Virus record (IMG/VR): IMGVR_UViG_3300032322_002561
Coordinates: 62,001 to 126,000 of that record
Reading direction: 5' to 3' (one strand)
Length of the DNA: 64,000 bases
Shown here: positions 1 through 64,000 of the stretch, in pieces
Layout: each line of letters begins with the position of its first letter
Position numbering within the stretch: position 1 is the first letter of the stretch
The notes under the pieces: generated by a model
The model's input: only the letters and a program-made list of their open reading frames with translations
The model's database searches: none
What the model was told of the DNA's origin: nothing
Program-made: the position numbers and the translations under genes

Positions 1-29
1 CCAATGCTGAATCTAATTATCAGCACCTG

Positions 30-662
30 GTGGAAGTGGCCAGCCTGACTTGGCGCAATCGTATACACCGCAGTACAGGAGTCACAGGCCGTGTGGCCGC
101 ATATCATGCCGCAGCTGAACTAAGTAGCACACCTTGGTTTTTTGCTGTGTTTGCCAAGTTGCGTGTTGATAAAGATTTTGATTGGTTATGGCAACCAGAC
201 CGTATGCAGGAACCCAAGCACTATATCTTCCATGCGTTTAATCCTGTGAATGGCTTGGAGTATGGGCACCAGGCCATGATTGCCTACAACAAACGATTGG
301 TCCTGGCCAACCCAGGCACAGGACTTGACTTTACCTTGGATTCAGCACACGAAGTAGTGCCTATACTATCAGGTACGGCCCACTATACAGATTCGGCTTG
401 GATGGCCTGGCGCACTGCGTTCCGCGAAGTAATCAAACTGCGTCACAGTTTGCCCAATGTAGAAAACGAATACAGATTAAACAAGTGGCTACAAGAAAAC
501 AACGACAATGATCGTGCGATGTACAGTCATTTGGGTGCGCAGGATGCTGTGGAGTATTACGAATCTGTTAAAGGGGATGAAACAGAACTACGCAAGAGCT
601 ATGACTGGGCCTGGTTGGCCAGTTATGCTTTGATCAAACGCAATCTAACAGCGAGTCAATAA
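30..662 (+). CDS. Hypothetical protein, C-terminal part (possible glycosyltransferase-like); probably begins upstream of the window
   Basis: 210 aa ORF at the window edge next to sugar-nucleotide genes; no clear catalytic motif. Confidence 0.5.
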   Translation: MEVASLTWRNRIHRSTGVTGRVAAYHAAAELSSTPWFFAVFAKLRVDKDFDWLWQPDRMQEPKHYIFHAFNPVNGLEYGHQAMIAYNKRLVLANPGTGLDFTLDSAHEVVPILSGTAHYTDSAWMAWRTAFREVIKLRHSLPNVENEYRLNKWLQENNDNDRAMYSHLGAQDAVEYYESVKGDETELRKSYDWAWLASYALIKRNLTASQ

Positions 663-1710
663 CATACTCAACTTCTAGATCTGTCAGTTCAGGATAGATA
701 GGCAAACACAGGGTTCTGCGACTCAAGGCCGACGCAACACTGAGTACATCGGGTCCTGGAAATTCATCGTAAGCTGGTAGCTCATGCAAGGGTTCCCAAG
801 ACAAAATCTTGGTTTCAATTCTGCGTATTTCAAGATTGCGTTGTAGGATATCACGCTTGTCTACATCAATCACAAACTTGTTGACAGCATGAGTTCTATG
901 ATTGGTCTCGTCTATGAGACTGCGTGCTCGAGTACCACGCAAGCGTTCCAGCCAATACCCTGCAATTTTACTACGTCTGCGTTGCCAGTCATCTAAGTAC
1001 CGGGTTTTGACCATGAGTTGGGCACAGTCAACTTCACTCATTCTTGAATTGGTGCCAATCATTTGATGATTTGGTTTACCATTGTTGCGCCAACTTCGTG
1101 CAAAATCCAACATATTAATATCATCAGTAACTATGGCACCACCGTTGCCGTAACTGTTGAAATTTTTCATAGGGTCAAAACTTATGGCTGTTACATTGCC
1201 CACACGTCTACATGCATCACTGAGCCAGTGCTGAGCACCATCTTCAATTATGATAGCATTGTTGTTCAAGTATTCGTGTTTGTTGATGCTTTGCCCATAC
1301 AAGCCCACGGCCACTGTGGCCTGTACACTTTGTTCACGATCAATTTTCTTATGATCCATTTGACCGTAGGCATCGGTATCTACTATGGTCACAGTCCAGC
1401 CAGCACGTTGAAAGGCATTTATAGTGGCCACATAAGTCATGGCCGGTATCAACACACGCGGTGGCCTAGGCATGTAACCTTGAGTGGCATAATATTCGGC
1501 AATGATTTCCAAGGCTTGTGTGCCCGAATGACAGGTTACAGCATATTTGGTACCGTTCTTTTTGGCTAGCCAATTTTCTAATTCGGCTGTGTAGTTGCCG
1601 TCCATGAGTCGACCACTGCGTAAAACTTCATCAGTGGCATCTAGTATTTCTGTTCTGAGATTGTTATACTGTTTTTTGATTCCAGTAAACGGAATTTGCA
1701 AGCCATTCAT
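634..1710 (-). CDS. DegT/DnrJ/EryC1/StrS PLP-dependent sugar aminotransferase
   Basis: Motifs SGTQALE, IEDGAQH, SFDPMKN..YGNGGAI, LPIYPEL; probable start MNGLQIPF. Confidence 0.9.
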   Translation of the reverse strand: MNGLQIPFTGIKKQYNNLRTEILDATDEVLRSGRLMDGNYTAELENWLAKKNGTKYAVTCHSGTQALEIIAEYYATQGYMPRPPRVLIPAMTYVATINAFQRAGWTVTIVDTDAYGQMDHKKIDREQSVQATVAVGLYGQSINKHEYLNNNAIIIEDGAQHWLSDACRRVGNVTAISFDPMKNFNSYGNGGAIVTDDINMLDFARSWRNNGKPNHQMIGTNSRMSEVDCAQLMVKTRYLDDWQRRRSKIAGYWLERLRGTRARSLIDETNHRTHAVNKFVIDVDKRDILQRNLEIRRIETKILSWEPLHELPAYDEFPGPDVLSVASALSRRTLCLPIYPELTDLEVEYVIDSLLDCV

Positions 1711-2632
1711 GATATATTTGAAATCCTTGTTCGACATCTACCTGTGGATCATATCCAAAATCTCGCTGTGCTGCTTCTATATTTAACGCACCGCGGCTGG
1801 GGAAATCCGCATCTTTGTCGTGAATTTCAATGCGCCCGCGACCTATCAACTCAACTATTTTTTGTGCGGCTTGTAAAAGTGTAACACTGTGACTCTTGGT
1901 GATGTTGTATGTTTTGTTTACTGCGTTTAAACTCAGTGCGGCACCCATTATGCCACGAGCGGCATCATCTACATAGGTAAAGTCCAAGGTTTCAGAAGCA
2001 CCACGCACAGTCAAAGTTTCGTCGCGCATGGCTCGCAACATGAATCTACTGATAACACGATCTTCCACATCCAAAGGACCATACACAGCACTGGGACGAA
2101 TTATGGTATGTGCAAGATTTTTTGTTCTTGTATAGTCGCGAGTGAGCCACTCACCTGCCAGTTTCATGATACCATACTGTCCTTGTGGCATGCACACAGC
2201 ATGTTCAGAAACTGCATCTTGAAAATTGCCATACACCATGCTACTAGACACATAAACAAATCTTGAAACATCATGACGTGCGCTGGACTCCAATAAATTT
2301 ATGAGACCCTCCATCATGACTCGGCTGCCCCAGGCCGGATCTGCATTTACAACTTTCTGTCGGGGAAAACTGGCCAAGTGTATGACACAATCTGGTTTGT
2401 GCGTGGACAATAACCAATCAATGCCGGACCGGTCACAGATGTCAATGCGATAAATTCTGTCAGTAGCAATGTGACGGCGTCGTTCGATTAGCAAGTAGTC
2501 AAGTTCAGATTGCGGCACAATGCCGTATGTGGTTTGAATGTCTGTGATGACAATTTCGTGCCCTTGAGTTTCCAGCATGGCTACCAGCCTATGCCCGATC
2601 AAGCCCAGTCCACCAGTGACCAAGATTTTCAT
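1664..2632 (-). CDS. NAD-dependent epimerase/dehydratase (extended SDR)
   Basis: ILVTGGLGLIG, SSSMVYG, YGIMK (YxxxK), DFTYVDD. Confidence 0.9.
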   Translation of the reverse strand: MKILVTGGLGLIGHRLVAMLETQGHEIVITDIQTTYGIVPQSELDYLLIERRRHIATDRIYRIDICDRSGIDWLLSTHKPDCVIHLASFPRQKVVNADPAWGSRVMMEGLINLLESSARHDVSRFVYVSSSMVYGNFQDAVSEHAVCMPQGQYGIMKLAGEWLTRDYTRTKNLAHTIIRPSAVYGPLDVEDRVISRFMLRAMRDETLTVRGASETLDFTYVDDAARGIMGAALSLNAVNKTYNITKSHSVTLLQAAQKIVELIGRGRIEIHDKDADFPSRGALNIEAAQRDFGYDPQVDVEQGFQIYHEWLANSVYWNQKTV

Positions 2633-2880
2633 TTTGTTTTTTGCCCCCATTTTAGTTCATGAAACACAGCATCAGCTGAGGATAGTTGTCCTTTGATGTT
2701 GACTCTATAACCCATGTAAGTAGGATCTGCATGGCACCAAAACACTGCTTCTCCCTGCACATGACTCATGCACCACTGTCCGTGTTCGGTTTGTTGCCAC
2801 TCACCAATGGGCATGGCTGCATATAGATATGGGTCTTCAACATCGCCCATTCTAAAACTGTGAAAAACTATTTCTGGCAT
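2629..2880 (-). CDS. Small hypothetical protein (F-x-L-[RK]-W C-terminal family)
   Basis: Ends DAVFHELKWG; TGnTATAAT lies 5 nt upstream of the ATG. Confidence 0.6.
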   Translation of the reverse strand: MPEIVFHSFRMGDVEDPYLYAAMPIGEWQQTEHGQWCMSHVQGEAVFWCHADPTYMGYRVNIKGQLSSADAVFHELKWGQKTK

Positions 2881-2900
2881 AGTTTATTATAACAGAACTG

Positions 2901-3566
2901 CTATTCTGTTGCAACAAACTCTTGGATCATTGGAAAGATTGGAGCGATGGCATCGGCGCAGGCCTGTGCCATCTGTCTATGTTCTAGTTGTGTGCCGTTG
3001 CCAGACCTTAGTTCGATGTAGTGAACCCAACTTCGCAGGGTGCCTTGCATGTACAGTCGGCTGGCAGTCATGCCTTCGGGCAACACAGCACGAGCTTGTT
3101 CTTTGGCTATGCCACGAGCCAAGGCCCATTGATAAGCACTGCGGGCATAGTCTTGAACTTGTTGTTGTTGCTTTAACCAATGTTTCTTTAGACTTTCATC
3201 TTCGGTAGCCACACTGTTTTGACGATTGGTGGTGTCTTGCAATCTGGCTTCGCGGTTTTCAAACTCCACATCAGCCACAGCATAACGCTGACTGAATTCT
3301 TGAAAACTAAAACTACGATGTCGCAGAATTTGGCGTGCTATATCTCTAGTGGTTTCAATTTCCAAACACACACTGACCATTTCCAAGGGACTCCAGTGAC
3401 CATGCCGGATCAAATAGCGTATGAGTTTTTCGCTGGTTTCAGTGTTGTGTTGATTTGAAGGATTGCTGACCCGGGCACAGTAAGCCACAAGCTCTTGAGC
3501 ATTGTTGATGCCTTGAGCTTGTAGTTCTGCGCTGGGTTGACTGTAACTAATTAATGCGACTTTCAT
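2901..3566 (-). CDS. thyX: Flavin-dependent thymidylate synthase
   Basis: HWSPLEM and the ThyX motif QILRHRSFSFQEFSQRY; EQARAVLP. Confidence 0.95.
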   Translation of the reverse strand: MKVALISYSQPSAELQAQGINNAQELVAYCARVSNPSNQHNTETSEKLIRYLIRHGHWSPLEMVSVCLEIETTRDIARQILRHRSFSFQEFSQRYAVADVEFENREARLQDTTNRQNSVATEDESLKKHWLKQQQQVQDYARSAYQWALARGIAKEQARAVLPEGMTASRLYMQGTLRSWVHYIELRSGNGTQLEHRQMAQACADAIAPIFPMIQEFVATE

Positions 3567-3575
3567 ACATTCTCT

Positions 3576-4226
3576 CTATGTCTTAATCAATGTTGTATCA
3601 TTTGGCCATCTATTACTAAATTTTTTTCCTTTTAGTTTAAACAATGGTTTTAGTGTCTGCAAATTTTTTAATTGATACCCATTTTGACAAAACAAACCAA
3701 TGGTGTTTAAAATATCTTTGCGAGTACTCAAAAAGTTTGTTTCAAAATTTATTTGATCCGGGTAATATTCACTTGGTTTATCTTTGAGATATTCTAGAAA
3801 AAAATTCAAAATCTGACAGTCAGAACCTTCAGTGTCAATTTTTAAATGTTTGATACGACGTATATTTAGATCTGTCAATAGTTTAGCTATTGGTATTTGT
3901 GTGATAGTTTGTTTTTCAACCAAGTGTTTGAGATTTTGATGCCTATGAATTTGATGATATCGACCTATTACAGAACAACCTTTGAGATATTCTTCTAAAC
4001 CTCGATTTTTTATACTACGATTGCTTATATAAAAAATTTCTACAGTTTGTTCAATGTTATTTGCAGCTATGGCTGCATTGATTTTAATAACATTAGTGGG
4101 GGAAGGTAAATTGTCTAAAAACTCTTTGACTGGTTCAACAACAACGCCAACAGTGTTGTCATTGGCTTGTTCCACTAAGGTATCAAAATCACATGACCCA
4201 ATTTCTAAAAAATCTAAGTCAAGCAT
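3576..4226 (-). CDS. FkbM-family methyltransferase
   Basis: FLEIG, VEP, LKIDTEGSD motifs; AT-rich gene. Confidence 0.75.
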   Translation of the reverse strand: MLDLDFLEIGSCDFDTLVEQANDNTVGVVVEPVKEFLDNLPSPTNVIKINAAIAANNIEQTVEIFYISNRSIKNRGLEEYLKGCSVIGRYHQIHRHQNLKHLVEKQTITQIPIAKLLTDLNIRRIKHLKIDTEGSDCQILNFFLEYLKDKPSEYYPDQINFETNFLSTRKDILNTIGLFCQNGYQLKNLQTLKPLFKLKGKKFSNRWPNDTTLIKT

Positions 4227-4235
4227 AACATTGTA

Positions 4236-4538
4236 TTATAGTTTGCCTAATAGTTTGTCGGTTTCTGGTTGTACAATTTTTGCTACGCTGTTTACGTCAA
4301 CCACAAAGTCAACATCACGAATTTGGTGATCATTTTCTTGAAAATATCGAGTCAGTATCTGCTCAACATCCTCTAGATCTAGACCCTGTTTCAACATGGC
4401 ATGCACGTTCAAGGTTTTTTGGCGGCCTTGTGCCAGTTTTATGACTACCTTCTTGATGCACTCAAGTGGAACATCAGTTTTGTTTACGCCTGCAATTATG
4501 TTTTCCCATTGAGTCAAAAAATCATCATTGGACTGCAT
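4236..4538 (-). CDS. Hypothetical protein
   Basis: 100 aa ORF coupled to the upstream gene. Confidence 0.65.
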   Translation of the reverse strand: MQSNDDFLTQWENIIAGVNKTDVPLECIKKVVIKLAQGRQKTLNVHAMLKQGLDLEDVEQILTRYFQENDHQIRDVDFVVDVNSVAKIVQPETDKLLGKL

Positions 4539-5238
4539 CTACCGGCGCTTTCTTGCGAGCACGTGTCTTTGCGGTTTCTGTTTTGGTTGCCTTGGCATCA
4601 GATTTAACCACGCTGGGAAAGATTTTTTCAGCTTCTTTTTTCATTCTTGCAGCTTCAGCAATCATACCTTTGGCTTCAACTTCCATGCGTTGAGCTTGAG
4701 TCAACATGTTGGCGGCTAGAGTGCGATCATCCAAGGCTGCATCCTGTGGTGCCTGCATGACTTGTCCGCGTGCTTCGGCTGCCAAACGTTGACGTTTGAA
4801 TTCCTGTTCGGCCTGACGCTTTGTGGCTGGATCAACAAGACCCTGACTGGCATTAAGATCGGCCAGTTTCTTGGCCGCATCTGCCCCGCTTTCCATTTCT
4901 TTAACGATGCGATTGAGTTCGTCTAGTTTGACTGAGCTTGTGGCAGTGGGTGTAACAATGACTTGATTTGTTGGTACTTTTTTCAACATGCCTTCACGAT
5001 GCAAGGCTTCTAGTATCACACGACCATCTGGTAACAGATTACGGTGCAAGGCATTGGCCAAGGTGTTTTCTTGTTGTCCGCTGGGACTTTCAATCACTTT
5101 CATGATTGTGTCATGAATGTGTGTGGGCAACACTTCAGGATATATTACCAGACACATGTGATCCTCGCCGGGAATCTCTCTAAAAATAATTGCTACCTTG
5201 CGGTCACCATGTCTACCTATGTGTTTAAGCATTTTCAT
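4525..5238 (-). CDS. Hypothetical protein with coiled-coil, Lys/Ala-rich C-terminus
   Basis: Long ORF with GGAG RBS before MKMLKH. Confidence 0.7.
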   Translation of the reverse strand: MKMLKHIGRHGDRKVAIIFREIPGEDHMCLVIYPEVLPTHIHDTIMKVIESPSGQQENTLANALHRNLLPDGRVILEALHREGMLKKVPTNQVIVTPTATSSVKLDELNRIVKEMESGADAAKKLADLNASQGLVDPATKRQAEQEFKRQRLAAEARGQVMQAPQDAALDDRTLAANMLTQAQRMEVEAKGMIAEAARMKKEAEKIFPSVVKSDAKATKTETAKTRARKKAPVDAVQ

Positions 5239-5425
5239 CTCCTTGTGCTTGTTGATTTTGCGCAATCATTTGAGCTTGTGATTGCGCAACAAAAAATTCT
5301 AACTTGTCATAAAGCATACCTACAGTGGTGAGTTCTGAGGCTTTGAAAGCGCCACGAGAATTTGCTGCTTCGATAACTGCTTTGAGACTGGCCATGTCGG
5401 CTACGGTAAGTTGTTTGTTTTCCAT
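5225..5425 (-). CDS. Hypothetical protein
   Basis: 66 aa; TAAATA-N5-ATG start. Confidence 0.65.
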   Translation of the reverse strand: MENKQLTVADMASLKAVIEAANSRGAFKASELTTVGMLYDKLEFFVAQSQAQMIAQNQQAQGDENA

Positions 5426-5461
5426 GCAGATATTTACGACAAAATTAGAGAGTCAACAAAT

Positions 5462-5487
5462 AAAAACACCCCAAATTGGGGTGTTTT
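5462..5487. terminator. Intrinsic terminator, probably bidirectional
   Basis: AAAACACCCCAA-AT-TGGGGTGTTTT inverted repeat. Confidence 0.7.
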
Positions 5488-5503
5488 GGTAAAACTGACC
5501 TGT

Positions 5504-5674
5504 TTATTTGCCGTTGAAATACCAGTTGGCTCCGGCGATAGCGAAACAAATGATAGCATTGAGCCACTGTCCAGATCCAAAATAAATCAAGCCACTCATG
5601 ATCATGGCACCAATGATAAACCATGTGATTTGTACTGCGTTGGCAAGATACCACAGTCTAAAACGTTCAAGCAT
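5504..5674 (-). CDS. Small membrane protein
   Basis: Two hydrophobic segments; AAGGA RBS. Confidence 0.6.
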   Translation of the reverse strand: MLERFRLWYLANAVQITWFIIGAMIMSGLIYFGSGQWLNAIICFAIAGANWYFNGK

Positions 5675-6959
5675 GTGCTGTTTCCTTTTCATAGTAAGCA
5701 TACTGACCCCAGGGTGGAATCACAGTAGTATTACCGTGTATGATCCACACTGTGTCAGCATAGTTTTCGTCACCCCACGAACCAAATGGGTAACCGTCGG
5801 TGAATACCACCAAGCGTTTGGGTTCGATTTGTTCTTCTTTCAAATAGCTGAATATGCAATCAAAGTCAGTGCCTCCTCCGCCCTTGACTTCGTAGTCACA
5901 GATGGTATCCAAATTATCTGAGTTGTAGGTAGCTGGATTGTAGGTTTGTGTATCAAAGGTAAAGATATGTATCTTGTAGCTCTGGAACTGGTCCATGATG
6001 CCCTGGGTTTCGCTCAAGAAATCCTTGAGCATGCGCTCGTCGATACTACCACTTGCGTCAATACCTATGGCTATGTCAATCAACTCATCATTCTTCATAC
6101 CGGGCATGACAGCATCCATGTGCCAACCACGTCGGCTGGCACGCATCCAGGTAAAGTCCGACTTGATGGTACTTTCCAACTGCATACGCAACAACTCACG
6201 CCAGTTCATCTTGGGTGCGGTCATGTCCTGGATAAGACGCTTGACACCTGCAGGCAAGTTACCTGCACCATCACTGGCAGCCGCTGCCGCTAGGACTGCT
6301 TCTTTGATCTCATCGCGGATCTTTTGGCGTTCTTCGGCTGAAATCTTGGGACGACCTTTGCCCTTGCCATCTTTGTCGTCACCATCGCCTTCGCTTTCGC
6401 CGTCACCCTCGCCATCCAAGTGATCGTCCAAGAGCTTGTCGATGAGATCACTCAAGCTGATTTTTTCTGCATTCTTGTACAGATCGTCGTAGATTTCTTC
6501 CGAACTCATGCCTTCATACTTTGAATCATACAGGCAGGGCACTGACGTGATAAACTCGCCTACTCGATGTTTCTTCAAGTCTGCATTGACCGCAAAGTCG
6601 TTGGCTACATTGAACAGTTGATGATCTCTGTCACCTCGGCGTCCAAAGTGATCATACACGCAGTGAAGCACCTCATGTCCAAACAAGAACTCGATCTCTT
6701 TGGGACGGAGCATGTCAATGAATCTGCTGTTGTAGTAGAAGTTACGACCATCCGTGGCTGCGGTTCCGCACCATTCGTCAGCGTTGACTAACTTGAGTCG
6801 AGTGGCCAGGTTGCCAAAAAATGAAGCACGTAGCAACAATCCTACACGGGCTGTGATCAGCTTTTCACGAACTTCACGATCCAATTTGGGATCCATGGGA
6901 CCAACAAGATCTTTGAACTTGTCTGCTTCTTTTTTGTTTTGTGAAGTTGCTGTGCTCAT
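5667..6959 (-). CDS. DUF2201-type metallopeptidase fused to a vWA domain
   Basis: TAATDG, HEVLH (HExxH), acidic linker, DASGS MIDAS, GGGGTDF, VFTDG. Confidence 0.85.
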   Translation of the reverse strand: MSTATSQNKKEADKFKDLVGPMDPKLDREVREKLITARVGLLLRASFFGNLATRLKLVNADEWCGTAATDGRNFYYNSRFIDMLRPKEIEFLFGHEVLHCVYDHFGRRGDRDHQLFNVANDFAVNADLKKHRVGEFITSVPCLYDSKYEGMSSEEIYDDLYKNAEKISLSDLIDKLLDDHLDGEGDGESEGDGDDKDGKGKGRPKISAEERQKIRDEIKEAVLAAAAASDGAGNLPAGVKRLIQDMTAPKMNWRELLRMQLESTIKSDFTWMRASRRGWHMDAVMPGMKNDELIDIAIGIDASGSIDERMLKDFLSETQGIMDQFQSYKIHIFTFDTQTYNPATYNSDNLDTICDYEVKGGGGTDFDCIFSYLKEEQIEPKRLVVFTDGYPFGSWGDENYADTVWIIHGNTTVIPPWGQYAYYEKETAHA

Positions 6960-6988
6960 ACTACTCCTATTGTTTAACTGTATATGTT

Positions 6989-7017
6989 ATTATAGCAAAA
7001 ATTGATTTATTGGTCAA
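6989..7017 (-). promoter_or_regulatory. Sigma70-type promoter
   Basis: TTGACC-N17-TATAAT upstream of the vWA gene. Confidence 0.75.
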
Positions 7018-7072
7018 ATCCTTTAATTTACTGTACAAGAGCTAGGCATTCCATAAATATTTACTATCCCTT

Positions 7073-9073
7073 ATGCAAGATATTGTCCTTTTCTCTGTGC
7101 CGTACATAGAGCCAACCGCGCCGTCGGCTGGTCCTGCTCTCTTGAAGGGATATTTGGTGACTCAAGGATTTGCTGTCACAGCCTACGACTGGAACGTGGA
7201 GTTCAAAAAACACATCAACGATCCAACTCTGTACGGAGAATTTATAGCTTATTGGACCGGTGGCAACAAAACGGCCATGAGCAAACACAGTCTCAAACGC
7301 TATCATGATTTTTTGGAAGACTACGCTAAAAAATTTGCTGAAATCAAAACTAGATGGTTGGGGTTTGGTGTGTTTTCAGACCACAGTAGGCAGTGTTTAT
7401 TTGATCTGTTGACTCATCTCAAGCAACAAGACTTAGGAACAACAAGAATTGTGGTTGGTGGACATGGTTTAGATGTGGTATATTTGGACAGTATTTCACA
7501 CCTGATTGATGCATACATTCTAGGAGAAGGTGAGATAGCTCTCAGAGAATTATTGCGCGAAAATTTTTCGTACCCTGGCATCAATAGTGCTTCGGTTCAA
7601 ATTGATGATTTAGATCAACTTGGTTATGCTGACTACAGTGATTATGATTTAACCAATGGATATGATCTTTGGTATGATTCGCCCATGATCCAAATCACTG
7701 GCAGTAGAGGTTGTGTTCGTAGTTGCAGTTTCTGTGAGGTTCCAAGTATTTGGAAAAAATATAGATACAGGTCTGGAACCAGTTTGGCAAACGAGATCAT
7801 AACCAATCACGAAAAAACCGGCATCAGACATTTTTATTTCACCGACAGTTTGATAAACGGCAATGTCAAACAACTGATGGAAATGATGTCTATACTGACA
7901 AAGTACAAGCAGGACACTGGATCTGATCTTACCTGGGGAGGTCAGTGGATTTCTAGACCACAAAAAGGTCTACCCAAAGACTATTACAAGTTGATCAAAA
8001 GCAGTGGCGGTTTCAATTTGTCTATAGGTGTTGAAACCGGCAGTGATGCAGTGCGAGAGCACATGAAGAAAGGTTTTACCAATCAAGACCTTGATCTAGA
8101 AATGGAACAGTTCAGCCGTCACGGTATAAGATGTGGTTTTTTCATTTTACTAGGCTATCCCACCGAAACCGAAAAAGATTTCAAAGATACTCTGCGTATG
8201 TTCAAACGTTACACAAAATATGTGGCAGATGGAACTCTTATTGGTGTAGCAATTGGTAATGGATATTTTGCAGGTGCAAAAACACCCATAATCTTGGAAG
8301 GTCAGGAAGTCAAATATCTTGACAACAACAATTCAGTCAAATGGGTGTCCACTACAACCAACAGCAATTTCATGGAAAATATTCGACGCAGATTGATCGC
8401 ACAAAAAGTATTAAACAGTCTAAAATGGCCCTCGTCCAATATTGAATATGAACTGAGAGGTGTTATCAGCAACAGCAATCTGTATTTTGACAAACAAGAT
8501 AAACCTTTGGTAGAAGAACTGATTCGCAACAAAAATCTTGAACCTGACCAGGAATTTTTAGCCGAAATTGAGCCACATGCTTATGAAATCAGCGTGACTC
8601 TACTTGGGGTGGCAGGTGAAACTGATCCCGTGGTTGACATACAAATAAACAATGTAAAATATCAAAATCTTCTGGTGCAGGGACTACAAACTTTTACTTT
8701 TAAAGTTGACCAAGCACGCAAAAGAAATCTGGTCAAAATTGCCTTGGTCAACAAAACTAACTTGGACACAGTGCTACAACATGGTCAAATAGTCAAAGAC
8801 AAACATGTAAAAATTGAAAATTTAACCATTCACGGCAGCAGGTTTGCCCAACCTTTTTTACTCATGCAGGGCAAAGTAAAAACCAAGGCCGCGGGCTGGC
8901 AAGCGTATCGAGATGGTCTGTATGTCCAGGATGATTGTTACAGTTTATATTTTGAAAATCCTGTTCATCCTTATTTCATCAAGAAAAACAAATACTACTT
9001 TGAAACTAGGAATCAATTTGCTAAAGACATGTTACAAAAGGTCACAAATCTTTTTCATGATTTTGTAAATTAA
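7073..9073 (+). CDS. B12-binding radical SAM protein
   Basis: VVGG, GEGE, SRGCVRSCSFC (CxxxCxxC), GVETGS, GYPTET. Confidence 0.85.
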   Translation: MQDIVLFSVPYIEPTAPSAGPALLKGYLVTQGFAVTAYDWNVEFKKHINDPTLYGEFIAYWTGGNKTAMSKHSLKRYHDFLEDYAKKFAEIKTRWLGFGVFSDHSRQCLFDLLTHLKQQDLGTTRIVVGGHGLDVVYLDSISHLIDAYILGEGEIALRELLRENFSYPGINSASVQIDDLDQLGYADYSDYDLTNGYDLWYDSPMIQITGSRGCVRSCSFCEVPSIWKKYRYRSGTSLANEIITNHEKTGIRHFYFTDSLINGNVKQLMEMMSILTKYKQDTGSDLTWGGQWISRPQKGLPKDYYKLIKSSGGFNLSIGVETGSDAVREHMKKGFTNQDLDLEMEQFSRHGIRCGFFILLGYPTETEKDFKDTLRMFKRYTKYVADGTLIGVAIGNGYFAGAKTPIILEGQEVKYLDNNNSVKWVSTTTNSNFMENIRRRLIAQKVLNSLKWPSSNIEYELRGVISNSNLYFDKQDKPLVEELIRNKNLEPDQEFLAEIEPHAYEISVTLLGVAGETDPVVDIQINNVKYQNLLVQGLQTFTFKVDQARKRNLVKIALVNKTNLDTVLQHGQIVKDKHVKIENLTIHGSRFAQPFLLMQGKVKTKAAGWQAYRDGLYVQDDCYSLYFENPVHPYFIKKNKYYFETRNQFAKDMLQKVTNLFHDFVN

Positions 9074-9362
9074 GATATCTAAGCACAAACCAAGTCTGTG
9101 CGGCTTCGCTGTAGAAATCCAAGTGAACTTGATCTTCATAGTGATAGCGGTGATTCCAACCTTCGCTTTTCATGATTTCCCACTCGGGTTCTGGATGTGG
9201 TACTAGACCTTTGTGCCTGCGTATGGTAAATCCCAACTCACGCTTGCAAACAAAACTGATGGCAATCTTGGGACCAAAGTCTTCAACTAGCTGAGCCTGC
9301 AGATCACTCCACTCTTCGGGTCTGTGAAATATGATCAAGTTTTTCTTTATCGTTACCTTCAT
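9042..9362 (-). CDS. Small hypothetical protein (paralog array)
   Basis: C-terminal FYSEAAQTWFVLRY. Confidence 0.65.
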   Translation of the reverse strand: MKVTIKKNLIIFHRPEEWSDLQAQLVEDFGPKIAISFVCKRELGFTIRRHKGLVPHPEPEWEIMKSEGWNHRYHYEDQVHLDFYSEAAQTWFVLRYLNLQNHEKDL

Positions 9363-9676
9363 GCGCCAAACTTCAACAAGAACAAAGTGTGCTTTTGCTC
9401 ATCCAAGATTCTATACTTCAAATCCACACCCTCGGGTTGAATGGTCATTTCTATACCATAGTTTTCTCGAAGATACTCTTGGAACTCCTGTCTCACAGGA
9501 TTGTCGCTTTGATCCCATTCCTGTTTAACGGCACGCAGACGGAGATAATATGTGCTATCCTTACCTACTATGGTGTCAATCCTGGCCGCCGGAGTAGCAT
9601 AGTATTCATCTTGGGCCTGATCTGTCAAGCGTTTGGCAAATGCCTTTACACGAGTTGCGATGTCGTTTTTACTCAT
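9359..9676 (-). CDS. Small hypothetical protein (paralog array)
   Basis: C-terminal ILDEQKHTLFLLKFG. Confidence 0.65.
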   Translation of the reverse strand: MSKNDIATRVKAFAKRLTDQAQDEYYATPAARIDTIVGKDSTYYLRLRAVKQEWDQSDNPVRQEFQEYLRENYGIEMTIQPEGVDLKYRILDEQKHTLFLLKFGA

Positions 9677-9950
9677 CCTCCCACCATTTGATAGTTTTAG
9701 CTCGAAGCTTGACCATAGTAAACTCTTTGCGATCTACTTGTCCACGATATATACCCCAGGCCGGTTTGACCAAGTAAACACCATTGGCATTTTCCAACCA
9801 TACTCGGCGACTGTGGGACATGAAATCATCGTGGGTCTTAAAACACATCCTGCCACCTTCAGCCGGTGAGCAGTTGGGCATGCACCACAAGTGCCATCCT
9901 TCGCGGAAGGCCTTGTCTGTGCGCTCGTCTAATTCATAGTAATAATTCAT
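9669..9950 (-). CDS. Small hypothetical protein (possible paralog array member)
   Basis: C-terminal VDRKEFTMVKLRA. Confidence 0.6.
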   Translation of the reverse strand: MNYYYELDERTDKAFREGWHLWCMPNCSPAEGGRMCFKTHDDFMSHSRRVWLENANGVYLVKPAWGIYRGQVDRKEFTMVKLRAKTIKWWEDE

Positions 9951-9959
9951 TTAAACTAA

Positions 9960-10739
9960 TTATAAGGACCATTTATAGATATTATTAATGTCTAATGGAA
10001 CAGATTTAATAGATTCTGAGTTGTAAAGTCGCAAAATCATTCTTCTATGCTTCTGTGGATAGGTTCCGAGCATTTGATCTATTTCATCTGATACAAATTG
10101 CGGTATTGGAGTTGTTTGGGATACTATATCTTGATAATCTGGCCAAGATTCTCCTCGGATGGCCAAATAATCCTCATAGGTCAAATATTTAGGTTCAATT
10201 TTAACTTTTTGTCCATAACAATGAACCCAGTCGCATTCAAAACCAAATATTCTGGCAGAATTTATAATCCATGATAAATTTGGAGTTCCGTTGGGAATTA
10301 TTTTACAATTTCCGTTCCACCCATGTAATACATTGTCTGTGGTTTCAAAAGTCCAAAACATTTCTGGATTGGCGGTCTCTGGTCCAAATACAGTTTCAAA
10401 CAAAACATGTTCAATGTTTGGTTTTAGAATATAAGAAAAAAATCTAAAATGATCAAATAAGTGATACAACACTCCAAAGCAAGTTATAGTTTGACTTTTG
10501 TTAACCAACGGCGTTAATATATCAGGATTGGTTATGTCTCCAACAACAAAATCTACGTTTCCTGTAATTTTTTCTTTGGCTTGACTGATTAATTCGTCTC
10601 TAATCTCTACAGCATATACATGTTTGGCATTATTTTTTAAAATTAAATCGGTCGATTCGCCGGTATGACAGGCCAAATCTAATACAATTTTATTTTGTAA
10701 AATTTTATTATTAATTTTTAGATATTCTATTTTGTGCAT
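9960..10739 (-). CDS. Class I SAM-dependent methyltransferase
   Basis: VLDLACHTG, AVEIR, CFGVLYHL; AT-rich gene. Confidence 0.8.
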   Translation of the reverse strand: MHKIEYLKINNKILQNKIVLDLACHTGESTDLILKNNAKHVYAVEIRDELISQAKEKITGNVDFVVGDITNPDILTPLVNKSQTITCFGVLYHLFDHFRFFSYILKPNIEHVLFETVFGPETANPEMFWTFETTDNVLHGWNGNCKIIPNGTPNLSWIINSARIFGFECDWVHCYGQKVKIEPKYLTYEDYLAIRGESWPDYQDIVSQTTPIPQFVSDEIDQMLGTYPQKHRRMILRLYNSESIKSVPLDINNIYKWSL

Positions 10740-10745
10740 AATAAT

Positions 10746-10973
10746 TCACCTCCACCTCAATCTAAACATTACCGCATCTCGGTTATCCTCAAAACGAAAC
10801 GCAAAACCTTCAGTTGCCTGATATCCATGTAGGTGCCAACGACCGTGTCCAGGTGTGCTAGAACACCACTCAGTGATAGCGTTTGGATTCATATCCGCAT
10901 TGGCCAGCATGGTGTCCCAGGTCACAACCACTTCGGTCCAGTCGGGTGGTGGCCATGTTTCCAACCGATTCAT
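10746..10973 (-). CDS. Small hypothetical protein (paralog array)
   Basis: Ends FRFEDNRDAVMFRLRWR. Confidence 0.65.
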   Translation of the reverse strand: MNRLETWPPPDWTEVVVTWDTMLANADMNPNAITEWCSSTPGHGRWHLHGYQATEGFAFRFEDNRDAVMFRLRWR

Positions 10974-11203
10974 TCAAACTTCATCCTAAAAAAAGTCTCC
11001 TGTGCAGGATCCTTAAAAATAAATCTGGCTTCAGGGTGTGCATGCATGCTGTCATCATATCCATCATAGGGATCTGGTCGGTATTCCCAACTAAAATCTT
11101 CGTGCAACACAAGTCCATGTGCCAGGACCTGCTCTTTGAGATCTATGGCCTGCTGGGCATTTTTGACCAGGACTCGTATCATGCCCACCTCAACATGAAC
11201 CAA
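10970..11203 (-). CDS. Small hypothetical protein (paralog array)
   Basis: Ends FIFKDPAQETFFRMKFE. Confidence 0.6.
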   Translation of the reverse strand: MVHVEVGMIRVLVKNAQQAIDLKEQVLAHGLVLHEDFSWEYRPDPYDGYDDSMHAHPEARFIFKDPAQETFFRMKFE

Positions 11204-11406
11204 GTGTAATCTTCATCATGATCAAATATATAGCAAGTTTCTCCCAACTTGCTTTTGCTGACGTCCACCCTACACCTATAGGCTTTGCGCCAGCGAGCTC
11301 CATATTGTCTAGGACTTTCCATACGTTGTACCGGCAAAGCTCGAAAGGCTTTTAGATATGCTGGACCAAATGTTGGATCTGCTGTACTTACTCTAATCAT
11401 GACCAC
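11179..11406 (-). CDS. Small hypothetical protein (paralog array)
   Basis: Ends YIFDHDEDYTWFMLRWA. Confidence 0.6.
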   Translation of the reverse strand: MVMIRVSTADPTFGPAYLKAFRALPVQRMESPRQYGARWRKAYRCRVDVSKSKLGETCYIFDHDEDYTWFMLRWA

Positions 11407-11615
11407 CTCAATCGGAACAACACCGCATCCTGTTCTCTACGGAACATGTAGGTGCTCTTGTAGTCTGAGTAGATACCTTGTGCCATGATATCCTCGCCCA
11501 GTTTGTACCAATCCTGATCAAACTCGCCTATGTTGGTCTTGCACCAGTCGCACACTTCTACCCAGTCGTGGCTGGTATAGCAGATGTGTGGCCAATCCTC
11601 GTCAGGCAGTTGCAT
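11397..11615 (-). CDS. Small hypothetical protein (paralog array)
   Basis: Ends YMFRREQDAVLFRLRWS. Confidence 0.65.
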   Translation of the reverse strand: MQLPDEDWPHICYTSHDWVEVCDWCKTNIGEFDQDWYKLGEDIMAQGIYSDYKSTYMFRREQDAVLFRLRWS

Positions 11616-11952
11616 CCTGACTCCATTTCAGCTTGAAAAGACTCAAGGCTGTTTCGTTGACATAGATTCTGTATTCGTGATATCTACAGCTATAAGCCCA
11701 GTAGCGATTGATTTCACTAAAATCACCCAGGGAGTGATTCATACGCACCTTGCTCTTGATCATTTCTGCACGAGTTTCTATGTCCTGGCTCCATCCCCAG
11801 CTCTCGTTCATCCACTTACGCACACGATCAAAGTCCAAGACACCTGTGCCCAAGCCCCATTGCACATTCTTGCGAAACTCAATCATGTAGGGAAACTGCG
11901 TGTGGTAGGCGTAGCGTTTGTCTAACTTGGTAATGTGATAGTTCATATGCAC
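11602..11952 (-). CDS. Small hypothetical protein (paralog array)
   Basis: Ends IYVNETALSLFKLKWS. Confidence 0.65.
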   Translation of the reverse strand: MHMNYHITKLDKRYAYHTQFPYMIEFRKNVQWGLGTGVLDFDRVRKWMNESWGWSQDIETRAEMIKSKVRMNHSLGDFSEINRYWAYSCRYHEYRIYVNETALSLFKLKWSQDATA

Positions 11953-12016
11953 TCGTTAAAAGGTGGAAGGCTGTAGCGACACAGCCTGTGAATTCCACAG
12001 CCTTCCGGGCCTATTT

Positions 12017-13102
12017 CTAGGCCGAAGCTTGAAGGATATACTTGCCGTACCGGTTGTGGAACTCATCAAAGTTCTTGAGCTTGGTAGGCATGAACGGAAG
12101 ATTGTATGTGGTCAACGCAATTCTAGCACCCATTACAACCAACTCGGTCTCAAAGTTCTGCATCATGTACTTGAAGAAATGATCAGCCATTTCGTGGAAC
12201 TGTTTGTCTGGTACTTTACGCTCAATAGCACCCTTTAGCTCGTAGCACATGCCAATGACCAACGAATACATGGCTGACACTTCTTTGACATCAAGATCCT
12301 TGACCTTGCCTGCCAAAATATCTTCTGGTTTAGGCATGCGTCCAGCAATCTTGCGGTGTGCCATAAACTTGACAGCAAGACCTTCGCCCACGGTGCCAGC
12401 AATCAAGTTCATAATGGTGTCATCGTCGGCATCTTCATCTTCCAAAAACTGGCTGACAAAGGTCCATGACCTTGGTGTTGCAAAGGCACGGCTTGCGCTC
12501 TTGGGATCAAAGTCATACAAGTCTTGCTTGGCAAAACTCAAGTAACCCACAACATCTGAGTGGATGCCGTTGTTGACAGCCCACTCTTGCCACGACGGAA
12601 AGTCCACACGCATTTCTTGGTGTACAAAACGATTGCTCAACGGAGTTGGCATTCTATAGCTCACGCCCTTGTCTGACTCACGATTACCAGCAGCCACCAT
12701 GACCACATTGTCAGGCAAAAAGTATTTGCCACTACGACGATTCAAGATTAGTTGATAAGCCGCGGCTTGCACACTGGGAGCAGCCGAATTCATCTCATCG
12801 AGGAATAACACAACAATGGGATATTGGCTGGCCAATTCTTCTGTTGGCAAGTCCACGGGTTCGGCCCAGTCCATTTTACCCGAGTCTTTGTTGTAAAACG
12901 GAATACCACGGATATCTGTGGGCTCCATCTGACCAAGTCGGAGGTCGATCATGTGGCCACCCAGTTCCTGGGCAATTTCGGCCACCAATTCCGATTTACC
13001 AATACCAGGAGGCCCCCAGAGGAATACTGGGCGTTTTTTGGCAAATGCTTTGAGCAGACTTTTACGGGCCTGCACCGATGTTACTGTTCTTGTATCTGAC
13101 AT
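12017..13102 (-). CDS. MoxR-like/AAA_5 AAA+ ATPase
   Basis: Walker A GPPGIGKS, Walker B LFLDE, AAGNR, NRF, TPRSW. Confidence 0.9.
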   Translation of the reverse strand: MSDTRTVTSVQARKSLLKAFAKKRPVFLWGPPGIGKSELVAEIAQELGGHMIDLRLGQMEPTDIRGIPFYNKDSGKMDWAEPVDLPTEELASQYPIVVLFLDEMNSAAPSVQAAAYQLILNRRSGKYFLPDNVVMVAAGNRESDKGVSYRMPTPLSNRFVHQEMRVDFPSWQEWAVNNGIHSDVVGYLSFAKQDLYDFDPKSASRAFATPRSWTFVSQFLEDEDADDDTIMNLIAGTVGEGLAVKFMAHRKIAGRMPKPEDILAGKVKDLDVKEVSAMYSLVIGMCYELKGAIERKVPDKQFHEMADHFFKYMMQNFETELVVMGARIALTTYNLPFMPTKLKNFDEFHNRYGKYILQASA

Positions 13103-13144
13103 GGCTGTGTCCTTTATAGAGTTAGAAAATTACTGCAAGTAAGT

Positions 13145-13173
13145 ATTATATAAAATAATGTTTTTTAGGTCAA
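13145..13173 (-). promoter_or_regulatory. Sigma70-type promoter
   Basis: TTGACC-N17-TATAAT upstream of the ATPase and paralog array. Confidence 0.75.
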
Positions 13174-13210
13174 CCAGGTCGCTAAATAATCCTGTTCCCA
13201 TTTGACCCTT

Positions 13211-13849
13211 ATGCACACTGCTTGTTATCCTGATTGGCACTATACTCCTTTACAAATTGACAATCTAGAGCAGATTAGATCTGAACTTGAGCACCTGTTC
13301 AATGACCTGTACACTCCCGGTCAACCGGTAACTTTTATCAATTTTGATCACAATACCAAACACTGGCAACGTCTGCTGGCTCTACAACAGTGGTTGGATA
13401 ATACCAATCGCGCTCGTGATCGCTGGATCAATTGTTATTTCAGTGCCAGTCAAAATGGATTGTGTCCCATACATGTGGACTATACCAGTGAACACAAGTT
13501 TTTGGCCATCAATATTCCGGTGTTAAACTGTGACAACAGTTGGATAGCCTGGTATGACACCAACATTGAAGTCAACAATCCCATCAAGGCTGTGCAACGT
13601 GGAAACAACACCAATGAACTTGTAATTTTTGATGAACACACCTACCAAGATGTGATGGTCACTCCGCAATCATTTTGGTGCGATCAGGAACATGCTCGCG
13701 AAATAGATCGTGCCAGTTGTGATCAGCCCATGATGATCAATAACACAGTGCCACATCGTCCTATAGTGGCGCATGATCGACTTAGAGTCATGTTTTCACT
13801 GCGACTGACGCCGGCCAGTTTTGAACACGATGTCATGCCCTTTTTGTGA
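13211..13849 (+). CDS. Putative 2OG-Fe(II)/cupin-fold oxygenase
   Basis: PIHVD (HxD) ... VPH ... R pattern. Confidence 0.55.
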   Translation: MHTACYPDWHYTPLQIDNLEQIRSELEHLFNDLYTPGQPVTFINFDHNTKHWQRLLALQQWLDNTNRARDRWINCYFSASQNGLCPIHVDYTSEHKFLAINIPVLNCDNSWIAWYDTNIEVNNPIKAVQRGNNTNELVIFDEHTYQDVMVTPQSFWCDQEHAREIDRASCDQPMMINNTVPHRPIVAHDRLRVMFSLRLTPASFEHDVMPFL

Positions 13850-14543
13850 TTCTCCGGCAAACTCGGTCATGCATGGTGTAGACCGAATTGTCCGGCACAT
13901 TAGTGGTAACAGTGCTACCAATATAAACAATTGAATTGGCTCCAATTTCTAATTGCTTTTTTTTGCGTGCCATGAGTATGCAACCCACACCTATTCTGCA
14001 GTTATCTTTGATGGTTACATGTGCCAAAGTACTGGCTGCACCCACAATCACATTGTTTCCGATCACAGTATCGGTTCCAATATTGCTTCTCCAATCTATA
14101 GCACTGTAGTTGCCAATGGTGATACGACTGATAAAAATTGTACCGCCCAAGATCAAAACACCGTGGCCTATGCTCACAGAGTCACGCCCGTGGAAAAACT
14201 GAGCACTGGGATGAATCAAATTTACTACATTGACCTGGCTGGATTCCAAGAGTTGTATTCGTGTTTGTCTTAGTTCTTCGCCAGTATTTCCGGTACCTGC
14301 TATGTCCTGACTGCCGTCCCACCAATCTGCAAGAAAAAAATCATATTGTCTCCACACACAATCTGGATTCATGAGATCACGTTCGTCACCAATCACTGGA
14401 ATGCCATCTATGTAGTCAGTGTTTCCCCAGTAGTGATGATCTAAAATTCCTAGAATTTCATAGCCAAGATCACGTGCAGTAAAAACTATATCACTGAGAT
14501 TCCACCTACTACCAACTAGTACGAGTTTTTTAGAGGTTTGCAT
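13833..14543 (-). CDS. PglD/NeuD-type sugar acyltransferase (left-handed beta-helix)
   Basis: GIPVIG, NLIHPSA, hexapeptide repeats. Confidence 0.8.
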   Translation of the reverse strand: MQTSKKLVLVGSRWNLSDIVFTARDLGYEILGILDHHYWGNTDYIDGIPVIGDERDLMNPDCVWRQYDFFLADWWDGSQDIAGTGNTGEELRQTRIQLLESSQVNVVNLIHPSAQFFHGRDSVSIGHGVLILGGTIFISRITIGNYSAIDWRSNIGTDTVIGNNVIVGAASTLAHVTIKDNCRIGVGCILMARKKKQLEIGANSIVYIGSTVTTNVPDNSVYTMHDRVCRRITKRA

Positions 14544-14634
14544 GCGTGCTTTATATATCAACACACAACAAGGCACCATTAGAATCCGGTTACGAATCCG
14601 GAACCACTCTATGATTGTGGTCGATTTTAAAATT

Positions 14635-15642
14635 TTACTTCTTGATCAAGGCCCACTGCTCTCGGCGGATACGATCTGTCACAGCCTTAGGTAGTGGCAC
14701 ATAATCTAGCTCTAGAGCACTCTTGGCACCGTTGTCCCACGACCAGGCAAAGAACTTGAGCACTTCTTGTGTGGCTTTGACATCCTTGGGTTCACGATAC
14801 ACCAGGATGAATGTGGCACCTGTGATGGGCCAAGCATCAGCACCTTTTTGATTTACCAAGCTGATGCCCATGCCGGGTGTCTTGAACCAGTCAGCGTCAC
14901 GGGCAGCCGCGGCAAATGTCTTGTCATCGGGATCCACATACCGGCCATCACGATTCTGCATCTTCATATGGGTAAGATTATTTTTCTTGGCATAGGCATA
15001 TTCCACATAACCAATTGAACCTTTGACACGAGCCACGTTGGCCGCAACACCTTCGTTGCCTTTGCCACCCACGGCTGTTGCTGGAATCCATTTGACTGCC
15101 GCGCCTTTGCCCATGCGTTCAGCCCAGGGCTTTGACACTTCGTTCAAGTAGTCGGTAAAGATGAATGTTGTACCTGATCCATCCGCACGATGTATCACAG
15201 TGATGGCCTGGTCAGGTAAGGTCCGACCTGGGTTTAATGCGGCAATTTTTGGGTCGTTCCATTTGGATACGGTTCCAAGGTAAATGTCTGCTAACACTGG
15301 GCCTGTGAGCTGTAGTTCGCCTGGTTTGAATCCGTCTAGGTTAATGATAGGAACTACACCACCCAGCACTGTGGGAAACTGGATCAGGCCAGCCTGTGCC
15401 AGATCTGCCACATTCATAGGAGCATCTGTGGCTCCAAAATGTACTGTACCGGCACGGATCTGTTTGATACCGCCCGAGCTACCAATACTCTGATAATTGA
15501 GCTTGACTCCGCTGACTTTTTCATAGTCTTTGGACCATTTGGCATAAACGGGATATGGGAATGTGGCACCAGCGCCGGTGATTTCTACAGCAGACACTGA
15601 AGTCGCTAATACTGTTAATACAGCGGCTAAAAACTTTTTCAT
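14635..15642 (-). CDS. pstS: Phosphate ABC transporter substrate-binding protein
   Basis: Signal peptide; GAGATFPYP, YQSIGSSGG, HRADGSGTT, GKGNEGV, IGYVE. Confidence 0.97.
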   Translation of the reverse strand: MKKFLAAVLTVLATSVSAVEITGAGATFPYPVYAKWSKDYEKVSGVKLNYQSIGSSGGIKQIRAGTVHFGATDAPMNVADLAQAGLIQFPTVLGGVVPIINLDGFKPGELQLTGPVLADIYLGTVSKWNDPKIAALNPGRTLPDQAITVIHRADGSGTTFIFTDYLNEVSKPWAERMGKGAAVKWIPATAVGGKGNEGVAANVARVKGSIGYVEYAYAKKNNLTHMKMQNRDGRYVDPDDKTFAAAARDADWFKTPGMGISLVNQKGADAWPITGATFILVYREPKDVKATQEVLKFFAWSWDNGAKSALELDYVPLPKAVTDRIRREQWALIKK

Positions 15643-15685
15643 TGAATCTCCTTTGAATTAATGTGCGATTGCACAACATTACTTA

Positions 15686-15713
15686 ATTACAATTTTGTTA
15701 CAGTTTTATGACA
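15686..15713 (-). promoter_or_regulatory. Pho box upstream of pstS
   Basis: TGTCATAAAAC-TGTAACAAAAT-TGTAAT: three 11-bp-spaced repeats matching the PhoB consensus. Confidence 0.85.
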
Positions 15714-15744
15714 CAGTCCGGTTACGGGCTCCGGTGGCACCCAA

Positions 15745-16755
15745 TCATTGTGCCCGATTTGTTTCGACTAAATTATCTCTAAATATCTGCCAGCAAGCCG
15801 CCCAGGTCCAACGACTGCTAGCCTGTTCCACTTGCCTTCTGTCCAGGGTCATACAGCGTTCCACAGCATGAGCCAGGTTCCAATCCAGGTATCCAGTGAC
15901 TCCTGATTCCACTATGTCTATAGGTCCTGGCACAGGATAGGCAGCCACTGGAGTGCCACAGGCCAAGGCTTCAATGTTGACCACACCAAAGGTGTCCACC
16001 CGGCTGGCAAACACAAACACATCGGCCTGAGCATAGTAACTGGCCAGTTCAAGTCCGGTTTTGGTACCCACAAACTCTACTTCAGGATATCGCCGTTCCA
16101 GTTCCCGGCGATAAGGGCCATCACCCACAACAATCTTGTGGCACCAGGGCATGTCTAGCTCACAGAAATCATCCAGGCCTTTTTCCTTGCTCACACGTCC
16201 CACACTCAGCAACACTGGCTTGACATTTGAGCCTGTTCTTAGACTGGGACTAAAATAAGTTCTATCTACTCCACGAGTCCAGGCCACAAGATCGCCATCA
16301 AAGCCATGTGCCTGAAGTTCTTGCCGCATGGTTTCTGTTGTGGTCAGCACTCGTCCTGAATGCTTGTGAAACCATCGCAAGTAAGCATAGGTCCAGGATT
16401 CGGGTATGTAATACAGCTTGTTTAGGAATTCTGGAAACTTGGTATGATAACTAGTGTTGTAGGCCCAGTCGTGCCAGTCCATCCACAGTCGTGCCGCTAG
16501 TCCGATAGGGCCTTCTGTAGCGATATGTACATAGTCCGGATCAATCTCGTTGATCTTACGGCCAATCCTCCAGGACCATGAGATTTTAACTTCAGGATAA
16601 CCCAAAGCATTACAATGAGGGAACTGCCGGGGATCAAGATAAACAACATCATAGCCATCGCCACGAGCCAACGCCTGGATGTTCGTGAAAGTTGTGACCA
16701 CACCATTGATTTGCTCCGGTAAATTGTCTGTGACAATCAGGATTTTTTTTGACAT
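15745..16755 (-). CDS. GT4 glycosyltransferase, Agt-like glycolipid synthase
   Basis: QINGVVTT, HIATEGPIG, YHTKFPE, VGRVSKEK, DTFGVVNIEALACGTPV; adjacent to a plcP-like gene. Confidence 0.85.
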   Translation of the reverse strand: MSKKILIVTDNLPEQINGVVTTFTNIQALARGDGYDVVYLDPRQFPHCNALGYPEVKISWSWRIGRKINEIDPDYVHIATEGPIGLAARLWMDWHDWAYNTSYHTKFPEFLNKLYYIPESWTYAYLRWFHKHSGRVLTTTETMRQELQAHGFDGDLVAWTRGVDRTYFSPSLRTGSNVKPVLLSVGRVSKEKGLDDFCELDMPWCHKIVVGDGPYRRELERRYPEVEFVGTKTGLELASYYAQADVFVFASRVDTFGVVNIEALACGTPVAAYPVPGPIDIVESGVTGYLDWNLAHAVERCMTLDRRQVEQASSRWTWAACWQIFRDNLVETNRAQ

Positions 16756-16910
16756 TGTGTGACTACCTTGAAACTATCAAATTTGAGCCAGTAGGTGACT
16801 GTGGCCTGTGCCCGTAAACATTCTTCTTGGGTGGCAAACTCAATGCTTGCTCTTCCGGGAATGTCTTGTGGATTGTTGGTGTGTACTGCTATCAGTATCA
16901 GCAACCACAT
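16737..16910 (-). CDS. Small exported/membrane protein (57 aa, not in ORF track)
   Basis: MWLLILIAVH...ECLRAQ...TQCQKKS; purine-rich GGAGAAGGAC upstream; overlaps both neighbours. Confidence 0.55.
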   Translation of the reverse strand: MWLLILIAVHTNNPQDIPGRASIEFATQEECLRAQATVTYWLKFDSFKVVTQCQKKS

Positions 16911-17664
16911 CGTCCTTCTCCTTGAGCCAGGTCACTATCTCCCAGGCTCCGTTGTGATGTTCAACTAGAGCGGTCAATGACTCTACCCAGTCGCCATCGT
17001 TCATGTACACCACACCATTTATGGTTTTGATTTCTGCGTGATGTATGTGTCCACAGATCACGCCATCATAGCCCTTTTTACGACAGTAGGTGGCCAGGTT
17101 TACTTCAAACTGGAACACAAAGTCCACGGCCTTTTTGACTCGGTATTTTAGGAACTTGCTTAACGACCAGTAGCCAAAGCCTAGCCTGTGCCGCAACCAG
17201 TTGAATCTGCTGTTGAGATTTAACACGAAATCATACAGTCTGTCGCCTAAAAAGCTGAGCCAGGGTGTGATTCGTGTAATGCCATCAAATAAATCGCCGT
17301 GTGTGACCAGGTAGTGACGTCCGTCCAGGCCAATGTGTTCGGCTTGATTGACCACTTCTATCATGCCAAATCCTATGCCATAAGGTATGAGAGGTCGCAA
17401 AAACTCATCGTGGTTGCCGGCCACGTAGACCACTCGGGTGCCACGTTTGGCATGTCCTAGCACACGTCTTACCACATTGGTATGGCTCTGTTTCCAACGC
17501 CAGCGATTCTGTTGTATCTTCCAGGCATCAATGATGTCACCCACAAGATACAAGGTATCACAGGTGTTGTGTTTGAGAAAGTTGTTGAGCTGTTCAGCCT
17601 TGCAGTCCTTGGTACCAAGGTGTACGTCGCTGATAAAAATAGAACGATAGGTACGGTCTGCCAT
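16840..17664 (-). CDS. plcP: PlcP-like metallophosphoesterase (UDP-2,3-diacylglucosamine hydrolase family; phospholipase C)
   Basis: SDVHLG, LVGDIID, GNHD, HGDLFD, ICGHIH, NDGDWVES. Confidence 0.8.
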   Translation of the reverse strand: MADRTYRSIFISDVHLGTKDCKAEQLNNFLKHNTCDTLYLVGDIIDAWKIQQNRWRWKQSHTNVVRRVLGHAKRGTRVVYVAGNHDEFLRPLIPYGIGFGMIEVVNQAEHIGLDGRHYLVTHGDLFDGITRITPWLSFLGDRLYDFVLNLNSRFNWLRHRLGFGYWSLSKFLKYRVKKAVDFVFQFEVNLATYCRKKGYDGVICGHIHHAEIKTINGVVYMNDGDWVESLTALVEHHNGAWEIVTWLKEKDDVVADTDSSTHQQSTRHSRKSKH

Positions 17665-17686
17665 ACATGTATTTACAGATCAGTGT

Positions 17687-17703
17687 GTTACAGTGTTATG
17701 ACA
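17687..17703 (-). promoter_or_regulatory. Pho box upstream of the plcP-like gene
   Basis: TGTCATAACAC-TGTAAC direct repeat with 11-bp period. Confidence 0.75.
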
Positions 17704-18001
17704 ATTTTATCACAGCCAAGAGTGCTTCGTTGGCATCCCAAAACGCCCAATACCAGCGTTGATGTGTGTCGTTGTCCAGGAATATGGGTTCGGCTTGGTA
17801 GCCTAGATCTCGAATATCGTTGTCCATGGCTTCCCAGGTTGACCACGCAAAGCCACGCTGACCCACTCTGCGATTGCGGTCCACGGGATCAACTACCAGC
17901 ACCGACGCAGGTGGATTGTCATAGTAACGCTGTTCTTGTTTGTTGCGTTCGTAGTAGGGAATGTGGCGATCAAGCCAGGTGGGCCATGATACAGCTTGCA
18001 T
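17696..18001 (-). CDS. Hypothetical protein
   Basis: 101 aa; C-terminus FWDANEALLAVIKL weakly resembles the paralog family. Confidence 0.6.
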   Translation of the reverse strand: MQAVSWPTWLDRHIPYYERNKQEQRYYDNPPASVLVVDPVDRNRRVGQRGFAWSTWEAMDNDIRDLGYQAEPIFLDNDTHQRWYWAFWDANEALLAVIKLS

Positions 18002-18202
18002 TCACTGTCGGCCCCACGAGATATGTGCCCAGAGTCGATCATACAGGTAGTATGACGTCATCCAGACACAGTTTATCGCTATGGTAGGAACCAGAGCCTC
18101 GGCGAAACTTTGACCTGTGATCAACAACATCACGTAGGTGCTGAGCAAGACCCAGCACCGGTAGATCAAGGTTTTTACCAAGGTCCGTGTTCGTGTTTCC
18201 AA
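18002..18202 (-). CDS. DUF2061-like small membrane protein
   Basis: ETRTRTLVKTLIYR ... YYLYDRLWAHISWG. Confidence 0.7.
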   Translation of the reverse strand: METRTRTLVKTLIYRCWVLLSTYVMLLITGQSFAEALVPTIAINCVWMTSYYLYDRLWAHISWGRQ

Positions 18203-18204
18203 GA

Positions 18205-18642
18205 TTACGAGTTGGCCTTGTGAGCTTCGAGTGTCTTGGTAAACTTGTTGGCGTGGCTACGTTCTGCCTTGGCCAAGGTCTCAAACCAGTCAGCGATCTC
18301 GTCAAAGCCTTCATCGCGTGCTTCTTTGGCCATGCCAGGATACATGTCTGAATACTCATGTGTTTCACCATGGATGGCAGCTTCAAGAGCTTCGGCCACA
18401 GTGCTGGCAGGCATGCTGGTACCAGGTTCACCAGCACCACCCGTGATCAAGTACTCCATGTGACCATGGGCGTGACCTGTTTCACCTTCTGCGGTGGAGC
18501 GGAATACAGCTGCCACATCTGGTGCACCAGCGATGTCAGCCATGTTTGCGAAATACAAATAACGACGGTTTGCTTGGCTCTCACCAGCAAATGCTTCTTT
18601 GAGATTGGTCTCAGTACGGGTTCCTTTTACGGATTTTGGCAT
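18205..18642 (-). CDS. rbr: Rubrerythrin (short form)
   Basis: [35 protein letters not shown]. Confidence 0.92.
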
Positions 18643-18688
18643 GTTTACTTCTCCTTTTTAAATGAAAGTAGTGATACTACTGAATAAT

Positions 18689-18741
18689 AGTATAACTTTA
18701 TTTAAACCTATTGTCAAGTAGATTTAATAGATTGTGTCTAT
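18689..18741 (-). promoter_or_regulatory. Sigma70 promoter with an upstream OxyR/LysR-like palindrome
   Basis: TTGACA-N17-TATACT (18689-18717) and ATAG-N7-CTAT (18727-18741). Confidence 0.6.
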
Positions 18742-18759
18742 AGTTTGTTGAATATATTT

Positions 18760-19815
18760 TTATGACTTTTTTGGTCCAACGTATTCATGACTATAGCATA
18801 TTCGGCCAGCATCACGCACTGTAGTGGTGCCACCGTAGCCGGGCATTTTTCTAGCACTTCCGTCTTTGAGCAGGTAGCTTCCTAATCGGCTCTTTTTGTT
18901 GGTCGATGTCGGACGCCACAAAGGACTTTTTTCCCGGTGCTCGCCAAAACTGGGATGGGCTGTTTTTGAAAAATATCTTAGTCCGCGATCCACATAAATT
19001 TGGGCTATGGCATCACTAAAGGCAGTACCTATGCCCAGGCCTTGAAACTCTGGTAACACCACGGTTCTATGGCCACGCCAATAACTGTGTATGTCACGGT
19101 TAGTTGAATGTATGGCAGCGTGAAATGCCACAGGCTTGTCACCTATGAGTCCCAGGTAGCAGTGAACGCTACGACTCATTCTGGTGTCTAGATAGTGATA
19201 CTTACTGAAACGTCGCCAATCGTCCGGAGTTGTGCCTCGGATATGGAGTGTAATTTCTGGTCTCCCCAATCGAAGATGAAGTGACCTCCGTTGAGTTAAT
19301 TCCTGCTGGTCAGTGTCATAGATGTAATCTGGATCCAACCAGTCCGTGATGTCTCGGTGACAGCTGGCAATATACAAGGTACCTGGATTCTGGTCGTAGT
19401 ATCGTCTCACACTGTAGGCCAAGGCCTTGGCTGTGTCTCGATCTACTACACTTGTAAACTCATCTATGCACTGAATGCCTTGGTCCAAGGCCATGGCCAT
19501 TTCAAATCTGTGATACTCACCATTGCTGAGTGTGCCTGGCGGTCTGAACCACGCTGGTATGCTACGAAGCCCGCAAGCTAACAGTAGTTCTTCGCCACGT
19601 TCTGCGGTTGAAAAGTTTTCTATTACCGAGCTACACGGGCTCACAGTCACAGCCTGACGGGCTCCAAGACTGCGCAGGATTGTGCTTTTGCCCGAACCCG
19701 AAGTGCCCACAATCAACACGATGCCGTCGGTGGGTAATTTGGGTATGTTTATTGGAATTTCTTTGTAATCTTTGATGTCGTATCTAGTACGAATCTCATC
19801 AAGATAGTTGTTCAT
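18760..19815 (-). CDS. ABC-type ATPase fused to a GNAT acetyltransferase
   Basis: GTSGSGKS, LSNGE, IDEFTS, SCH; C-terminal VVLPEFQGLGIG. Confidence 0.8.
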   Translation of the reverse strand: MNNYLDEIRTRYDIKDYKEIPINIPKLPTDGIVLIVGTSGSGKSTILRSLGARQAVTVSPCSSVIENFSTAERGEELLLACGLRSIPAWFRPPGTLSNGEYHRFEMAMALDQGIQCIDEFTSVVDRDTAKALAYSVRRYYDQNPGTLYIASCHRDITDWLDPDYIYDTDQQELTQRRSLHLRLGRPEITLHIRGTTPDDWRRFSKYHYLDTRMSRSVHCYLGLIGDKPVAFHAAIHSTNRDIHSYWRGHRTVVLPEFQGLGIGTAFSDAIAQIYVDRGLRYFSKTAHPSFGEHREKSPLWRPTSTNKKSRLGSYLLKDGSARKMPGYGGTTTVRDAGRICYSHEYVGPKKS

Positions 19816-19980
19816 TCATCGACCTCGTCCGGCTGATCGTGTAGGTGGTTTTTTGCCAATCACTGGAGCACGTTGTTTTCCAGCTTTCTTTTCTGCCACT
19901 GGAGCTTCATCGTTTTCCATGTGGTGCGTGCCTTGTTTCTTGGCCAAGGCCTTTTTGAGAGTGTCGCTCATTTTGCTCAT
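19816..19980 (-). CDS. Small basic hypothetical protein
   Basis: MSKMSDTLKK... with AAAGGA RBS. Confidence 0.5.
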   Translation of the reverse strand: MSKMSDTLKKALAKKQGTHHMENDEAPVAEKKAGKQRAPVIGKKPPTRSAGRGR

Positions 19981-20082
19981 TTCACGTTCCTTTCGCTTTT
20001 GATCCAATCTATTCAACAAGGCCAACAGTTGCTCACGAGTCAGCATCTTGCCCCAAGTAGTGTTTTTTGTTGACATGTTAGT

Positions 20083-20158
20083 TGGTGCTGGAGAAAGGAA
20101 TCGAACCCTCGACATCCTGATTACAAATCAGGCGCTCTACCGTCTGAGCTACTCCAGC
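20083..20158 (-). tRNA. tRNA-Thr(UGU)
   Basis: Cloverleaf; CCTGA-TT-TGT-AA-TCAGG; encoded CCA. Confidence 0.95.
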
Positions 20159-20168
20159 ATAAAATTTA

Positions 20169-20381
20169 TTACACAGATGCTTCTTCTTTCACTTCTACTG
20201 CATGTTCTACATAGCCAGGTCTGCATTTTAATAAATCAATGCGACGTTGTATTTTGGCTTTTCGTTTGTTTTGTTGTGTTTTTTCTTTTAGATCAGTCAA
20301 CTGCTTGACGCTGAGACTGATGATTTTGACTTGACCCGACTTGGTATATCCTGGTTTACGACGATTGAGTTTTTTTGCCAT
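20169..20381 (-). CDS. Small basic hypothetical protein
   Basis: 70 aa, Lys/Arg-rich. Confidence 0.6.
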   Translation of the reverse strand: MAKKLNRRKPGYTKSGQVKIISLSVKQLTDLKEKTQQNKRKAKIQRRIDLLKCRPGYVEHAVEVKEEASV

Positions 20382-20398
20382 GATTGTGATCCTGTTTG

Positions 20399-21382
20399 TT
20401 AGATATGCTTACTTATAATTCTGTTCTCAAGGCCAACAAAGTTTAGTAACTGTTCAGCCCAGAGTTGATGTGATTTTTCAGTGGGATGACACGTGGCTTG
20501 ATTGTGATTGAGTGGGTTAGATTTCAACCAAGCCCAGCAAGCATCTGCACGTGTTACCTGATCAATCATGTATTCTCGATAATTGGAAAAGTAACCTTCG
20601 GGATCGTTGAGTCGATTAAAAGCTATACCACTAGCTGCGCCACTGATCAAAATTTGATCCAGTGTAATTGTCTTGTGGTCTTGATTGTTTTTTTCATTGT
20701 GATGGTAATTTATTTCAATCCAGGATTGTAAACTATCAAGCTCACTGTTGGTGGTGCTTGGTAAATCCACGGTAAAATTTCTTCCTACAATCAAGTCACA
20801 AGAAATATTCTCCCTCAGTTTGGCCAGCAGATCATACACAAACTGTTCTTCCTGTTCAAGATATTGCGTGACATCAGTTGGCACAGTTTTGCCCAATGCT
20901 TTATAGAAAGCACTGTTTCTACCGGTTTCTGTCAAGGTGGTGAACACAAATATGCGGTTATATCTAGAAAGATCAATGGGAGGTTTTATTGTGCAATGAC
21001 GAACAAGTTGTGACTCTATGTCTGTATCGGCATGTGCATCTGTGACCAGTTCGGGCCATCCAGGATCACGAATCAAATTGTAGTTTTCCTGAGTCAAAAA
21101 AGGAGTATGGTGTCCCAGTACATAGTTGTACAAGGCACACACAATGTCCAAATTGCCGCCACCGCATTTGCCCCAGTTAAACCAATCAGCATCAAGGTGA
21201 TCTGCAAGTCGCCTGCCATAACATTGTGCCAGCCTTGCATCATAGTCATCTATGTCTTTGTCATGGGCAATGGTACCAAGACTGTCACCAAATGTCCAGG
21301 AATCGCCCACTGATATTACAAGATTAGGACGATCCCGCACCAGTTGCAAGGTCAAATTCTGATGTCTAAACGACGGCATCAT
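20399..21382 (-). CDS. SGNH/GDSL hydrolase-like protein
   Basis: GDSWTFG, GGGN, CHPTEKSHQLWA. Confidence 0.7.
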   Translation of the reverse strand: MMPSFRHQNLTLQLVRDRPNLVISVGDSWTFGDSLGTIAHDKDIDDYDARLAQCYGRRLADHLDADWFNWGKCGGGNLDIVCALYNYVLGHHTPFLTQENYNLIRDPGWPELVTDAHADTDIESQLVRHCTIKPPIDLSRYNRIFVFTTLTETGRNSAFYKALGKTVPTDVTQYLEQEEQFVYDLLAKLRENISCDLIVGRNFTVDLPSTTNSELDSLQSWIEINYHHNEKNNQDHKTITLDQILISGAASGIAFNRLNDPEGYFSNYREYMIDQVTRADACWAWLKSNPLNHNQATCHPTEKSHQLWAEQLLNFVGLENRIISKHI

Positions 21383-21544
21383 TTAGTATTTGAGTCTGGC
21401 CTGTGTGTTAAAAGCTTTAGTAATGCGATGGGCAACACGTCTATGTTCCATGATCTGCCGTGTAGCATGCTCACGTTTTTCGCTTTTTGACCATTGACCG
21501 GCAATGGTACGACTTAATTCACCTGCTGATTGACGTTTTCCCAT
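21383..21544 (-). CDS. Small basic hypothetical protein (53 aa, not in ORF track)
   Basis: MGKRQSAGEL...ARLKY fills the gap between neighbours exactly. Confidence 0.55.
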   Translation of the reverse strand: MGKRQSAGELSRTIAGQWSKSEKREHATRQIMEHRRVAHRITKAFNTQARLKY

Positions 21545-21545
21545 G

Positions 21546-21770
21546 TTAGCGCACCTTGCTCAAGTAATCAACCATGCTGAACTGCCCGCTCTGTACTTCT
21601 TTGAGTGCGTCAATAGGAGTGACCCATGAGTTGGTTTCTCGGGCACGACGTTTCATTTCTCGCAAGCGTTGGCTGGCGGCTATGACCAAGTCATACCGTC
21701 CCGCACCACTCTTTTCAATACAGCGTTCAATATCAATTTCGCCACTGCGGCTTTCAATACGTGTGCTCAT
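21546..21770 (-). CDS. rpoZ: RNA polymerase omega subunit homolog
   Basis: IERCIEK..GRYDLVIAASQRLRE...ALKEV.SG pattern; GGAG RBS. Confidence 0.8.
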   Translation of the reverse strand: MSTRIESRSGEIDIERCIEKSGAGRYDLVIAASQRLREMKRRARETNSWVTPIDALKEVQSGQFSMVDYLSKVR

Positions 21771-21791
21771 GATTTCTCCAATTAAAAGTTT

Positions 21792-21820
21792 ATTATATAA
21801 CAATTTTTTTTGTTTGTCAA
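21792..21820 (-). promoter_or_regulatory. Consensus sigma70 promoter for rpoZ
   Basis: TTGACA-N17-TATAAT. Confidence 0.85.
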
Positions 21821-21898
21821 TGGTGCCCCGGGAAGGATTTGAACCTTCAACAGCTCCCTTCTGAGGAGAGTGCGTCTACCAGATTGCGCCACCGGGGT
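21821..21898 (-). tRNA. tRNA-Leu(CAG), short variable loop
   Basis: CTCTC-CT-CAG-AA-GGGAG; A73-CCA; A1:C72 mismatch. Confidence 0.88.
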
Positions 21899-21904
21899 CG
21901 TCCT

Positions 21905-22498
21905 TTACGTGGCTGTTTGTGTGGTACCATTTCCATTTTTAAAACCGATCACACCACCCTCGTCACGGATGCGTTTGAGCACATCTTCAAACAAGATAGG
22001 TGCGAAATCGGTTTGTTCCACACACACGCAATGATACCTGGTATCAATCACGTCGGTTTGTTTGCCATTGAAACCTGTGTGCATGACACGATTGGCATGC
22101 AGGTGTCCGTGGATGTTGACACCAAAACGTCCCAGACTTTCTGTGTGGATGGGAATATGGCTCAGGATCATTCCGTTCATGACATGATATGCACGCAGTT
22201 CACGGAAGTGCTCGCGATATTCTTCATCACGGAAGATGTCGTGGTTACCACGGATCAAGACCTTGTCACCGTTGAGCCTGCGCATGATGCCCAGAGCTTT
22301 CCTGTTGATCACAACATCGCCCAAGTGATAGACCTTGTCTGTGGGTCCGACACGCTCGTTCCAGGCTTTGACCATGAACTCATCCATTTCGTCGGGATCG
22401 TCCCAAGGTCTCAGCTTGGTCACACCATCGTTACGGGTAAAGCGACATACACCTGCGTGACCAAAGTGCGTGTCGCTGATTAAAAATACTGCTGGCAT
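21905..22498 (-). CDS. Calcineurin-like metallophosphoesterase
   Basis: SDTHFGH, HLGD, GNHD, LSHIP, HGHLH. Confidence 0.88.
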   Translation of the reverse strand: MPAVFLISDTHFGHAGVCRFTRNDGVTKLRPWDDPDEMDEFMVKAWNERVGPTDKVYHLGDVVINRKALGIMRRLNGDKVLIRGNHDIFRDEEYREHFRELRAYHVMNGMILSHIPIHTESLGRFGVNIHGHLHANRVMHTGFNGKQTDVIDTRYHCVCVEQTDFAPILFEDVLKRIRDEGGVIGFKNGNGTTQTAT

Positions 22499-22521
22499 AT
22501 TCGCCTCCTTTCTTATTTAAG

Positions 22522-22598
22522 TGGTACGGATGGAGGGACTCGAACCCTCAAAACTCGGATTTTAAGTCCGATACGTATACCTATTCCGTCACATCCGT
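22522..22598 (-). tRNA. tRNA-Leu(UAA), short variable loop
   Basis: TCGGA-CT-TAA-AA-TCCGA; encoded CCA. Confidence 0.92.
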
Positions 22599-22654
22599 AT
22601 CTAATTCTCGGATTCAACGCAGGCGGATTAGGCCAGACTTTATAGTGTGAATTG

Positions 22655-22728
22655 TGGAGCGGGATAAGGGAATCGAACCCTTGACCGAAGATTGGAAATC
22701 TGCTGTTTTGCCCCTAAACTAATCCCGC
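22655..22728 (-). tRNA. tRNA-Gly(UCC)
   Basis: GCG start, TT-TCC-AA loop, U73-CCA. Confidence 0.93.
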
Positions 22729-22732
22729 AAAA

Positions 22733-23827
22733 TTAGAATGTTTTTGGCAGTTTGATGATAGATCTTTTTTCACCCTGGCGTTTGACATCTAGAGTGGCAC
22801 AGTGTATACCACTGTCCCAGTACAAAAAGTGTCTTTGCTCACACACATGGCAGTCAATACCATGTGTTTTTAAGAATGCGAACAGATCCGGCATGTGTTG
22901 TGCAAATATTACATTGTGTCGATCAATTACCAAGACATTCAAATCAAAACACACCTGTTGGATGTACCCTCTCCAATTTTCTAAATAAGCATCTACCCAA
23001 TCTAGATCATGTCTGTTTTGTGCCTTGGAAAAATCTTTGATGTATTGCTGTCGTGATCGACCTTGACGCACAAACTTTGAAACATCGATCAAGCGTTTGC
23101 CTCGCAATACCAACGGAACCCACTCCACACCTGAATGAATTACAGTTTCGTCATCGATCATGAAAAATCCATGATCGATGTGACCAAAGTTGTTGCCACG
23201 TGCATGAGTATTGGGTACAATGTTGAAGTCAGGTAGATTTCTGCGTATCCAGTCAAGCCCTCTCTGTGTTCCTGGGCCGTTTATGTTTACGATCACACTG
23301 TCTCCAACACTGAACATGGTGGCTGTGTGCCACAACAATCTATCTACTAATTTTTGGCGATACGTGCTGCCGGCCATGTCCACATAGTATAGATCCTGCA
23401 TGGTCAAGTCTGACAGCATAGGTGCAGGTTGACTGACCCAGTTGTAGCCTTGATCAAACAAATTCTGAAAAATTTGATAGTAGCCGAGTCCATCAAAATA
23501 TCTGTCGGTCAAACTGGTGTAAGTCTGCAGTATGGTCGATCCCTGTACCTTGTACTGATCACGGGGGACCACAGGACTCATTGGAAAACTTATCTTGAAT
23601 TCCGGTAGAACTACACCGTTGTCATAGGCATATACCTTGGGTCTATGCACCTTGATATTGCCTTGATGTAAAAATTTTGCCAGATTGTCCAGATCTTGTT
23701 TGGTTTCTTCTAGTATTTGATAAAATCCTTGTGGATTCTTGTCGACAAAAAAAGCAGACACATCACTGGGTTGATAGATATCACCAACTATGACTTCTTG
23801 CAGTGGATCATATTCTGTAAAAATCAT
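22733..23827 (-). CDS. Amidinotransferase (glycine/inosamine amidinotransferase-like)
   Basis: EYDPLQEVIVG, PRD, GHID, NVLVID, GIHCATLD. Confidence 0.85.
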   Translation of the reverse strand: MIFTEYDPLQEVIVGDIYQPSDVSAFFVDKNPQGFYQILEETKQDLDNLAKFLHQGNIKVHRPKVYAYDNGVVLPEFKISFPMSPVVPRDQYKVQGSTILQTYTSLTDRYFDGLGYYQIFQNLFDQGYNWVSQPAPMLSDLTMQDLYYVDMAGSTYRQKLVDRLLWHTATMFSVGDSVIVNINGPGTQRGLDWIRRNLPDFNIVPNTHARGNNFGHIDHGFFMIDDETVIHSGVEWVPLVLRGKRLIDVSKFVRQGRSRQQYIKDFSKAQNRHDLDWVDAYLENWRGYIQQVCFDLNVLVIDRHNVIFAQHMPDLFAFLKTHGIDCHVCEQRHFLYWDSGIHCATLDVKRQGEKRSIIKLPKTF

Positions 23828-24944
23828 GATTTTTTAAATTTTTGTCAAGTGTATCAAAGTAGTCTTGATCCGCATTAAGCGGGATCACAAACTGCGAAGG
23901 TCCCATGGGTGTTCTAACAGCAAGCATAAGGCCAAACTGGTTTTGTACTTGATAGCGATTGTTTTCAAATATGGATCTGGCCTGACACGCTATCTGTTCG
24001 TGTCTTGACAACAACGATTGTTGTTCCAACAATGATAGAAATTCTAAAACACTGACCACTCCTGGTAGACTGAAACTGTAGGTAAATCCGTGTTCCCACC
24101 GAAAGGTCTTGGGCAAACTGTCATGTATGCGTTGATTGTACAGTGTCATGCTCAGTGGATAGTGACCAGCTGTGATTCCCTTGCCCATGGTAAAAATGTC
24201 TGGTTCCACTGGCAAACATTTCCAACCAAAAAAGTTACCAGTTTTGCCACCCCCGGTAAAAATATCATCTATGATAACAATCACATCATGTTGCTTTTGA
24301 ACATAAGCCACACGTTGCCAAAATTCTTCATTGTAAGGCTCAAGACCCCGAGCCCACGAACAGGTTTCTATAACCATACAACACACTGTGTTCCAATCAA
24401 TTGATTCAACATCAAAATCTGTGTTTATTTTTACAAAATTACTGTCAAGATCCAAAGTGTACAGTTTTTGTGTTGGCTTGCTCAAATTCTTGGTCAGCCA
24501 GGTGCTACCATGGTAACTGTTGGCAATGCTCACCACTCGATTACGTTGTAGTTGACCCCGACAGTGATGATATGCACTGGCCAATTTTACAGCACCTTCG
24601 TTGGCATCACTGCCGCTGAGTGCAAAAAAACTTCGGTAACCGCCACTGAGATTGAACAGTTTGTCGGCCAATTCATAGCTGGCGTGATTTATCCTAAGTG
24701 GTTGTGCTGGTCCAAAAAAATTATCGGCTATTTCAGGTTTTGTGCTTTTCAGTCTTTCATGCACCCGATCTAAAAATTCATCATTACCGGTATATCCCAG
24801 TACAAAACAACCATAGTGTAAGTGTGCATCCACAATTTTTTTATCATTATGCACAATGCCATACTTCCAATATTGAGATTCTGTGTGCAAGGTGGTTTGT
24901 TGAGTGCTGTAAATTAAACCCTTGTAATCAGTCGCAGTATTCAT
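23808..24944 (-). CDS. Class III PLP-dependent aminotransferase
   Basis: SGSDANEGAVK, SYHGST, DDIFTGGGKTG, GKGITAG, HGFTY. Confidence 0.88.
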   Translation of the reverse strand: MNTATDYKGLIYSTQQTTLHTESQYWKYGIVHNDKKIVDAHLHYGCFVLGYTGNDEFLDRVHERLKSTKPEIADNFFGPAQPLRINHASYELADKLFNLSGGYRSFFALSGSDANEGAVKLASAYHHCRGQLQRNRVVSIANSYHGSTWLTKNLSKPTQKLYTLDLDSNFVKINTDFDVESIDWNTVCCMVIETCSWARGLEPYNEEFWQRVAYVQKQHDVIVIIDDIFTGGGKTGNFFGWKCLPVEPDIFTMGKGITAGHYPLSMTLYNQRIHDSLPKTFRWEHGFTYSFSLPGVVSVLEFLSLLEQQSLLSRHEQIACQARSIFENNRYQVQNQFGLMLAVRTPMGPSQFVIPLNADQDYFDTLDKNLKNHDFYRI

Positions 24945-25020
24945 GCTGTGTTTCCTTTAGATACTTATAGACTAGATGTGGTTAGATCAAGGTTTTTTAT
25001 GATCTTGATACCAGACCAAC

Positions 25021-25099
25021 TGGTCGGAGTGGAAGGATTCGAACCTTCGGTCTCCTGCTCCCAAAGCAGGCGGATTAGACCAGACTTTCCTACACTCCG
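25021..25099 (-). tRNA. tRNA-Pro(UGG)
   Basis: CCTGC-TT-TGG-GA-GCAGG; encoded CCA. Confidence 0.93.
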
Positions 25100-25109
25100 A
25101 AAAATAAAA

Positions 25110-25505
25110 TTATTTGATGTTTTGCACAGTCTTGACCATGGTCTCCTCAGAGAGATGATCGTGCTTGAACTCTCTCACCGGGTGACCCAACAAGCCGGCA
25201 ATTGAGTTTTTAAAACTAATGCGTTTGTTGTTGTAGTCCCGTATGCGTATGGCTCTTCGACCAATCTCGTCCAAGGGCAACTGTTCTTCAACACCTGATT
25301 TCAATTGCCATTCTAACTCCCAAATGGCATTGTGTATGGCAGTCATGGCATCCACATTGTAGTTGAGTTCAGCACTTTGCGGAAGTTTTGCAAATTGCGC
25401 CTCATACCAGTCTAGTTCTATTTGGTTGGCACCATTGGTGCGTTGGTGTTTGACTCGTGCTATACAAAGCCGGTCGACTAATTCAAGAACCGGTAAAAAT
25501 TCCAT
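25110..25505 (-). CDS. Hypothetical helical protein
   Basis: 131 aa; AAAGGA RBS. Confidence 0.65.
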   Translation of the reverse strand: MEFLPVLELVDRLCIARVKHQRTNGANQIELDWYEAQFAKLPQSAELNYNVDAMTAIHNAIWELEWQLKSGVEEQLPLDEIGRRAIRIRDYNNKRISFKNSIAGLLGHPVREFKHDHLSEETMVKTVQNIK

Positions 25506-25548
25506 GTAGTTCCTTTCTGAAAATGATGAAATTACCTATCACTATCTA

Positions 25549-25622
25549 TGGCGCCGGTCTAAGGAATCGAACCTCAATCCTCGGTTTTGGAGACCGTTGT
25601 AATGCCATTATACTAGACCGAC
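25549..25622 (-). tRNA. tRNA-Trp(CCA)
   Basis: CT-CCA-AA loop; G73-CCA. Confidence 0.93.
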
Positions 25623-25626
25623 TATA

Positions 25627-25704
25627 TGGAGGTGAAGGTTGGATTCGAACCAACGGGGGTAGAGATTTGCAGTCACTTGCCTTGGACCACTCGGCCACTT
25701 CACC
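25627..25704 (-). tRNA. tRNA-Cys(GCA)
   Basis: CT-GCA-AA loop; U73-CCA. Confidence 0.92.
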
Positions 25705-25715
25705 ACAATTAAAAA

Positions 25716-25961
25716 CTATTCTTTGTCGATGTCTTGTTCAGCTCGACGTTCTTGTATGGTTTTTTCACGCCAGGTTTTGCGAGGATTAGCGCACAACAAG
25801 CAATGTGGTCTTCCACAATTCATGACATGGTGTTTGGCATATCTGTGGTATTCTTTTACTGTGATACCGTGCGCCTTGGCAATACGTACTTGTCTGATTT
25901 CAGCATCTCTAGTTTTGCTGATGCGTCGACTGTGTTTGATACGTGTCTGTTCATTGCTCAT
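25716..25961 (-). CDS. Small basic protein with a CGRPHCLLC motif
   Basis: 81 aa; AGGAGG RBS; possible zinc ligands. Confidence 0.7.
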   Translation of the reverse strand: MSNEQTRIKHSRRISKTRDAEIRQVRIAKAHGITVKEYHRYAKHHVMNCGRPHCLLCANPRKTWREKTIQERRAEQDIDKE

Positions 25962-26015
25962 GATTGCCTCCTGACTACGATACTTATGAATACATTAATC
26001 ACTGACATACATTAT

Positions 26016-26089
26016 TGGTTGCGGGACCAGGAATCGAACCTGGGACTCGAGCTTATGAGACTCGCGTTTTACCGCTTCACTATCCCGCG
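26016..26089 (-). tRNA. tRNA-Met(CAU), initiator-like
   Basis: CGCGGGA/TCCCGCA with C1:A72 mismatch; CT-CAT-AA loop. Confidence 0.9.
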
Positions 26090-26107
26090 ATAGCATGGTG
26101 AAGATGT

Positions 26108-26266
26108 TTAACTTGGGATCAATCTTGGCAAATAAGGCACTGATCTAGGCCCGTGAAGTTGTTGTAAAAGTTTTCTAGCTTCTTCGGCAGTTTCAGCCCC
26201 CACTCGGGCCTTGAATTCTTGTCCACCCGGACCTGGCTCTCTGATTGTTGCTTCCCATAATTTCAT
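26108..26266 (-). CDS. Small hypothetical protein (52 aa, not in ORF track)
   Basis: GGGAG RBS; MKLWEATIRE...PRLIPS. Confidence 0.6.
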   Translation of the reverse strand: MKLWEATIREPGPGGQEFKARVGAETAEEARKLLQQLHGPRSVPYLPRLIPS

Positions 26267-26283
26267 ATGAACTCCCATAAAAA

Positions 26284-26358
26284 TGGTACACCGTAGGAGA
26301 ATCGAACTCCTCTTACCTGCGTGAAAGGCGGGTGTCCTAACCGATAGACGAACGGTGC
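26284..26358 (-). tRNA. tRNA-Glu(UUC)
   Basis: CT-TTC-AC loop; encoded CCA. Confidence 0.93.
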
Positions 26359-26366
26359 ATACAACT

Positions 26367-26458
26367 TGGCGGAGACTATTGGATTCGAACCAATGATACA
26401 GATTACTCCATATGACGGTTTAGCAAACCGTTGCCTTCAGCCACTCGGCCAAGTCTCC
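26367..26458 (-). tRNA. tRNA-Ser(GCU)
   Basis: TT-GCT-AA loop, long variable arm, G73-CCA. Confidence 0.94.
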
Positions 26459-26461
26459 ATT

Positions 26462-26666
26462 TATTGTTGAGACCACTGTTGTATGTTTAAGAGACTTCAA
26501 ACGAACCCGTAAAGGTTTGCGCCGTTTTTATACGTCTCTCCCAACCTCATCGTTCACGCAGTATCAGCAGACTGCTATTTCCCAGATCTTGGGCTGACTT
26601 GGCCGGGATGGTTATCTTCCCCAACAGTTGGGATTGCTTACTCTTTCGCTCACAATCTCAACAATA
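26462..26666 (-). ncRNA. Unassigned structured RNA, about 205 nt
   Basis: Perfect 11-bp terminal stem, several internal helices and a possible pseudoknot; abuts tRNA-Ser. Confidence 0.6.
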
Positions 26667-26685
26667 CGCACTCTGTGGAGTGCGT

Positions 26686-26785
26686 TTGCTATCGCTCGAA
26701 TTTTTCGCTCCACAAAAGGAGTTCCATCCTCGAGGCCGCCCGTTTGTGTTAGTTATAGTGTAACACAGGCCCTCGTTGCCTGCAA
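26686..26785 (-). ncRNA. Second unassigned structured RNA candidate
   Basis: GC-rich intergenic stretch with nested stems TGTGTTA/TAACACA, CGAGG/CCTCG, CTCC/GGAG. Confidence 0.4.
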
Positions 26786-26797
26786 CCACTGTGTCAG

Positions 26798-26974
26798 TTA
26801 TTTGTCTTCTTCTGCTAACCGACGAAATTGTTCCTGCGCCCGAATCATTGCGGCCGCACGATCGATCTTGTTCTGAAACAGACGTTGTTTCTGCTCTTCG
26901 GTCAAAAAGGCCGAAATATGGTCATAAGCCTGTTTCACAATTTGATCGTTTAATTTTGTGTAATCAATTGACAT
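26798..26974 (-). CDS. Small hypothetical protein (58 aa, not in ORF track)
   Basis: GAGG RBS; MSIDYTKLND...AEEDK. Confidence 0.55.
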   Translation of the reverse strand: MSIDYTKLNDQIVKQAYDHISAFLTEEQKQRLFQNKIDRAAAMIRAQEQFRRLAEEDK

Positions 26975-26992
26975 CTTTTTCCTCTATAAAAT

Positions 26993-27026
26993 AAAAAACC
27001 CCGGAGTGTTTAATTCCAGGGTCTTT
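26993..27026 (-). terminator. Terminator/attenuator hairpin ahead of the tRNA operon
   Basis: AAAGACCCTGGA...TCCGGGGTTTTTT. Confidence 0.7.
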
Positions 27027-27048
27027 GAATATTGTATGATATTTTATA

Positions 27049-27150
27049 CTATTCACTGCCCTGAATCGGATCTTCACAAATTGCCCATAGCGCCACACTC
27101 CCGCTGAAATTGGGTTGTGGTGCAAGATGTGTTAATTTGTGATTCAACAT
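27049..27150 (-). CDS. Putative leader peptide (33 aa)
   Basis: ATG 6 nt after TATAAT; followed by a terminator. Confidence 0.45.
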   Translation of the reverse strand: MLNHKLTHLAPQPNFSGSVALWAICEDPIQGSE

Positions 27151-27156
27151 AATAGT

Positions 27157-27185
27157 ATTATACGAGAATATTTATACCAGGTCAA
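27157..27185 (-). promoter_or_regulatory. Sigma70 promoter with an embedded TATAAATA late-type motif
   Basis: TTGACC-TGGTATAAATATTCTCG-TATAAT. Confidence 0.8.
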
Positions 27186-27199
27186 CCAATTTGGTCAAC

Positions 27200-27223
27200 A
27201 AAAAAGGCTCCTAAGAGCCTTTT
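27200..27223. terminator. Intrinsic terminator
   Basis: AAAAGGCTC-CTAA-GAGCCTTTT. Confidence 0.8.
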
Positions 27224-27229
27224 ATACTA

Positions 27230-27457
27230 CTAGGCTTGATCCACGAACCGTTTGAGTTCTTCAGCCTTGGCTATGATATCCGTGCTGGACGGAAAATCTG
27301 GCAAGGTAGGGAACTGCAAAGTTTCTCGATTGGCTTCGGTAATCTTGCTGTGATATTCCTGCATTCGTGCTTCGCGATTTTGGAATACGGGTGTGGTCAA
27401 TATTTCATTGGCCATTTTGAGTAGATCCAGACGGATCTCGTAGGGTGTTTTGCTCAT
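27230..27457 (-). CDS. Phage hypothetical protein
   Basis: MSKTPYEIRLDLLKMA...IIAKAEELKRFV; AGGAG RBS. Confidence 0.75.
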   Translation of the reverse strand: MSKTPYEIRLDLLKMANEILTTPVFQNREARMQEYHSKITEANRETLQFPTLPDFPSSTDIIAKAEELKRFVDQA

Positions 27458-27544
27458 GATTACTCCTTTCTGTGTGTGATGTGTGTTAAACACGAGCTTG
27501 TAGTTTTCACTACACATTTACTTATCAAGCCAAATCAAGGTCAT

Positions 27545-27571
27545 AAAAAAAGCTCCCGGAGGAGCTTTTTT
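27545..27571. terminator. Intrinsic terminator
   Basis: AAAAAAAGCTCC-CGGA-GGAGCTTTTTT. Confidence 0.8.
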
Positions 27572-27586
27572 GTTCACTTTTAAAAA

Positions 27587-28327
27587 TTAATTAAAAGTCT
27601 TTGTCAAGCCTACTACCACTGCATTTTTGTAGAGCTTTTGACCGCCTACAGTGTTTGCAGTTTCAAAGGTTGATGTGGTGCCAGTATTGGTAAAATACTT
27701 GACGCTCAAGTCATATGCCTTGGGTAGAGAATAAACAAATCCAGCATTGATGTCGTTGTAATCATATGCCGAGCTGTTGGCCACATTGGTACGACCATAG
27801 TGAGCAACCACAGCTAGATTTTTAACAACAGGAACTGGTAGTTTGCCATCCACTTGTGTATAGTTTGTGCCACGAGCATTGGCTGTACCGAAGTAACCGT
27901 TGCCCAAGGTTTGGCTATACTTGGCAGAAATAATGTCTTTGTAACCTACGCCGACAAAACCTTCATAGGTGTCAAAGTTGCTGCCAGTGGCTGCAGAAGT
28001 GGTTGCACGTGGATAGAAATAGTTGTAGCTACCGATGTCAATCGAGATGCCCTTGAAAATTTCTTTCTTGTAACCAGCATAGAGGTCGCTTTCTACACCT
28101 GCACCGTTGGTATAAACATTGCTGGAAACACTGCTGTTCCAGTTACCAACATAGAAGCCACTCTTGTGTGCATAGTCGATGCCGCCCTGAACTGCAGGAG
28201 CATTTTGGGTTTGGCTAACACCGCGGAAACGGTAGTCGCTGGTCAAACCTAAATTGCCGGTGAGTTGAGCTTGAGCCGAGGCAACAAAGCCAGCGGACAA
28301 GGCTAATGCGATTAATAGTTTTTTCAT
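27587..28327 (-). CDS. TorF/Gcw_chp-family putative outer-membrane porin
   Basis: Signal peptide; SDYRFRGVSQT..PAVQGGID..GFYVGNWNS, ESDLYAGY; near-terminal Phe. Confidence 0.85.
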   Translation of the reverse strand: MKKLLIALALSAGFVASAQAQLTGNLGLTSDYRFRGVSQTQNAPAVQGGIDYAHKSGFYVGNWNSSVSSNVYTNGAGVESDLYAGYKKEIFKGISIDIGSYNYFYPRATTSAATGSNFDTYEGFVGVGYKDIISAKYSQTLGNGYFGTANARGTNYTQVDGKLPVPVVKNLAVVAHYGRTNVANSSAYDYNDINAGFVYSLPKAYDLSVKYFTNTGTTSTFETANTVGGQKLYKNAVVVGLTKTFN

Positions 28328-28402
28328 GCTTGAGATTTCCTTTTAAAAGAATGCTGGGTGATCACCCAACAAGTTATTTAGTGGTTTTCACTGATGGCCA
28401 AC

Positions 28403-28430
28403 AAAAAAGCGACATTTCTGCCGCTTTTTT
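28403..28430. terminator. Intrinsic terminator after the tmRNA
   Basis: AAAAAAGCGACA-TTTC-TGCCGCTTTTTT. Confidence 0.75.
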
Positions 28431-28790
28431 GACTATTTTGGGTAACAAGGCATAGTTGCCCCGGAGATCATGCCGCTAAGGCAAAGACCTCGTCGTTGGC
28501 TGCGTTTGCAGTTATCGTTGTGCTTCTACAACCGGGTGTCCCCAGTCCTAACGGGTTTCGCATTCCCGTGTAGATCCTGTCCATACTTGTTGCCACGTCG
28601 AAACTGTGTCATCCCCACCAAAAAGACCTAGCAATTCTGGATCAATGTGCCAGCTCCAGCTCATGCTGTAATTCCACAAATTCAAGGGTGGAAAACTATC
28701 GGTCCATTGCTCCATAAAAGTCCTTTTGGTGGAGATGCCGGGTTCTGCCCCCGGGTCCGCAACACCTTTCTGTCAAGGCATTAAACTACA
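28431..28790 (-). ncRNA. ssrA: Circularly permuted (two-piece) tmRNA
   Basis: Acceptor piece ending CATCTCC-A-CCA (3' end at 28727) precedes the GGGGATG 5' end (28616); G3:U70 pair; tag ANAANDEVFALAA-stop at 28509..28468; outer ends approximate. Confidence 0.92.
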
Positions 28791-28798
28791 ATTCTTTT

Positions 28799-28828
28799 AT
28801 TGTACTACAAAAAATATTTATTGGTCAA
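28799..28828 (-). promoter_or_regulatory. Promoter for the tmRNA
   Basis: TTGACC-N18-TACAAT with TAAATA in the spacer. Confidence 0.65.
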
Positions 28829-28935
28829 TTAAACAAACCGTATGTCCAACACCATAATTCCAGGCTGAGTTTGTACAGCAACCACATGGCCACCAAGCCT
28901 GTGCTAAAGATTAAAGTTAATTGAGTTTTATTCAT
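28825..28935 (-). CDS. Hydrophobic micropeptide (36 aa)
   Basis: MNKTQLTLIFSTGLVAMWLLYKLSLELWCWTYGLFN. Confidence 0.5.
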   Translation of the reverse strand: MNKTQLTLIFSTGLVAMWLLYKLSLELWCWTYGLFN

Positions 28936-28972
28936 AGATCCGACCCACCACCACGTTTAACGAACGTGGAAA

Positions 28973-29044
28973 CTAGTAAAACACCAACAAGAAAACTGCC
29001 ACCACAACCACAATGCCAATGGCAAAACTGTAGTCTGGTTCCAC
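28973..29044 (-). CDS. Hydrophobic micropeptide (23 aa)
   Basis: GTG start; MEPDYSFAIGIVVVVAVFLLVFY. Confidence 0.45.
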   Translation of the reverse strand: MEPDYSFAIGIVVVVAVFLLVFY

Positions 29045-29045
29045 G

Positions 29046-29138
29046 CTATTTCCCAAACAAGTGTGCTACAATGCCCATGGCCACAAACACTGCGATGGCT
29101 GCAATGGCTGCCCAAGGAAGGTTTTGAAATATTTTCAT
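29046..29138 (-). CDS. Hydrophobic micropeptide (30 aa)
   Basis: MKIFQNLPWAAIAAIAVFVAMGIVAHLFGK; AAGGA RBS, ATGA overlap. Confidence 0.5.
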   Translation of the reverse strand: MKIFQNLPWAAIAAIAVFVAMGIVAHLFGK

Positions 29139-29218
29139 TGTTCGTCCTTGTGTTCGTTAAGCCACATGATGCCATAACACACAACTATGGCCAACAAGGC
29201 AAAAAATATCAGCCACAT
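29135..29218 (-). CDS. Hydrophobic micropeptide (27 aa)
   Basis: MWLIFFALLAIVVCYGIMWLNEHKDEQ. Confidence 0.5.
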   Translation of the reverse strand: MWLIFFALLAIVVCYGIMWLNEHKDEQ

Positions 29219-29219
29219 G

Positions 29220-29390
29220 TTAATTATAACCTTTTATGTTTTTGCCGTCAATCTTGGGATTACCTTTTGCTGCTACATTTTCTAATTGACGTGCTCGATC
29301 TCGTTCGGGCGGTAGCGGGCCGCAACCCAACCTGTCCCACTCTGAATCAGAGTAGTAGTATTTTTCTACGGGTTTTTTGACCTGTTCCAT
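29220..29390 (-). CDS. Small hypothetical protein (56 aa)
   Basis: MEQVKKPVEKYYYSDSEWDRLGCGPLP...; TAAATA upstream. Confidence 0.55.
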   Translation of the reverse strand: MEQVKKPVEKYYYSDSEWDRLGCGPLPPERDRARQLENVAAKGNPKIDGKNIKGYN

Positions 29391-29406
29391 AGCATAGATA
29401 TTTAGT

Positions 29407-29481
29407 TGGTGGGCCTTGAAAGAATTGAACTTTCACTCCATCGATTATGAGTCGATTGCTTTACCATTAAGCTAAAGGCCC
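29407..29481 (-). tRNA. tRNA-Ile2(CAU) (lysidine type); elongator Met not excluded
   Basis: GGGCCTT acceptor stem; ATCGA-CT-CAT-AA-TCGAT; encoded CCA. Confidence 0.88.
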
Positions 29482-29492
29482 GGTTGTTTGTT

Positions 29493-29759
29493 TCAGTCCC
29501 AAAGCTTCTTGTCACCGTGGCGCTCGTTCCACTCGTAGCCGGCCAAGTATTCTGCTATTTCGGCTTGATTGAGATTGGTGATTTTGGTACCATGTCCGGT
29601 GCCTTCGGGCCACCAGTGTGGTTCTTTCCAACGCCCGTAGTAGGAATCGGCCGAGCCTCGATCATACAGACTGCCATGACGCTCACGATCAAATTGTGGC
29701 CCACGCAGGGCTCTCACTATGGCTTCTTGTTCGCTTTTTTCTAAGATTGGTAGATACAT
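29493..29759 (-). CDS. Phage hypothetical protein
   Basis: HGSLYDRGSADSYYGR...EYLAGY; AGGAG RBS and TTGACC-N18-TATAAT promoter upstream. Confidence 0.7.
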   Translation of the reverse strand: MYLPILEKSEQEAIVRALRGPQFDRERHGSLYDRGSADSYYGRWKEPHWWPEGTGHGTKITNLNQAEIAEYLAGYEWNERHGDKKLWD

Positions 29760-29877
29760 TGTTTGCTCCTGCTATTGTTTATAATGTATTATAGCAAAAA
29801 GTGTATTTTTAGGTCAACTAGGTTGAAAAAAAGACTGTTGTTTTTAGGCAACAGTCTTTAGCATCTAATTGGGCGGT

Positions 29878-30372
29878 TTATACCGTGACAAACCAACACA
29901 GATTGGGATTGGTGCTTGGATACCAGGCCAGCCCATGTTTTAGCAGCACTTGCTGATAGGCTCTATGATGAGCTTGGTTTAGATAGTCCTGCTCATACAA
30001 CACATCTATGGCTTCTTGATCGGCGCCCACCAAAGATTTGGAATTGTATAACATGATGCATTCTATGAAATCATCTTCGGTACCGTAGTGTTTTTTCAAT
30101 ACTTCCCAATTTTCAGCACTGTAGATTGTGGTCAGTTGTCTTGGAGCACGATCACTAAAGGCACTGATCATCACAGTCTGGCCGCTTTCAATTGTGATAT
30201 TGATGTCAAAATTGTCAGGGATTTCGCCGTCAATGGTGTGAGTAAACAGTTCGGTTCCCATTGGATCCACAGGTACTTCACCAAGATAGAGTAGAGCATC
30301 GTCCTTGGTTACTCGAATTCTAGCAGTTTCATTCACTGCTACGCCGTAAAATGTTAAAATTTGTTGAGCCAT
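29878..30372 (-). CDS. Hypothetical protein
   Basis: AAGGA RBS before MAQQILT. Confidence 0.6.
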   Translation of the reverse strand: MAQQILTFYGVAVNETARIRVTKDDALLYLGEVPVDPMGTELFTHTIDGEIPDNFDINITIESGQTVMISAFSDRAPRQLTTIYSAENWEVLKKHYGTEDDFIECIMLYNSKSLVGADQEAIDVLYEQDYLNQAHHRAYQQVLLKHGLAWYPSTNPNLCWFVTV

Positions 30373-30429
30373 GATTGTTTGTCCTTGTGCAATATTTACC
30401 AAGCTGGACCCCAACAAATAAGTATCAGC

Positions 30430-31491
30430 ATGCATGATCCTTACCATGAAATTTATCAGGGTGAAATATTTCACACAAGCAAGTGCATTTGGCACGAAAA
30501 CACCTTGCTTGATTTTTTACGCAGTAGCTTGATTAGTCTGGGCTACACTTCAATCGGTGCTAGCAACAAGGTTTGGCGTCGTGATCAGCGTACAGTGGTA
30601 GTTTGCTTGGTGGATGATTTTACCACCTGCAGTGAAGATTTTTCTCTTGCAGTTCCTTACTTGTTTGACAAAAATACTGTGATCATAACTGATAATCGAG
30701 TCACAGTGCCCACACAATATACTGTGTGCCAGCTACCCACGAGTTTTTATGGTATCTACTCGCACTCACCCAAAAACACACAGTGGCAACCTGATCGCAG
30801 ATTTTGCTTTGCTGTGAATCGCATGGATTCCAAACGATTGCTGATGTTTTTGGAAATGCAACTACGCAGCGAATATCAGCCAAATTCAGCCCATCTAGAC
30901 TATGTGAATTTCAACTGCTGGAGTTGGCAAGGTGACAATACCACTGCACAAGGCTTGAGAGAAAATTTTCAACGTGAATATCACAGTCTTGAAGCACAGT
31001 ACAACGAAGTCTATGCGTCCACTTTTCAACGTGTCAGTGAAAACATGCCATTTCGCAATCATGACCTAACGCAGGAACAGGCGCATGTCAGTGCCTGGCT
31101 AAACATTGTCATGGAAACCTACAGCAGTGACAGTACCATAGCTGTCAGTGAAAAAATCTTTAGAGCCTTGTGTTTGCCTGTGCCCTGGATGGTGTATGCC
31201 GGCAAACACACTGTGGCCTATTTAAACAGTTTGGGATTTGATGTCATGCTGGATGTAATTGGTCATCGCTACGATGGCATGATCGAAAACCGCACAGCCG
31301 CTTATGGCGACAAAATGGTGGACTTTTTGTTTGAAGCCACAGAAGCTGTAGAATCCATGCAACAACAAAATCTAAAACAGCGAGCACTGCAAGCGTCTCA
31401 ACACAATCAACTTCTGCTAAAACAACTACAACAACAGTGGCCCCAGGATTTTGCCGCCTGGTGGCCGAGTGTGGTAGATCTAATTCAATAA
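30430..31491 (+). CDS. Putative glycosyltransferase (GT10-like motif)
   Basis: NIVMET..AVSEKIFRAL..P...G...LGFD; paralog of 32123..33088. Confidence 0.55.
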   Translation: MHDPYHEIYQGEIFHTSKCIWHENTLLDFLRSSLISLGYTSIGASNKVWRRDQRTVVVCLVDDFTTCSEDFSLAVPYLFDKNTVIITDNRVTVPTQYTVCQLPTSFYGIYSHSPKNTQWQPDRRFCFAVNRMDSKRLLMFLEMQLRSEYQPNSAHLDYVNFNCWSWQGDNTTAQGLRENFQREYHSLEAQYNEVYASTFQRVSENMPFRNHDLTQEQAHVSAWLNIVMETYSSDSTIAVSEKIFRALCLPVPWMVYAGKHTVAYLNSLGFDVMLDVIGHRYDGMIENRTAAYGDKMVDFLFEATEAVESMQQQNLKQRALQASQHNQLLLKQLQQQWPQDFAAWWPSVVDLIQ

Positions 31492-32126
31492 TGGATCAGG
31501 TACAACAAATGCTGGGGCAGGAATTTGCCATGTTCTATTGTGGCAAGTTGCCATTCACCAAACTTGTTCCACAGCAAACTCTTGATGATTCAATCCGGGT
31601 AGTCAATCACTATCTCAAAACACACGGCAACAATTTGAGTGAGTGGGAGTCAGGCATGCAGGACGAAATAGCTCGTTTGCTGAATGTGAATTGGATATGG
31701 CAGAGATTGAAACAGGAGCCTATAAGAAAACCTTTTTTGGTTCACGAGCACCAACAAGATTTTAAAATTGACTGCGGTGACACCAGACACATGGCATTGA
31801 ATTTGTTGCCGGACCCACCCACAGTCACAGCAGTGATCACAGTGCCTAAATCTCAATCTGCTCACTACAGTGCTTGGCAACCGATTCACTCAGATCAAGA
31901 CTTAATAGCCATGATTGGTCTGGATGCTGGCTCTGCGCAGATCTATTACACCAAAACGCATGGCATGGATTGGGCCGTGAGTTGGTTGGAAATTGGAGAC
32001 AACTCCACCAGTCATCACTTGCACAACATTACAGTCAAACTCAACATGATGCAACAGTATCTTAATGACCAACAAAATTTTGAATTCTCTCGAGCCTGGT
32101 TTACCCAATATCATGACTGGAGTTGA
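31491..32126 (+). CDS. Hypothetical protein
   Basis: Coupled ORF; DCGDTR weakly resembles the ParB/Srx DG-x-R motif. Confidence 0.55.
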   Translation: MDQVQQMLGQEFAMFYCGKLPFTKLVPQQTLDDSIRVVNHYLKTHGNNLSEWESGMQDEIARLLNVNWIWQRLKQEPIRKPFLVHEHQQDFKIDCGDTRHMALNLLPDPPTVTAVITVPKSQSAHYSAWQPIHSDQDLIAMIGLDAGSAQIYYTKTHGMDWAVSWLEIGDNSTSHHLHNITVKLNMMQQYLNDQQNFEFSRAWFTQYHDWS

Positions 32127-33088
32127 TGTTGGACTATTGTGATCTTTACATTCAAACTCTAAAGGAACAAGGGTTTGAGCCAGTTTTGATTCCCAATGCG
32201 TTTGACACTCCCTATGATTCTGTACTGGGGTGGCCAGTAAAACTTCCCCAAGTCAAATTTAACAAACGCACAATCTTGGTCATGCATTTTCAAGATTTTG
32301 TGACCATACGTCAAGGACAAATTCTAGAACTTGCAAAATTAGAAAAACACTATGGCGCCAACGCTGACAAGATTTTGGTCACACACTGGAATCGTGATCT
32401 TGCCAAACTCTATCATGGACCCATAAACTTAATTGAATTCAGCAATCACAACTATGCCTTGATGAATCGTCTGGCACAACAGACAAAAACTTGGCTACCA
32501 CAAGTTTCATCCACAGCTAGATCTGGATGGATGTGTCTGAACGGACGTATTTGTCATCATCGCATGCGAGTGCGTGACGTGTTACAGTCATGGCCCAATG
32601 GGTGTTTGAGTTTTGGTACAGAAATATCTTTGCCTGAATGGAATTATGCCACTTATCGTGGCACGGATAATGATGAGAATTTTCAACGTCTGGCCGCCCT
32701 ATACGGTCGACACGCAGTAAACATTGTGACCGAAACCGAATATGACACCACTCCAGGAATCATAACTGAAAAAACCTTGTTGGCCATGCTGGCAGGACAA
32801 ATACCTGTGGTAATAGGATACGCTGGCATTGTAGAACATCTGCGTGATCTTGGACTAGATGTGTTTGATGACTTGGTAGATGTCACCTATGACAGCTTGC
32901 CCAACAGTGTTCGAGCCGAACAGGCCCTGGAAAAAAACAAACACGTCATCCTGGGCCCAATTAATTTTGCACAATATTGGCCACGATTACAAAAACAACA
33001 GCAACGTGTGTTGATAGAATTACCGGCCTGGTATCAACAAAATTTTTGTCGACAAGTCACTGAGTTGGCACAACGTTTACTGTCTTGA
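32123..33088 (+). CDS. Putative glycosyltransferase (GT10-like motif)
   Basis: NIVTET..IITEKTLLAMLAGQIPVVIG resembles the fucosyltransferase donor-binding motif. Confidence 0.55.
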   Translation: MMLDYCDLYIQTLKEQGFEPVLIPNAFDTPYDSVLGWPVKLPQVKFNKRTILVMHFQDFVTIRQGQILELAKLEKHYGANADKILVTHWNRDLAKLYHGPINLIEFSNHNYALMNRLAQQTKTWLPQVSSTARSGWMCLNGRICHHRMRVRDVLQSWPNGCLSFGTEISLPEWNYATYRGTDNDENFQRLAALYGRHAVNIVTETEYDTTPGIITEKTLLAMLAGQIPVVIGYAGIVEHLRDLGLDVFDDLVDVTYDSLPNSVRAEQALEKNKHVILGPINFAQYWPRLQKQQQRVLIELPAWYQQNFCRQVTELAQRLLS

Positions 33089-33442
33089 CAGCATTTCTAT
33101 GTAGTGATCTAGATCGCCCAATAACGACAGCATCATGGCTTCACGACTGCCAAACACAATTAGCTTGGCATTTTTTCCTGGACGTATGTAATAAGGACAT
33201 GACAGTTTTTGATCTAGAGCCAAATAGGCACTGGGCTTTAGAGGATAGCGTCCAGATAAATCATACTGCCATCTTTCAATCTCCAGCATGTTAAAGATGA
33301 TGTATCCAGCTTCGGACAATCGCATGCCACCTTGATCTCTTAGATTTACCCACCACTCTTTCAAGGCCACGTCGCATTTAGGACGCACCTCGGCACTGAG
33401 TTTTTCAAGAAGTTGTTGAGTGATCAGAGTCTTATTGAGCAT
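33077..33442 (-). CDS. Hypothetical protein
   Basis: WW.N.R..GGMRLS..G; part of a coupled operon. Confidence 0.65.
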   Translation of the reverse strand: MLNKTLITQQLLEKLSAEVRPKCDVALKEWWVNLRDQGGMRLSEAGYIIFNMLEIERWQYDLSGRYPLKPSAYLALDQKLSCPYYIRPGKNAKLIVFGSREAMMLSLLGDLDHYIEMLSRQ

Positions 33443-33731
33443 GCGGGTACACTTGGTCCCCTTGCCGCAATAGTACCACTGTGAATTTGTCAGTCTTGAA
33501 TTGACTGTTGAGTTTTTTGGCCAAGTTGATAGCATGGCCAGGATTGGAGAACGAAACTTTTTTGTATTTGGGCCCTGGATACTGAGTCAGCATGTTGCTG
33601 GTTTTAAGATTGATAGGTGCATGATCAAAAAACACAGCCCATACTCCATCGGATGCCAAGACCTGTTCGGTTTTGTAAGTGTGCTTGTCGGTATGTTCGA
33701 CCAACACCTGCGGCTTGGGTCTACTCATCAT
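33432..33731 (-). CDS. Hypothetical protein
   Basis: MSRPKP...GPKYKKVSFSNPGHA; AGGAG RBS. Confidence 0.7.
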   Translation of the reverse strand: MMSRPKPQVLVEHTDKHTYKTEQVLASDGVWAVFFDHAPINLKTSNMLTQYPGPKYKKVSFSNPGHAINLAKKLNSQFKTDKFTVVLLRQGDQVYPHAQ

Positions 33732-33760
33732 TATCTCCTAGCTTTATTTATCAAAATAAA

Positions 33761-33970
33761 CTAGGGATTTTTAAATGCACCGCCCACTAATTCTACTTGT
33801 ATTACTTCTTCTTTTGTGGATTTATCACGCATTTGTTCAAGAGTCAACAACAATTTGGTTATATCTGCGTGCAAATCCTTGGCATCACGCAAGGTCATTT
33901 GTAGATCTTTTTGACCACGTGCTTCGGAGACCTTGATTAGATCTATAAAACGATGTATATGCAAACTCAT
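33761..33970 (-). CDS. Hypothetical protein
   Basis: 69 aa ORF in operon. Confidence 0.65.
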   Translation of the reverse strand: MSLHIHRFIDLIKVSEARGQKDLQMTLRDAKDLHADITKLLLTLEQMRDKSTKEEVIQVELVGGAFKNP

Positions 33971-34423
33971 TTATGCGGCTTCAAAAGTTTCGGCCTGTTC
34001 CTTGGTGTGGAACGGACCTTGATACTGATAGCGTTCTAACAAGATCAGTTTGGGATTGTGTACCAACTTCCAGGTACGATGTTGTTTGACTTGATACCAT
34101 CCGGCTGCATACCATGATTTACTTTTGCGTTCCTTGGTAAACAAAGGCAATCTATACTTGACGTTCCACATGGCATTGAATGTTCGACAGTCGGTATCAA
34201 ATCCGTGTACCTGACGTGCCTTGGCTGGTGTGGCCTTTTCCGCGGGCGAAAATTCAATGTCCAGACTTTTTCTCACCATGGGAATGGTCTTGAATCGTTG
34301 CACACGATTATCAATGCGTATCACATATTCGCCCTTGTCGGCTTCCAGGGCACCAACTTTTTGATCATTTTGTTTAAGGATCCAGTATTGCTTGTCAATC
34401 ACAGGTTTAGCTACTATTTTCAT
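33971..34423 (-). CDS. Hypothetical protein
   Basis: AGGAG RBS before MKIVAKPV. Confidence 0.7.
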   Translation of the reverse strand: MKIVAKPVIDKQYWILKQNDQKVGALEADKGEYVIRIDNRVQRFKTIPMVRKSLDIEFSPAEKATPAKARQVHGFDTDCRTFNAMWNVKYRLPLFTKERKSKSWYAAGWYQVKQHRTWKLVHNPKLILLERYQYQGPFHTKEQAETFEAA

Positions 34424-35417
34424 TGAGTACTCCTTTGTATGTTTCATTCATCCATCGGCCAAAACTTTCAGCCGACTCACTGCACTTGTTTAATTCATAT
34501 TTGCCACAAAACTGCATGAATCGCACACCCACCTGTCCTACATCCTTGTGACTGATCTGTTCACGTATGGCCGCATCCACTGTGGTCTTGACTTCTGCAG
34601 GCTGAGCTGTCAAATCAATCAAGGTCCTGTTGCGTTCATAATCGTCTAGTACTCTATGTTCTACACCGTCGGGATCAGTCCAGCGTTGCAACATCAAGTT
34701 GTTCCAATTGTATCCTTTTTTGTCTCGATCAGCATACGCCTCTTGTAGGCCAACTTTGTTCTTGGTCCCTTTTGTACGCACTCCAGGAAACGCTGAAAAA
34801 ACATTGTCACTCGAGTCGCCTCGCATGCACTTCTCAAAAAGTAGCCACTGTGGGTCCGGAATCGTTTTAGGTTCCTTTGTTTTCTTGTCAATGACTGGTT
34901 TACCCTTGGCATCAAAGATTCCTTCTATGGTGATTAATTCATCGGTGATTCCATTGTACTGCTTGACATTGGGTGCTACTAGTTGAACAAAGTCAGTGTC
35001 ACTTGAAATTACTACATGTTCATCTTGGGGGTGTAGTGCGATCCAGCGAGCAATAATATCGTCGCCTTCTGCGGTAGGGCATCTGATAACGCTACAGTTG
35101 GTCCTATCGCTCAAGTATTTAGTCAGCGCATCATAGGTTTCCCAGAACATCTTGTCTTCTTCTAGTTCGTTTTCTGTGAGTGCTTGCCGGGCCACAGCAC
35201 GGTTGTTTTTGTAAGGCTTGTACATGTCCTTGCGCCACGATCTGCCCTCAAGTGCAAAAACCACGTGATCGGCTTCAAATCTGCGTGCCACTTTGTTGGC
35301 AGCCATTAGCGTAACATGCAAGGCAAAGCCCAGTTTTTCCCAGGTATCAGCCGCACGAAACGCACCGTGTCTGGCACGAAAAAACATGTTGGCTGTGTCT
35401 ATGAGCACATACTTCAT
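34407..35417 (-). CDS. rnh: T4 RNase H-like 5'-3' exonuclease/flap endonuclease
   Basis: LIDTAN, YKNNR, EGDDII, SSDTDFVQL, GDSSDNV..PGV. Confidence 0.88.
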   Translation of the reverse strand: MKYVLIDTANMFFRARHGAFRAADTWEKLGFALHVTLMAANKVARRFEADHVVFALEGRSWRKDMYKPYKNNRAVARQALTENELEEDKMFWETYDALTKYLSDRTNCSVIRCPTAEGDDIIARWIALHPQDEHVVISSDTDFVQLVAPNVKQYNGITDELITIEGIFDAKGKPVIDKKTKEPKTIPDPQWLLFEKCMRGDSSDNVFSAFPGVRTKGTKNKVGLQEAYADRDKKGYNWNNLMLQRWTDPDGVEHRVLDDYERNRTLIDLTAQPAEVKTTVDAAIREQISHKDVGQVGVRFMQFCGKYELNKCSESAESFGRWMNETYKGVLNENSS

Positions 35418-36130
35418 TTTGAGCTTTCTAAAATTTTATTATCAGTAATATATTGTAACAGATATTCTGCCCAAAAGCAATGGGCCGCTGGACCAAAATG
35501 CCAGCTTTTTTCATTTACAGTTTCAAAACAGTTGTCTTTTAACACACGATCATAGGTTGATTCGGCATCATAGGGTCGGATATAATGTCCATCCCAATCC
35601 ATGCGATTTTGAGTTTGACTAAAATCTGTGTTACCGTTGAACATGACATGCCGAACTCCTTGCTCCTGAAGCTCTTGATGGAAGCGCCAAATTTGATCAT
35701 GAGCCTGGCGAGTTTTTTCCTGCCAGTCTAGGCCTATAATGTAATGTCGATATTTCTCTTGCATTTCCGCTGGTACGCTGTCAGTGCCTGATGCCCCTAC
35801 TTGATAATATTCACCGTTGTGTAACCACTCTTCTCGTTCCCAGGTGCTCCATTGTATTACCATGAACGTGTCTGCTAGTGCTGTGGGATTTTGTTCAATC
35901 CAAGATCTGGTAGTGCGTATGATACGATCATTGCTACAACCGGCTTGGGCCTCGCAGACCAGAATAGCTCCTAGTTGGTTGGCCAATTCGCAACCAAAAC
36001 TGGCACGTAGGTTATCGGGGTGTGGGCGTTGACCCATGCTCCAATACAGGCCGTCGTCACAGGCCCAGGCATGCGGGTTTACACATTCGGCAGCGGCCGC
36101 ATGGCTATCACCGTTAACATACAGTATCAT
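35414..36130 (-). CDS. SGNH/GDSL hydrolase-like protein
   Basis: NGDSH, GCSNDRI, HFGPAAH..WA. Confidence 0.7.
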   Translation of the reverse strand: MILYVNGDSHAAAAECVNPHAWACDDGLYWSMGQRPHPDNLRASFGCELANQLGAILVCEAQAGCSNDRIIRTTRSWIEQNPTALADTFMVIQWSTWEREEWLHNGEYYQVGASGTDSVPAEMQEKYRHYIIGLDWQEKTRQAHDQIWRFHQELQEQGVRHVMFNGNTDFSQTQNRMDWDGHYIRPYDAESTYDRVLKDNCFETVNEKSWHFGPAAHCFWAEYLLQYITDNKILESSK

Positions 36131-36660
36131 CGTGTTTGAACAGCGTAATCTTCTGGATGCGGTAGTTTGAGATCTGATTCAGCTGGTCCATTTTTTAACA
36201 ACCTTTCGCTTTCGGCCTGCGCCACACGTTTGCGTAGACTGCTGGAACTGAAGCTATGGTCTCGGCCGTTGAACACAATTTCAATGCCACGCTGATAGCA
36301 TTCTTGTTCGCCAGTAAAGTTTTTGTTTTCGTATTCCACACCCAGGATACGCACATCCACAGGCAAGATCAACAACAGGTCCACAAGATCCTGTTCGGTT
36401 TGATACACCACCACTTCATCTACATAACGACAAGCAGCCAATTGTATTTGCCGTTCTACTATGCTTTGCACAGGCTTGTTCTTGGTATCGGGTCTATCTA
36501 TAGTAGGATCAGTTTGCAGGCCGCAGATCAAGTAATCACAAACATTTTTTGCCTCACTGAGCATGGCGATATGTCCGGCATGTAGCATGTCAAAGGTGCT
36601 GAATGTGATGCCAATCTTTTTTCCTTCGGCATGCAGTTGTTTGATGTGATTGAATATCAT
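36127..36660 (-). CDS. TagD-like cytidylyltransferase
   Basis: TFDMLHAGH (HxGH), RYVDEV, SSSSLR. Confidence 0.88.
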   Translation of the reverse strand: MIFNHIKQLHAEGKKIGITFSTFDMLHAGHIAMLSEAKNVCDYLICGLQTDPTIDRPDTKNKPVQSIVERQIQLAACRYVDEVVVYQTEQDLVDLLLILPVDVRILGVEYENKNFTGEQECYQRGIEIVFNGRDHSFSSSSLRKRVAQAESERLLKNGPAESDLKLPHPEDYAVQTR

Positions 36661-37331
36661 AAGGCTTTGAGTAGTTGATTTTTGTTTAAATTGCTAAATT
36701 CAAAATTTTCAAATTTGGTTTGAAAGATTCCTGGTACTAAATTGTCACTAATAAGTTTGGCTAAAATTTCGTTATTTTTCACAGTGAGATGACATTGGCG
36801 TAGATCTTTGTGTGATTTAAATATGTCTTCTAATCTTTGTTTAGGAAAGAACAATTTAATTTCATGATAACAAAGATCATACAGATTAAAAAATGATTCA
36901 AGTGGTGCTGGAAAACACGGGATAATCATGAGATTTGGCACGGTTCTTAAATAATGTTCCACAATTATTTTCCCCAAAAAATTTTCATAGTCCCAAGAAA
37001 AAATATATTTGAAATATTTTTTACAGGCATCTACTACTTCTTGATTATCAAATGCCAAATCTAATTCTGCTGATTGCAATGAGTTATAGGAGGAGTGAAA
37101 AAAATCATTGCCGTTGGCCACACTGATTCTTGCAGGAGTGGTCACACACCAAATATTAAAATCAAATTTTGAGTGATGTTTTTCTAAAAGATCCATGCTG
37201 TATTTGATACTGGATCCTCCTGTGCCATAACAAGTAACTACATGGCCATGATCAAGACACAACCTTTGCCACCATGCATGTTGAGATGAGTTTTTTTCAG
37301 CGTAGCTATCACCAAAAACGGCAATTTTCAA
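36657..37331 (-). CDS. SGNH-like protein
   Basis: VFGDSY, GGSS, CHLT..NN; AT-rich gene. Confidence 0.6.
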   Translation of the reverse strand: MKIAVFGDSYAEKNSSQHAWWQRLCLDHGHVVTCYGTGGSSIKYSMDLLEKHHSKFDFNIWCVTTPARISVANGNDFFHSSYNSLQSAELDLAFDNQEVVDACKKYFKYIFSWDYENFLGKIIVEHYLRTVPNLMIIPCFPAPLESFFNLYDLCYHEIKLFFPKQRLEDIFKSHKDLRQCHLTVKNNEILAKLISDNLVPGIFQTKFENFEFSNLNKNQLLKAL

Positions 37332-37714
37332 CTGACTTCGCTCCTACCATCTCCAAGATTGCGACTCTGCACATAGATACCACTGGTGCGTATGGCCTGT
37401 TCTTGTTCCCAGGTTTCCATGACCACGTGCCTACAAACATTTTGAAACCAACGATCCACAATTTCAGCATCGGTATCTGTGGGCTTCAACATGTACCCGG
37501 CCTTGACAAGTCTGGCTACAAAAATGTCATTCCAATCCAGTTCAAATGCACCCTGATGCAAATTGTTGGGGTCAACATCAATTCTCAATACTTGTACCCA
37601 AGGCTCACCTTGCTCAGTGGCCAACTCTTTTTCAGATTTCTTTGGCGGCCGAGATTCTTTAGGAGTATCTACCTTGGCAGGTTTTTTCTTTTTAAATATG
37701 TCAAACAGGCTCAT
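37328..37714 (-). CDS. Hypothetical protein
   Basis: GEPWV...GAFELDWN; AGGAG RBS. Confidence 0.7.
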   Translation of the reverse strand: MSLFDIFKKKKPAKVDTPKESRPPKKSEKELATEQGEPWVQVLRIDVDPNNLHQGAFELDWNDIFVARLVKAGYMLKPTDTDAEIVDRWFQNVCRHVVMETWEQEQAIRTSGIYVQSRNLGDGRSEVS

Positions 37715-37723
37715 TACAACTCC

Positions 37724-38818
37724 TTAAAATAAATCAATCTGCTCCCATGGCAATGTGTCTTTGCCAAAATGACCATAATTGGTTGTAGAACTGTAAATGG
37801 GGCGGAATAGGTCAAATCGCTTGATAATGCCTGCTGGAGTAAGATCTACATTGTCTTGCACCCACTGTGTCAGCGCACGACTGTCGCCGTTGCTGTCAAT
37901 GTAGAAACTCATGGGCTGAGCTAGACCAATAGCGTAACTGATCTGACATGTGGCCCAGTCTGCACGACCCGATGCCACAATATTCTTGGCAAGATATCGC
38001 ATCATGTATGCGGCACTTCGGTCCACCTTGGTGGGATCTTTACCACTGAATGCACCACCACCATGTGGTGCGTACCCACCATAGGTGTCCACAATGATCT
38101 TGCGTCCGGTCAAGCCCGTGTCACCATCGGGCCCGCCAATGACAAATCTACCAGTTGGATTGATATGAAACTCGGTTTGATCATCTACCAATTGACTTGG
38201 TAACGTATTGCGAATAATATGTTCTACAGTTTTTCTTACTGTTTCAATATCAACTTCGTTTTCATGCTGAGTTGAACAAACTACCTTGGCTATGCGCACA
38301 GGCTTGTTGGTGTCGTCGTATTCAAATGTAACTTGTGCCTTGGCATCCGGACCCAACCAACTTATAACACCGTGTTTTCGTACATCAGTTAAGGCATGTA
38401 AAATTTCATGGCTCCAGTAAATTGCGCTGGGCATAAATGCTTTGGTTTCTTTGCAGGCATAGCCAAACATCAAGCCTTGATCACCGGCACCAAATGTATC
38501 GGTTCCTAGTGCAATGTCGGCACTTTGACCATGCATGAGGTTTGTGATTTCTAGTGTGCGCCAGTCAAATCCGGCCTGTTCGTAACCAACGTCCTTGACA
38601 ACCTTGCGAACTGCTGAATCAACTTCTTGAGCATGCAACACCCCTTTGTATTCGCCAGCTACTACCACTCGATTTGTGGTCACCAAGGTCTCGCATGCAC
38701 ATCTAAGCGCCGGATCTTGCTTGGTCATGACAAGATCAAGTACTGCATCACTGATGGCATCGGCCACTTTGTCTGGATGACCTTCGCTAACGCTTTCACT
38801 TGTAAACAAATAACTCAT
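37724..38818 (-). CDS. metK: S-adenosylmethionine synthetase
   Basis: FTSESVSEGHPDK, GAGDQG, GGGAFSGKD. Confidence 0.97.
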   Translation of the reverse strand: MSYLFTSESVSEGHPDKVADAISDAVLDLVMTKQDPALRCACETLVTTNRVVVAGEYKGVLHAQEVDSAVRKVVKDVGYEQAGFDWRTLEITNLMHGQSADIALGTDTFGAGDQGLMFGYACKETKAFMPSAIYWSHEILHALTDVRKHGVISWLGPDAKAQVTFEYDDTNKPVRIAKVVCSTQHENEVDIETVRKTVEHIIRNTLPSQLVDDQTEFHINPTGRFVIGGPDGDTGLTGRKIIVDTYGGYAPHGGGAFSGKDPTKVDRSAAYMMRYLAKNIVASGRADWATCQISYAIGLAQPMSFYIDSNGDSRALTQWVQDNVDLTPAGIIKRFDLFRPIYSSTTNYGHFGKDTLPWEQIDLF

Positions 38819-38832
38819 GCTATCTCCATTTA

Positions 38833-39063
38833 TTAATCTTTTAACTGCCAAATCAAATGCTCGTATCGATCATGCCAGTGAGTTTCTACCGCATCCGATC
38901 CGGGTCCAGTCCATACAGCACGGCCACGATAGGCCAAGGTTCCTGGCCATAACATTTTGTTGCTTATTATGCATCTTCGCGGCCAGGTTATTCTGCGCAA
39001 CTCCCATTGTGCTCTAATGTAAAAATATCCATCACGCCTGTCTATTTTTTCTGGTATAGGCAT
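38833..39063 (-). CDS. Hypothetical protein
   Basis: 76 aa ORF in operon. Confidence 0.6.
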   Translation of the reverse strand: MPIPEKIDRRDGYFYIRAQWELRRITWPRRCIISNKMLWPGTLAYRGRAVWTGPGSDAVETHWHDRYEHLIWQLKD

Positions 39064-39069
39064 GTGTTT

Positions 39070-39333
39070 TTAAATCCAACCGCCGGCTCTGGCGATGCCC
39101 ACGATGCCCACCAAGATCCAGAAGGCGTTGAGCAAGGTATAGGCCCGGTCTTTTTTGAGCATGGCACAATAGGTCAGCAAAATGGCATCAGCGGTGTTGA
39201 CCAGCCATACCAACATGAACGGACTGGCCGGTCCCAACCAAGATACCAGAGTGAAACAGAAGATACGCATGACGACGCCTGCCATCTCCAACTGTGAAAT
39301 ATTATTTTTTATAAAATCGTGTATGATTTTCAC
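39070..39333 (-). CDS. Small membrane protein
   Basis: Three hydrophobic segments. Confidence 0.65.
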   Translation of the reverse strand: MKIIHDFIKNNISQLEMAGVVMRIFCFTLVSWLGPASPFMLVWLVNTADAILLTYCAMLKKDRAYTLLNAFWILVGIVGIARAGGWI

Positions 39334-40182
39334 TTACTTGCCCCAGCCATTGCCCCACAAGTCCACATGCAACCTTGGACTGTACCAATAGCCGCGCTTG
39401 AGTGCTTCGTCGGCCACGTGAATTCTGTTGCCATCATACACGCTGACAACTCCGCCCACAGGCATCACAAAAACTGGACCTGCAAAGCCGCGCTCGCGAT
39501 ATGTTGCCACGGCACGATCCAATTCTTCAAAATCTTCCAGGCGTTCCACTACAAATTTCAAGTAGGTGACTCCGTGTAATTCATATTCCCACACGACATC
39601 GGGCTTGATAGCACTGTCCCATGTTTCACCTGACACACTCAACTTGGGGCTAACACTAAAAGTGATTTCACCAAACCAGTCGTCCAAGTAGTTGGCAAAT
39701 TCCCGGTGTAGTTCTTGAGTGCCATTGGTTTCAAATGTGATGTGTCTAAGTCCACGCTCGTGCAAGATGTCTAACAGCTCGGGATAGATTCGTTGCCAGC
39801 CCAACAGTGGTTCGCCGCCAGTGATCACAAGATGAACGGGATTTCCGTTCTTGAACTGCATCCACTGATTGTTGGGCAACAAACTGTGAATACGATCTGC
39901 CAATTCTGCAGCAGTGTATGTTGGACTTAGATGTTTAAAAGCCGGGTGCCATGACGCATAACTGTCGCAACCAGTGTCCACTAGTGGTAATTCTTCAAAC
40001 GTTTTGTAAAGATGCACTGACTTGGCAATTTCATCTGGCTCAGTAGTTTTCTCTCCAGGCTTACAACCAAATCCGGCACACTGAAAGTTGCAACCAAACA
40101 TGCGTAAGAAAATACTGGGCACGCCTACATAGCGACCTTCGCCTTGTGCTGAATAAAATATTTCACTGACTTTGAAATCCAT
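39334..40182 (-). CDS. queE: 7-carboxy-7-deazaguanine synthase (radical SAM)
   Basis: SEIFYSAQGEG..G.P..FLR.FGC, CDS, ITGGEP, ETNGT, SPKL, PRLH. Confidence 0.92.
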   Translation of the reverse strand: MDFKVSEIFYSAQGEGRYVGVPSIFLRMFGCNFQCAGFGCKPGEKTTEPDEIAKSVHLYKTFEELPLVDTGCDSYASWHPAFKHLSPTYTAAELADRIHSLLPNNQWMQFKNGNPVHLVITGGEPLLGWQRIYPELLDILHERGLRHITFETNGTQELHREFANYLDDWFGEITFSVSPKLSVSGETWDSAIKPDVVWEYELHGVTYLKFVVERLEDFEELDRAVATYRERGFAGPVFVMPVGGVVSVYDGNRIHVADEALKRGYWYSPRLHVDLWGNGWGK

Positions 40183-40190
40183 ACTTGTTC

Positions 40191-40919
40191 CTATAATCTT
40201 GTAACTGTACTTAGACCGCTTTGAGTCATTGTCAAATTCTTTGCCTCATTAGCAATTTTAACACGAAGTTTGCAATTTGTCATCCAACCTGGCAATACTG
40301 CATCCAAATACTGTAAATGTTCCAGCGGTGTTGGATGCGGATCTCCTTGATTGCGCCAACCTTGTGCAAATACCGTGCTTCTAAAACTGGGTAGCATGAT
40401 GTCTAAAGCATCTCGATAAACATTCAAGACATCTTGATCTGGTGTCTCTGTGTCATCAAATTGATGTACATTGCCAAGATCACACACGCTTAAAAACCGC
40501 CAAGTTGCACCAGTTTGTTCTAGCACTGTTTTGGCGGCTTGAATCATGGCCAAGTCTCTTATGAGCGAACCACGTTCGGTCACAGCCGCCCGCACATAGT
40601 CCTTGTTGTATATGGGACAGGATGTGATATTGCCCAAAGTCTGCCAACGATCGGTGTAGCGATCCTCACGCATGACATTGGTCCAACATACCAACACAGT
40701 ATCTGACTCGCCCAAACTATGACGTTGGTTGGCTTCAATCAGGCTGTTAAAGATAAAGTGATTGCCAGCACCACTTTGAGCCCAATTTTGGTAATGTGCA
40801 AATTGTGTGCCCAAAAGGTCAGCCCAAGTGGGCCAACGATAATTTGTAAAACTACATCCAAAAGTAAAAAGTCTTGAGCCTTTTACCTCCACCACTCCTC
40901 CCAGGGAAACACAATCCAC
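40191..40919 (-). CDS. SGNH-like protein
   Basis: FGCSFT..WPTW, GAGN, DPHPT; start uncertain. Confidence 0.6.
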   Translation of the reverse strand: MDCVSLGGVVEVKGSRLFTFGCSFTNYRWPTWADLLGTQFAHYQNWAQSGAGNHFIFNSLIEANQRHSLGESDTVLVCWTNVMREDRYTDRWQTLGNITSCPIYNKDYVRAAVTERGSLIRDLAMIQAAKTVLEQTGATWRFLSVCDLGNVHQFDDTETPDQDVLNVYRDALDIMLPSFRSTVFAQGWRNQGDPHPTPLEHLQYLDAVLPGWMTNCKLRVKIANEAKNLTMTQSGLSTVTRL

Positions 40920-41419
40920 ACATCCTTGTCTGCTTTGTTTATGGCCACAGCTGAATATGTGACATCCAGTTTGCTCTTGCTTGACTCATTGTCATACAAG
41001 CATGCCACACGCACATTGTTGCCCCAGACTTCTTTCCAACGTTTGTCTTTGGGGAAACAACCGCTTTGCCAATCTTCTTTGATCCAGTTTAGTGTGGCGC
41101 CCGAATCGTTGATGTCATCTACAATCAAGATATTTTTACGTCCGTCTCCGCTGGCTTGCGGATCAAACTCTCTGTGACCATAGGCATCTTCAGCCATCCA
41201 TAAGTTGCTTTCTTGTTCAGCGCCATCTCGCAAGCTGACCTTGAGTGTTTCCATTCTGCAACCCAAGTACTGACTGATCAAGTTGGCCGGCACTAGACCG
41301 CCACGTGTTATACCAACCACATAGTCAGGCTGCCACTGGTCCCGGTGCAATTGTCTTAGAAGCTCTTGCACTTGCTTCTCCACGTCTTGCCACGTCAATG
41401 TTATTCGTTGTGTTGCCAT
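40883..41419 (-). CDS. Type I phosphoribosyltransferase (Gpt-like)
   Basis: VGITRGG, ILIVDDINDSGAT, WIVFPWE. Confidence 0.9.
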   Translation of the reverse strand: MATQRITLTWQDVEKQVQELLRQLHRDQWQPDYVVGITRGGLVPANLISQYLGCRMETLKVSLRDGAEQESNLWMAEDAYGHREFDPQASGDGRKNILIVDDINDSGATLNWIKEDWQSGCFPKDKRWKEVWGNNVRVACLYDNESSKSKLDVTYSAVAINKADKDVWIVFPWEEWWR

Positions 41420-43334
41420 GTGTTTCTACCGTTGCCTTTCCAAAATTTCTACGCCGTGCAAAATAAAACATTTCTAAAAAAGTAGGAAAACTCATGTTTT
41501 TGTCTTCGGGAAAATCTAGATTATACACTGTAGGCGATTCTTCCAAAGGCTGACCAAAAGTCAAGTAATCCCAGATATTGTAATCCAATTCCAAGGATTG
41601 TGGATATTGATCAATGTCTGGATATGCAATAAAATACTTGCGCTGAAACTTCATGACACTGTCCAACAGTTCCTTGGGCAAGTTATATTGTAACATAAAT
41701 CTGTATAAAAGGTCAAACACCTGATCGTATCTTGATTCTTCGTGCAGTTTTAATATGGTTCGGTGCATGAGGTTCCAACCATAAATTTCAATGCCCCCAA
41801 TGTCAGGATGGTCAATTTTGTCACTGCTCATCCAGTTTTGATTGTATTGTCTAGTATCCAGCATTTCTTTATGGAACCAGGAATCCTGCTGTATGAATTC
41901 AAATAAATCTTCATAGAATTGTGAGTAGTCAATATCCAGATATTGATAAACAAATCTGCTCAACAAAGTGCTCAGCCCATTGATATGAAAAGTGTTTATG
42001 AACCAAGAATACACTTGAGCATCCAGCATGGATTCATGTGGCATGTCCTTGGTGCCAGTGATGATTTCGATGCTTTCAATAATTTGTTCGTTTTTGTATG
42101 ATCCACTGAAGTAGTCAGTGACTCTGTTGCCAGTAATCTTAAAAAGTTTTCTTTGCAATAGATTCATTTCGGCATTTTCCAACAGTTGGGCCTGAAACAC
42201 CGTGAGTCCTGTGTGATTACCCATGCGGAACAATTTCCAAAAATTATCTTTCCAGGTCTGTAAACTTTCACCAGGCAAGCCAAGTATGAGTTCGGTATAG
42301 GTGGGAATGTTGCGCTGTTCACACAGTTCAAACACTTCTTCCAACTTGTTCATTTCCATGTTTTTACGACGAATGTTTTCCAGAACATCCACGTCCAAAC
42401 TCTGTACACTGAGTGTGAGACCCTGATTGAAGCCTGGTGCATTCAGTAGCTTGGTTATGATATCAACCACTTCACGTTTTTGATTCTTGGCCCAGGCCAC
42501 CGAGAAGGTCTTGGGAAATCCATAGCGTTCTTGTATTTCTATGATTTTATCTGCAATGAGATTGTCTCTGTCGGGGAACATGCCAAAGTTAGCATCGGTG
42601 ATTGAAATAAAACCCACACGGTGCTGTGCCATCCACTCAAGTTCCTCAAATACTCGATCCAAGCGATAGTGTTTGACCTTGTTGTAGGTCAAGCTGCCCC
42701 AGTCACAGAATGTGCAAGCAAATGGACATCCACGATTGGTTTCCAAGGTACCGTTCCACTCCACGTCGGGATTTTCTGCAATGATTTTGTCAAACACTCC
42801 GGTAAGATAGGGACTGGGTATGTCTTCAAGATTTTCTATGCGTTTGGCATCGCCTGTATTGATGGGTTCACCGTTGCGATTGATCAAGAGTCCTGGAATA
42901 TCGTCCCAGCAACGCTTTTCAAAGGCCTGTATTACTCGTTGAAAAGTTATTTCGCCCTCAAAACAAATAATCATGTCCATGTAGGGCTCTTTGCGAAAGA
43001 TATCAGGATCTGTGATGGCCGGCTCTGGCCCACCAAAAATTATCACACAGTCGGGATTGGCTGCTTTGACTGCACGAGCCACGGTGTAGTTGTACTGGTG
43101 ATTCCACACATAGGTACTAAAAGCCACCACATCGTTTTGAGCCAAGCGAGCCACCACATCATCTATGGCTTCACGCCGCCAAATCATGTCGGTGCACTCA
43201 AAATTTTCTCGAATCCATGGATCAGTGAGGGCATAGCTCCAAATCACTCCTGCGCTATAGGGCAAGTAGTGTGCATTCAGCTCTTTGGGTCCTTGTTGAA
43301 AATTGGGTTGTACCCAGGCAATCTTATAGGTCAT
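41325..43334 (-). CDS. B12-binding radical SAM protein
   Basis: LPYS, FGGP, ETNRGCPFACTFCDWG, ILGLPGE. Confidence 0.88.
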   Translation of the reverse strand: MTYKIAWVQPNFQQGPKELNAHYLPYSAGVIWSYALTDPWIRENFECTDMIWRREAIDDVVARLAQNDVVAFSTYVWNHQYNYTVARAVKAANPDCVIIFGGPEPAITDPDIFRKEPYMDMIICFEGEITFQRVIQAFEKRCWDDIPGLLINRNGEPINTGDAKRIENLEDIPSPYLTGVFDKIIAENPDVEWNGTLETNRGCPFACTFCDWGSLTYNKVKHYRLDRVFEELEWMAQHRVGFISITDANFGMFPDRDNLIADKIIEIQERYGFPKTFSVAWAKNQKREVVDIITKLLNAPGFNQGLTLSVQSLDVDVLENIRRKNMEMNKLEEVFELCEQRNIPTYTELILGLPGESLQTWKDNFWKLFRMGNHTGLTVFQAQLLENAEMNLLQRKLFKITGNRVTDYFSGSYKNEQIIESIEIITGTKDMPHESMLDAQVYSWFINTFHINGLSTLLSRFVYQYLDIDYSQFYEDLFEFIQQDSWFHKEMLDTRQYNQNWMSSDKIDHPDIGGIEIYGWNLMHRTILKLHEESRYDQVFDLLYRFMLQYNLPKELLDSVMKFQRKYFIAYPDIDQYPQSLELDYNIWDYLTFGQPLEESPTVYNLDFPEDKNMSFPTFLEMFYFARRRNFGKATVETHGNTTNNIDVARRGEASARASKTIAPGPVAA

Positions 43335-44197
43335 GCCTTATTTACTTGACTTAATTTTTGTTGTTTTTCAAAGTGAGTGTGTGGATTAGCAAACTGCACC
43401 ATTTGTTTGTTGACATCGTTTTGTGCAAGTTTTTCCCAGGGATCTTGTTTGTGCAAGAACACATTTTCAAAAAAAGTCATGTCCTGATTTCGCGTATTTT
43501 TCAAATAGGTAGCTATTTTGGCAGCATCCCTATGACGCAGTTCGATCATGGGTGCGCTGTGAAAGTCGTCTGGATCACTGGGTTTGCCCTCTAGCATGGC
43601 ACGACGTTTGAATGTTTCGTCACCGTTGTTGCCGGTCAAATCAAAGCGATCATGTTCAACCCACACCGGTATTCTCTGCCAGATATCCAACAAATAGGCC
43701 TGTTGACTCAACCAACCATCCTGCGTGGGGTGCGGGCTGATATACCCCAAGAGATCATACCATTCGCGTGGAACTATGGGGAATATACTGTAGGGATGAT
43801 CATTGTGAGTGTGGAAAGCCAAGAGCTTGAACTGACCGGTATAGCGAATGATTTCTGTGTCCCAGCCCTGAGTCTGCATGATGGCATCATCATTCCAGAT
43901 CACAATCCAATCACTGTCGGTCTTGGCTGCTAGTTTGTTGTTGTACACATTGAGTCTAATATAGCCCAAGGGATCAAACAACATGGCGGTGTAAACGGCC
44001 TTGACTGAATCAAGATAGGGTTTAATTGTGTCCGTGAAATATTTTTGTCCAATGGCATCATCACGGTCCAAGGCTATCATGATCTGCACACGATTGTAGT
44101 CGTCGGCGAGATCTATTAAACTTTGCAGACTGCGCATCAAGGCATCAGTTCGACCACGTGTGGGTAACAATATGGAAAGAGCATATTTGTGATTCAT
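43331..44197 (-). CDS. GT2/GT-A glycosyltransferase
   Basis: SILLPTRGR, WNDD. Confidence 0.75.
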   Translation of the reverse strand: MNHKYALSILLPTRGRTDALMRSLQSLIDLADDYNRVQIMIALDRDDAIGQKYFTDTIKPYLDSVKAVYTAMLFDPLGYIRLNVYNNKLAAKTDSDWIVIWNDDAIMQTQGWDTEIIRYTGQFKLLAFHTHNDHPYSIFPIVPREWYDLLGYISPHPTQDGWLSQQAYLLDIWQRIPVWVEHDRFDLTGNNGDETFKRRAMLEGKPSDPDDFHSAPMIELRHRDAAKIATYLKNTRNQDMTFFENVFLHKQDPWEKLAQNDVNKQMVQFANPHTHFEKQQKLSQVNKA

Positions 44198-44200
44198 TGA

Positions 44201-44791
44201 CTATCCTTCGTATATGGCACTGTTACCGGCATGCTCAAATACTTCTGCTGAACGTAATTTAACGCCTGATCCTACTGGATAGCGAGCCTTGTGTATGTTG
44301 CCGTTGGGGCAATGATAGTTGTTGCCTGTTTTAAAAATATGCAGTATGGTGGCCATTTCCTTATAGGCAAGTTCAGCAAACTTTTCGCAACCCACACCTT
44401 CCACGATCCTTAAATCACACACACCGCCTTGATCTTGCAATCCCAACTGGGCCATTTGTTTAAACATACCTTTGTGAGGATCATCATGTGCTACCACGAG
44501 AGTATGATCAAACATGTATTCGCTCCACTCTTTAAAGGCCTTGAGTCCACCAAAGTCCATGACCCAGTTGCGGTCATCCAGGGTTTCGCTTTCAAATACG
44601 AGTTTGATACCAATTGAGTATCCGTGTAGTAATGAGCAGTGACTATGTGTGCTACGCCATTGACGGAAGCAACAACTCAATCCGCGATCGTTGCCATATG
44701 TTTTTGTTGAAACGTATTTGGCTTTGGTCGTGCTTTCATTGAGCTGTCTTGTTGTTTCTTTTCCAATCTGTTCTTCTGTGTAATGAATCAT
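44201..44791 (-). CDS. queD: 6-carboxytetrahydropterin synthase
   Basis: HCSLLHGYS, WVMDFG, FDH, EKFA, VFE. Confidence 0.9.
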   Translation of the reverse strand: MIHYTEEQIGKETTRQLNESTTKAKYVSTKTYGNDRGLSCCFRQWRSTHSHCSLLHGYSIGIKLVFESETLDDRNWVMDFGGLKAFKEWSEYMFDHTLVVAHDDPHKGMFKQMAQLGLQDQGGVCDLRIVEGVGCEKFAELAYKEMATILHIFKTGNNYHCPNGNIHKARYPVGSGVKLRSAEVFEHAGNSAIYEG

Positions 44792-44797
44792 GCTGGT

Positions 44798-44864
44798 TCT
44801 CCTATGTTAATTTTAGCATAGGCTTGCAGAATTTGTAAAGCGGGATGAATGCCGGAAGACCGCT
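44798..44864 (-). promoter_or_regulatory. Structured 5' leader of queD (riboswitch-like candidate)
   Basis: AGCGG/CCGCT stem, then CCTATG/CATAGG hairpin overlapping the AGGAG RBS. Confidence 0.5.
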
Positions 44865-44871
44865 AAGATTA

Positions 44872-45240
44872 TTATTTAACTCGATAATTGCCACGCTCGG
44901 GAATAACATGGCGAACACCACCACGTGGATCTTCCATGTCACCTTTTCTGCGAGGAATGAGATGCACGTGCGGATACATAACTGTTTGCCCGGCAGCCTC
45001 TCCCCAGTTGATACCAATATTGAAACCATTCCACTCGCCAGAGTTGACTTGTGCCTGGCCCCATTTTAGTGCGTCAGCAAAACAATCTTCAATCACACCG
45101 TTGGCTGTGTACTTGGGCACAAACAACAAATGGCCTTCAGTAACTGGGTAACGATCACGATATACCACGACGTGGAAATCTTCACGTACTACATCATTCC
45201 AAGGTGCTATACCTAATCGTTGTGCTTCCTCAAGATCCAT
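44872..45240 (-). CDS. HIT-family nucleotide hydrolase
   Basis: GHLLFVPK, GFNIG..AAGQTV..PHVHLIPR. Confidence 0.9.
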   Translation of the reverse strand: MDLEEAQRLGIAPWNDVVREDFHVVVYRDRYPVTEGHLLFVPKYTANGVIEDCFADALKWGQAQVNSGEWNGFNIGINWGEAAGQTVMYPHVHLIPRRKGDMEDPRGGVRHVIPERGNYRVK

Positions 45241-45242
45241 GT

Positions 45243-45428
45243 TTATTTTGTTTTTTTTGTTACTACTTCAAGATCTAATCCCACAGCCAAGAGCCAGGAA
45301 TTAATGCGTTCGGCCACAACATCTTCGTGTATGGGATTATCCCACTGCATGTCTATGCGCACAGCAAGATCACCGGTTTCGACATGCAGATTTTGATATT
45401 GCAAATAGTAACTGACCTTGTTGCTCAT
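45243..45428 (-). CDS. Hypothetical protein
   Basis: 61 aa coupled ORF. Confidence 0.55.
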   Translation of the reverse strand: MSNKVSYYLQYQNLHVETGDLAVRIDMQWDNPIHEDVVAERINSWLLAVGLDLEVVTKKTK

Positions 45429-46264
45429 CTTGGTGCAAACTCCTGTTGCAGTTTGATATTGTCCATGAACTCTTTTTTAACACTTGAATCTGTGCTGAAC
45501 ACACCTCGTAACACTGTGGTTTGTGTCAGACTTGAGTGTGCCATGATACCACGATTTTCGCAACAACCGTGAGTGGCCTGGATATACACACCTACGTTGA
45601 CACTGTCTGTGGCTTTCATGATTTCTCGTGCGATGTCATTACATAGTTCTTCCTGAAGTGTACCACGACGAGCACACCATTGAGCAATACGAGTATACTT
45701 AGAAAGACCAATAAGTTTATTGGCAGCAATGATTCCGATATAAGCGACGCCGTTAACAGGCTGGTGATGGTGACTACACATACTACGCAACTCACTGCGT
45801 ACAACCAACATTCCTTCATATCTATCCTCCGAATCGTTAGGGAAAGCAGTAGCATCTGGTGCCGGCTCATAGCGTCCTGCCATGATTTCATTGAAATACA
45901 TCTTGGCCAAGCGACGTGCTGTACCTTGGCTGTTGGGATCTGTTTCGCGATCGATCAACAAAGTGTCTAGCACCTTTTCAAATGCTTCTGTGGCTTCATC
46001 GATTAATTTTTGTTTTTTGTTTTCATCTTCGATAAATTCACTGATGTTGTCTCCAGCCCAAAAGCGTTTGCCCGTGGCTCGCATGTTTTCACGAATCACT
46101 TGGCTCAGTGGGCGTCCTTCATCTAGATCAATCACGGCATCTTCATAACCAGGATGATATGGTGCCTCTGCCACAATACGGCTTTGTTGTAAGACATCGA
46201 ATGTTTTTTGGCTGGCATTATTTTTCACTGCGTTCTCTCTATCGTCACTGGTAAATGTTGTCAT
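45425..46264 (-). CDS. folE: GTP cyclohydrolase I
   Basis: SMCSHH, GLSKYTR, LQE, HGC..RG. Confidence 0.95.
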   Translation of the reverse strand: MTTFTSDDRENAVKNNASQKTFDVLQQSRIVAEAPYHPGYEDAVIDLDEGRPLSQVIRENMRATGKRFWAGDNISEFIEDENKKQKLIDEATEAFEKVLDTLLIDRETDPNSQGTARRLAKMYFNEIMAGRYEPAPDATAFPNDSEDRYEGMLVVRSELRSMCSHHHQPVNGVAYIGIIAANKLIGLSKYTRIAQWCARRGTLQEELCNDIAREIMKATDSVNVGVYIQATHGCCENRGIMAHSSLTQTTVLRGVFSTDSSVKKEFMDNIKLQQEFAPR

Positions 46265-46289
46265 AAGTTCCCTTTATTATACAAGATAT

Positions 46290-46877
46290 TTAGATTTTTG
46301 CAAGATCAAATGGAATTTTCCTCAAGTCTGGATAAATTCCTGGTTGCGCTTTGGGCTCAATGCTTGGTAACAGTTCCAATCCCTTGGCACACAATTCCAA
46401 AGTAGGGCAATAATGCCATCCTAAAATTAATTCTGTTTCTTTCTCCCAGGGAATGTGCAGGTCTCGACCATCTGCACGTTGTCGACTGAACAATTGGTAG
46501 GCGTCTGGATCATCTAATAGTATAGCACCCACTTTGCCTAATTGTAAAGGTTTGGTCCAACCAAAACTCAAGCATTGAAACTGTCCAGGTCTGTACATGC
46601 CCGGTTCTAATCTTCTAGCACTATCCCAGATCCTTGTGTTTGCAAATTGATATTCACCTGTCCAGGGTTGGTCAGATAGAGTAAACTTTATACCCAAGTG
46701 GTACATGAGCATGGGCACACTGAGATAGGTATAGGCCGTGAACCTGGTTTGTTGCACAGCATCGTATCTCATGCAAAGTTCCAAAGCATGAGTACAGCCA
46801 TCTGTGACCACCACATAGGGTGCGCCGGTGTATTTGGCCAAGGCACTTTCAAAATCAAACAAGGCCTGAAAACTCAT
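46290..46877 (-). CDS. Short DegT-like PLP-dependent enzyme
   Basis: DGCTHALEL, WDSA, LSFGWTKPL..GKVGAIL. Confidence 0.75.
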   Translation of the reverse strand: MSFQALFDFESALAKYTGAPYVVVTDGCTHALELCMRYDAVQQTRFTAYTYLSVPMLMYHLGIKFTLSDQPWTGEYQFANTRIWDSARRLEPGMYRPGQFQCLSFGWTKPLQLGKVGAILLDDPDAYQLFSRQRADGRDLHIPWEKETELILGWHYCPTLELCAKGLELLPSIEPKAQPGIYPDLRKIPFDLAKI

Positions 46878-47920
46878 GACATTCTACCTAGATCAACTGT
46901 GCCAAAAAATACATTGCTTAGGGCACGATTTGTATAACTGGCCATGTGTGCAGTTACACCGTGACGATGCAAGGCCGTAAGCACAGTGTCGTTTTCAACA
47001 TCCACAATGATATTTTTACTGTCAATAGACAACAGTCCAACTGGCATGCTGGGCCACAAATTAGACCAAGCTGGGTCTAAGAAATCAATTGCACGTTTGT
47101 ATTCGCTGTTGATGTCAGCAAAGGCATCTGGTACATCAGTGACCGTGACTATTTCCCAGTCTGGAAAAAATTTACCAAGATTTAGGTCTGGTTCGAAACA
47201 TAAAACCAGGCCTGGACAGGGTATCGCAAAAGATTTTTTCCAACGGCCTGAAGTTGTTATCACATGATTCTCACTGTCTGTAAAAATACTATCTATTTGC
47301 TGTTGTGCCCAGACCGCGTTTGATTCCTGTGCTTCAAAGTATCTGTGCGCACCTGCACATGTCACGCTAGACAACAACGTCATGGTGGCTTGATCAACTT
47401 CATGTACAGTGACATAATTTTCAAGTTCTGGCAGAACTTCGTTAAAGCACCCCCACTGACTGGTAAAGTCTTCCATGTGCTTTTGCAGACCATGTATTTT
47501 TTTACATTCTTCCTTGATGGCATCAGGTAAACCTTCAAAGTTTTTGTAATCATTGCAAGCGGGCCATGAAACGTCGGCAACATTTTTGTAAAATTCAGCA
47601 AAGTCAAATTCAATCAAGGGACAATAAAAGGCTTTGTCCGCTATAACAATCAAATTGTTTCTGGGACTATAACTGGCGGCCACATATTTTTTTTGCCACT
47701 GCGGTAGTACCGGATATCTTGTGCGAAATATCTCAACCTCGTGCAACCAAAGTTTGCCCAAGAGCCAGTTGGCATTTTGTTCAATTTCATTGGTGATCAA
47801 TTCAACACTGTTGCGTAATTCTATATCTGTAATATCAACAAAAAGTTCTGGCAGATATGATGTCCCTATCAGACAGGCCTTGAGTGGATCCCAGTCTTGA
47901 TATTTGGAAAATTTTATCAT
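46874..47920 (-). CDS. Divergent amidinotransferase-fold protein
   Basis: WDPLKACLIG, SPRN, terminal TVDL.R; catalytic Cys/His not evident. Confidence 0.55.
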   Translation of the reverse strand: MIKFSKYQDWDPLKACLIGTSYLPELFVDITDIELRNSVELITNEIEQNANWLLGKLWLHEVEIFRTRYPVLPQWQKKYVAASYSPRNNLIVIADKAFYCPLIEFDFAEFYKNVADVSWPACNDYKNFEGLPDAIKEECKKIHGLQKHMEDFTSQWGCFNEVLPELENYVTVHEVDQATMTLLSSVTCAGAHRYFEAQESNAVWAQQQIDSIFTDSENHVITTSGRWKKSFAIPCPGLVLCFEPDLNLGKFFPDWEIVTVTDVPDAFADINSEYKRAIDFLDPAWSNLWPSMPVGLLSIDSKNIIVDVENDTVLTALHRHGVTAHMASYTNRALSNVFFGTVDLGRMS

Positions 47921-49752
47921 GAGTCTATTCTTTCAATTCGATTTCTCAAGCAATCGCTTTTTCTCAAAACATGAAACCCCATGTCGTTGAATTTAGATAG
48001 ATCAATATTGGATTTTATCAAGTATTCTCTGTCTATTTTGTTCCATGTTTCAATGTCGTATTCTGATTTTACCTGGCGATTGATTTCTTGATTACTGTCA
48101 AACAAAAACATTTGCTGTAATAGTTTTATACTGTCAGGTATTTGTCCAAAATATTCTGCACAGTCTAAGGCCAACTCCACGCACTGATCTTTTACTCCAT
48201 GCAAGATTTCAAAACTCTTGGTATACCAAAATTCAAGACCCATGTTGTTGTTAAGGTGTCCTTGAGTAAGCAGTTGAACGATTTCCTTTTCCACTGCTTG
48301 ATATTCCTGTGCAGGCGCTGTGTTTGATGTCTGTAACAGATATTTAAGGCGACTGTAAAATTCAAAATAAGATATATTCAATACATTTCTACAAAAGCGT
48401 GAAATAAGTTGACTGTAACCTTGACAGTGAAAATTTTGTATCAGCCAGCAAAACAAATAACTTTGCACCATATCCTCAGTGGTCATGGTGCTGGTACTAA
48501 CAACTATGTCACCAAATTCTACAATACCGCTGTTGTCAGCGCCGGTATAACTTTGATGATTGTACATGCGCCTGGTTTTAATTTTGTATAAAAACATCTG
48601 AGTGCGATTTATTTCAGTGTTTTCTAAAATTTGCAATAAGGAAATGTTTATAAAATCGTGTTGTCCTGATTCCAATAATTGGCATAAGCCTTGTTCCCAA
48701 CTCTGTCTAGTTTCCAAAGGCAGTCCCAGAATCAAATCTGTATAAGTGGGCAATTTGTATTTGTTTGACAAGCTCAACATGCGTTCAAGATCATTTATCT
48801 CCATGTTGTCGCGTTTGATTACCTTGAGAGTGTCAGGGTTGAGTGTTTGTGTGGCAAGAGTAAGCCCACGAGCCAATTTACCAAATGCCTTGAGTATTTT
48901 AAACACATGCTCGCCACTGTTCTTGGGAAAATTTATGGCCACGTACTCTACAGCACTGTTGGCAAACTTTCGATTCATCATCTCAGCAATTTGTAAATCT
49001 CTTTCTTTCAATATGCCAAAATTTCCATCAGCTATGAAAACTGTGGTCACACAGTTATTTTGGACCAACCAGTCTAGTTCTTGTTCTATGCGTGACAAAT
49101 CAAAATTATATAACTTGCTGGCAGTCAGTGTGCCCCAATCACAGTAGGTGCATGCATAAGGACAACCTCGATTGGTTTCCAATGTTGCATCAAAGTACTC
49201 ATGTGAGTCTCTGTTTTTGACAATGTCATCAAACAGTCCCAACACATAAGGACTTGGATAGTCTAGGTCTTTTATTCTTGGCCCTTTTACCAATTTTTCC
49301 AGAGGTTGACCACTGGCAATTTTGCGCAGTATGTCAACAAAGGCTTGCTCACCTTCGTTGTTGACAATGACATCAATGTAGTCATATTCAGTATGACGGA
49401 TTCCGGTCTGAGGTCCACCAAATACTATGACACAATTGGGCCAGGCTTGTTTGATACACTTGGCCAACTCCAGGCAGTATTGTTCGTTCCAAACATAGAT
49501 ACTGAACGCACAAAGGTTTGGTGCCTTTAGTTCTTGCAACACTTCAGCAAGAGGCTGACGTTTATAGTGTAGTTTGACCAGGCGCCAATTTTGCACCACA
49601 TCGTCAAATTGTTGAGCATAGGCCCACAGACAACTCACAGAATATGGCAACCAAAATTGATACTTGTTTCCAAATTTGACACTGTATTGTGGTTGGAAAA
49701 GATGAATGGCACGTTGAGACATAGTCTCTGTAATTATCGTCGACGTCGTCAA
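47917..49752 (-). CDS. B12-binding radical SAM protein
   Basis: LPYS, FGGP, ETNRGCPYACTYCDWG; paralog of 41325..43334. Confidence 0.88.
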   Translation of the reverse strand: MTTSTIITETMSQRAIHLFQPQYSVKFGNKYQFWLPYSVSCLWAYAQQFDDVVQNWRLVKLHYKRQPLAEVLQELKAPNLCAFSIYVWNEQYCLELAKCIKQAWPNCVIVFGGPQTGIRHTEYDYIDVIVNNEGEQAFVDILRKIASGQPLEKLVKGPRIKDLDYPSPYVLGLFDDIVKNRDSHEYFDATLETNRGCPYACTYCDWGTLTASKLYNFDLSRIEQELDWLVQNNCVTTVFIADGNFGILKERDLQIAEMMNRKFANSAVEYVAINFPKNSGEHVFKILKAFGKLARGLTLATQTLNPDTLKVIKRDNMEINDLERMLSLSNKYKLPTYTDLILGLPLETRQSWEQGLCQLLESGQHDFINISLLQILENTEINRTQMFLYKIKTRRMYNHQSYTGADNSGIVEFGDIVVSTSTMTTEDMVQSYLFCWLIQNFHCQGYSQLISRFCRNVLNISYFEFYSRLKYLLQTSNTAPAQEYQAVEKEIVQLLTQGHLNNNMGLEFWYTKSFEILHGVKDQCVELALDCAEYFGQIPDSIKLLQQMFLFDSNQEINRQVKSEYDIETWNKIDREYLIKSNIDLSKFNDMGFHVLRKSDCLRNRIERIDS

Positions 49753-50702
49753 CGTTTAAGATACCATGCCCATGCATGTTTGATGATATCTTCAAGTTTC
49801 CACTGCGGTTTCCAGCCACTTGCCGCCGTGAACTTGGCACAATCAGCGGTAAGCACAGCTGGATCTCCAACTCGTCGTGTGCCTACATTGTATTCTAGAT
49901 CCTTTTGTGAAATTTTGATGGCACCATGTATGATTTCTAGATTGCTGTAACCGGTACTTGTGCCAAGATTATATACTCCGCTGGCGATGTTGCTATCAAT
50001 GGCCATGACATGTGCATCAGCCAAGTCCTCTACATGCACATAATCTCGAACACAGGTGCCATCCTCAGTTTCAAAATCTGTACCATTTAACACAAAATCT
50101 CCTGTGTTGTCACGCAGGGCTTCCAACACTCTGGCAATGATATGTGTTGCACCAGGTTCTTGACCATGACGACCCTGACTGTCGGCACCACAGGCATTGA
50201 AATATCTAAAACTCACATAGTCAAGACCATATGCTTGACGATAGCTGTTCATGATCATTTCTACCATGAGCTTGCTTTCGCCATAAGGACTGATAGGTTC
50301 CTTGGGATCTACTTCATGACAAGGAGTCATGACCGGTGTGCCGTACACAGCCGCTGAACTTGAAAAAACAAATCTACATGTGGGCATGGTCTTGCACACC
50401 AGATTCAACAATATGATTGTTTTGACCACGTTGTTGTCGTAATATTCGGCTGGATTTTTTATGCTGGGTCCTACGAGGCTGGTACCGGCACAATGTATGA
50501 TTGCATCGGGACGTTCTTGTACAATGCGACTGAGGCTTTCTTTGCTGACAATATCTGCAACAACAAACTGCTTGATGTGATCTGCTAGATGTCGCGGGCA
50601 GGGTCTACGGTCAATGCCAATCACTTCATGACCAGCATCCAACAGTTTCAAGGCAGTCTGTCCACCAATGTACCCAGCAGCTCCGGTTACAACTACTTTC
50701 AT
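49749..50702 (-). CDS. galE: UDP-glucose 4-epimerase
   Basis: TGAAGYIG, SSSAAVYG, YGESK, RYFNACGA, DGTCVRDYVHV. Confidence 0.92.
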   Translation of the reverse strand: MKVVVTGAAGYIGGQTALKLLDAGHEVIGIDRRPCPRHLADHIKQFVVADIVSKESLSRIVQERPDAIIHCAGTSLVGPSIKNPAEYYDNNVVKTIILLNLVCKTMPTCRFVFSSSAAVYGTPVMTPCHEVDPKEPISPYGESKLMVEMIMNSYRQAYGLDYVSFRYFNACGADSQGRHGQEPGATHIIARVLEALRDNTGDFVLNGTDFETEDGTCVRDYVHVEDLADAHVMAIDSNIASGVYNLGTSTGYSNLEIIHGAIKISQKDLEYNVGTRRVGDPAVLTADCAKFTAASGWKPQWKLEDIIKHAWAWYLKR

Positions 50703-51907
50703 GATTCAATTTTCCTTACATGATACTTGGCCCGACTCACATGATCACGATAGCGATTGCCGGCACGGTTCCACTGCTCACCTTGACCTAGAATGATATC
50801 TACAATACGATCTACAGTGCCATCGGTCCAGTCCGAAATGAGTCCCATGTTGTGATGTGGTTGTTCCAACAAGTTTTCCAGCTTGTGAAACGCATCATCT
50901 ATACTCCAAGGAACATAGAGCCGGTTTGGGTCATCGGCAAAAGTTTCAGGGAAACTGCGATAAGCAGGATATAGAACATTGGATCCGAGAGTATCAGCTT
51001 CTGAAACTGTGTTAGACACCCAATCTTGAAGAGCACAATTAAACAATACCCTAGTGTCATTGAGAAGATTGTAGTAATCATTTTTCTTTAAGTTTTCATA
51101 AATTGTTAATTTGCCCTGATGCTCTAGTTCTCTTGCACGATTGATGTACCTAATGTTGTTGCTGCGCAATGGACCGCCTTGAAACACAGAAAACTCAACA
51201 TTTTTATGTCGTCCTTGACTGTGATACATTTCGATCAAGTCCATGTAAAAGTCTGGTTGTTTCTCTTGGTCAAATCTTGCAGCGAAGCCCACACGCATTT
51301 TACGATCAGCAAATGGTCGCACATTCTGTGCACCACCGATGCGTTCTAACACTTCCGCTTTGCCAAATGCCAGTCCACTGATGTTGTAGATTGGTGCAGT
51401 CCAGCCTGCGATCCTCATGTGGGCTACCATCTCTTCGTTGGTGGCCAGCACATGTACATTGGGAATCTGATTTACCATTTTTTCATACGTTGACATCCAG
51501 CCTGCCATGCCCCATACATGAACAAAATCATCCGGGTCAATGGCTTGAGCAAGACAGCGTACAAAAATACGAGGACGCTGAGACTCAGGCACTTGATCCA
51601 GAATATAAGGTAAGCTCTCGATACCGGGCTGAAACATGTCTTCAAAGTAGATAACATCTTCATTGGTAACTTCTCCATTCCTCATCATCTGCACCAGATT
51701 CATCATCTGGCTCATGCTAAAATAACTGCGACCGTGTGCGTCCAACACCTGACCAACACTGATGCTCTGTGTGTTGTCTATGGTGTCGCCCGGCACATAG
51801 ACCACGTCCAGCCCTCTACGATCAAACACACGACGATTCCACTCTGTGAGTTGCAGGGTATAGCGAGCTTCATAGCTCTCCAAGCCCATGTAGAATATCT
51901 TTCTCAT
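50699..51907 (-). CDS. GT-B fold glycosyltransferase
   Basis: ARFDQEKQP, ALQDWVSNTVSEA (E-x7-E-like), YPAYRSFPE. Confidence 0.7.
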   Translation of the reverse strand: MRKIFYMGLESYEARYTLQLTEWNRRVFDRRGLDVVYVPGDTIDNTQSISVGQVLDAHGRSYFSMSQMMNLVQMMRNGEVTNEDVIYFEDMFQPGIESLPYILDQVPESQRPRIFVRCLAQAIDPDDFVHVWGMAGWMSTYEKMVNQIPNVHVLATNEEMVAHMRIAGWTAPIYNISGLAFGKAEVLERIGGAQNVRPFADRKMRVGFAARFDQEKQPDFYMDLIEMYHSQGRHKNVEFSVFQGGPLRSNNIRYINRARELEHQGKLTIYENLKKNDYYNLLNDTRVLFNCALQDWVSNTVSEADTLGSNVLYPAYRSFPETFADDPNRLYVPWSIDDAFHKLENLLEQPHHNMGLISDWTDGTVDRIVDIILGQGEQWNRAGNRYRDHVSRAKYHVRKIES

Positions 51908-52125
51908 ATGTTGCGTCCCAGTCTGCGAGCATCTTCCAGCCACATGTTCTTGGCGTTCTTGCCTTGAGTGAACTTGTTGTACTGTTGCCAGGCATAGGCT
52001 CGGAAGTTATAGAGATCCTCCTCACGGAATCTGTAGCCGTATTCACGGCAAAATTCCAAGAAATCGCCAAGATCTTCTTGACATTGTACAGCACGAGGGT
52101 TGAGCCGATATTCACGCTTGCCCAT
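51904..52125 (-). CDS. Hypothetical protein
   Basis: 73 aa; AAGGA RBS. Confidence 0.65.
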   Translation of the reverse strand: MGKREYRLNPRAVQCQEDLGDFLEFCREYGYRFREEDLYNFRAYAWQQYNKFTQGKNAKNMWLEDARRLGRNI

Positions 52126-52136
52126 GGTATTTCCTT

Positions 52137-52586
52137 TTAATATTTGATTGATAAGTTAGGGCGAGAAAGTTCATACTTGATAAGGCAACCGTTCTCGCCA
52201 TCCTCGGCCACCTCAATCCATACAGCACGCTCAGGATAGCGATCAGCTATCTGTGTATATAGGTCATCTGCGATCATCTCACAACTTTTAAAATCCAGTT
52301 CTAAAACGGAATCCTGACCGTTATACAGCGACTCGAGCCATCGTTTGAACTGGATGAATTCGATGTCCCGGTCATTGTGGAACACATCGATCCACACCCG
52401 GAAATGAAAAATGTGCCTATGAGCATTAGCAAGAAACGATACATCATACTCTCCTGGAGTATTTAACCGGGGATCAGTGGCCGCCGCTGGATAGCGATGT
52501 ATGCCTTCTCTGCGGAATGTGACCCAGATCTTGCGCTCTGCGTGTTCGCGGATGCGTTCTACAGTTTCTCTTTGTTCTTGTATCAT
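52137..52586 (-). CDS. dpdL: QueD-paralog T-fold protein, DpdL-like (putative CDG decarboxylase)
   Basis: LANAHRHIF (LxxxHRHxF), RDIEF, SCEMIA, EDGENG. Confidence 0.7.
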   Translation of the reverse strand: MIQEQRETVERIREHAERKIWVTFRREGIHRYPAAATDPRLNTPGEYDVSFLANAHRHIFHFRVWIDVFHNDRDIEFIQFKRWLESLYNGQDSVLELDFKSCEMIADDLYTQIADRYPERAVWIEVAEDGENGCLIKYELSRPNLSIKY

Positions 52587-52909
52587 CGTTTCAATAACTC
52601 CATGGTTACAATTCGGCCAATAGCTTCACTCAAGTTTTCGTTTTCGGTCACAATGTGCAACTTGCGAACATAGTTGTCGGTCTTGGGATCAGTCCAACGT
52701 GTCTCGATCAAGGTGCCACCCGATACAGTCTGCACACTGAAACGAATAGGATCAGTGAGATCAATCTCATTGTCTGAGACTACAATCATTTCATCTTGTC
52801 CGCGTCTCCTACCTCTAATGGTCAACGGTACAAGAGCGTCATCCTCTCGTAGGTCGCGACTGAAATCCCAACCCCATTTCATCATTCTTGACCATAACCA
52901 TCTAATCAT
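52583..52909 (-). CDS. Hypothetical protein
   Basis: Coupled ORF starting MIRWLW. Confidence 0.6.
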   Translation of the reverse strand: MIRWLWSRMMKWGWDFSRDLREDDALVPLTIRGRRRGQDEMIVVSDNEIDLTDPIRFSVQTVSGGTLIETRWTDPKTDNYVRKLHIVTENENLSEAIGRIVTMELLKR

Positions 52910-53460
52910 TTGTTTACCTTTTGTGTTGTTGCGTTGTGTGAGAAATACAATTCTTGTATGCAAATACCCTTGTCAAGATATTTTAACACATCTACTATGA
53001 GTTCAGCAACACTGTGTGTGGTCATTTTGGCGGCTTTGATATCATGTGATAGTTTGGTGTCTATCCAGTGCGGCATGATGTTGATCAAATTTGGCAGTGC
53101 AAATTTACGCATGGATCTTGCGAATTCTAGTTGTTGAGTTTTTTGTAGTTGATATTCAATACCCAGCAAACTTCCAGATTCCAGGACCACAGCACTGCCA
53201 ATATTCACAATGGTACGTGGTTGACCGTACCAGACCTTGTACAACCGTTTGAGCAGTTCGGTTTGCCCATATTCGTGATAGGCATTGTTTATAAAACAGT
53301 CATAATTCTGTGCTTCTAACACTATGCGATCCAGATCTTGAGACTTGGCAATATCATAACCATTTTCTAGCGCAAAGCCCACGATCTCATGATGGCTTGA
53401 CAATGATGTGTATAGTTCAAGGCCCAGGCCACCGGTATGGCCGGTCATGGCAATTTTCAT
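52906..53460 (-). CDS. Short-chain dehydrogenase/reductase
   Basis: TGHTGGLG, FINNA, NIGS, YQLQK. Confidence 0.8.
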   Translation of the reverse strand: MKIAMTGHTGGLGLELYTSLSSHHEIVGFALENGYDIAKSQDLDRIVLEAQNYDCFINNAYHEYGQTELLKRLYKVWYGQPRTIVNIGSAVVLESGSLLGIEYQLQKTQQLEFARSMRKFALPNLINIMPHWIDTKLSHDIKAAKMTTHSVAELIVDVLKYLDKGICIQELYFSHNATTQKVNK

Positions 53461-53990
53461 TTGACAGGTTTATCTTGGCTGTATTGGTCCCAACTAGTAA
53501 ACTTGTTGCGATCCAGTAGGTCATGTAGACTGTGACACCATACTCCAGCATTGGTAGCAGCAAAATCACGATCATCCAACTTGATTGTGGCATTGTAGCC
53601 CAGTTGATTTAGATAGGGCAACTTGACCGAGATCATGGGAATAAATTTGTGATGTTCAACTAGGCCTGATTCCAAGAGCCCCTCTACTGATTTTACATCT
53701 AGGTCCAAGGTACACCAATAGTTTCTGTCCAACAAGGCCTGCACCATGTGTTCCCAGTCCCGCCAAGTTTCTGCATCGTTGGAGTCCGGATTGGGGAAAC
53801 TGTGGTTGGCTCCAAAATACACATGTGTAATTGGCAGTTTGCTACGCCGGTCTGCTTCGCCTATTTGCCATAAAATCTGATCTACTGATTCAACACCCAC
53901 CACGAACATGGTTCTGTGTTGATAGCATGGTGTGTGTTCAATTTCGGTACCTACAAAAAATCTTGTTTCCTCGTGTCCTTGACGATTCAT
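53457..53990 (-). CDS. Hypothetical protein coupled to dpdA
   Basis: FFVGTEIEHTP, HVYFGANHSF, TNAGVWCH. Confidence 0.7.
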   Translation of the reverse strand: MNRQGHEETRFFVGTEIEHTPCYQHRTMFVVGVESVDQILWQIGEADRRSKLPITHVYFGANHSFPNPDSNDAETWRDWEHMVQALLDRNYWCTLDLDVKSVEGLLESGLVEHHKFIPMISVKLPYLNQLGYNATIKLDDRDFAATNAGVWCHSLHDLLDRNKFTSWDQYSQDKPVK

Positions 53991-55531
53991 AACAACTCCT
54001 CTAGTTGATCCAATTTGTCCTGATCAAGCTCATCTGGATCGGTTGCGGCAACTTCCTCAACATCAAACAGAGCGTCAAACATGGGTCTGGCACTGACCAA
54101 TCGTTTGCCAGTAAATCCACGTGTACCAATGATCAGATCCAAGACCTTGCCATAGTGTTCAATTCTTTCAAGACTACGTTGGCGATCCTGTTGACTAAAG
54201 ATATCTTCTACAATGTTACGGAAATCGTTATCGGGTGTGGTGCGTCCGGCCAGCATGTTGGGTTTTTGTCCACGATCGTACAGTTCATTGGCCGTTTGCA
54301 CAGCATTGATATGACTCCAACAGTTGTGTCCCATGAGCAAGGCATAGCTGAATGAATCCCAAGATGTCTTGCCTTCTTTGCCAATCTTGTTGAGATCGCC
54401 TGGACGATACACACAAACATCGCTGATGTTGAGTCGTTTGCTTATGGGCGATTCCTCAAAAACAGGATGAATGTTATCCTGCGTCACAGCGTCACGGAAA
54501 CTGCGTGGGTCAGTGGCATACTTCTTGTCATCGGCGGTGGGAGCCATGCTGTAGGTCCACTTGTCGAGTGATTCATAACTGCTGTTGTAGTAGAGCTGAC
54601 CATTGGCAATGGCCAAGAATGGTGATGCACAATCAAAGCTGATGGTAAAGTTTGGATTGTGATAGTGTCTGATCGCACGCTGAATATCTGTTAGCAGGCA
54701 AGCCCACTCTAGTTTGCTAGTGCCCAAAAAGTGCATCCAGTCGTGTATGCCTGTTTCTAACAGTCCGTCGTGAATGAGATTCACAATGCGTCGTAGCACC
54801 AAGTGTACGTCACACATGTTTTGTCCTCCCATGCCCCAACCATTGAAGTGACGTCCTGGATACTGAGCCGGGTCCGAATACTTTTTCATGGTCTCATACC
54901 ATGCGTCAGCCTCTACATGGTTGGCACCTTGTAGCACATTCAAGAACCGAGCACCACCATTTTCAATACCTTTGCGATTGGCAATAAAATAATCATTGTT
55001 GTAGATAGTGGCTTCTACTGCATCCTGATAGTTGCGGATGCCAGTTTTCTTTGTAGAACCTGGCCACTTGGAAGTCCAAGTGGGAATGTCCAAGGTCAGG
55101 CCGTATGTGGCAATGCCATCCTGCCACTTCAACACAGCCTCACGTTTTTTTTGTGCCTTGGGGCATCCGCTATTGGCTTTCCAATCACCTTCCCATACAC
55201 CTTTGGCAATTTGGAATCCACCTGAATCGCACAACAAGGTTGATCCAGGGTCACGATTGCGCAACATGTCCTCTTTGGGATTGAACTTGCTAAGATCTAA
55301 GTCGGCGTGTCCAGCCGAATACAGAGCCCACTGATACGGAAACAGACCTTGTTGTGGATTCAAAAAATTCATCATTTCCATGTCCGGCATGTTCTTGGGC
55401 ATGCGAGTCTGATCCACATAATTTTCATGACGTTGGCGACCAATATAGGTTGAATAAAAACTACTAATGGCCGGCAAAAAGATTGCGTAGTCTTTCTGCC
55501 TTGCAGTCAGGTCATGTTGGCTGAATTCCAT
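53987..55531 (-). CDS. dpdA: TGT-family transglycosylase, DpdA-like (deazaguanine DNA insertion)
   Basis: DSGGFQ, LDIP, VLQG, GMGG, HFLG, SFD; near folE/queD/queE. Confidence 0.8.
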   Translation of the reverse strand: MEFSQHDLTARQKDYAIFLPAISSFYSTYIGRQRHENYVDQTRMPKNMPDMEMMNFLNPQQGLFPYQWALYSAGHADLDLSKFNPKEDMLRNRDPGSTLLCDSGGFQIAKGVWEGDWKANSGCPKAQKKREAVLKWQDGIATYGLTLDIPTWTSKWPGSTKKTGIRNYQDAVEATIYNNDYFIANRKGIENGGARFLNVLQGANHVEADAWYETMKKYSDPAQYPGRHFNGWGMGGQNMCDVHLVLRRIVNLIHDGLLETGIHDWMHFLGTSKLEWACLLTDIQRAIRHYHNPNFTISFDCASPFLAIANGQLYYNSSYESLDKWTYSMAPTADDKKYATDPRSFRDAVTQDNIHPVFEESPISKRLNISDVCVYRPGDLNKIGKEGKTSWDSFSYALLMGHNCWSHINAVQTANELYDRGQKPNMLAGRTTPDNDFRNIVEDIFSQQDRQRSLERIEHYGKVLDLIIGTRGFTGKRLVSARPMFDALFDVEEVAATDPDELDQDKLDQLEELL

Positions 55532-55534
55532 GAG

Positions 55535-56257
55535 TTACTTGCTCTGTGCAGGCAGTATGTATTCGTATACAGCAATACCAGAATCCACAGTGATCATGGC
55601 TGCACCATCATCACTAATTTGAATTTTTTTGTCGCCGGTAAGACCCATGATTGAAATAAACTGTGCGGCTGGCCAGCTCCATGCACGTTTGAGTGTGCCG
55701 CCAACGTCGTGATGAAACACAAAATTGCCTGCGTGTGTTGAATGATCACCAAAGAAAAACTTCAAGTGTCCGTCCTCGGTCTTGGCCTGAAAATGTGGCT
55801 CTTCGGCATTGGCACTGGCCTGCATCTTCAGTCGTTGTATTGCAGCCACAGTGGGCTCAAACGTGATGTGCCAGTTTACACCCTTGAACTTGGGAGTTTT
55901 TAATTTTTCATTCACAATTTCTGCTGCCATGAAACGATATGCATTCTTGAAATCTCCATGAGCATTTTCAAATGCAATGCCGTCGGGTGCACCTGTGGAC
56001 TTCTTGGTAATGCTTAATTTGGCATTCTCACGATACTCTTGCAAGTTTAACAAAATTTTTAATTTGCTGAGATTTGGCATGCCAAACGTGCCCACAAAGT
56101 CTGGCACAGGATTTTTGAATTTGGCCTGTACCACAACGCTGAGGTCCTCGCTCAGACCAGCGATTGTGGTGTTATTTTCGTCGCCACTGATCTTGACAAG
56201 ATCAATACAGCCCAAATCATAAGTGTGTTCTACTAAATCTAACAGATAGTCTTTCAT
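55535..56257 (-). CDS. Probable DNA polymerase sliding clamp (gp45-like)
   Basis: 240 aa; FGMPNLSKL and terminal YEYILPA; near the polymerase gene. Confidence 0.55.
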   Translation of the reverse strand: MKDYLLDLVEHTYDLGCIDLVKISGDENNTTIAGLSEDLSVVVQAKFKNPVPDFVGTFGMPNLSKLKILLNLQEYRENAKLSITKKSTGAPDGIAFENAHGDFKNAYRFMAAEIVNEKLKTPKFKGVNWHITFEPTVAAIQRLKMQASANAEEPHFQAKTEDGHLKFFFGDHSTHAGNFVFHHDVGGTLKRAWSWPAAQFISIMGLTGDKKIQISDDGAAMITVDSGIAVYEYILPAQSK

Positions 56258-56307
56258 GCAATATTCTCCTTGTGTGTATTTTAACAGAATTATTTAGATC
56301 GTGCAAG

Positions 56308-57246
56308 TTATTTGGCCATAATTTTGGCCAAAGTTTGCCCGCCTCGCAGACTGTGGATTTCCCCAGGACGTTGCAGTTCAATCCAGGCCACGTTGCCAGC
56401 ACCTCTATAACGATCGTTGATTTCAAACCCCAGTTGCTCGGCATGTGCCACAATTTGTCGGCCTGGTGTATAGGTCATGAAACTGCTTTCGGCCAAGGCC
56501 ACACCATGTTCATAGTCACAATCGTTTATGGTCATAAACACTACACCTCCCGGTCTAAGTTTGTACCAAAACTCCACAAGATATTGTTTGATTACTTCCA
56601 TGGGTTTGAAATTAAAATAGTTGTAGGCAAACACATAGCCAAATTGTGCGTCTGGCAATGCCGATAAAAAAGGTTGTGGCATCTGCTCGTTCACAGTATA
56701 CAGACGCAATCTGCGCTGATATTCAGGAGTAAATTTTGACACTGCTGGTTGCAACAGGTCTAAGTTTTGATCAACCACGTACAAAGGATCCAAGGGCACC
56801 AACTGTTCAATAAAGTTTTCCTGTGCAGGTCTAAATATCAAACCTGGCAATCTCCAGTCGGTGTAACGCACAATACGTCCCTGCAACCGCTCGGCACTTT
56901 CATTGTCCAAGTGCAGTTTGCGATTCAAAATATATTCATTGGTTTCGTAACACATTTCTTCCTGATACAACCTAAGACTTTCTTGCAGATAGATTGGCTC
57001 CAATGCAGATATTTTGTGTTCTAGTTCCTGTTTGATTTGATCCAAGGTTTGCTGAAAAGAATCAAATGCTCGATCAATGTTGTGTCCATCTTTGATGAGT
57101 TGATCACTTTGTGTTTGCAATTGCGATCTGTGATTTATCACTTGGTGTATCATGCCGTCAAGACGATGTCGAGCTGTGTAATGAATGTCACGCAGACTAA
57201 AACTGTCTAAGAGATTTTTATATTCAATAAGATCGCTTAGTGTCAT
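56308..57246 (-). CDS. Coiled-coil plus methyltransferase-like protein
   Basis: C-terminal QFGYVFAYNYF ... KLRPGGV. Confidence 0.6.
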   Translation of the reverse strand: MTLSDLIEYKNLLDSFSLRDIHYTARHRLDGMIHQVINHRSQLQTQSDQLIKDGHNIDRAFDSFQQTLDQIKQELEHKISALEPIYLQESLRLYQEEMCYETNEYILNRKLHLDNESAERLQGRIVRYTDWRLPGLIFRPAQENFIEQLVPLDPLYVVDQNLDLLQPAVSKFTPEYQRRLRLYTVNEQMPQPFLSALPDAQFGYVFAYNYFNFKPMEVIKQYLVEFWYKLRPGGVVFMTINDCDYEHGVALAESSFMTYTPGRQIVAHAEQLGFEINDRYRGAGNVAWIELQRPGEIHSLRGGQTLAKIMAK

Positions 57247-59903
57247 GAAAAATCAAACAGGCTTTGAAAAGTTGTTTCTGTGTTGGTGGCAGCGCTCAGG
57301 TCCCAACCCAGCACGCCCAGCAAGTTGTCAATCTTTTGATCTACCACGGTCTGTTCCATTTCTGCATCGTCAAACGGCAGTTCTTTGAACCAGGCCGGCA
57401 GGTTAATTTCATCTGTGGGATAACCAATCGAAGTCCAACCCAAGGGATTGCTCTTTAACTTGCATACGATAGTTTTCATGCCATCTACAATCTGCATGCT
57501 ATACTTGTCTGAGTTCATCCTGCGCAGGTTGTTCCAGTTCATGGCCGCACGCACATGTCCAGGCATGTTGGCTTTGCCCAGGCGTTCTTCTTCGCGTGCA
57601 TACTTGGTCAAGTTGTTTACACGCTTGGGTGACCCTTTTTCCCAGCCCGGTCTGTCCTTGAACTGATACTTGAATTCACGAATTTTTTCTACTACCTGTT
57701 CACGTGTTTTTCCTGTGAGTACGTCGTTGAGGATTTCGCTCAAGAAGTCTTGGATGACCTTGGGTGTGTCACTACGCTTCAAATCCAGGCCCATGGCCTT
57801 GACCCGACCTGGCTCGCCATGTGTGTCCACACGCTTGTTCTCTTTGTCATAGTACATGACAGCATAACGCTTCTTGGTGATAAACAAGCCTTTTGATGCT
57901 ACAATTTCGCGACCGCCCTTGATGACTGACCCCATGTCTCTGGGGCAGTGAAATGCCTGTTCCATGAATCCTGGAAAACTTTCATTGACCTGATCAGCAA
58001 TACTGTTGTACAGTTGCACAGCCATGTCACGATTCCAGGTCATGTTGCCAGCCTCAATCTCTGATTTCAATGCTGGATAGGCCGAAAAATAACACGAGTC
58101 TGTGTCACCATAGATAATGGCTTCACCCACATGATCATATGATCCTGTAATACATTCGTTGACGTAAGCATCCATGTGGCGTGCAATGGCACGACCTGTC
58201 AAGGTAGTTGATTGACCAATGCGTTTGTCAAAGAATCTGCAACCTGGATTCAGGATAGCACCATACAGGCTGTTCAAGTTAATCTTCTTGACCAACTGAC
58301 GCTTGTCCCAGTATTCTTCATCCTCGGGCGTGGTCGATTCTTTGAGCCGGGCCTGCATTTCTTTGCGTTCAGCATACCAACGTTTCAACAATCCTGGGAT
58401 AACCGCTTCGCGTTCATATGTAAAGATAGTGCCATTGGCCGTGATCATCCAGGGTTGATTGCTATCAAAAATCATCTTCCATACTTCGGCAGCACTGTGT
58501 ACACTTTCTTCTCCGTCCTGCCAGTCAATGGTGATCTCTGTGCCTCGCTGTTGTTCCATCACAGCAGTATACTCTAAACTGCCAAACAGTCCTTCCCAGG
58601 CAGCCGCAAAACTGCTACCACTGCGAATCTTTTCGCTAATGTAGCGTTCGGTCATCACAGGGCGCAGTTGTCCCACAATGGTCTCGGGTCCCATGTTAAG
58701 TGCTCGAATGGCACTGGGATATAGACTGTTGATGTCTATTGATCCCACGTATTCATGTATGCCCTTGCGTGGATAGGCCACATAAGCACCAGCGGCCTGT
58801 GTGTCCTCATCCGAATAACGTTCTTTGCGATTGGGCACTACCAGCCCACGTTCGTGTGCTTCGTTGATGATGGCCTGTTCGGTCACAGCCACAGCACCCA
58901 TGGTGGTCTGTAGCAACACTGTGTTCTCATGTGCCAGGGTATTGGCCAAGTCCAAGAATTTCAGCTTCTTGTCCAACTGTGCAAGTCCGTTGACGTCTTG
59001 TCGGTTATACTCGATAAAGCGTTTGAAGTTCTGATTGTATAACTGATCTAGTGTGCCTTCGAACTTGGTCTTGCCTTCAAGTCCTTCGTATTCAAGAATA
59101 GCATCCAAGCTGTAACTATGCCGCTCTTCGTATGTGTACTTGCGATACAGTTGCATATAGTCCATGTGTACACGACCAATCAAGTCATAGGTTTGACTCT
59201 CATGGCCAAAACGTTCAAAGGTCCTGCCCTTGGGATATTGATTCCACAGGCAGAATCTGCGTGTGTCATCTTTGCTGAGTACTCGGGTCACACGATTTAC
59301 TGTGTAAGGGATATCATAGCCCTCCGAATTCCAACCTGACACGGCATCGGCATCTTCTATGAGATCCAGAAATGTGTTCAGCATGTCTTCCTCACGCTCA
59401 AACAACAAGGTGTCCTCAAACTCGGCACAAATTTCTTGCGCAGTTTCCCAGCTCATGTGCTTGGGTGGTACCACAAGCGTGATCAATCTATCCACCCAAC
59501 CTAGATAAACACTTATGGCTGTGATGGGATTGAATGGATCTTCGGGTGGACTGAATCCACGGTCACTGTCAAAGTCTACTTCGATGTCAAAGAACGCAAC
59601 ATTTAGTCTAGGAGCATCTTGTCCTTTGTAGTTTTCTTCCAAGCAACGGAATATGGGATTGATATCTGACTCATACAGTTGCTTGCCGCTCTGTATGCGA
59701 ATCTCTTTGCGGAACTCTTTGTTGTTGCGTGTGCTGAACCTTGACACCGGAGTGCCATAGATTGATGTAAATTTACCGCGGGGATCATCATAATAGAACA
59801 CATAGTTAGCAGCATATTCTTGATAGCGTCGTTCGCCATCCTTGCGTTCAACTACATGTATGCGATCGTGTTCACGATCAAAAAGTGCGTCTACATAACT
59901 CAA
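57243..59903 (-). CDS. Family B DNA polymerase (T4 gp43-like)
   Basis: Exo DIEVD, GWNSEGYDIPY; Pol DINSLYPS, KINLNSLYG, YGDTDS, KKRY; TTG start. Confidence 0.97.
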   Translation of the reverse strand: MSYVDALFDREHDRIHVVERKDGERRYQEYAANYVFYYDDPRGKFTSIYGTPVSRFSTRNNKEFRKEIRIQSGKQLYESDINPIFRCLEENYKGQDAPRLNVAFFDIEVDFDSDRGFSPPEDPFNPITAISVYLGWVDRLITLVVPPKHMSWETAQEICAEFEDTLLFEREEDMLNTFLDLIEDADAVSGWNSEGYDIPYTVNRVTRVLSKDDTRRFCLWNQYPKGRTFERFGHESQTYDLIGRVHMDYMQLYRKYTYEERHSYSLDAILEYEGLEGKTKFEGTLDQLYNQNFKRFIEYNRQDVNGLAQLDKKLKFLDLANTLAHENTVLLQTTMGAVAVTEQAIINEAHERGLVVPNRKERYSDEDTQAAGAYVAYPRKGIHEYVGSIDINSLYPSAIRALNMGPETIVGQLRPVMTERYISEKIRSGSSFAAAWEGLFGSLEYTAVMEQQRGTEITIDWQDGEESVHSAAEVWKMIFDSNQPWMITANGTIFTYEREAVIPGLLKRWYAERKEMQARLKESTTPEDEEYWDKRQLVKKINLNSLYGAILNPGCRFFDKRIGQSTTLTGRAIARHMDAYVNECITGSYDHVGEAIIYGDTDSCYFSAYPALKSEIEAGNMTWNRDMAVQLYNSIADQVNESFPGFMEQAFHCPRDMGSVIKGGREIVASKGLFITKKRYAVMYYDKENKRVDTHGEPGRVKAMGLDLKRSDTPKVIQDFLSEILNDVLTGKTREQVVEKIREFKYQFKDRPGWEKGSPKRVNNLTKYAREEERLGKANMPGHVRAAMNWNNLRRMNSDKYSMQIVDGMKTIVCKLKSNPLGWTSIGYPTDEINLPAWFKELPFDDAEMEQTVVDQKIDNLLGVLGWDLSAATNTETTFQSLFDFS

Positions 59904-59909
59904 ATTTTT

Positions 59910-59975
59910 CTCCAGTTATGGCTGGTCTGCCATGATTCATGTTGCTTACGGCAACGACTCGCTGTTGTAAAACAG
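59910..59975 (-). promoter_or_regulatory. Structured leader of the polymerase gene (putative translational operator)
   Basis: Two hairpins plus an H-type pseudoknot that includes the RBS. Confidence 0.5.
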
Positions 59976-59978
59976 TAC

Positions 59979-60239
59979 TTATAAGGTTTTGCCTACCGTG
60001 GTAAGAATTGTTTCTAAAAGTTCGTGATCTTGTTGTTCTTGACCAAAGCTGGCTTTATGTGCTAGACGAATGGCTTTTTTTAAAATACTGGGTTTGATTT
60101 CTAATTCTTCGGCCACGGCTTTGATAGTGTCACTCAAGCCCTCGTTTAAGGTTTCAACCTCGTGCATGACCTGCATGCCTTCGTTGATGATCTGTGTGAG
60201 TTTGAGTTTTTGTTCAGCTGAAAAAGTTTTGGTGTCCAT
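59979..60239 (-). CDS. Small DNA-binding protein, T4 DsbA/GapR-like
   Basis: 86 aa helical; IKAVAEELEIKPSILKKAIRLAHK. Confidence 0.55.
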   Translation of the reverse strand: MDTKTFSAEQKLKLTQIINEGMQVMHEVETLNEGLSDTIKAVAEELEIKPSILKKAIRLAHKASFGQEQQDHELLETILTTVGKTL

Positions 60240-60295
60240 GTTTTCTCCTGGTAATGTCTTATTATAAACAAAATTATTTAGAAGTCAATGATATT

Positions 60296-60385
60296 GCTCA
60301 CTTTTGGCAAACTGGGTAGCGAATCCGTTTGTCAGGCCAGCAGCCGGCCACACACTGCGGTAACAAGTACCGGTCCTAAGGTGTG
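60296..60385 (-). ncRNA. Unassigned structured RNA candidate
   Basis: Three stems plus a 3' pseudoknot. Confidence 0.5.
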
Positions 60386-60660
60386 TTCTTTTTCTTTGGA
60401 GCGGCGCCCAGCGCCTGTTGTATTCTTTTTTCTAGAGCAGCACGCTCACCGGCAGTTGGAGCCCCTGCTGGAGCAGCCGGCGCCACTTGTGAAACATCAA
60501 CTGTGGGTGTATCTGTTTTGGTCACCGCCGGGGTTGTCACAGTCTGCGGATATTTGGCTCGAAGTTCGGCCTTGGTGTACAACTTGCCTGTTTCAGGATT
60601 GGTCACCGAAGAATAGGTTGAAGTTGCTCCTGTTGTTTCAAACAATTCAGACAGCAACAT
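60376..60660 (-). CDS. Hypothetical low-complexity protein (possible virion internal protein)
   Basis: MLLSELFE N-terminus; Thr/Ala/Pro-rich. Confidence 0.6.
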   Translation of the reverse strand: MLLSELFETTGATSTYSSVTNPETGKLYTKAELRAKYPQTVTTPAVTKTDTPTVDVSQVAPAAPAGAPTAGERAALEKRIQQALGAAPKKKNTP

Positions 60661-60661
60661 A

Positions 60662-61357
60662 TCAACGTTCTTCTATGTAGTCTTGACTTTGATCTTGTCG
60701 TTTTTGACGTGCTTGATATAATTTTACAGCCATGTCAGCTTGGTCAAGATCTTGGAAACGTGTTGGTAAGCGTTTGTCACCACGACGCAGTTCAAATCCA
60801 TCACGTTCGTTACCCCAACATTCCACACACGAACCATCCTCCATGGTATATGATTTAATGCATGCACCTTCGGGCAAAGTGGGATTGATCACAGGTGCAG
60901 GGACAGGTTCGGCTATGTCACCTACTTCTGTGGTGGTGGGATCTTCACTAACATCCTCTTCCTCGTGATGTTTTTGTTGGCCAGCCTTGGCAGGATTTTC
61001 GTCTTCAATTTCATCCTTGGCTTTGTCTTTGAGATCTTTGTCAACTCGGATCTTTTGTTCTAGTTTGTCTAGATAAGTGGTCAGGTCTTTTTTGACCTTG
61101 CTGAGCATGTCTTCTTCTACTTCTTGCATGGCTTCAGCCAATGCACTTTCGCTAGTGCCCACAGCCATGCCCTTCATGGGGTGTTGGGGATCAGTTTTGG
61201 CGCCTAGAGCATGTATGGTTTTGGGGCGAAACAAAGCTGGCAATTGTTTGGCATCTTTTTGCTGTGGGTCAAGACCCTTGCCCTTGGGAGAGACTGGCAC
61301 TAGCTTGCGTTCAATGGCGTCTAATCGTTCTAAGATATCGTGTATGTTGTTGCTCAT
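60662..61357 (-). CDS. Hypothetical acidic protein
   Basis: 231 aa. Confidence 0.7.
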   Translation of the reverse strand: MSNNIHDILERLDAIERKLVPVSPKGKGLDPQQKDAKQLPALFRPKTIHALGAKTDPQHPMKGMAVGTSESALAEAMQEVEEDMLSKVKKDLTTYLDKLEQKIRVDKDLKDKAKDEIEDENPAKAGQQKHHEEEDVSEDPTTTEVGDIAEPVPAPVINPTLPEGACIKSYTMEDGSCVECWGNERDGFELRRGDKRLPTRFQDLDQADMAVKLYQARQKRQDQSQDYIEER

Positions 61358-61797
61358 GCTCTAGCGTCTTTCAAAAATGATCTCAACATCCAACGATGTT
61401 TGCCCATGGCGTCAATACGCCCGGCTAAGAAGTCCATGAGACCTTGTTGGTTTTCTTGTTCTGCTGATTCAAATGTCTGATTCAACAGTACAATCATTTT
61501 TTCGCTATCTGAGTATAGCTCCTCGATCATCAATCGAGCACGTGGGACCTTGGTCTGTCCCTGAATCTGGCTGAGTTCGCCGAATCGTTCAAAACTGCCT
61601 GGTGTGTAATCGTCTAGAATACGAATAAATTCTGCTGTTTGATCTATGCTGTTTTCATAAACTTCTTCATAGATTTTACCAAAAAATTTGTGCAACTGCG
61701 CAAAGTCTGGACCTTCAACATTCCAATGAAAGAACTGTGCTTTCACTACAAAAGCATACTGTGTTGCCAGCAATGTTTTCAAGTCATCGACTACCAC
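61354..61797 (-). CDS. dps: Dps/ferritin-like DNA protection protein
   Basis: FHWNVEGPDFAQLH, D..AE.IR, K..WML. Confidence 0.92.
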   Translation of the reverse strand: MVVDDLKTLLATQYAFVVKAQFFHWNVEGPDFAQLHKFFGKIYEEVYENSIDQTAEFIRILDDYTPGSFERFGELSQIQGQTKVPRARLMIEELYSDSEKMIVLLNQTFESAEQENQQGLMDFLAGRIDAMGKHRWMLRSFLKDARA

Positions 61798-61972
61798 GGC
61801 GTTTTCCTTTAAGCTTTTTCATCCACTCCGGTGTGTTAGGAGAAAGATCGTTAGTGTATTTACCACCCAGCAAAGAACCGCCACGTGTTTGGACAGAGCC
61901 CAGGGGCATGCTAACTGTGGCAATGCTACCACTGGTGGTGCCGGTGCTTTCCATGATTTCACGTATTTTCAT
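61784..61972 (-). CDS. Hypothetical protein
   Basis: MKIREIME N-terminus. Confidence 0.6.
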   Translation of the reverse strand: MKIREIMESTGTTSGSIATVSMPLGSVQTRGGSLLGGKYTNDLSPNTPEWMKKLKGKRRGSR

Positions 61973-62253
61973 TATAGTACTACCAATTCGCCCAGATGAT
62001 TCACTGTGGCATCTCCGTATTCTACACGATAATTTTCAACCTGTAGACTGGCCTGGCGATCCAACAGTTCATATCGTATTGTGTACTTACCGGGCCAGGC
62101 TTCAATTTGAAAGCTCTCTTGCAGATAGACATTTTGCCAGGTCCAGGTGCGCTCGGTAAACAATTCGTCATCAACGAATGCACGGTACTGTGGCGGTGTC
62201 ACAGTCCAGGCACAGTGTACATCGCAAACTATCTTGACGAACTTTTTTGTCAT
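61972..62253 (-). CDS. Hypothetical protein
   Basis: TAAATA-N5-ATG start. Confidence 0.65.
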   Translation of the reverse strand: MTKKFVKIVCDVHCAWTVTPPQYRAFVDDELFTERTWTWQNVYLQESFQIEAWPGKYTIRYELLDRQASLQVENYRVEYGDATVNHLGELVVL

Positions 62254-62291
62254 AAACCTATTTATCATAATCTTAGCCTATAAATATGGCT

Positions 62292-63344
62292 ATGTTAAAG
62301 CTGGCTGATATACGTCGAGTACACGTAGAACTTACAACTCGTTGCAATGCTCGCTGTCCCATGTGTCCTAGAAACTATCGAGGATTTGATTATAATTCTG
62401 GATATCCTATAACCGAATTGAGTCTTGCACAATTCAGACACATTTTCCCCGCTAGTTTTCTTGAACAGTTGAGACCGCCACCGTTTCCCAACGATGGGTT
62501 CGCGCACAAACACATGAAATTTTACGGTGTATTGTTCAACGGGAATCTAGGCGATTTTGCATTGGCCAAAGATGGTGTAGAAATCGTGGAATATCTAGTC
62601 AGTCACGGAGTTCCGGTCAAAATCAGCACCAATGGCAGCATGCGATCTAGATCCTGGTGGAGTCGCCTGGCTCTACCAGATGTCACAATTGGATTTGCCT
62701 TGGATGGCTTGGCAGACACGCACAATTTGTATAGACAGGACACTAACTGGCACACAGTCATTGACAATGCCATGGGTTTTATTGGCGCCGGTGGCCAAGC
62801 CATATGGCGCTTTATTCCTTTTGAACACAACCAACATCAAGAACAACAATGTAAAGAACTAGCCAAAGAACTAGGCTTTGCAAAATTTGACAACATAGGT
62901 GACGGTCGCAACAATTCTCCGGTGTTTACTAGAACTGGAGAATACAGTCATCAAATTGGACATGATCCTAGACCTGCAAATCATGTGCCCAATGTTCACG
63001 TCTTGCTGGACAATCATAAGTCTTGGTTCAATCATCGCACTATTCGAATTGAAAAAGACGAACCCAATCTGCGACTCATATGCGAGCACAAGCGACAAGA
63101 AGAAATATACGTGGCCGCAGACGGCAGTGTGTATCCTTGTTGTTTTTTAGGATACTATCCAGCCACTATGAATCACCCCGGTAACGAGCAGTTGAAAGAA
63201 ATGGTACATGAAAATAATGCCTTGCAATATGATTTGGCACACTGCATGAACTGGTTTGAAAAAATTGAACAATCATGGAAACAGGCCAGCATAGCTGAGG
63301 GAAGATTATATCAGTGTGTGAACACTTGTGGAGGACGATCTTGA
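62292..63344 (+). CDS. Radical SAM/SPASM-twitch domain protein
   Basis: [17 protein letters not shown]...[11 protein letters not shown]. Confidence 0.88.
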
Positions 63345-63952
63345 ATTTGCAGTTGCAGAGATTGTTCAGTTTGGCCTATACTCCTGAACAACAGGCTAGA
63401 GAGGACCGTGCCGCCAGTAGCATAGCACACACTCAAAAGTTGCGTGATGAATTACCCATGCTGTTTGCTCGGCACGGCATTGTGTCCATGTTTGATGCAG
63501 GCTGTAATGATTGTTCTTGGAGCAGTAGACTTGCCAACACAATTGAATATCATGGTGGTGATATCAGCCTGGCCATGGTGGCACGAGTTTGGCGCGAGCA
63601 TCCTGAACTTGATGTGGTCTTACATGACGTGACCACAGATGCCTTGCCCATGGTACATGTGTTGTTTGTGCGAGATGTAGCCATACATCTAAACAACCAA
63701 GACAAACTGCGCCTGTTACGTAACTGGTTGCTGAGTCAGATACCCTGGTTGATGATCACGCAGGACTATCATGAAACTTGCAATCGTGATTTTGACTATG
63801 ATAAAGTAGATTTTCCCTTGGGCTGGGTAAACTGGAGCCTGGATCCTTGGAATTTTCCTGAGCCCATGGATAGTATCTATGAATTCAATAACAATCAATC
63901 TGGTAGATGCATGGCTCTATGGCATCGTGATCAAATCCGGGGCATGCTATGA
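63314..63952 (+). CDS. Class I methyltransferase-like protein
   Basis: FDAGCND, GGDIS, RDVAIHL; start may be TTG at 63341. Confidence 0.7.
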
Positions 63953-64000
63953 GTGTGGCTCGTGTGTTGTTTTTGGCTAGATATCGTGTGCCACATGCGT

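What the first reader, a model, noticed from the sequence alone, without database searches (positions are those of the whole stretch)
10085..47595. A short Y-x2-[IV]-x-[DG]-x-[SG]-W-P module is shared by three unrelated enzymes
Seen: YLAIRGESWPDY...IPQFVSDEI in a methyltransferase (about 10085-10180), YNLIRDPGWPE in an SGNH protein (about 21050-21085), and YKNVADVSWPAC...LPDAIKEEC in an amidinotransferase-fold protein (about 47505-47595). Inference: a mobile peptide module of about 35 aa that targets modification enzymes to a common scaffold, carrier or virion substrate.
Basis: partly seen in the sequence, partly recalled or inferred. Interest (0 to 1): 0.6.

Follow-up and report, generated by a model that had tools for sequence, protein, structure and literature searches.

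The report
Shuffled three-helix mini-domain in phage enzymes
The short Y…WP motif marks a real, uncatalogued 42-residue acidic three-helix domain that uncultured aquatic phages have shuffled into at least five unrelated enzyme families; what it binds is still unknown.

Summary
The strict motif occurs exactly three times in the 236-kb phage genome, all in real genes: a class-I methyltransferase, an SGNH-like protein and a pentein/amidinotransferase-fold protein. It is not chance. A profile built only from homologues of the SGNH protein finds the methyltransferase at E=8.7e-8. A profile built from modules of other proteins finds the third protein at E=1.2e-12. In the methyltransferase and SGNH families the roughly 42-residue segment is cleanly present or absent among homologues. 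A profile search of 1.84 billion proteins found 77 hits. These include twitch/SPASM radical-SAM enzymes, other methyltransferases, GDSL hydrolases and a GT10-like family, with the module N-terminal, internal, C-terminal or tandem. It is predicted to fold alone into three helices and is strongly acidic (mean net charge −4.9). It matches no Pfam, NCBIfam, PHROG or PDB family and is almost confined to viral contigs. "Mobile module" is therefore supported. "Targets enzymes to a common scaffold" is plausible from the insertion sites and the glycan/tailoring gene context, but it is untested. I rate it a new small accessory domain family of moderate to high interest.

The parts
9960..10739 (-). Class-I SAM-dependent methyltransferase gene (259 aa), host protein 1
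   Evidence: Pfam Methyltransf_25/11/23; 93 metagenomic homologues; AlphaFold model pLDDT 94 with a Rossmann methyltransferase fold that matches PDB methyltransferases
10056..10187 (-). Module copy 1 (residues 185-228, YLTYEDYLAIRGESWPDY...DEIDQMLGTYP), inserted between the penultimate and last beta-strands of the methyltransferase
   Evidence: Translation; three helices at 188-194, 202-207 and 214-224 in the model; cleanly absent from homologues P0084-P0094; 65 bits with the A1 profile
20399..21382 (-). SGNH/GDSL-like protein gene (327 aa), host protein 2
   Evidence: Invariant GDSWT.G, N, N and H-P blocks in a 51-sequence alignment; the most distant homologue is named lysophospholipase L1-like esterase; Pfam gives only a sub-threshold DUF6071 hit
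20969..21100 (-). Module copy 2 (residues 95-138 of the 327-aa ORF, FLTQENYNLIRDPGWPEL...QLVRHC...), inserted after the block-II helix
   Evidence: Translation; present in 36 and absent from 20 homologues; 39 bits, E=2.6e-10
46874..47920 (-). Pentein (amidinotransferase/ADI/DDAH-like) fold protein gene (348 aa), host protein 3
   Evidence: No Pfam or PHROG hit; ESM Atlas structure search gives TM 0.68 to an 'inosamine-phosphate amidinotransferase' cluster (PF02274 in 92%) and 0.67 to a DDAH/ADI cluster
47477..47608 (-). Module copy 3 (residues 105-148, FDFAEFYKNVADVSWPAC...LPDAIKEECKKIHG), the two-cysteine 'type B' subtype
   Evidence: Translation; E=1.2e-12 with an HMM built from modules of other proteins only; 55% identical to the module of a GDSL protein, P0207

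Best explanation
The motif is the signature of a discrete domain of about 42 residues that is predicted to fold on its own. Its layout is helix 1 (h-T-x-E-E-Y-x-x-h), a G/D-x-x-W-P turn, a short helix 2 (x-Y/C-x-x-h-h), a loop, and helix 3 (h-P-x-h-h-x-x-E-I/L/C-x-x-h-L). It is strongly acidic. It is found almost only in uncultured, mostly aquatic and often jumbo, phage genomes. It has been shuffled as a cassette into loops or termini of at least five unrelated enzyme families: class-I methyltransferases, SGNH/GDSL proteins, pentein-fold proteins, twitch/SPASM radical-SAM enzymes and an expanded GT10-like family. These points are shown here. The following is inferred. The domain sits where these folds usually place acceptor-substrate-binding elements, and its hosts are all tailoring enzymes encoded among sugar/glycan and base-modification genes. 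It therefore most likely acts as an accessory recognition or docking domain that brings different tailoring enzymes to a shared macromolecular acceptor or partner protein. The logic resembles that of the RiPP recognition element or of carbohydrate-binding modules. Most of the conserved residues look like helix caps and hydrophobic core, so any specificity would lie in the variable, acidic surface.
For: Homology across families is shown by cross-family HMM hits. The profile search of 1.84e9 proteins found 77 proteins at E<=1e-3, of which 66 were new and one was a low-complexity false positive.

Cassette behaviour is shown by clean presence or absence in the methyltransferase family and the SGNH family. 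On a tree built without the module columns, the SGNH family needs 4 state changes, at least 2 of them forced by supported branches, including a module-less sequence nested in a 98% clade.

The architectures are varied:
- N-terminal module plus twitch/SPASM plus radical SAM (NF033640, Pfam).
- Radical SAM followed by one or two modules.
- Methyltransferases with the module N-terminal, at about residue 50, or near the C-terminus.
- GDSL proteins with the module at about residue 95 or about 150.
- The GT10-like family with the module before or after the catalytic half.
- Tandem copies, and a complete 158-aa two-module ORF.

Cross-family module identity reaches 55-67%. The isolated 42-aa segment is modelled at pLDDT 83 with the same three helices as in the full methyltransferase model at pLDDT 94. 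Mean net charge is -4.9 per module, against -0.56 per 42 aa in the rest of the host proteins, and the median pI is 4.2.

The module is virus-restricted. A back-translated pattern gave at least 9 true modules in 10 IMG/VR hits, but only 1 true module in 14 hits across 596 Gb of prokaryote genomes. Several copies occur per jumbo-phage genome: 3 here, 4 in G002 and 2 in G001.

The context is tailoring chemistry. Neighbours are recurrently radical-SAM enzymes and GT10-like paralogues. The window encodes three B12-type radical-SAM enzymes (one without a detected B12 domain), an NAD epimerase/dehydratase, DegT-like and class-III aminotransferases, a GT1-like protein, FolE and a QueD-like protein.
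Against: No binding partner or ligand was identified. The three copies in this genome are only 22-24% identical to each other and belong to different subtypes. Each is closer to modules in other genomes, which fits poorly with one shared partner surface within a genome. The conservation pattern (T-x-x-E cap, Y7, W15-P16, hydrophobic positions, E34) can be explained by fold stability alone. I could not inspect model coordinates, so proximity to active sites is inferred from known fold topologies, not measured. The three module-bearing genes are scattered at 10, 21 and 47 kb and are not in one operon. The GT10-like assignment of the fifth family is only a lead (Atlas score 0.84; no Pfam or PDB sequence hit).
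Confidence: 0.45

Rival explanations
1. The module is a real shuffled domain with no shared ligand. It would be a tolerated or mildly beneficial surface decoration, for example a stabilising or solubilising acidic mini-domain, or a lid whose role differs in each enzyme.
For: The conserved positions are those expected for helix caps and the core of a three-helix unit. The module has been lost repeatedly within the SGNH family without loss of the enzyme. The three copies in one genome are divergent subtypes. The module is strongly acidic, as solubility-enhancing tags are.
Against: The module is as well conserved as the catalytic core across 83 methyltransferase homologues down to 45% identity. 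It has been acquired repeatedly and independently by tailoring enzymes, at different positions and sometimes in tandem. A complete two-module ORF exists with no recognisable enzyme domain. All of this suggests selection for a portable function.
Confidence: 0.27
2. Modules bind one another, homo- or heterotypically, and so assemble the different tailoring enzymes into a multi-enzyme complex.
For: Several different module-bearing enzymes occur per genome. Tandem pairs occur within single proteins. Small three-helix domains are frequent protein-protein adaptors (general knowledge).
Against: All modules are strongly acidic, which disfavours self-association without counter-ions. There is no positive evidence.
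Confidence: 0.08
3. The module is a nucleic-acid-binding helix-turn-helix or SAP-like unit that tethers the enzymes to phage DNA or RNA for hypermodification.
For: The best, though insignificant, structural alignments are to Xre/Cro-type HTH domains (Z 2.2-3.0). The window carries FolE and QueD-like genes typical of 7-deazaguanine pathways next to host gene 3.
Against: Net charge averages -4.9 and median pI is 4.2, the opposite of DNA-binding HTH or SAP domains. A Z of 3.0 or less is far below the tool's stated noise level for helical models. No HTH or SAP Pfam family was hit consistently across the 57 segments.
Confidence: 0.05
4. The segments are footprints of a selfish DNA element that inserts in frame into genes, like Rickettsia palindromic elements, and the peptide itself has no function.
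For: A 40-50-aa in-frame segment is present or absent among orthologues of unrelated proteins, as with RPEs (general knowledge).
Against: The three DNA copies share little beyond the TGGCC of the Trp-Pro codons. The DNA has no hairpin potential (z = -0.22, 0.01 and 0.86). Conservation is at the amino-acid level, with an invariant Trp and a predicted autonomous fold. Terminal fusions and tandem copies exist.
Confidence: 0.03
5. The similarity is a chance coincidence of a short, post-hoc motif.
For: The regex was derived from the same three sequences it describes.
Against: Shuffles give 0.007 expected matches against 3 observed. Independent profiles recover the other copies. The profile search found 77 significant hits in 1.84e9 proteins.
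Confidence: 0.01

Closest known systems
RiPP recognition element (RRE, PqqD-like domain). Comparison from general knowledge.
   Same: A small portable domain fused at various positions to radical-SAM/SPASM enzymes, methyltransferases and other tailoring enzymes. Its role is to bring chemically different enzymes to one shared substrate. This is the functional logic proposed here.
   Different: The RRE is an 85-90-aa winged helix-turn-helix with a three-stranded sheet, and it is bacterial. The module here is 42 aa, all-helical, virus-restricted, and shows no sequence match. No precursor peptide is known.
Rickettsia palindromic elements (in-frame selfish DNA inserts). Comparison from general knowledge.
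   Same: Segments of 30-50 aa present or absent in many unrelated proteins of one genome, tolerated in surface loops.
   Different: RPEs are recognisable as palindromic DNA repeats. Here there is no nucleotide similarity or hairpin, while amino-acid conservation and a predicted autonomous fold are strong.
Roughly 40-residue three-helix adaptor domains (UBA/CUE, E2 peripheral-subunit-binding domain, the Cpl-7/CW_7 cell-wall-binding repeat of phage lysins). Comparison from general knowledge.
   Same: Similar size and three-helix architecture, promiscuous occurrence including tandem repeats, and usually ligand- or protein-docking roles.
   Different: No detectable sequence or significant structural similarity. 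Foldseek found nothing and the best VIA-align Z was 3.0, to generic HTH arrangements. The W-P turn and strong acidity are distinctive.
NCBIfam NF033640, twitch domain-containing radical SAM protein (N_Twi_rSAM)
   Same: The commonest host of the module. P0158 matches the family above its cut-off (197 bits against 170).
   Different: The family model starts to align only at residue 80 of P0158, at profile position 50. The module at residues 6-46 therefore lies outside the known family definition.

Membership tests
Any curated protein family or domain (Pfam-A, NCBIfam, PHROGs) for the module itself | A significant profile match covering the 42-aa segment | tested here: not met
   The 57 module segments scanned one by one against Pfam at E<=10 gave no family hit by more than 2 members, with best E 0.0088. 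Full-length hosts hit only their catalytic domains in Pfam, NCBIfam and PHROGs.
Helix-turn-helix (Xre/Cro-like) DNA-binding domains | Structural match clearly above background | tested here: not met
   Best Z is 3.0 (rmsd 2.5 Å over 39-40 residues). The tool states that Z under about 13 for helical models may reflect only a common arrangement. Foldseek found no hit with E<=0.001.
Helix-turn-helix (Xre/Cro-like) DNA-binding domains | Basic, DNA-contacting surface | tested here: not met
   Mean net charge is -4.9 and median pI is 4.2 over 186 instances.
RiPP recognition element (PqqD-like wHTH) | A domain of about 85-90 aa with three helices plus a three-stranded beta-sheet | tested here: not met
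   The model of the module has three helices only in 42 aa. No PqqD family appeared in the Pfam scans.
RPE-like in-frame selfish DNA | Nucleotide-level repeat with palindromic or hairpin structure | tested here: not met
   Alignment of the three DNA copies shows only scattered identities around TGGCC. DNA folding z-scores are -0.22, 0.01 and 0.86.
Class-I SAM-dependent methyltransferase (host 1) | Rossmann-like methyltransferase fold with a SAM-binding motif | tested here: met
   Pfam Methyltransf_25 at 37 bits (cut-off 27) and Methyltransf_11 at 29 bits (cut-off 21). Invariant DLxCxxG in the family. The model matches PDB methyltransferases at E about 1e-10.
SGNH/GDSL hydrolase superfamily (host 2) | Conserved blocks with catalytic Ser (GDS), Gly, Asn and His | tested here: inconclusive
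   Invariant G25-D26-S27, N68/N76 and nearly invariant H298-P299 are present, but no Pfam SGNH model reaches threshold. A related module-bearing group hits Lipase_GDSL only weakly.
Pentein / guanidino-group-modifying enzyme superfamily (host 3) | Pentein fold | tested here: inconclusive
   The ESM Atlas model (pLDDT 0.72) aligns at TM 0.67-0.68 to clusters carrying PF02274 ADI. There is no sequence-profile hit.
Pentein / guanidino-group-modifying enzyme superfamily (host 3) | Catalytic Cys-His-Asp/Glu triad | not tested
   No alignment to characterised members was available. The only sequence relative found is an unannotated marine virus ORF at 21.6% identity.

The most novel reading that the evidence does not exclude
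The module is a virus-specific 'address' domain. Jumbo aquatic phages would use it to recruit a whole suite of chemically different tailoring enzymes (glycosyltransferase-like, methyltransferase, SGNH, amidinotransferase-like, radical SAM) to one macromolecular acceptor, such as a virion glycoprotein/glycan or another phage-made polymer. That would be an RRE-like recruitment system for a so far unknown phage modification pathway.
Probability: 0.25. Interest if true: 0.8.

Novelty: new variant of a known kind. Interest (0 to 1): 0.6.

Why it matters
Small portable recognition domains are how many biosynthetic systems bring different enzymes to one substrate. Finding such a domain gives a direct handle on the substrate. 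This domain is undescribed, virus-restricted and attached to at least five enzyme superfamilies in uncultured jumbo phages that also carry large, unexplained sets of radical-SAM and glycosyltransferase-like genes. A pull-down or structure of a 42-residue peptide could therefore reveal what these phages are modifying: virion, DNA or host surface. The profile (alignment A1) also offers a practical marker for annotating many 'hypothetical' phage proteins as tailoring enzymes of one functional guild. If the module turns out to be only a structural decoration, it remains a clean natural example of a minimal autonomous three-helix fold inserted into loops of several folds.

Tried and rejected
I used full-length family alignments and a back-translated DNA pattern instead.
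- tblastn of the three host proteins against 50,697 GenBank phage records gave no hit for two of them and one weak hit for the third.
- tblastn of type A and type B module segments against the same records gave no hit.
- Five cultured jumbo phages with the closest DNA polymerases (Phosso, Atu_ph07, Vibrio 2.275.O, CBB, 121Q) lack the module.
- Foldseek against the PDB with the isolated module found nothing. VIA-align wide gave only Z<=3.0.
- Complex prediction with the methyltransferase module and the module of the 348-aa protein returned 'no answer' (score 0.01, controls not run). This is neither evidence for nor against binding.
- A loose fourth copy in a radical-SAM ORF upstream of the window (genome 51158-52375, YQMLRAGSWP) is not significant with any profile.
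- A literature search for motif strings found nothing relevant. A paper on aquatic jumbo 'moraphages' (PMC12619734) reports core glycosyltransferases and predicted Bacteroidota hosts but does not mention this module. I did not test whether this genome belongs to that lineage.
- A PDB sequence search with the GT10-like family profile found nothing.
- P0152 and probably several other 54-130-aa 'stand-alone' hits are contig-end fragments. Only P0161 was verified as a complete small ORF.
- Read laying was not used. No alternative genetic code was needed.


Full report
**Observation**

The window is bases 62,001-126,000 of a single 236,309-bp viral contig (45% GC, CheckV completeness 68%). It occurs nowhere else in the genome. 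All three matches lie on the minus strand inside long ORFs:
- nt 10140-10169 in ORF 9960-10739 (259 aa)
- nt 21053-21082 in ORF 20399-21382 (327 aa)
- nt 47561-47590 in ORF 46874-47920 (348 aa)

Shuffling residues within the 429 ORFs of at least 100 aa gives 0.007 matches per genome on average. That test is weak, because the regex was written after seeing the three sequences, so I relied on independent profiles instead.

**The three host proteins**

The three hosts are unrelated.
- ORF 1 matches class-I SAM methyltransferase models above Pfam thresholds. Its AlphaFold model (pLDDT 94) matches PDB methyltransferases.
- ORF 2 has no Pfam hit above threshold. Its 56-member family keeps the invariant GDSWT.G, Asn and His-Pro blocks typical of SGNH/GDSL proteins.
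- ORF 3 has no sequence-family hit. Its ESM Atlas model aligns at TM 0.67-0.68 with viral clusters carrying the ADI/amidinotransferase family PF02274.

**Is the similarity real?**

The word search found 93 homologues of the methyltransferase. Of these, 82 carry a conserved segment of about 42 residues (consensus h-T-x-E-E-Y-x-x-h-A-G-P-D-W-P-x-Y-x-x-I-I-S-x-x-x-I-P-x-F-V-x-x-E-h-x-Q-h-L), and the 11 most distant ones lack exactly that segment.

The SGNH-like protein has 55 homologues. Counting the query, 36 sequences carry the segment at the same loop and 20 lack it. On a maximum-likelihood tree built without the module columns, the carriers fall in one supported clade (96%) that also holds five module-less sequences. 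One of these is nested in a 98% clade. The minimum is four changes of state, at least two of them forced by supported branches. The segment is therefore a separable cassette that can be lost without losing the enzyme.

Cross-family profile searches gave the following:
- A profile built only from the SGNH family's segments finds the methyltransferase ORF at E=8.7e-8 among all 1817 six-frame ORFs of the genome, with the 348-aa protein next at E=0.11.
- A profile built only from the methyltransferase family's segments ranks the other two proteins as its best non-self hits (0.018, 0.03).
- A profile built from 71 modules found later in other proteins hits the 348-aa protein at E=1.2e-12. This protein has no detectable homologues of its own, so the test is independent.

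Chance is excluded.

**How widespread is it?**

Alignment A1 (57 segments, 43 profile positions) against 1.84 billion representative proteins gave 77 hits at E<=0.001. Of these, 66 were new and one was a low-complexity false positive.

After masking the module, the new proteins fall into many unrelated clusters. The architectures found were:
- Module plus twitch/SPASM plus radical SAM, about 400 aa. P0158 exceeds the NF033640 cut-off, but the family model starts aligning only after the module.
- Radical SAM followed by one or two modules.
- Methyltransferases with the module N-terminal, at about residue 50, or near the C-terminus.
- GDSL proteins with the module at about residue 150.
- Many proteins with no family hit.

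A fifth host family emerged from neighbourhood analysis. It is a virus-only group of 310-380-aa proteins with 10 paralogues in this genome. The module lies before the conserved catalytic half in P0153, P0184 and P0198, and after it in P0208 and P0215. Its S.V.ET...F.TEK..KPI motif and the nearest named Atlas clusters (GT10 fucosyltransferase, score 0.84) make a GT10-like glycosyltransferase a lead and no more.

Other observations on distribution:
- Tandem copies occur in P0152, P0153, P0161, P0170, P0174 and P0198.
- P0161 is a complete 158-aa ORF with two modules.
- P0152 is a contig-end fragment, so other short hits may be fragments too.
- Modules in unrelated hosts reach 55-67% identity. 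Examples are an MTS-type methyltransferase against a radical-SAM enzyme at 67%, and the window's 348-aa protein against a GDSL protein at 55%. This indicates relatively recent shuffling between families.

**Two subtypes**

- Type A has A-G-x-D-W-P-x-Y ... E-[IL].
- Type B has [KA]-D-x-S-W-P-x-C ... L-P-x-x-I-x-x-E-C-x-x-h-H.

Cys at profile positions 18 and 35 co-occur 10 times, against 1.1 expected from the column frequencies. This suggests that the two positions touch (Tyr/Ile against Cys/Cys). The association is confounded by shared ancestry, and I could not measure distances. The window's methyltransferase copy is type-A-like. The SGNH copy is intermediate, with a trailing H-C. The 348-aa protein's copy is type B.

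**Structure and chemistry**

In the full methyltransferase model the segment forms three helices (188-194, 202-207, 214-224) between strand 167-175 and the last strand 233-240. The isolated 42 residues, modelled with A1, give the same three helices at pLDDT 83. This predicts an autonomous fold.

Foldseek found nothing in the PDB. The exhaustive aligner's best Z was 3.0, to generic HTH-type three-helix arrangements, which is well inside the noise stated for helical models. No Pfam family is hit consistently.

Over 186 instances the module carries a mean net charge of -4.9 and a median pI of 4.2. The rest of the host proteins average -0.56 per 42 residues. This argues against a DNA-binding HTH or SAP role.

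Trp15 is invariant, Tyr7 is 97% conserved, Pro16 96% and Glu34 89%. The T-x-x-E start, the Asp/Ser before Trp-Pro and the Pro at the start of helix 3 look like helix caps. That reading is an inference from general helix-capping rules.

**Not selfish DNA**

The three DNA copies share little beyond TGGCC and show no hairpin potential. A Rickettsia-palindromic-element-like origin is not supported.

**Distribution**

A back-translated pattern for Y-x2-[IV]-A-G-x-D-W-P-x-Y found 10 sites in IMG/VR. At least 9 of these are full modules, in proteins of 217-486 aa. It found 14 sites in 596 Gb of prokaryote genomes, about the number expected by chance on my own estimate. Only one of those is a true module: a methyltransferase-family gene on a 183-kb contig of a Haliscomenobacter MAG, which could be a phage contig.

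No GenBank phage record matched. The five cultured jumbo phages with the closest DNA polymerases (42-50% identity) lack the module. Other large viral contigs carry 0-4 copies. Sequencing runs holding small shares of this DNA are labelled lake-water and wastewater metagenomes, which gives only a tentative habitat.

**Context**

The three genes are scattered in the window. The window is rich in tailoring chemistry:
- three large radical-SAM enzymes, two of them with detected B12-binding domains, and a smaller radical-SAM enzyme
- an NAD epimerase/dehydratase
- DegT-like and class-III aminotransferases
- a GT1-like protein
- GTP cyclohydrolase I and a QueD-like PTPS
- two of the GT10-like paralogues

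In other viral contigs the module-bearing genes sit among radical-SAM genes and GT10-like paralogues.

**Interpretation**

Shown:
- The motif marks a real, portable domain of about 42 residues.
- Three helices and an autonomous fold are predicted.
- The domain is acidic and virus-restricted.
- It is not in current family libraries.
- It has been shuffled among at least five enzyme families.

Inferred: a shared accessory role in acceptor recognition or docking. The inference rests on where the module sits. In the methyltransferase it lies between the last two strands. In the SGNH fold it follows the block-II helix. In radical-SAM enzymes it precedes the twitch domain. In the GT-like proteins it lies in or beside the non-donor half. 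By general knowledge of these folds, these are regions that usually shape acceptor binding. The inference also rests on the fact that only tailoring enzymes carry the module.

Against a single shared partner, the three copies in this genome are only 22-24% identical and belong to different subtypes, and the conserved residues can be explained by fold stability alone. A complex prediction for two of the modules gave no verdict and counts neither way.

**Comparison with known systems**

The proposed function works like an RRE or a carbohydrate-binding module, that is, a portable recognition unit on diverse tailoring enzymes. In size and architecture the module resembles UBA, PSBD and Cpl-7-type three-helix mini-domains. 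It meets none of the tested membership criteria of RRE, HTH or RPE, and matches no curated family. I rate it a new variant of a known kind: an undescribed promiscuous accessory domain.

Noticed in passing
window 30361-31491 (+) and 32123-33088 (+); eight more copies elsewhere in the genome (G000 5886-6419, 42225-43175, 45011-46099, 47428-48582, 57396-58595, 58573-59679, 126782-127897, 219995-221254): A virus-only family of about 310-380 aa is expanded to 10 paralogues in this genome. It also lies next to SGNH homologues in most related IMG/VR loci. It has no Pfam or PDB sequence hit. A conserved ET...F.TEK..KPI motif and the nearest named Atlas clusters (GT10 fucosyltransferase, 0.84) make a glycosyltransferase a lead. 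Some members elsewhere carry the module.
   Followed up: partly
window 9042-11952, minus strand: Eight small ORFs (72-116 aa) lie in an array that flanks the methyltransferase gene on both sides. Most end in a similar F-x-L-[RK]-[WF] C-terminal motif, which suggests that they are paralogous. Function unknown.
   Followed up: no
window 20083-29481, minus strand: A cluster of 11 tRNA genes plus an ARAGORN-predicted tmRNA (28377-28819, flagged tmRNA*, tag ANAANDEVFALAA). The SGNH-like gene sits inside this cluster. tRNA-Thr (20083-20158) is 93% identical to one in Sinorhizobium phage Phosso.
   Followed up: no
window 39334-51943, minus strand: A run of modification genes surrounds host gene 3: a 282-aa radical-SAM enzyme, two B12-binding radical-SAM enzymes (41325-43334, 47917-49752), a QueD-like PTPS (44201-44791), GTP cyclohydrolase I (45425-46264), a short 195-aa DegT-like ORF, an NAD epimerase/dehydratase and a GT1-like protein. 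FolE with QueD hints at a 7-deazaguanine or pterin branch. No QueC or DpdA was looked for.
   Followed up: partly
G000 51158-52375 (+), about 10 kb upstream of the window: A 406-aa radical-SAM ORF contains YQMLRAGSWPRD, which fits a loosened motif but is not significant with any module profile. It may be a degenerate copy or chance.
   Followed up: partly
L088 4334-5107 (contig NZ_JBBAKG010000001.1, Haliscomenobacter sp. MAG, 183 kb): This is the only true module found in 596 Gb of prokaryote genomes. It is a close relative of the window's methyltransferase. It could be a phage contig binned into a Bacteroidota MAG, or a host clue. A recent paper predicts Bacteroidota hosts for a lineage of aquatic jumbo phages (PMC12619734), but I did not test whether this genome belongs to that lineage.
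   Followed up: no
L117 (MH319727.1, Marine virus AG-345-D19), residues aligned to 105-148 of the 348-aa protein: The only sequence relative of host protein 3 (21.6% identity) has NNIEGIYWGMLDDW...PERLHDEEVMC at the module position. This looks like a degenerate module with W-G instead of W-P, but it scores nothing with the profile.
   Followed up: partly
window 57243-59903 (-): A T4-type family-B DNA polymerase, 42-50% identical to those of the jumbo phages Phosso, Atu_ph07, Vibrio 2.275.O, CBB and 121Q. This places the genome among jumbo T4-superfamily myoviruses.
   Followed up: partly

Follow-up and report, generated by a model that had tools for sequence, protein, structure and literature searches.

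A phage-borne operon predicted to mediate membrane lipid remodelling during phosphate starvation, located next to pstS in a jumbo myovirus

Introduction

Why would a bacteriophage carry genes resembling a bacterial operon that exchanges membrane phospholipids for sugar lipids, next to a gene for a phosphate-binding protein? Bacterial PlcP-Agt lipid-remodelling operons are known from Phaeobacter sp. MED193, SAR11 HTCC7211, Pseudomonas aeruginosa (PA3219/PA3218), Burkholderia cenocepacia (plcP-agt-dagK), Sinorhizobium meliloti (SMc00171) and Agrobacterium (Agt, atu2297) (PMC4796936; PMC13691135). The initial annotation of a 64-kb stretch of DNA, hereafter the window, proposed that a PlcP-like phosphoesterase, a 57-aa small protein, a GT4 glycosyltransferase and PstS are encoded in one run, with separate Pho boxes before plcP and pstS, and that the phage mines host membrane phosphate for its DNA under control of the host PhoBR system. 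Here we asked whether the locus is real, whether it is phage-encoded, and whether its genes and promoters are of the proposed types.

Results

The locus and its genetic context

Sequence analysis confirmed the four ORFs and both boxes, all on the minus strand, and revealed additional elements:

17687..17715 (-): Pho-box-type array before plcP, with three heptamers in 11-bp phase (CTGTGAT-AAAA-TTGTCAT-AACA-CTGTAAC), overlapping the stop codon of the upstream 101-aa ORF
17670..17675 (-): -10-like TAAATA hexamer, 11 nt after the last heptamer and 5 nt before the plcP ATG
16840..17664 (-): plcP-like metallophosphoesterase gene, 274 aa, predicted to encode a phospholipase C that releases diacylglycerol (DAG) from phospholipids
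16918..16923 (-): Shine-Dalgarno (SD) sequence AAGGAG of the small gene, inside the plcP coding sequence and 7 nt before the small gene's ATG
16737..16910 (-): conserved phage-specific 57-aa gene of unknown function
15745..16755 (-): Agt-type GT4 glycosyltransferase gene, 336 aa, predicted to encode a DAG glycosyltransferase making glucosyl- or glucuronosyl-DAG
15718..15734 (-): conserved intergenic stem-loop CCGGAGCCCGTAACCGG, 14 nt after the GT4 stop and before the pstS boxes
15686..15714 (-): Pho-box-type array before pstS, with three heptamers in 11-bp phase (GTGTCAT-AAAA-CTGTAAC-AAAA-TTGTAAT)
14635..15642 (-): pstS, with its own SD (AAAGGAG)
14585..14601 (-): second copy of the stem-loop (CCGGATTCGTAACCGGA), 37 nt after the pstS stop

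In contrast to the initial annotation, the 57-aa ORF does not lie between the genes, but overlaps the last 71 nt of plcP and the first 19 nt of the GT4 gene. The stem-loop element is strand-specific, recurs at gene borders in related phages and shows CCGG/CCGG to CTGG/CCAG covariation.

The window belongs to a jumbo myovirus. Over the PlcP match and the adjacent genes compared, it is 100% identical to a 236-kb IMG/VR viral contig, and it carries 11 tRNAs, a permuted tmRNA and a T4-type DNA polymerase matching phrog_262, which is nearest to those of Sinorhizobium phage Phosso (49.6%) and Agrobacterium phage Atu_ph07 (45.8%). Moreover, relatives lie on 300-513-kb contigs that carry a Gp38 gene.

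The phosphoesterase groups with PlcP-type proteins rather than LpxH

The phosphoesterase matched the Pfam Metallophos domain at 44 bits, and the metal-binding residues D13, H15, G42-D43, G83-N84-H85-D86, H122 and H206/H208 were invariant across 63-65 family members including the window protein. In contrast, the NCBIfam LpxH models NF003743 and TIGR01854 scored only 45.9 and 36.3 bits against cut-offs of 134 and 190.35, respectively, and LpxH chains in the PDB matched by sequence only at E about 1e-5, with the match restricted to the N-terminal half at E about 3e-5. In the phylogenetic tree, E. coli LpxH was separated by a very long branch, while the phage clade (SH-aLRT 97) was sister to gammaproteobacterial, Pseudomonas-type proteins. 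An AF2 model (pLDDT 87) predicted an LpxH-like core with a two-helix lid; LpxH was the best fold match in the PDB (E about 1e-9 to 5e-10), although at only 17-23% identity and a TM of about 0.5-0.6.

The nearest cellular relatives are proteobacterial proteins with 48-57% identity, including 56-57% for Pseudomonas homologues and 48-57% for those of Burkholderiales and Alphaproteobacteria, and in 52 of the 80 nearest bacterial genomes a full-length homologue of the phage GT4 (37-45% identity) directly follows the gene. This is the plcP-agt arrangement characterised in B. cenocepacia (PMC13691135) and in marine bacteria (PMC4796936), and natural GT4-PlcP fusion proteins also exist. Orthology rests on this synteny, on motifs taken from a paper and on the taxonomy of the nearest relatives, rather than on a tree that includes MED193_17359, PB7211_983, SMc00171, PA3219 or atu2297, or on the BLASTP criterion of Sebastian et al. 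(E<1e-40 against MED193_17359).

The glycosyltransferase carries the residues reported for Agt/GTcp enzymes

The glycosyltransferase matched GT4 Pfam domains, while NCBIfam lipid glycosyltransferase models hit only weakly, for example the MGlcDAG synthase model at 39 bits against a cut-off of 400. The DAG-dependent GTcp enzyme is described as a GT-B GT4 protein of about 334 aa with a His-Asp catalytic dyad, the UDP-sugar motifs GRVAxEKN and FPSxTDTFG, a Gly-rich motif and the DAG-contact residues His104, Thr162, Arg163 and Trp320. Reading the window protein against this description, without a direct alignment to GTcp, we found G18, G82, G85, H104, T160-R161, GRVSKEKG (186-193, with R187 and K192), FASRVDTFG (249-257, with Asp254), E262 and W318, which, apart from the three Gly residues, correspond to the residues shown to be essential in GTcp. 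These are conserved in 56 phage and 45 bacterial plcP-linked GT4s. However, the acidic catalytic residue is Glu in 38 of the 56 phage GT4s, and the D256E change lowered GTcp activity by more than 90%.

PstS scored 421.8 bits against the NCBIfam equivalog NF008171 (cut-off 339) and 374.5 bits against TIGR00975 (cut-off 205), and matched the phosphate transporter subunit phrog_5385. Its N-terminus MKKFLAAVLTVLATSVSA has, by eye, the form of a signal peptide.

Pho-box-type arrays are specific to plcP and pstS

The initial annotation placed boxes at 17687-17703, which reads TGTCATAACACTGTAAC, and at 15686-15713, which holds TGTCATAAAACTGTAAC and TGTAACAAAATTGTAAT. The pattern TGTMAY-N5-TGTMAY had three exact matches across both strands of the window, all at these two promoters, compared to a shuffle expectation of 0.37, and 1 of 100 shuffles reached three. 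Boxes scoring at least 11 of 12 were present about 46 nt before plcP in 56 of 84 related phage loci, where about 1 is expected, and before pstS in 11 of 11 loci that have the gene, but upstream of the internal GT4 in 0 of 63. Bacterial plcP genes carried TGTCAC-type boxes in 15 of 80 loci, where about 0.4 is expected. The arrays have the phased heptamers of a Pho regulon promoter, with the last heptamer at plcP ending 11 nt before TAAATA, although the phage half-sites are mostly TGTAAY rather than the canonical TGTCAY. Furthermore, in many relatives the box lies about 21 nt rather than about 10 nt from the -10-like hexamer, and in one related locus a homing endonuclease has removed the plcP box, yet the operon is kept.

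The initial annotation had not noted that the plcP promoter looks leaderless. No SD sequence is present before plcP in the window. TAAATA lies 4-5 nt before the ATG in 45 of 65 distinct phage plcP promoters, of which only 7 have an SD-like sequence, and we infer a leaderless or near-leaderless mRNA.

A phage-specific small gene and a widespread module

Two further points had also been overlooked, namely that the small gene is a conserved phage-specific addition and that the module is widespread. The 57-aa gene was intact in 53 of 53 related loci, representing 38 distinct sequences, with AAGGAG or CAGGAG conserved upstream, and its codon-position entropy runs pos3 > pos1 > pos2, including in the overlap with plcP, where it overprints the PlcP C-terminal tail. 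It was absent from 80 bacterial loci and gave only a weak hit to phrog_5579. AF2 predicted a beta-beta-alpha-beta fold (pLDDT 95) without a match in the PDB.

At least 127 IMG/VR contigs carry close PlcP relatives, and in about three quarters of the 80 examined the GT4 is adjacent. Phage PlcPs and phage GT4s each form one clade. The phage PlcP clade includes Mosig_00120 of Pelagibacter phage Mosig EXVC030M (47.7% identity), annotated as a putative UDP-2,3-diacylglucosamine hydrolase, which lies next to a phage pstS in divergent orientation, has the same ATAAATATTG-N-ATG start region and has a small ORF overlapping its 3' end. However, Mosig, which has a cultured host and a low-G+C genome of 141 kb, has no GT4 partner, its small ORF is not detectably homologous to the 57-aa gene, and its upstream repeats are TTAACA-type.

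Discussion

We consider it reasonably likely that the locus is a phosphate-stress auxiliary module built from a captured bacterial plcP-agt operon and located next to a phage pstS. Every part of the initial interpretation that sequence analysis can address came out as proposed. In the suggested mechanism, host PhoB~P would bind the 11-bp-phased TGT(C/A)AY repeats in place of a -35 element when the infected cell is phosphate-starved, thereby activating a probably leaderless plcP/57-aa gene/agt mRNA and a separate pstS mRNA. PlcP, a predicted LpxH-fold metallophosphoesterase with a helical lipid lid, would cut the phospho-head group off membrane phospholipids and leave DAG, to which the Agt-type GT4 would transfer glucose or glucuronate from UDP-sugars, so that the membrane stays intact while its phosphorus is freed. 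PstS would raise phosphate uptake, and the freed and imported phosphorus would support synthesis of a very large phage genome. In the absence of expression or lipid data and with an unknown host, the enzyme substrates and products, PhoB as the binding protein, leaderless initiation and the benefit to the phage are inferred. Furthermore, PlcP releases phospho-head groups and not free phosphate, so host phosphatases are still needed. Translational coupling of the 57-aa gene to both enzymes suggests that its product may be a partner or regulator of them.

It is possible, although unlikely, that lipid remodelling does occur but serves to block superinfection, alter receptor display, stabilise the cell until lysis or tune lysis timing, since lipid remodelling changes phage attachment and membrane protein content in bacteria (PMC9938194; PMC9804370) and the window is rich in other sugar and envelope genes, including epimerases, aminotransferases, further glycosyltransferases and a NeuD-like acetyltransferase. 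However, the operon sits next to pstS, or shares a regulatory region with it, in several lineages and carries the same phosphate-starvation-type boxes, which ties its expression to phosphate stress rather than to infection as such. Similarly doubtful is that the repeats bind another OmpR-family or phage-encoded regulator, or form part of a phage-specific promoter class, so that expression would follow the infection programme. The prevalence of TGTAAY could point in this direction, as could the conserved TAAATA-N4-5-ATG core, which appears to resemble the T4 late-promoter consensus TATAAATA and travels with plcP even into phage Mosig. On the other hand, the motif has no exact copies elsewhere in the 64 kb, TATAAATA and GTAAATAY are not enriched, the motif precedes pstS, the canonical PhoB target, in 11 of 11 phage loci, and bacterial plcP and pstS genes carry the TGTCAC version at similar positions; natural E. 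coli Pho boxes also seem to include TGTAAT half-sites.

We find it very unlikely that the phosphoesterase is an LpxH-type lipid A enzyme and the GT4 an LPS or capsule glycosyltransferase, together modifying the outer membrane, even though JGI and GenBank name the homologues UDP-2,3-diacylglucosamine hydrolase, LpxH is the best structural match and surveys of viral auxiliary genes list lpxH under LPS biosynthesis. Besides the low scores, low identity and remote tree position of LpxH, the genomic partner is Agt rather than lipid A genes, the GT4 matches the DAG-dependent clade signature and is fused to PlcP in some bacteria, and the nearest relatives include many Alphaproteobacteria, a group that probably uses LpxI rather than LpxH. 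Only a remote possibility remains that the stretch is a bacterial island or a chimeric assembly. The window contains no capsid, terminase or tail gene, and one related 348-kb contig is deposited as a bacterial MAG. However, the PlcP gene and the genes compared around it are identical in two IMG/VR contigs, the phage-type DNA polymerase, thymidylate synthase, exonuclease, tRNA array and CobS-like ATPase phrog_1297 lie on the same strand run, and the module occurs in varied phage contexts on more than 100 viral contigs while being only 48-57% identical to any of 185,579 species genomes.

Compared to the bacterial PlcP-Agt operons, the phage locus has the same gene order, with plcP followed by a GT4 gene of about 335 aa, the metallophosphoesterase motifs, the Agt-clade residues and an upstream Pho-box-type array. 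It differs in being encoded by a virus, in forming its own clades, in the inserted 57-aa gene, in the leaderless-type promoter, in the lack of dagK and in the mostly TGTAAY half-sites. Cyanophages and pelagimyophages likewise carry host-derived phosphate-stress genes (pstS, phoA, phoH), and a Pho box that would place pstS under the host PhoBR system appears to be established for cyanophages (Zeng and Chisholm, 2012; see also PMC10976474; PMC12379486). That known set acts on phosphate uptake or scavenging from outside the cell, whereas the module described here would release phosphorus from the cell's own membrane and rebuild the membrane with glycolipid, and our literature searches found no paper describing this for a phage.

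More tentatively, and perhaps slightly less likely than not, a large and widespread lineage of freshwater and aquatic jumbo phages, and in reduced form pelagimyophage Mosig and a cyanophage, may reprogramme host membranes under phosphate starvation, turning the cell's own phospholipids into a phosphorus reserve for virion DNA. The anciently captured plcP-agt operon would in this case have evolved phage-specific features, namely an overprinted 57-aa partner protein with a predicted new fold, a portable leaderless promoter core and activator boxes exchanged to fit each host's PhoB. The viral 'lpxH' genes that virome surveys count as LPS genes would then really be phosphorus-stress genes.

Organization of the plcP-agt-pstS region

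The sequence analysis confirmed the observation of the initial annotation that a PlcP-like phosphoesterase, a 57-aa small protein, a GT4 glycosyltransferase and pstS lie in one run with separate Pho boxes before plcP and pstS, with the one correction that the small ORF overlaps both of its neighbours instead of lying between them. Between 14635 and 17715 the minus strand carries, in order of transcription:

17715-17687, minus strand: promoter region with three 7-bp repeats in 11-bp phase (CTGTGAT-AAAA-TTGTCAT-AACA-CTGTAAC)
17675-17670, minus strand: TAAATA hexamer
17664-16840, minus strand: 274-aa metallophosphoesterase gene
16910-16737, minus strand: 57-aa ORF, overlapping the end of the first gene by 71 nt and the start of the next by 19 nt
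16755-15745, minus strand: 336-aa GT4 glycosyltransferase gene
15734-15718, minus strand: small stem-loop
15714-15686, minus strand: second array of three phased repeats (GTGTCAT-AAAA-CTGTAAC-AAAA-TTGTAAT)
15642-14635, minus strand: pstS with a good Shine-Dalgarno sequence and signal peptide
14601-14585, minus strand: second copy of the stem-loop

PstS passes the NCBIfam equivalog thresholds (421.8 bits against 339), the glycosyltransferase has GT4 Pfam domains, and the phosphoesterase hits Metallophos and, weakly, LpxH models. The strict pattern TGTMAY-N5-TGTMAY occurs three times in the 64-kb window on both strands, and all three occurrences lie at these two promoters, while the shuffle expectation is 0.37. 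When one mismatch was allowed, no other gene start stood out. A conserved 101-aa ORF with no family hit (17696-18001, minus strand) has its stop codon inside the plcP Pho-box array, and upstream of it lies a rubrerythrin gene (18205-18642, minus strand) that is 69% identical at DNA level to that of Pelagibacter phage Mosig; relatives add a rubredoxin next to the rubrerythrin.

Phage origin of the window

The PlcP gene and the adjacent genes compared are 100% identical to IMG/VR contigs of 236 kb and 75 kb. The window encodes a family-B DNA polymerase (phrog_262, E 1e-193), whose closest cultured relatives are Sinorhizobium phage Phosso (469 kb, 49.6%), Agrobacterium phage Atu_ph07 (490 kb, 45.8%) and the Rak2/121Q-like jumbo phages, as well as thymidylate synthase, an exonuclease, a CobS/MoxR-type ATPase (phrog_1297), 7-deazaguanine pathway genes and eleven tRNAs. 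In addition, a permuted (two-piece) tmRNA was found at 28468-28790 on the minus strand (Rfam RF04321 at 107.7 bits, with a partial alpha_tmRNA hit), for which ARAGORN predicts the tag peptide ANAANDEVFALAA; together with the DNA polymerase, which is nearest to rhizobial jumbo phages, this hints at an alphaproteobacterial host. Close relatives of the PlcP gene lie on metagenomic contigs of 340-513 kb, next to a Gp38 tail-fibre adhesin gene, rubrerythrin and the same ATPase. No structural gene falls inside this window, and no GenBank phage is similar at DNA level. The region is also very rich in auxiliary metabolism genes, as a 7-deazaguanine-type gene set (QueE-like, QueD-like, GTP cyclohydrolase) and at least four radical SAM proteins, two of them with B12-binding domains, are encoded at 39334-46264 and 7073-9073, 41325-43334, 47917-49752 and 62286-63344, and nucleotide-sugar epimerases, aminotransferases and further glycosyltransferases are also present.

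Affiliation of the phosphoesterase

The phosphoesterase appears to be PlcP-type rather than LpxH. It scores 45.9 and 36.3 bits against the two LpxH equivalog models, whose cut-offs are 134 and 190, and solved LpxH sequences match only its N-terminal half, at E about 3e-5. An AlphaFold model (pLDDT 87, pTM 0.80) has the calcineurin-like core plus two long inserted helices (134-161 and 168-196), and although LpxH is the best structural match, this is only at TM 0.5-0.6 and 17-23% identity, so that the protein is predicted to have the LpxH architecture for handling a lipid substrate without being LpxH. All metal-binding motifs are invariant in 63-65 diverse homologues.

An exhaustive search of 1.84 billion cluster representatives found 895 clusters at E<1e-30, of which the nearest non-phage clusters are about 55% identical. 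A scan of one genome per species returned as nearest cellular relatives (48-57% identity) mostly Burkholderiales, then Pseudomonas and other Gammaproteobacteria, and many Alphaproteobacteria, although none of the 80 nearest species returned was a characterised strain and our trees contain no characterised PlcP or Agt sequence. In a maximum-likelihood tree the phage sequences form one clade (SH-aLRT 97) that also holds the homologues of Pelagibacter phage Mosig, Synechococcus phage S-SRM01 and an unverified 'Bacteriophage sp.' contig; these three GenBank phage sequences are long branches and their placement is hence tentative. The clade is sister to the gammaproteobacterial, Pseudomonas-type group, whereas E. 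coli LpxH sits on a branch about ten substitutions per site away. The PlcP of L089 (JBCCBQ010000005.1, a 348-kb contig of a 'Pseudomonadota bacterium' MAG), which is 57% identical to that of the window, falls inside the phage clade next to Mosig and is not followed by a GT4, and the size of the contig and its tree position suggest a jumbo phage contig binned into a bacterial MAG.

The glycosyltransferase as an Agt-type partner of plcP

In 52 of the 80 nearest bacterial loci a full-length homologue of the phage GT4 (37-45% identity, E down to 1e-84) starts within about 50-150 nt after plcP on the same strand. This is the plcP-agt operon described for marine bacteria (PMC4796936), and it was demonstrated genetically and by lipidomics in Burkholderia cenocepacia, where agt alone lets E. 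coli make MGDG and GADG (PMC13691135). Some bacteria encode single polypeptides with an N-terminal GT4 and a C-terminal PlcP domain (the metagenomic proteins P0184, P0248 and P0168, of 564-663 aa), in which the GT4 half aligns end to end with the phage GT4 at 30% identity, E 5e-36. A protein atlas also lists GT4-diacylglycerol kinase and PlcP-GT fusions, in Verrucomicrobiota and Pseudomonadota, but the kinase fusions can be regarded only as a lead.

The biochemical study of the SAR11 enzyme GTcp lists the signature of the DAG-dependent GT4 clade as a length of about 334 aa, a His104-Asp256 dyad with Asp where other GT4s have Glu, the motifs GRVAxEKN and FPSxTDTFG, the essential residues Gly16, Gly82, Gly85, Arg190, Lys195, Thr257, Phe258, Gly259 and Glu264, and the DAG contacts Thr162, Arg163 and Trp320. 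The window protein has G18, G82, G85, H104, T160-R161, GRVSKEKG, R187, K192, FASRVDTFG with Asp254, E262 and W318, with the numbering offset by at most three residues. Almost all of these are invariant in 56 phage and 45 bacterial plcP-linked GT4s, while the acidic catalytic position alternates between Asp and Glu. The phage GT4s form one group, separated from the bacterial ones by a branch with SH-aLRT 96, and no GenBank phage has a homologue above 31% identity.

Putative Pho boxes and a leaderless-type promoter

We scanned 150 nt upstream of each gene in all retrieved loci. Upstream of phage plcP, 56 of 84 loci match at least 11 of 12 specified positions and 30 of 84 match all 12, while the background frequency is 9.6e-5 per position, so that about one locus would be expected by chance. 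Upstream of phage pstS 11 of 11 loci match, in contrast to 0 of 63 upstream of the internal GT4 gene. The plcP box is usually about 46 nt before the start codon, and bacterial plcP genes carry the TGTCAC form in 15 of 80 loci, where about 0.4 would be expected. The motif therefore marks phosphate-related genes, in both phages and bacteria, and not phage promoters in general. It is also kept where the upstream neighbour differs, for example in L004, the locus on the 513-kb relative, where it follows a terminator-like hairpin; in this locus a fatty-acid desaturase gene (PF00487, L004:4475-5185), another membrane-lipid gene, lies about 3 kb upstream of plcP.

A second conserved element is TAAATA 4-5 nt before the plcP ATG, which is present in 45 of 65 distinct promoters, while SD-like sequences occur in only 7 of 65. 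In the window it lies 11 nt after the last heptamer, which would correspond to the geometry of E. coli Pho promoters, and we infer a PhoB-dependent promoter that gives a leaderless or nearly leaderless mRNA. However, most phage half-sites are TGTAAY, the spacing to the -10-like element is about 21 nt in many relatives, the host is unknown, and in one close relative, L008, a GIY-YIG-type homing endonuclease gene (L008:7265-7933, minus strand of the locus) inserted between the 101-aa ORF and plcP leaves only the first heptamer (CTGTCAT) of the array and removes the rest. A general T4-late-type promoter was not supported, since TATAAATA and GTAAATAY are not enriched in the window. Pelagibacter phage Mosig has the same ATAAATATTG-N-ATG core, but in the intergenic region shared with its divergent pstS (L001:7842-7991, MT647606.1 about 93979-94128) it carries TTAACA-type repeats (TTTAACA-AAAA-CTTAACA) instead of TGTAAY, which fits, but does not prove, exchange of activator boxes to suit different hosts.

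The 57-aa gene

The small gene has its own AAGGAG 7 nt before its ATG, and the GT4 start overlaps its end; the three genes are therefore translationally linked. It is open in all 53 related loci that have it, comprising 38 distinct sequences of 53-69 aa down to 46% identity, in which A8, D16, P18, C31, K43, F44, F47 and C53 are invariant. Codon-position entropy runs pos3 > pos1 > pos2 in the non-overlapping part (1.34, 1.03, 0.82), and the same order holds in the part that overlaps plcP (1.05, 0.78, 0.31), indicating that the frame of the small gene, and not the PlcP tail, is the constrained one there. AlphaFold gives a very confident beta-beta-alpha-beta fold (pLDDT 95), for which the PDB search found nothing better than E about 1. 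We considered whether the hydrophobic N-terminus is a membrane anchor, or whether the ORF is a frameshift extension of PlcP, but rejected both, since it has its own SD and stop codons just upstream in frame, and the hydrophobic stretch is a buried beta-strand, not a membrane helix, in the model. The only family hit was phrog_5579, of unknown function, at E 4e-4, and no alignment was obtained with the overlapping 72-aa ORF of Mosig, so the two are not shown to be related. The gene is absent from the 80 bacterial loci and from a phage subgroup in which a shorter PlcP abuts the GT4 directly, and it is a phage-specific addition of unknown role.

Distribution of the module

The IMG/VR scan found 127 contigs with close relatives. 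Among the 80 examined (73-100% identity, contigs up to 337 kb), the GT4 follows plcP in about three quarters, the small gene is present in somewhat over half, and pstS is adjacent in ten, either downstream of the GT4 or upstream of plcP. Flanking genes vary widely, so the module sits in a variable region or has moved between genomes. It is bordered by a strand-specific intergenic stem-loop, CYGGA-N2-3-CGTAA-CCRG, with compensatory CCGG/CCGG to CTGG/CCAG changes. All 35 hits in 884 kb of related phage DNA, in loci L008-L079, are on the gene strand, at the borders of plcP, the GT4 gene and pstS, and two copies flank pstS in the window. The element could be a cassette boundary, an RNA 3'-end or processing signal, or a protein-binding hairpin.

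Function and significance

The best-supported reading, in which we have fairly good but not full confidence, is a phosphate-starvation module, in which PhoB-activated plcP-agt would convert phospholipid to glycolipid through diacylglycerol and PstS would raise phosphate uptake, to the benefit of the replication of a phosphorus-expensive jumbo genome. It is possible, though unlikely, that the remodelling serves a purpose other than phosphorus supply, and slightly less likely still that the repeats are bound by a regulator other than PhoB, a reading that the prevalence of TGTAAY half-sites supports, while the restriction of the motif to phosphate-related genes speaks for the Pho reading. An LpxH/LPS function is improbable in view of the low scores against the LpxH models and the remote position of E. 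coli LpxH in the tree, and a non-phage origin of the DNA appears most improbable, despite the absence of structural genes from the window.

Both the pathway and Pho-controlled phage AMGs are already known, whereas a phage-borne plcP-agt operon with its extra gene was not described in any paper that we could find, although most subscription journals were outside our search and prior mention cannot be excluded. Virome surveys list the gene as 'lpxH' and count it among the LPS-biosynthesis AMGs (PMC10653327, PMC9611531), and GenBank records MT647606.1 and MW015081.1 annotate viral homologues as UDP-2,3-diacylglucosamine hydrolase, a lipid A enzyme; many of these calls are probably PlcP-type enzymes. 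A virus-encoded pathway of this kind would change how viral 'lpxH' and glycosyltransferase AMGs are counted, as well as how glycolipid-to-phospholipid ratios in the field are read, because infected cells could contribute, and a cultured system exists in Pelagibacter phage Mosig on HTCC1062, which carries the plcP homologue next to pstS. Moreover, the conserved 57-aa protein has a new predicted small fold tied to a lipid pathway, and the recurring TAAATA-N5-ATG core suggests a promoter that moves together with the gene.

Phosphate limits production in many lakes and ocean regions, and phage phosphate genes such as pstS, phoA and phoH are textbook examples of viruses steering host metabolism. 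A virus-encoded pathway that strips phosphorus from the host membrane and replaces it with glycolipid would add an internal phosphorus source to that picture, a source that is especially relevant for jumbo phages, whose genomes cost several hundred thousand phosphate groups per virion.

What the first reader, a model, noticed from the sequence alone, without database searches (positions are those of the whole stretch)
21546..21820. Phage-encoded RNA polymerase omega subunit under a perfect sigma70 promoter
Seen: a divergent RpoZ whose N-terminus (MSTRIESRSGEI) differs from the MAR motif, which in E. coli contributes to ppGpp site 1. Inference: it could replace host omega and change the stringent response or sigma preference during starvation.
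Basis: partly seen in the sequence, partly recalled or inferred. Interest (0 to 1): 0.6.

Follow-up and report, generated by a model that had tools for sequence, protein, structure and literature searches.

The report
Jumbo-phage RNA polymerase omega subunit
An uncultured 340-kb-class phage carries its own copy of omega, the smallest subunit of bacterial RNA polymerase. It sits behind a conserved consensus promoter, and the N-terminal motif that helps bacterial omega bind the starvation signal ppGpp has been replaced, so the phage may re-equip the host polymerase rather than only redirect it.

Summary
Window 21546-21770 (-) is a 74-aa ORF with a GGAG ribosome site. It lies behind the only perfect TTGACA-17-TATAAT in the 64-kb window.

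The protein is a true but very divergent omega (RpoZ) homolog:
- It misses the curated Pfam and NCBIfam cut-offs as a single sequence.
- Its family profile hits only omega chains in the PDB (E 1.6e-5) and aligns to bacterial omega with hhalign probability 97.8%.
- Its model's top 46 fold hits are all omega chains.
- A complex model seats it on E. coli beta' at the omega site (ipSAE 0.74, best control 0.00).

The window is part of a jumbo-phage record. No beta, beta' or sigma70 domain was found in it, and no beta' or sigma70 domain in a complete 337-kb relative.

Omega proved to be a single-copy gene in a whole uncultured phage lineage. Some members keep the bacterial N-terminal MAR motif. The window's subclade replaced M-A-R with S-G/S-E/Q behind a conserved 8-residue extension. 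It diverged fast (37% identity where neighbouring genes keep 80%) and is now under purifying selection (dN/dS about 0.11). It is always followed by a clade-specific 52-aa protein.

The consequences for ppGpp or sigma choice are inferred, not shown. I found no paper describing a phage omega.

The parts
21792..21820 (-). Consensus sigma70-type promoter: -35 TTGACA at 21815-21820, 17-nt spacer, -10 TATAAT at 21792-21797, followed by an A+T-rich discriminator.
   Evidence: 12 of 12 positions. (only perfect match in the window; 0.04 expected). (hexamers and spacing conserved in 15 of 15 loci, spacer sequence variable).
21776..21779 (-). Shine-Dalgarno GGAG, 5 nt upstream of the ATG.
   Evidence: GGAG or GAGG conserved in all 15 loci.
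21546..21770 (-). Phage omega (RpoZ-like) CDS, 74 aa plus stop. Residues 1-8 are a conserved extension. Residues 9-11 (S-G-E) stand in the place of M-A-R. Residues 12-64 form the omega core. Residues 66-73 form a C-terminal helix carrying a virus-type D-Y-L-x-K motif.
21383..21544 (-). 53-aa basic protein that starts 2 nt after the omega stop (start 2-10 nt after the omega stop in the related loci). It is specific to this omega subclade and has no known family.
   Evidence: adjacent in all 14 loci whose sequence extends downstream. (present in 5 of 5 genomes of this subclade). (absent from 5 of 5 related genomes with other omega types). (no Pfam, PDB or Atlas match).
21821..21898 (-). tRNA-Leu(CAG), ending 1 nt before the -35 hexamer. 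The same arrangement is kept in most related loci.
   Evidence: tRNA 3' end with CCA abuts TTGACA in 11 of 15 loci.
21905..22498 (-). Metallophosphoesterase (phrog_547), a conserved neighbour. I used it as a yardstick for divergence.
   Evidence: 80% identical to the ortholog in a relative whose omega is only 37% identical.
20399..21382 (-). 327-aa ORF whose start overlaps the stop of the 53-aa gene, with a weak DUF6071-like match. It is a variable insert, absent at this place in the other loci of the subclade.

Best explanation
This is a phage-encoded substitute for the omega subunit of the host RNA polymerase (RNAP).

Proposed mechanism:
1. Unmodified host sigma70 holoenzyme transcribes it early and strongly. 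The promoter is consensus, its discriminator is A+T-rich, and the ribosome site is good. The 52-aa partner gene is transcribed with it.
2. The protein takes the omega seat on host beta' through the conserved omega core (G-R-Y-D-L-V, A-x-Q-R-L-R-E, A-L-K-E-V).
3. The M-A-R residues that complete ppGpp site 1 with beta' R362, R417 and K615 are replaced. An acidic or neutral residue stands at the R3 position, and a conserved 8-residue extension lies in front of it. RNAP carrying the phage omega should therefore bind ppGpp poorly, or not at all, at site 1.
4. Such RNAP would stay omega-loaded and sigma70-competent. This favours phage transcription in slow-growing or stringently responding hosts.

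Status of each step:
- Shown: homology, conservation, purifying selection, a conserved promoter, one copy per genome, and no phage beta' or sigma70 domain found.
- Predicted in silico: binding at the omega site.
- Inferred: displacement of host omega, loss of ppGpp site 1, and benefit to the phage.

My odds: true omega homolog 0.97; binds host beta' at the omega site 0.8; the N-terminal change alters the ppGpp response 0.35-0.4. The confidence given for this explanation (0.45) is for the whole chain.
For: Homology:
- The family profile hits 23 PDB sequences, all RNAP omega, best E 1.6e-5.
- All 29 family members have PF01192 as their top Pfam match.
- hhalign against bacterial omega: probability 97.8%, E 1.2e-12.
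- AF2 model pLDDT 80.3. Its top 46 Foldseek PDB hits are all omega chains, with query-normalised TM-score (TMq) 0.46-0.63.

Binding:
- The complex model with E. coli beta' 330-940 plus 1130-1407 scores ipSAE 0.74; the best of 3 controls scores 0.00.
- The runs share at least 84% of contacts and partner pLDDT is at least 72.
- In calibration, 58 of 80 solved complexes and 2 of 110 mismatched pairs reached the mark.
- The interface covers beta' 364, 417-419, 438, 474-488, 613-615, 905, 910-912 and 1360-1365, and omega residues 5, 7-10, 12-17, 24-40 and 50-56.

The partner must be host RNAP:
- No beta' (PF00623) or sigma70_r2 (PF04542) domain in the own record, nor in the 337-kb complete and 93%-complete relatives.
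- No beta domain (PF00562) in the own record (not searched in the relatives).
- One omega per genome.

Selection:
- pN 0.136, pS 0.625, dN/dS about 0.11.
- The 12 N-terminal codons are equally constrained, with pN 0.148 and pS 0.60.

MAR loss:
- 30 of 30 bacterial omegas start MAR.
- Site-1-minus RNAP is made by omega delta 2-5 plus beta' R362A, R417A and K615A (PMC13192712).
- The MAR motif is described as serving (p)ppGpp binding (PMC6416229).

Promoter:
-.
- Six near-consensus promoters lie on the coding strand, against 0.49 expected.

Context from the literature:
- Omega-less RNAP shifts from sigma70 to sigmaS (PMC7700224).
- Phages do counter the stringent response (PMC13483052).
Against: - No experiment and no RNA data. 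No RNA run holds the locus.
- The host is unknown, so E. coli beta' is a stand-in. A complex prediction for a family with hundreds of solved complexes may pass from memory (caveat printed).
- The tool lists which residues touch but itemises few pairs. I cannot say that the extension itself lies in the ppGpp pocket.
- In E. coli, ppGpp site 2 (with DksA) matters more than site 1, and a rpoZ deletion keeps a stringent response in vivo (PMC7700224). Loss of site 1 alone may therefore have a modest effect.
- Close relatives of this phage keep MAR. A MAR-less omega is thus not needed for the life style of the lineage.
- No other ppGpp-related gene (MazG, RelA_SpoT, HD_4) was found in three genomes of the subclade.
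- How a phage omega would displace omega already bound to core enzyme is not addressed.
Confidence: 0.45

Rival explanations
1. Supply model. The phage simply floods the cell with a working omega so that every RNAP core is omega-loaded, well folded and biased to sigma70, which reads the phage's consensus promoters. The N-terminal change would be drift, or adaptation to the host's beta', and irrelevant to ppGpp.
For: - The whole phage lineage keeps one omega, including members with an intact MAR. The basic benefit therefore does not need MAR loss.
- Omega-less RNAP favours sigmaS over sigma70 (PMC7700224).
- The window has six near-consensus sigma70-type promoters.
Against: - The N-terminal extension is as constrained as the core. 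M1, I5, S7 and R8 are invariant in 29 sequences.
- Omega diverged to 37% identity while the DNA polymerase and the neighbouring gene stayed at 80-81%. This points to a change of function in this subclade rather than drift.
Confidence: 0.25
2. Docking-platform model. The phage omega gives RNAP a phage-specific surface (the N-terminal extension and/or the D-Y-L-x-K C-terminal helix). A phage regulator binds this surface and steers transcription. The first candidate is the co-transcribed 52-aa basic protein.
For: - The 52-aa gene follows omega, its start 2-10 nt after the omega stop, in all 14 loci whose sequence extends downstream.
- It is present in 5 of 5 genomes of this subclade and absent from 5 of 5 relatives with other omega types.
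- There is a precedent for an activator acting through omega: GafA of the Rhodobacter gene transfer agent (PMC9638019, title and abstract).
- The C-terminal motif is shared by viral omegas and absent from bacterial ones.
Against:
- The partner has no detectable family or fold.
- Adjacent genes alone are weak evidence of binding.
Confidence: 0.2
3. It is not a working RNAP subunit. It could be a chance resemblance, a decaying host-derived passenger, or host DNA wrongly joined to a viral contig.
For: - The single sequence is below the curated Pfam and NCBIfam cut-offs.
- One copy lies in a bin labelled Legionella.
Against: - Profile, fold and complex evidence all point to omega.
- There are at least 349 close relatives, and dN/dS is about 0.11.
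- 62 viral sequences form one side of a 100/100 branch away from bacterial omegas.
- The Legionella-labelled bin has its own canonical rpoZ elsewhere, and its phage-type copy is on a 3.3-kb contig.
- Across 401 Pseudomonadota genomes the best bacterial omega scores 32.9 bits against 140.6 for the phage type.
Confidence: 0.03

Closest known systems
Bacterial RNA polymerase omega subunit (RpoZ; Pfam PF01192 RNA_pol_Rpb6, NCBIfam TIGR00690), e.g. E. coli omega
   Same: - Same helical core, with the conserved R-[FY]-D-L-V, A-x-x-R-x-R and A-L-[RK]-E-[IV] blocks.
- Same predicted seat on beta'.
- Same fold by model.
- Similar size.
   Different: - Encoded by a virus.
- About 27% identical to E. coli-type omega and below the curated model cut-offs.
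- M-A-R is replaced by S-[GS]-[EQ], preceded by a conserved 8-residue extension.
- The loop between helices 2 and 3 is about 3 residues shorter and lacks the D-K pair that is invariant in the 18 aligned bacterial omegas.
- It has a virus-type basic C-terminal helix.
- It is not in a gmk-rpoZ-spoT context.
Other viral omegas of the same uncultured jumbo-phage lineage (found here in IMG/VR; auto-annotated by JGI; not found in the literature I searched)
   Same: - They fall on the same side of the 100/100 branch that separates viral from bacterial omegas.
- One copy per genome.
- They lie in the tRNA-rich region, often just after a tRNA.
- They share a [DE]-Y-L C-terminal motif.
- Their phages are close kin, with DNA polymerase 62-81% identical.
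   Different: - 23 loci keep MAR and 40 have M-x-E-S-R in front of A-R. The window's subclade has lost A-R altogether.
- The window's subclade sits on a long branch (1.45).
- Only it has the invariant consensus promoter in every locus and the 52-aa partner.
Phage proteins that re-program host RNAP (phage sigma factors such as T4 gp55, and small RNAP-binding proteins such as gp39 of Thermus phage P23-45, PMC3950348)
   Same: An early phage product that changes the properties of the host enzyme instead of replacing it.
   Different: Those are sigma factors or foreign binders. This is a homolog of a core subunit that would take that subunit's own seat. This comparison rests on my general knowledge plus the abstract of PMC3950348.

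Membership tests
RNAP omega / Rpb6 (PF01192, TIGR00690) | The single sequence scores above the curated family cut-off. | tested here: not met
   PF01192 16.5 bits against 26, and TIGR00690 18.5 bits against 23.6. Some family members do carry a precomputed PF01192 hit.
RNAP omega / Rpb6 (PF01192, TIGR00690) | Profile-level sequence homology to omega over the conserved core. | tested here: met
   hmmsearch of A1 against the PDB gives 23 hits, all omega, best E 1.6e-5. All 29 members hit PF01192, best E 8.7e-7. hhalign A1 against A3 gives probability 97.8%, E 1.2e-12, over 55 columns.
RNAP omega / Rpb6 (PF01192, TIGR00690) | Omega fold (helical bundle). | tested here: met
   The AF2 model built on a 55-row alignment has pLDDT 80.3 and pTM 0.66, with helices at 14-21, 25-46, 52-61 and 66-72. 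The top 46 Foldseek PDB hits are all omega chains, with query-normalised TM-score (TMq) 0.46-0.63 and probability up to 0.98. The best E-value is only 0.29, as is usual for so small a protein.
RNAP omega / Rpb6 (PF01192, TIGR00690) | Binds beta' at the omega site (double-psi barrel region and C-terminal tail). | tested here: met
   By prediction only. ipSAE 0.74, best control 0.00, contacts at beta' 474-488, 417-419, 613-615, 905-912 and 1360-1365. E. coli beta' was a stand-in, and the pass may come from memory of solved complexes. Binding itself needs the bench.
Proteobacterial omega with ppGpp site 1 | N-terminal M-A-R motif (omega residues 2-5 contact ppGpp). | tested here: not met
   Phage S9-[GS]10-[EQ]11 align with M1-A2-R3. 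30 of 30 sampled Pseudomonadota omegas start MAR.
Proteobacterial omega with ppGpp site 1 | Chromosomal gmk-rpoZ-spoT neighbourhood. | tested here: not met
   The gene lies between phage tRNA genes and small phage ORFs. For contrast, the bacterial locus is shown.
Virus-only omega clade of the uncultured ~340-kb phage lineage | Falls inside the viral branch and shares its C-terminal [DE]-Y-L motif. | tested here: met
   Tree: viral against bacterial split 100/100, window's subclade 100/99, sister to L118 and L076 at 96/92. Alignment. The tree rests on only 79 columns, so inner forks are weak.

The most novel reading that the evidence does not exclude
Phages of this lineage replace a core subunit of the host RNA polymerase with their own version. 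In the window's subclade, the swapped-in omega, perhaps together with its 52-aa partner, removes or plugs ppGpp site 1. The phage-loaded enzyme would then ignore part of the host's starvation alarm. The variation of the N-terminus across the lineage (MAR, extended AR, no AR) would be a natural series of ppGpp-site variants.
Probability: 0.3. Interest if true: 0.85.

Novelty: new variant of a known kind. Interest (0 to 1): 0.66.

Why it matters
Phages are known to redirect host RNAP with sigma factors, small binders and covalent modification. I found no report of a phage that supplies its own copy of a core subunit:
- No paper holds 'jumbo', 'phage' and 'omega subunit' together.
- Two broad jumbo-phage reviews never mention omega.
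- The protein matches no PHROG family at E <= 0.01.
- No genuine cultured-phage record holds an omega.

Omega is the least understood RNAP subunit, and its role in ppGpp sensing and sigma choice is still debated (PMC7700224). This lineage offers a natural set of omega variants that differ exactly at the ppGpp-contacting N-terminus. The proteins are about 70 residues long and easy to make, and they can be tested directly on reconstituted RNAP.

If the effect is real, it adds a new way for phages to escape stringent-response restriction, a topic now being studied with other mechanisms (PMC13483052).

Tried and rejected
- The PHROGs scan of the omega and of its partner gave nothing.
- tblastn of the phage omega against 50,697 phage records gave no match at E <= 0.01.
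- tblastn of two bacterial omegas against the same records gave 9 hits. All look like host DNA or mislabelled bacterial contigs. I checked one: 'Acinetobacter phage MD-2021a' is a gmk-rpoZ-spoT chromosomal locus.
- The AF2 monomer built on the shallow alignment A1 was poor (pLDDT 60) and I did not use it. The deeper alignment A4 gave a usable model.
- The search for sequencing runs found DNA holders only, and one small-share 'lake water metagenome'. There was no RNA run, so I did not use read laying and have no evidence on expression or the transcription start.
- Host identification stays unresolved:
  - The tmRNA is of the permuted type with a partial alpha_tmRNA match.
  - The nearest cultured phages infect Rhizobiales.
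  - The A-A-Q-R-x-R-E block looks, by my own recall of omega sequences, like alphaproteobacterial omega. No tool named these genomes.
  - One 3.3-kb copy sits in a Legionella-labelled bin.
- No MazG, RelA_SpoT or HD_4 gene was found in three genomes of the subclade.
- The 52-aa partner has no Pfam, PDB or Atlas lead.
- An in-frame 'RIES' just upstream of MAR in one bacterial lineage resembles phage residues 4-7. It covers the Shine-Dalgarno sequence, matches only 8 of 12 bases, and is one lineage. I treat it as coincidence.
- I did not run the large representative-protein search, because the family scans and the genome surveys had already settled the identity.

Full report
1. WHAT IS IN THE SEQUENCE

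On the minus strand, 21770 down to 21546 is a 74-aa ORF beginning MSTRIESRSGEI.
- A GGAG lies 5 nt before the ATG.
- TTGACA, a 17-nt spacer and TATAAT lie at 21820-21792. This is the only perfect match in the 64-kb window; shuffles give 0.04.
- The -35 hexamer begins one base after the 3' end of tRNA-Leu(CAG) at 21821-21898.
- A TTG-started 85-aa reading of the ORF would run through the -10 hexamer. The ATG at 21770 is therefore the start.
- The 96-aa ORF on the opposite strand (21574-21864) has nothing to support it.

2. WHERE THE WINDOW COMES FROM

- It is bases 62001-126000 of a 236,309-bp IMG/VR virus record, judged 68% complete.
- It holds a T4-type DNA polymerase (phrog_262, E 1e-193), a phage phosphoesterase, 11 tRNAs and a permuted tmRNA.
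- The DNA polymerase is nearest to that of Sinorhizobium phage Phosso (49.6%) and Agrobacterium phage Atu_ph07 (45.8%), then to the 121Q and CBB type of jumbo phages.
- No cultured phage matches at the DNA level beyond one tRNA.

3. IS IT OMEGA?

- Alone, the protein is below the curated cut-offs: PF01192 16.5 against 26 bits, TIGR00690 18.5 against 23.6 bits.
- The word search found 349 close relatives in metagenomes. Several are on contigs of 144-353 kb, and JGI names many of them omega automatically.
- A profile of 29 relatives (A1) hits 23 distinct PDB sequences. All are RNAP omega, and the best E is 1.6e-5.
- All 29 have PF01192 as their top family.
- I took bacterial omegas from a survey of 401 Pseudomonadota genomes and aligned 18 of them (A3). 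hhalign of A1 against A3 gives probability 97.8% and E 1.2e-12 over 55 columns.
- With a 55-row alignment (A4), AlphaFold2 gives pLDDT 80.3. The top 46 Foldseek hits in the PDB are all omega chains, with query-normalised TM-score (TMq) 0.46-0.63. The E-values are not significant for so small a protein.
- Verdict: a true, very divergent omega homolog.

4. DOES IT FIT THE OMEGA SEAT?

- I ran a complex prediction with E. coli beta' 330-940 and 1130-1407. It scored ipSAE 0.74, and the best of three controls scored 0.00.
- The runs agree in at least 84% of contacts, and partner pLDDT is at least 72.
- In the tool's calibration, 58 of 80 solved complexes and 2 of 110 mismatched pairs reached the mark.
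- The confident interface covers beta' 364, 417-419, 438, 474-488, 613-615, 905, 910-912 and 1360-1365.
- The interface includes beta' 417-419 and 613-615. R417 and K615, with R362, are the beta' residues mutated to make site-1-minus RNAP, together with omega delta 2-5 (PMC13192712).
- Omega residues 5, 7-10 and 12-17 are part of the confident interface.
- Caveats: E. coli is a stand-in for an unknown host, the family has hundreds of solved complexes, and a model is not a measurement.

5. WHOSE POLYMERASE?

- No beta' (PF00623) or sigma70 region 2 (PF04542) domain was found in the own record. None was found either in a relative with terminal repeats judged 100% complete (337,119 bp), or in a 93%-complete relative.
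- No beta domain (PF00562) was found in the own record. I did not search the relatives for it.
- Each genome has exactly one omega.
- The partner is therefore the host enzyme.
- Six promoters within one mismatch of the consensus, all with a 17-nt spacer, lie on the coding strand of the window. Shuffles give 0.49. This also fits dependence on host sigma70 holoenzyme.

6. THE N-TERMINUS

- All three alignments put phage I12 opposite bacterial V4.
- S9, G/S10 and E/Q11 therefore stand where M1, A2 and R3 stand. Eight more residues (M-x-x-R-I-E-S-R) come first.
- In 29 sequences M1, I5, S7 and R8 are invariant.
- All 30 bacterial omegas that I extracted begin MAR[VI]T.
- The MAR motif is cited as the (p)ppGpp-binding feature of omega (PMC6416229, citing Hauryliuk 2015).
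- Across 15 loci, pN is 0.136 and pS 0.625 (dN/dS about 0.11). The first 12 codons are no freer, with pN 0.148 and pS 0.60.

7. CONSERVATION OF THE EXPRESSION SIGNALS AND OF A PARTNER GENE

- All 15 loci of this type were compared: 14 IMG/VR contigs plus the window.
- The two promoter hexamers, their spacing and the ribosome site are kept in every one, while the spacer and the untranslated leader vary. That is the pattern of selection on the promoter itself.
- The stretch after the -10 hexamer is A+T-rich in all of them. From general knowledge of stringent control, this is the kind of promoter that ppGpp does not shut down.
- Two to ten bases after the omega stop starts a 51-53-aa basic protein. 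It is conserved in every locus with downstream sequence and has no Pfam, PDB or Atlas lead.

- A scan of IMG/VR with the bacterial profile found 106 viral contigs with omega-like genes; 80 were kept.
- Six look like host DNA. The other 74 fall into classes by N-terminus:
  - MAR kept: 23 loci.
  - M-x-E-S-R in front of A-R: 40 loci.
  - M-T-S-R-L-T: 7 loci.
  - Odd ones: 4 loci.
- The tree has 87 rows and 79 columns, so inner forks are weak.
  - The 62 unique viral sequences in it lie on one side of a 100/100 branch. The 21 bacterial omegas and 4 bacterial-like rows lie on the other.
  - The window's type is a 100/99 clade on a long branch (1.45). It is nested among the viral ones and sister to two other MAR-less sequences (96/92).
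- The phages carrying the other types are close kin of this one. Their DNA polymerases are 81, 80, 68, 67 and 62% identical to the window's.
- Against the closest relative, the neighbouring phosphoesterase is 80% identical but omega only 37%. Omega of this subclade therefore changed fast and then froze. That is the signature of a change of function rather than decay.
- The 52-aa partner is present in 5 of 5 genomes of the subclade and absent from 5 of 5 relatives with other omega types, three of them at least 95% complete.

9. NOT A BACTERIAL GENE

- Pattern scans of 185,579 species genomes found the phage type once. It lies on a 3.3-kb contig of a bin labelled Legionella.
- That bin has its own canonical rpoZ elsewhere, at 80.7 bits.
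- In 401 Pseudomonadota genomes the best bacterial omega scores 32.9 bits against the phage profile, where the phage type scores 140.6.
- The nearest ESM Atlas clusters have 131, 78 and 60 members and are 76-96% viral.

10. MECHANISM AND RIVALS

Best-supported reading: an early, strongly expressed phage omega takes the omega seat on host RNAP. Lacking MAR, it leaves ppGpp site 1 incomplete or occupied, and it keeps the enzyme omega-loaded and sigma70-friendly.

Points against the ppGpp part:
- Site 2 with DksA is the stronger site in E. coli, and a rpoZ deletion still shows stringent control in vivo (PMC7700224).
- Relatives manage with MAR.
- No other alarmone gene is present.

Rivals:
- Plain supply of omega.
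- A phage-specific docking surface for a regulator such as the 52-aa partner. The precedent is GafA acting through omega (PMC9638019).
- Non-function, which the evidence largely excludes.

11. KNOWN OR NEW?

- Searches of about 8.4 million papers found nothing on a phage-encoded omega.
- A 224-genome comparative study of jumbo phages and a 2026 review do not contain the word.
- The PHROGs scan gave no match for the protein at E <= 0.01.
- The only omegas in 50,697 phage records are host DNA or mislabelled bacterial contigs.
- The fold and family are known, and pipelines already label these proteins. I therefore rate it a new variant of a known kind, and not categorically new.

12. LIMITS

- The host is unknown.
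- There is no expression data.
- Binding is predicted only.

Noticed in passing
window 28377-28819 (-): A phage-encoded permuted (two-piece type) tmRNA with tag peptide ANAANDEVFALAA. It scores 107.7 bits on Rfam tmRNA_permuted and has a partial alpha_tmRNA match. This is a possible hint to the host group.
   Followed up: partly
window 20083-29481 (-): Eleven tRNA genes, all on the minus strand, interleaved with small ORFs. The omega genes of related phages also sit in such tRNA-rich regions, often directly after a tRNA.
   Followed up: partly
window 6989-7017, 13145-13173, 18689-18717, 27157-27185, 29223-29251 (all -): Five more promoters within one mismatch of TTGACA-17-TATAAT, all on the coding strand. 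Six matches in total against 0.49 expected, and no shuffle reached six. This is probably the phage's class of host-sigma70 early promoters.
   Followed up: no
loci L050-L128 (IMG/VR contigs), e.g. L054:2001-2246, L093:1986-2204, L114:1995-2237: Related jumbo phages carry omegas with other N-termini: MAR kept, M-x-E-S-R in front of A-R, or M-T-S-R-L-T. This is a natural series of variants at the ppGpp-contacting end.
   Followed up: partly
window 20169-20381 (-) and 19816-20115 (-): Two small basic proteins flank tRNA-Thr: one of 70 aa, and one of 99 aa ending in P-P-T-R-S-A-G-R-G-R. Both are conserved near omega in most related loci and have no significant family match.
   Followed up: no
window 18760-19815 (-): A 351-aa protein with a P-loop/ABC-type ATPase N-terminus and a GNAT acetyltransferase C-terminus (phrog_11143, E 7e-79). 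Jumbo-phage GNATs have been proposed to modify host RNAP or ribosomal proteins (PMC7824862).
   Followed up: no
locus L016 / L019 (CAISKC010000395.1, 3,281 bp): A phage-type omega with its 52-aa neighbourhood sits on a short contig binned into an 'uncultured Legionella sp.' MAG, which has its own rpoZ on another contig. This is either mis-binning or a weak host hint.
   Followed up: partly
locus L129 (CAKLQH020000003.1 144712-156939, in the phage collection): A record named 'Acinetobacter phage MD-2021a' carries pilus genes and gmk-rpoZ-spoT. This is bacterial chromosome filed as phage.
   Followed up: yes
loci L022, L025, L026, L039, just upstream of rpoZ: In one bacterial lineage the in-frame untranslated leader reads R-I-E-S (L022, L025) or R-V-E-S (L026, L039) directly before M-A-R, like phage residues 4-7. 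It overlaps the Shine-Dalgarno sequence and matches only 8 of 12 bases, so it is probably coincidence.
   Followed up: yes
locus L118:2189-2350, L093:779-943, L063:1060-1245: Relatives with other omega types have a different conserved small basic protein of about 53 aa (motif H-V-R-G-A-F-I-R-S) near omega. In L118 it directly follows omega, where the window has its 52-aa partner. The A2 profile does not detect it.
   Followed up: no
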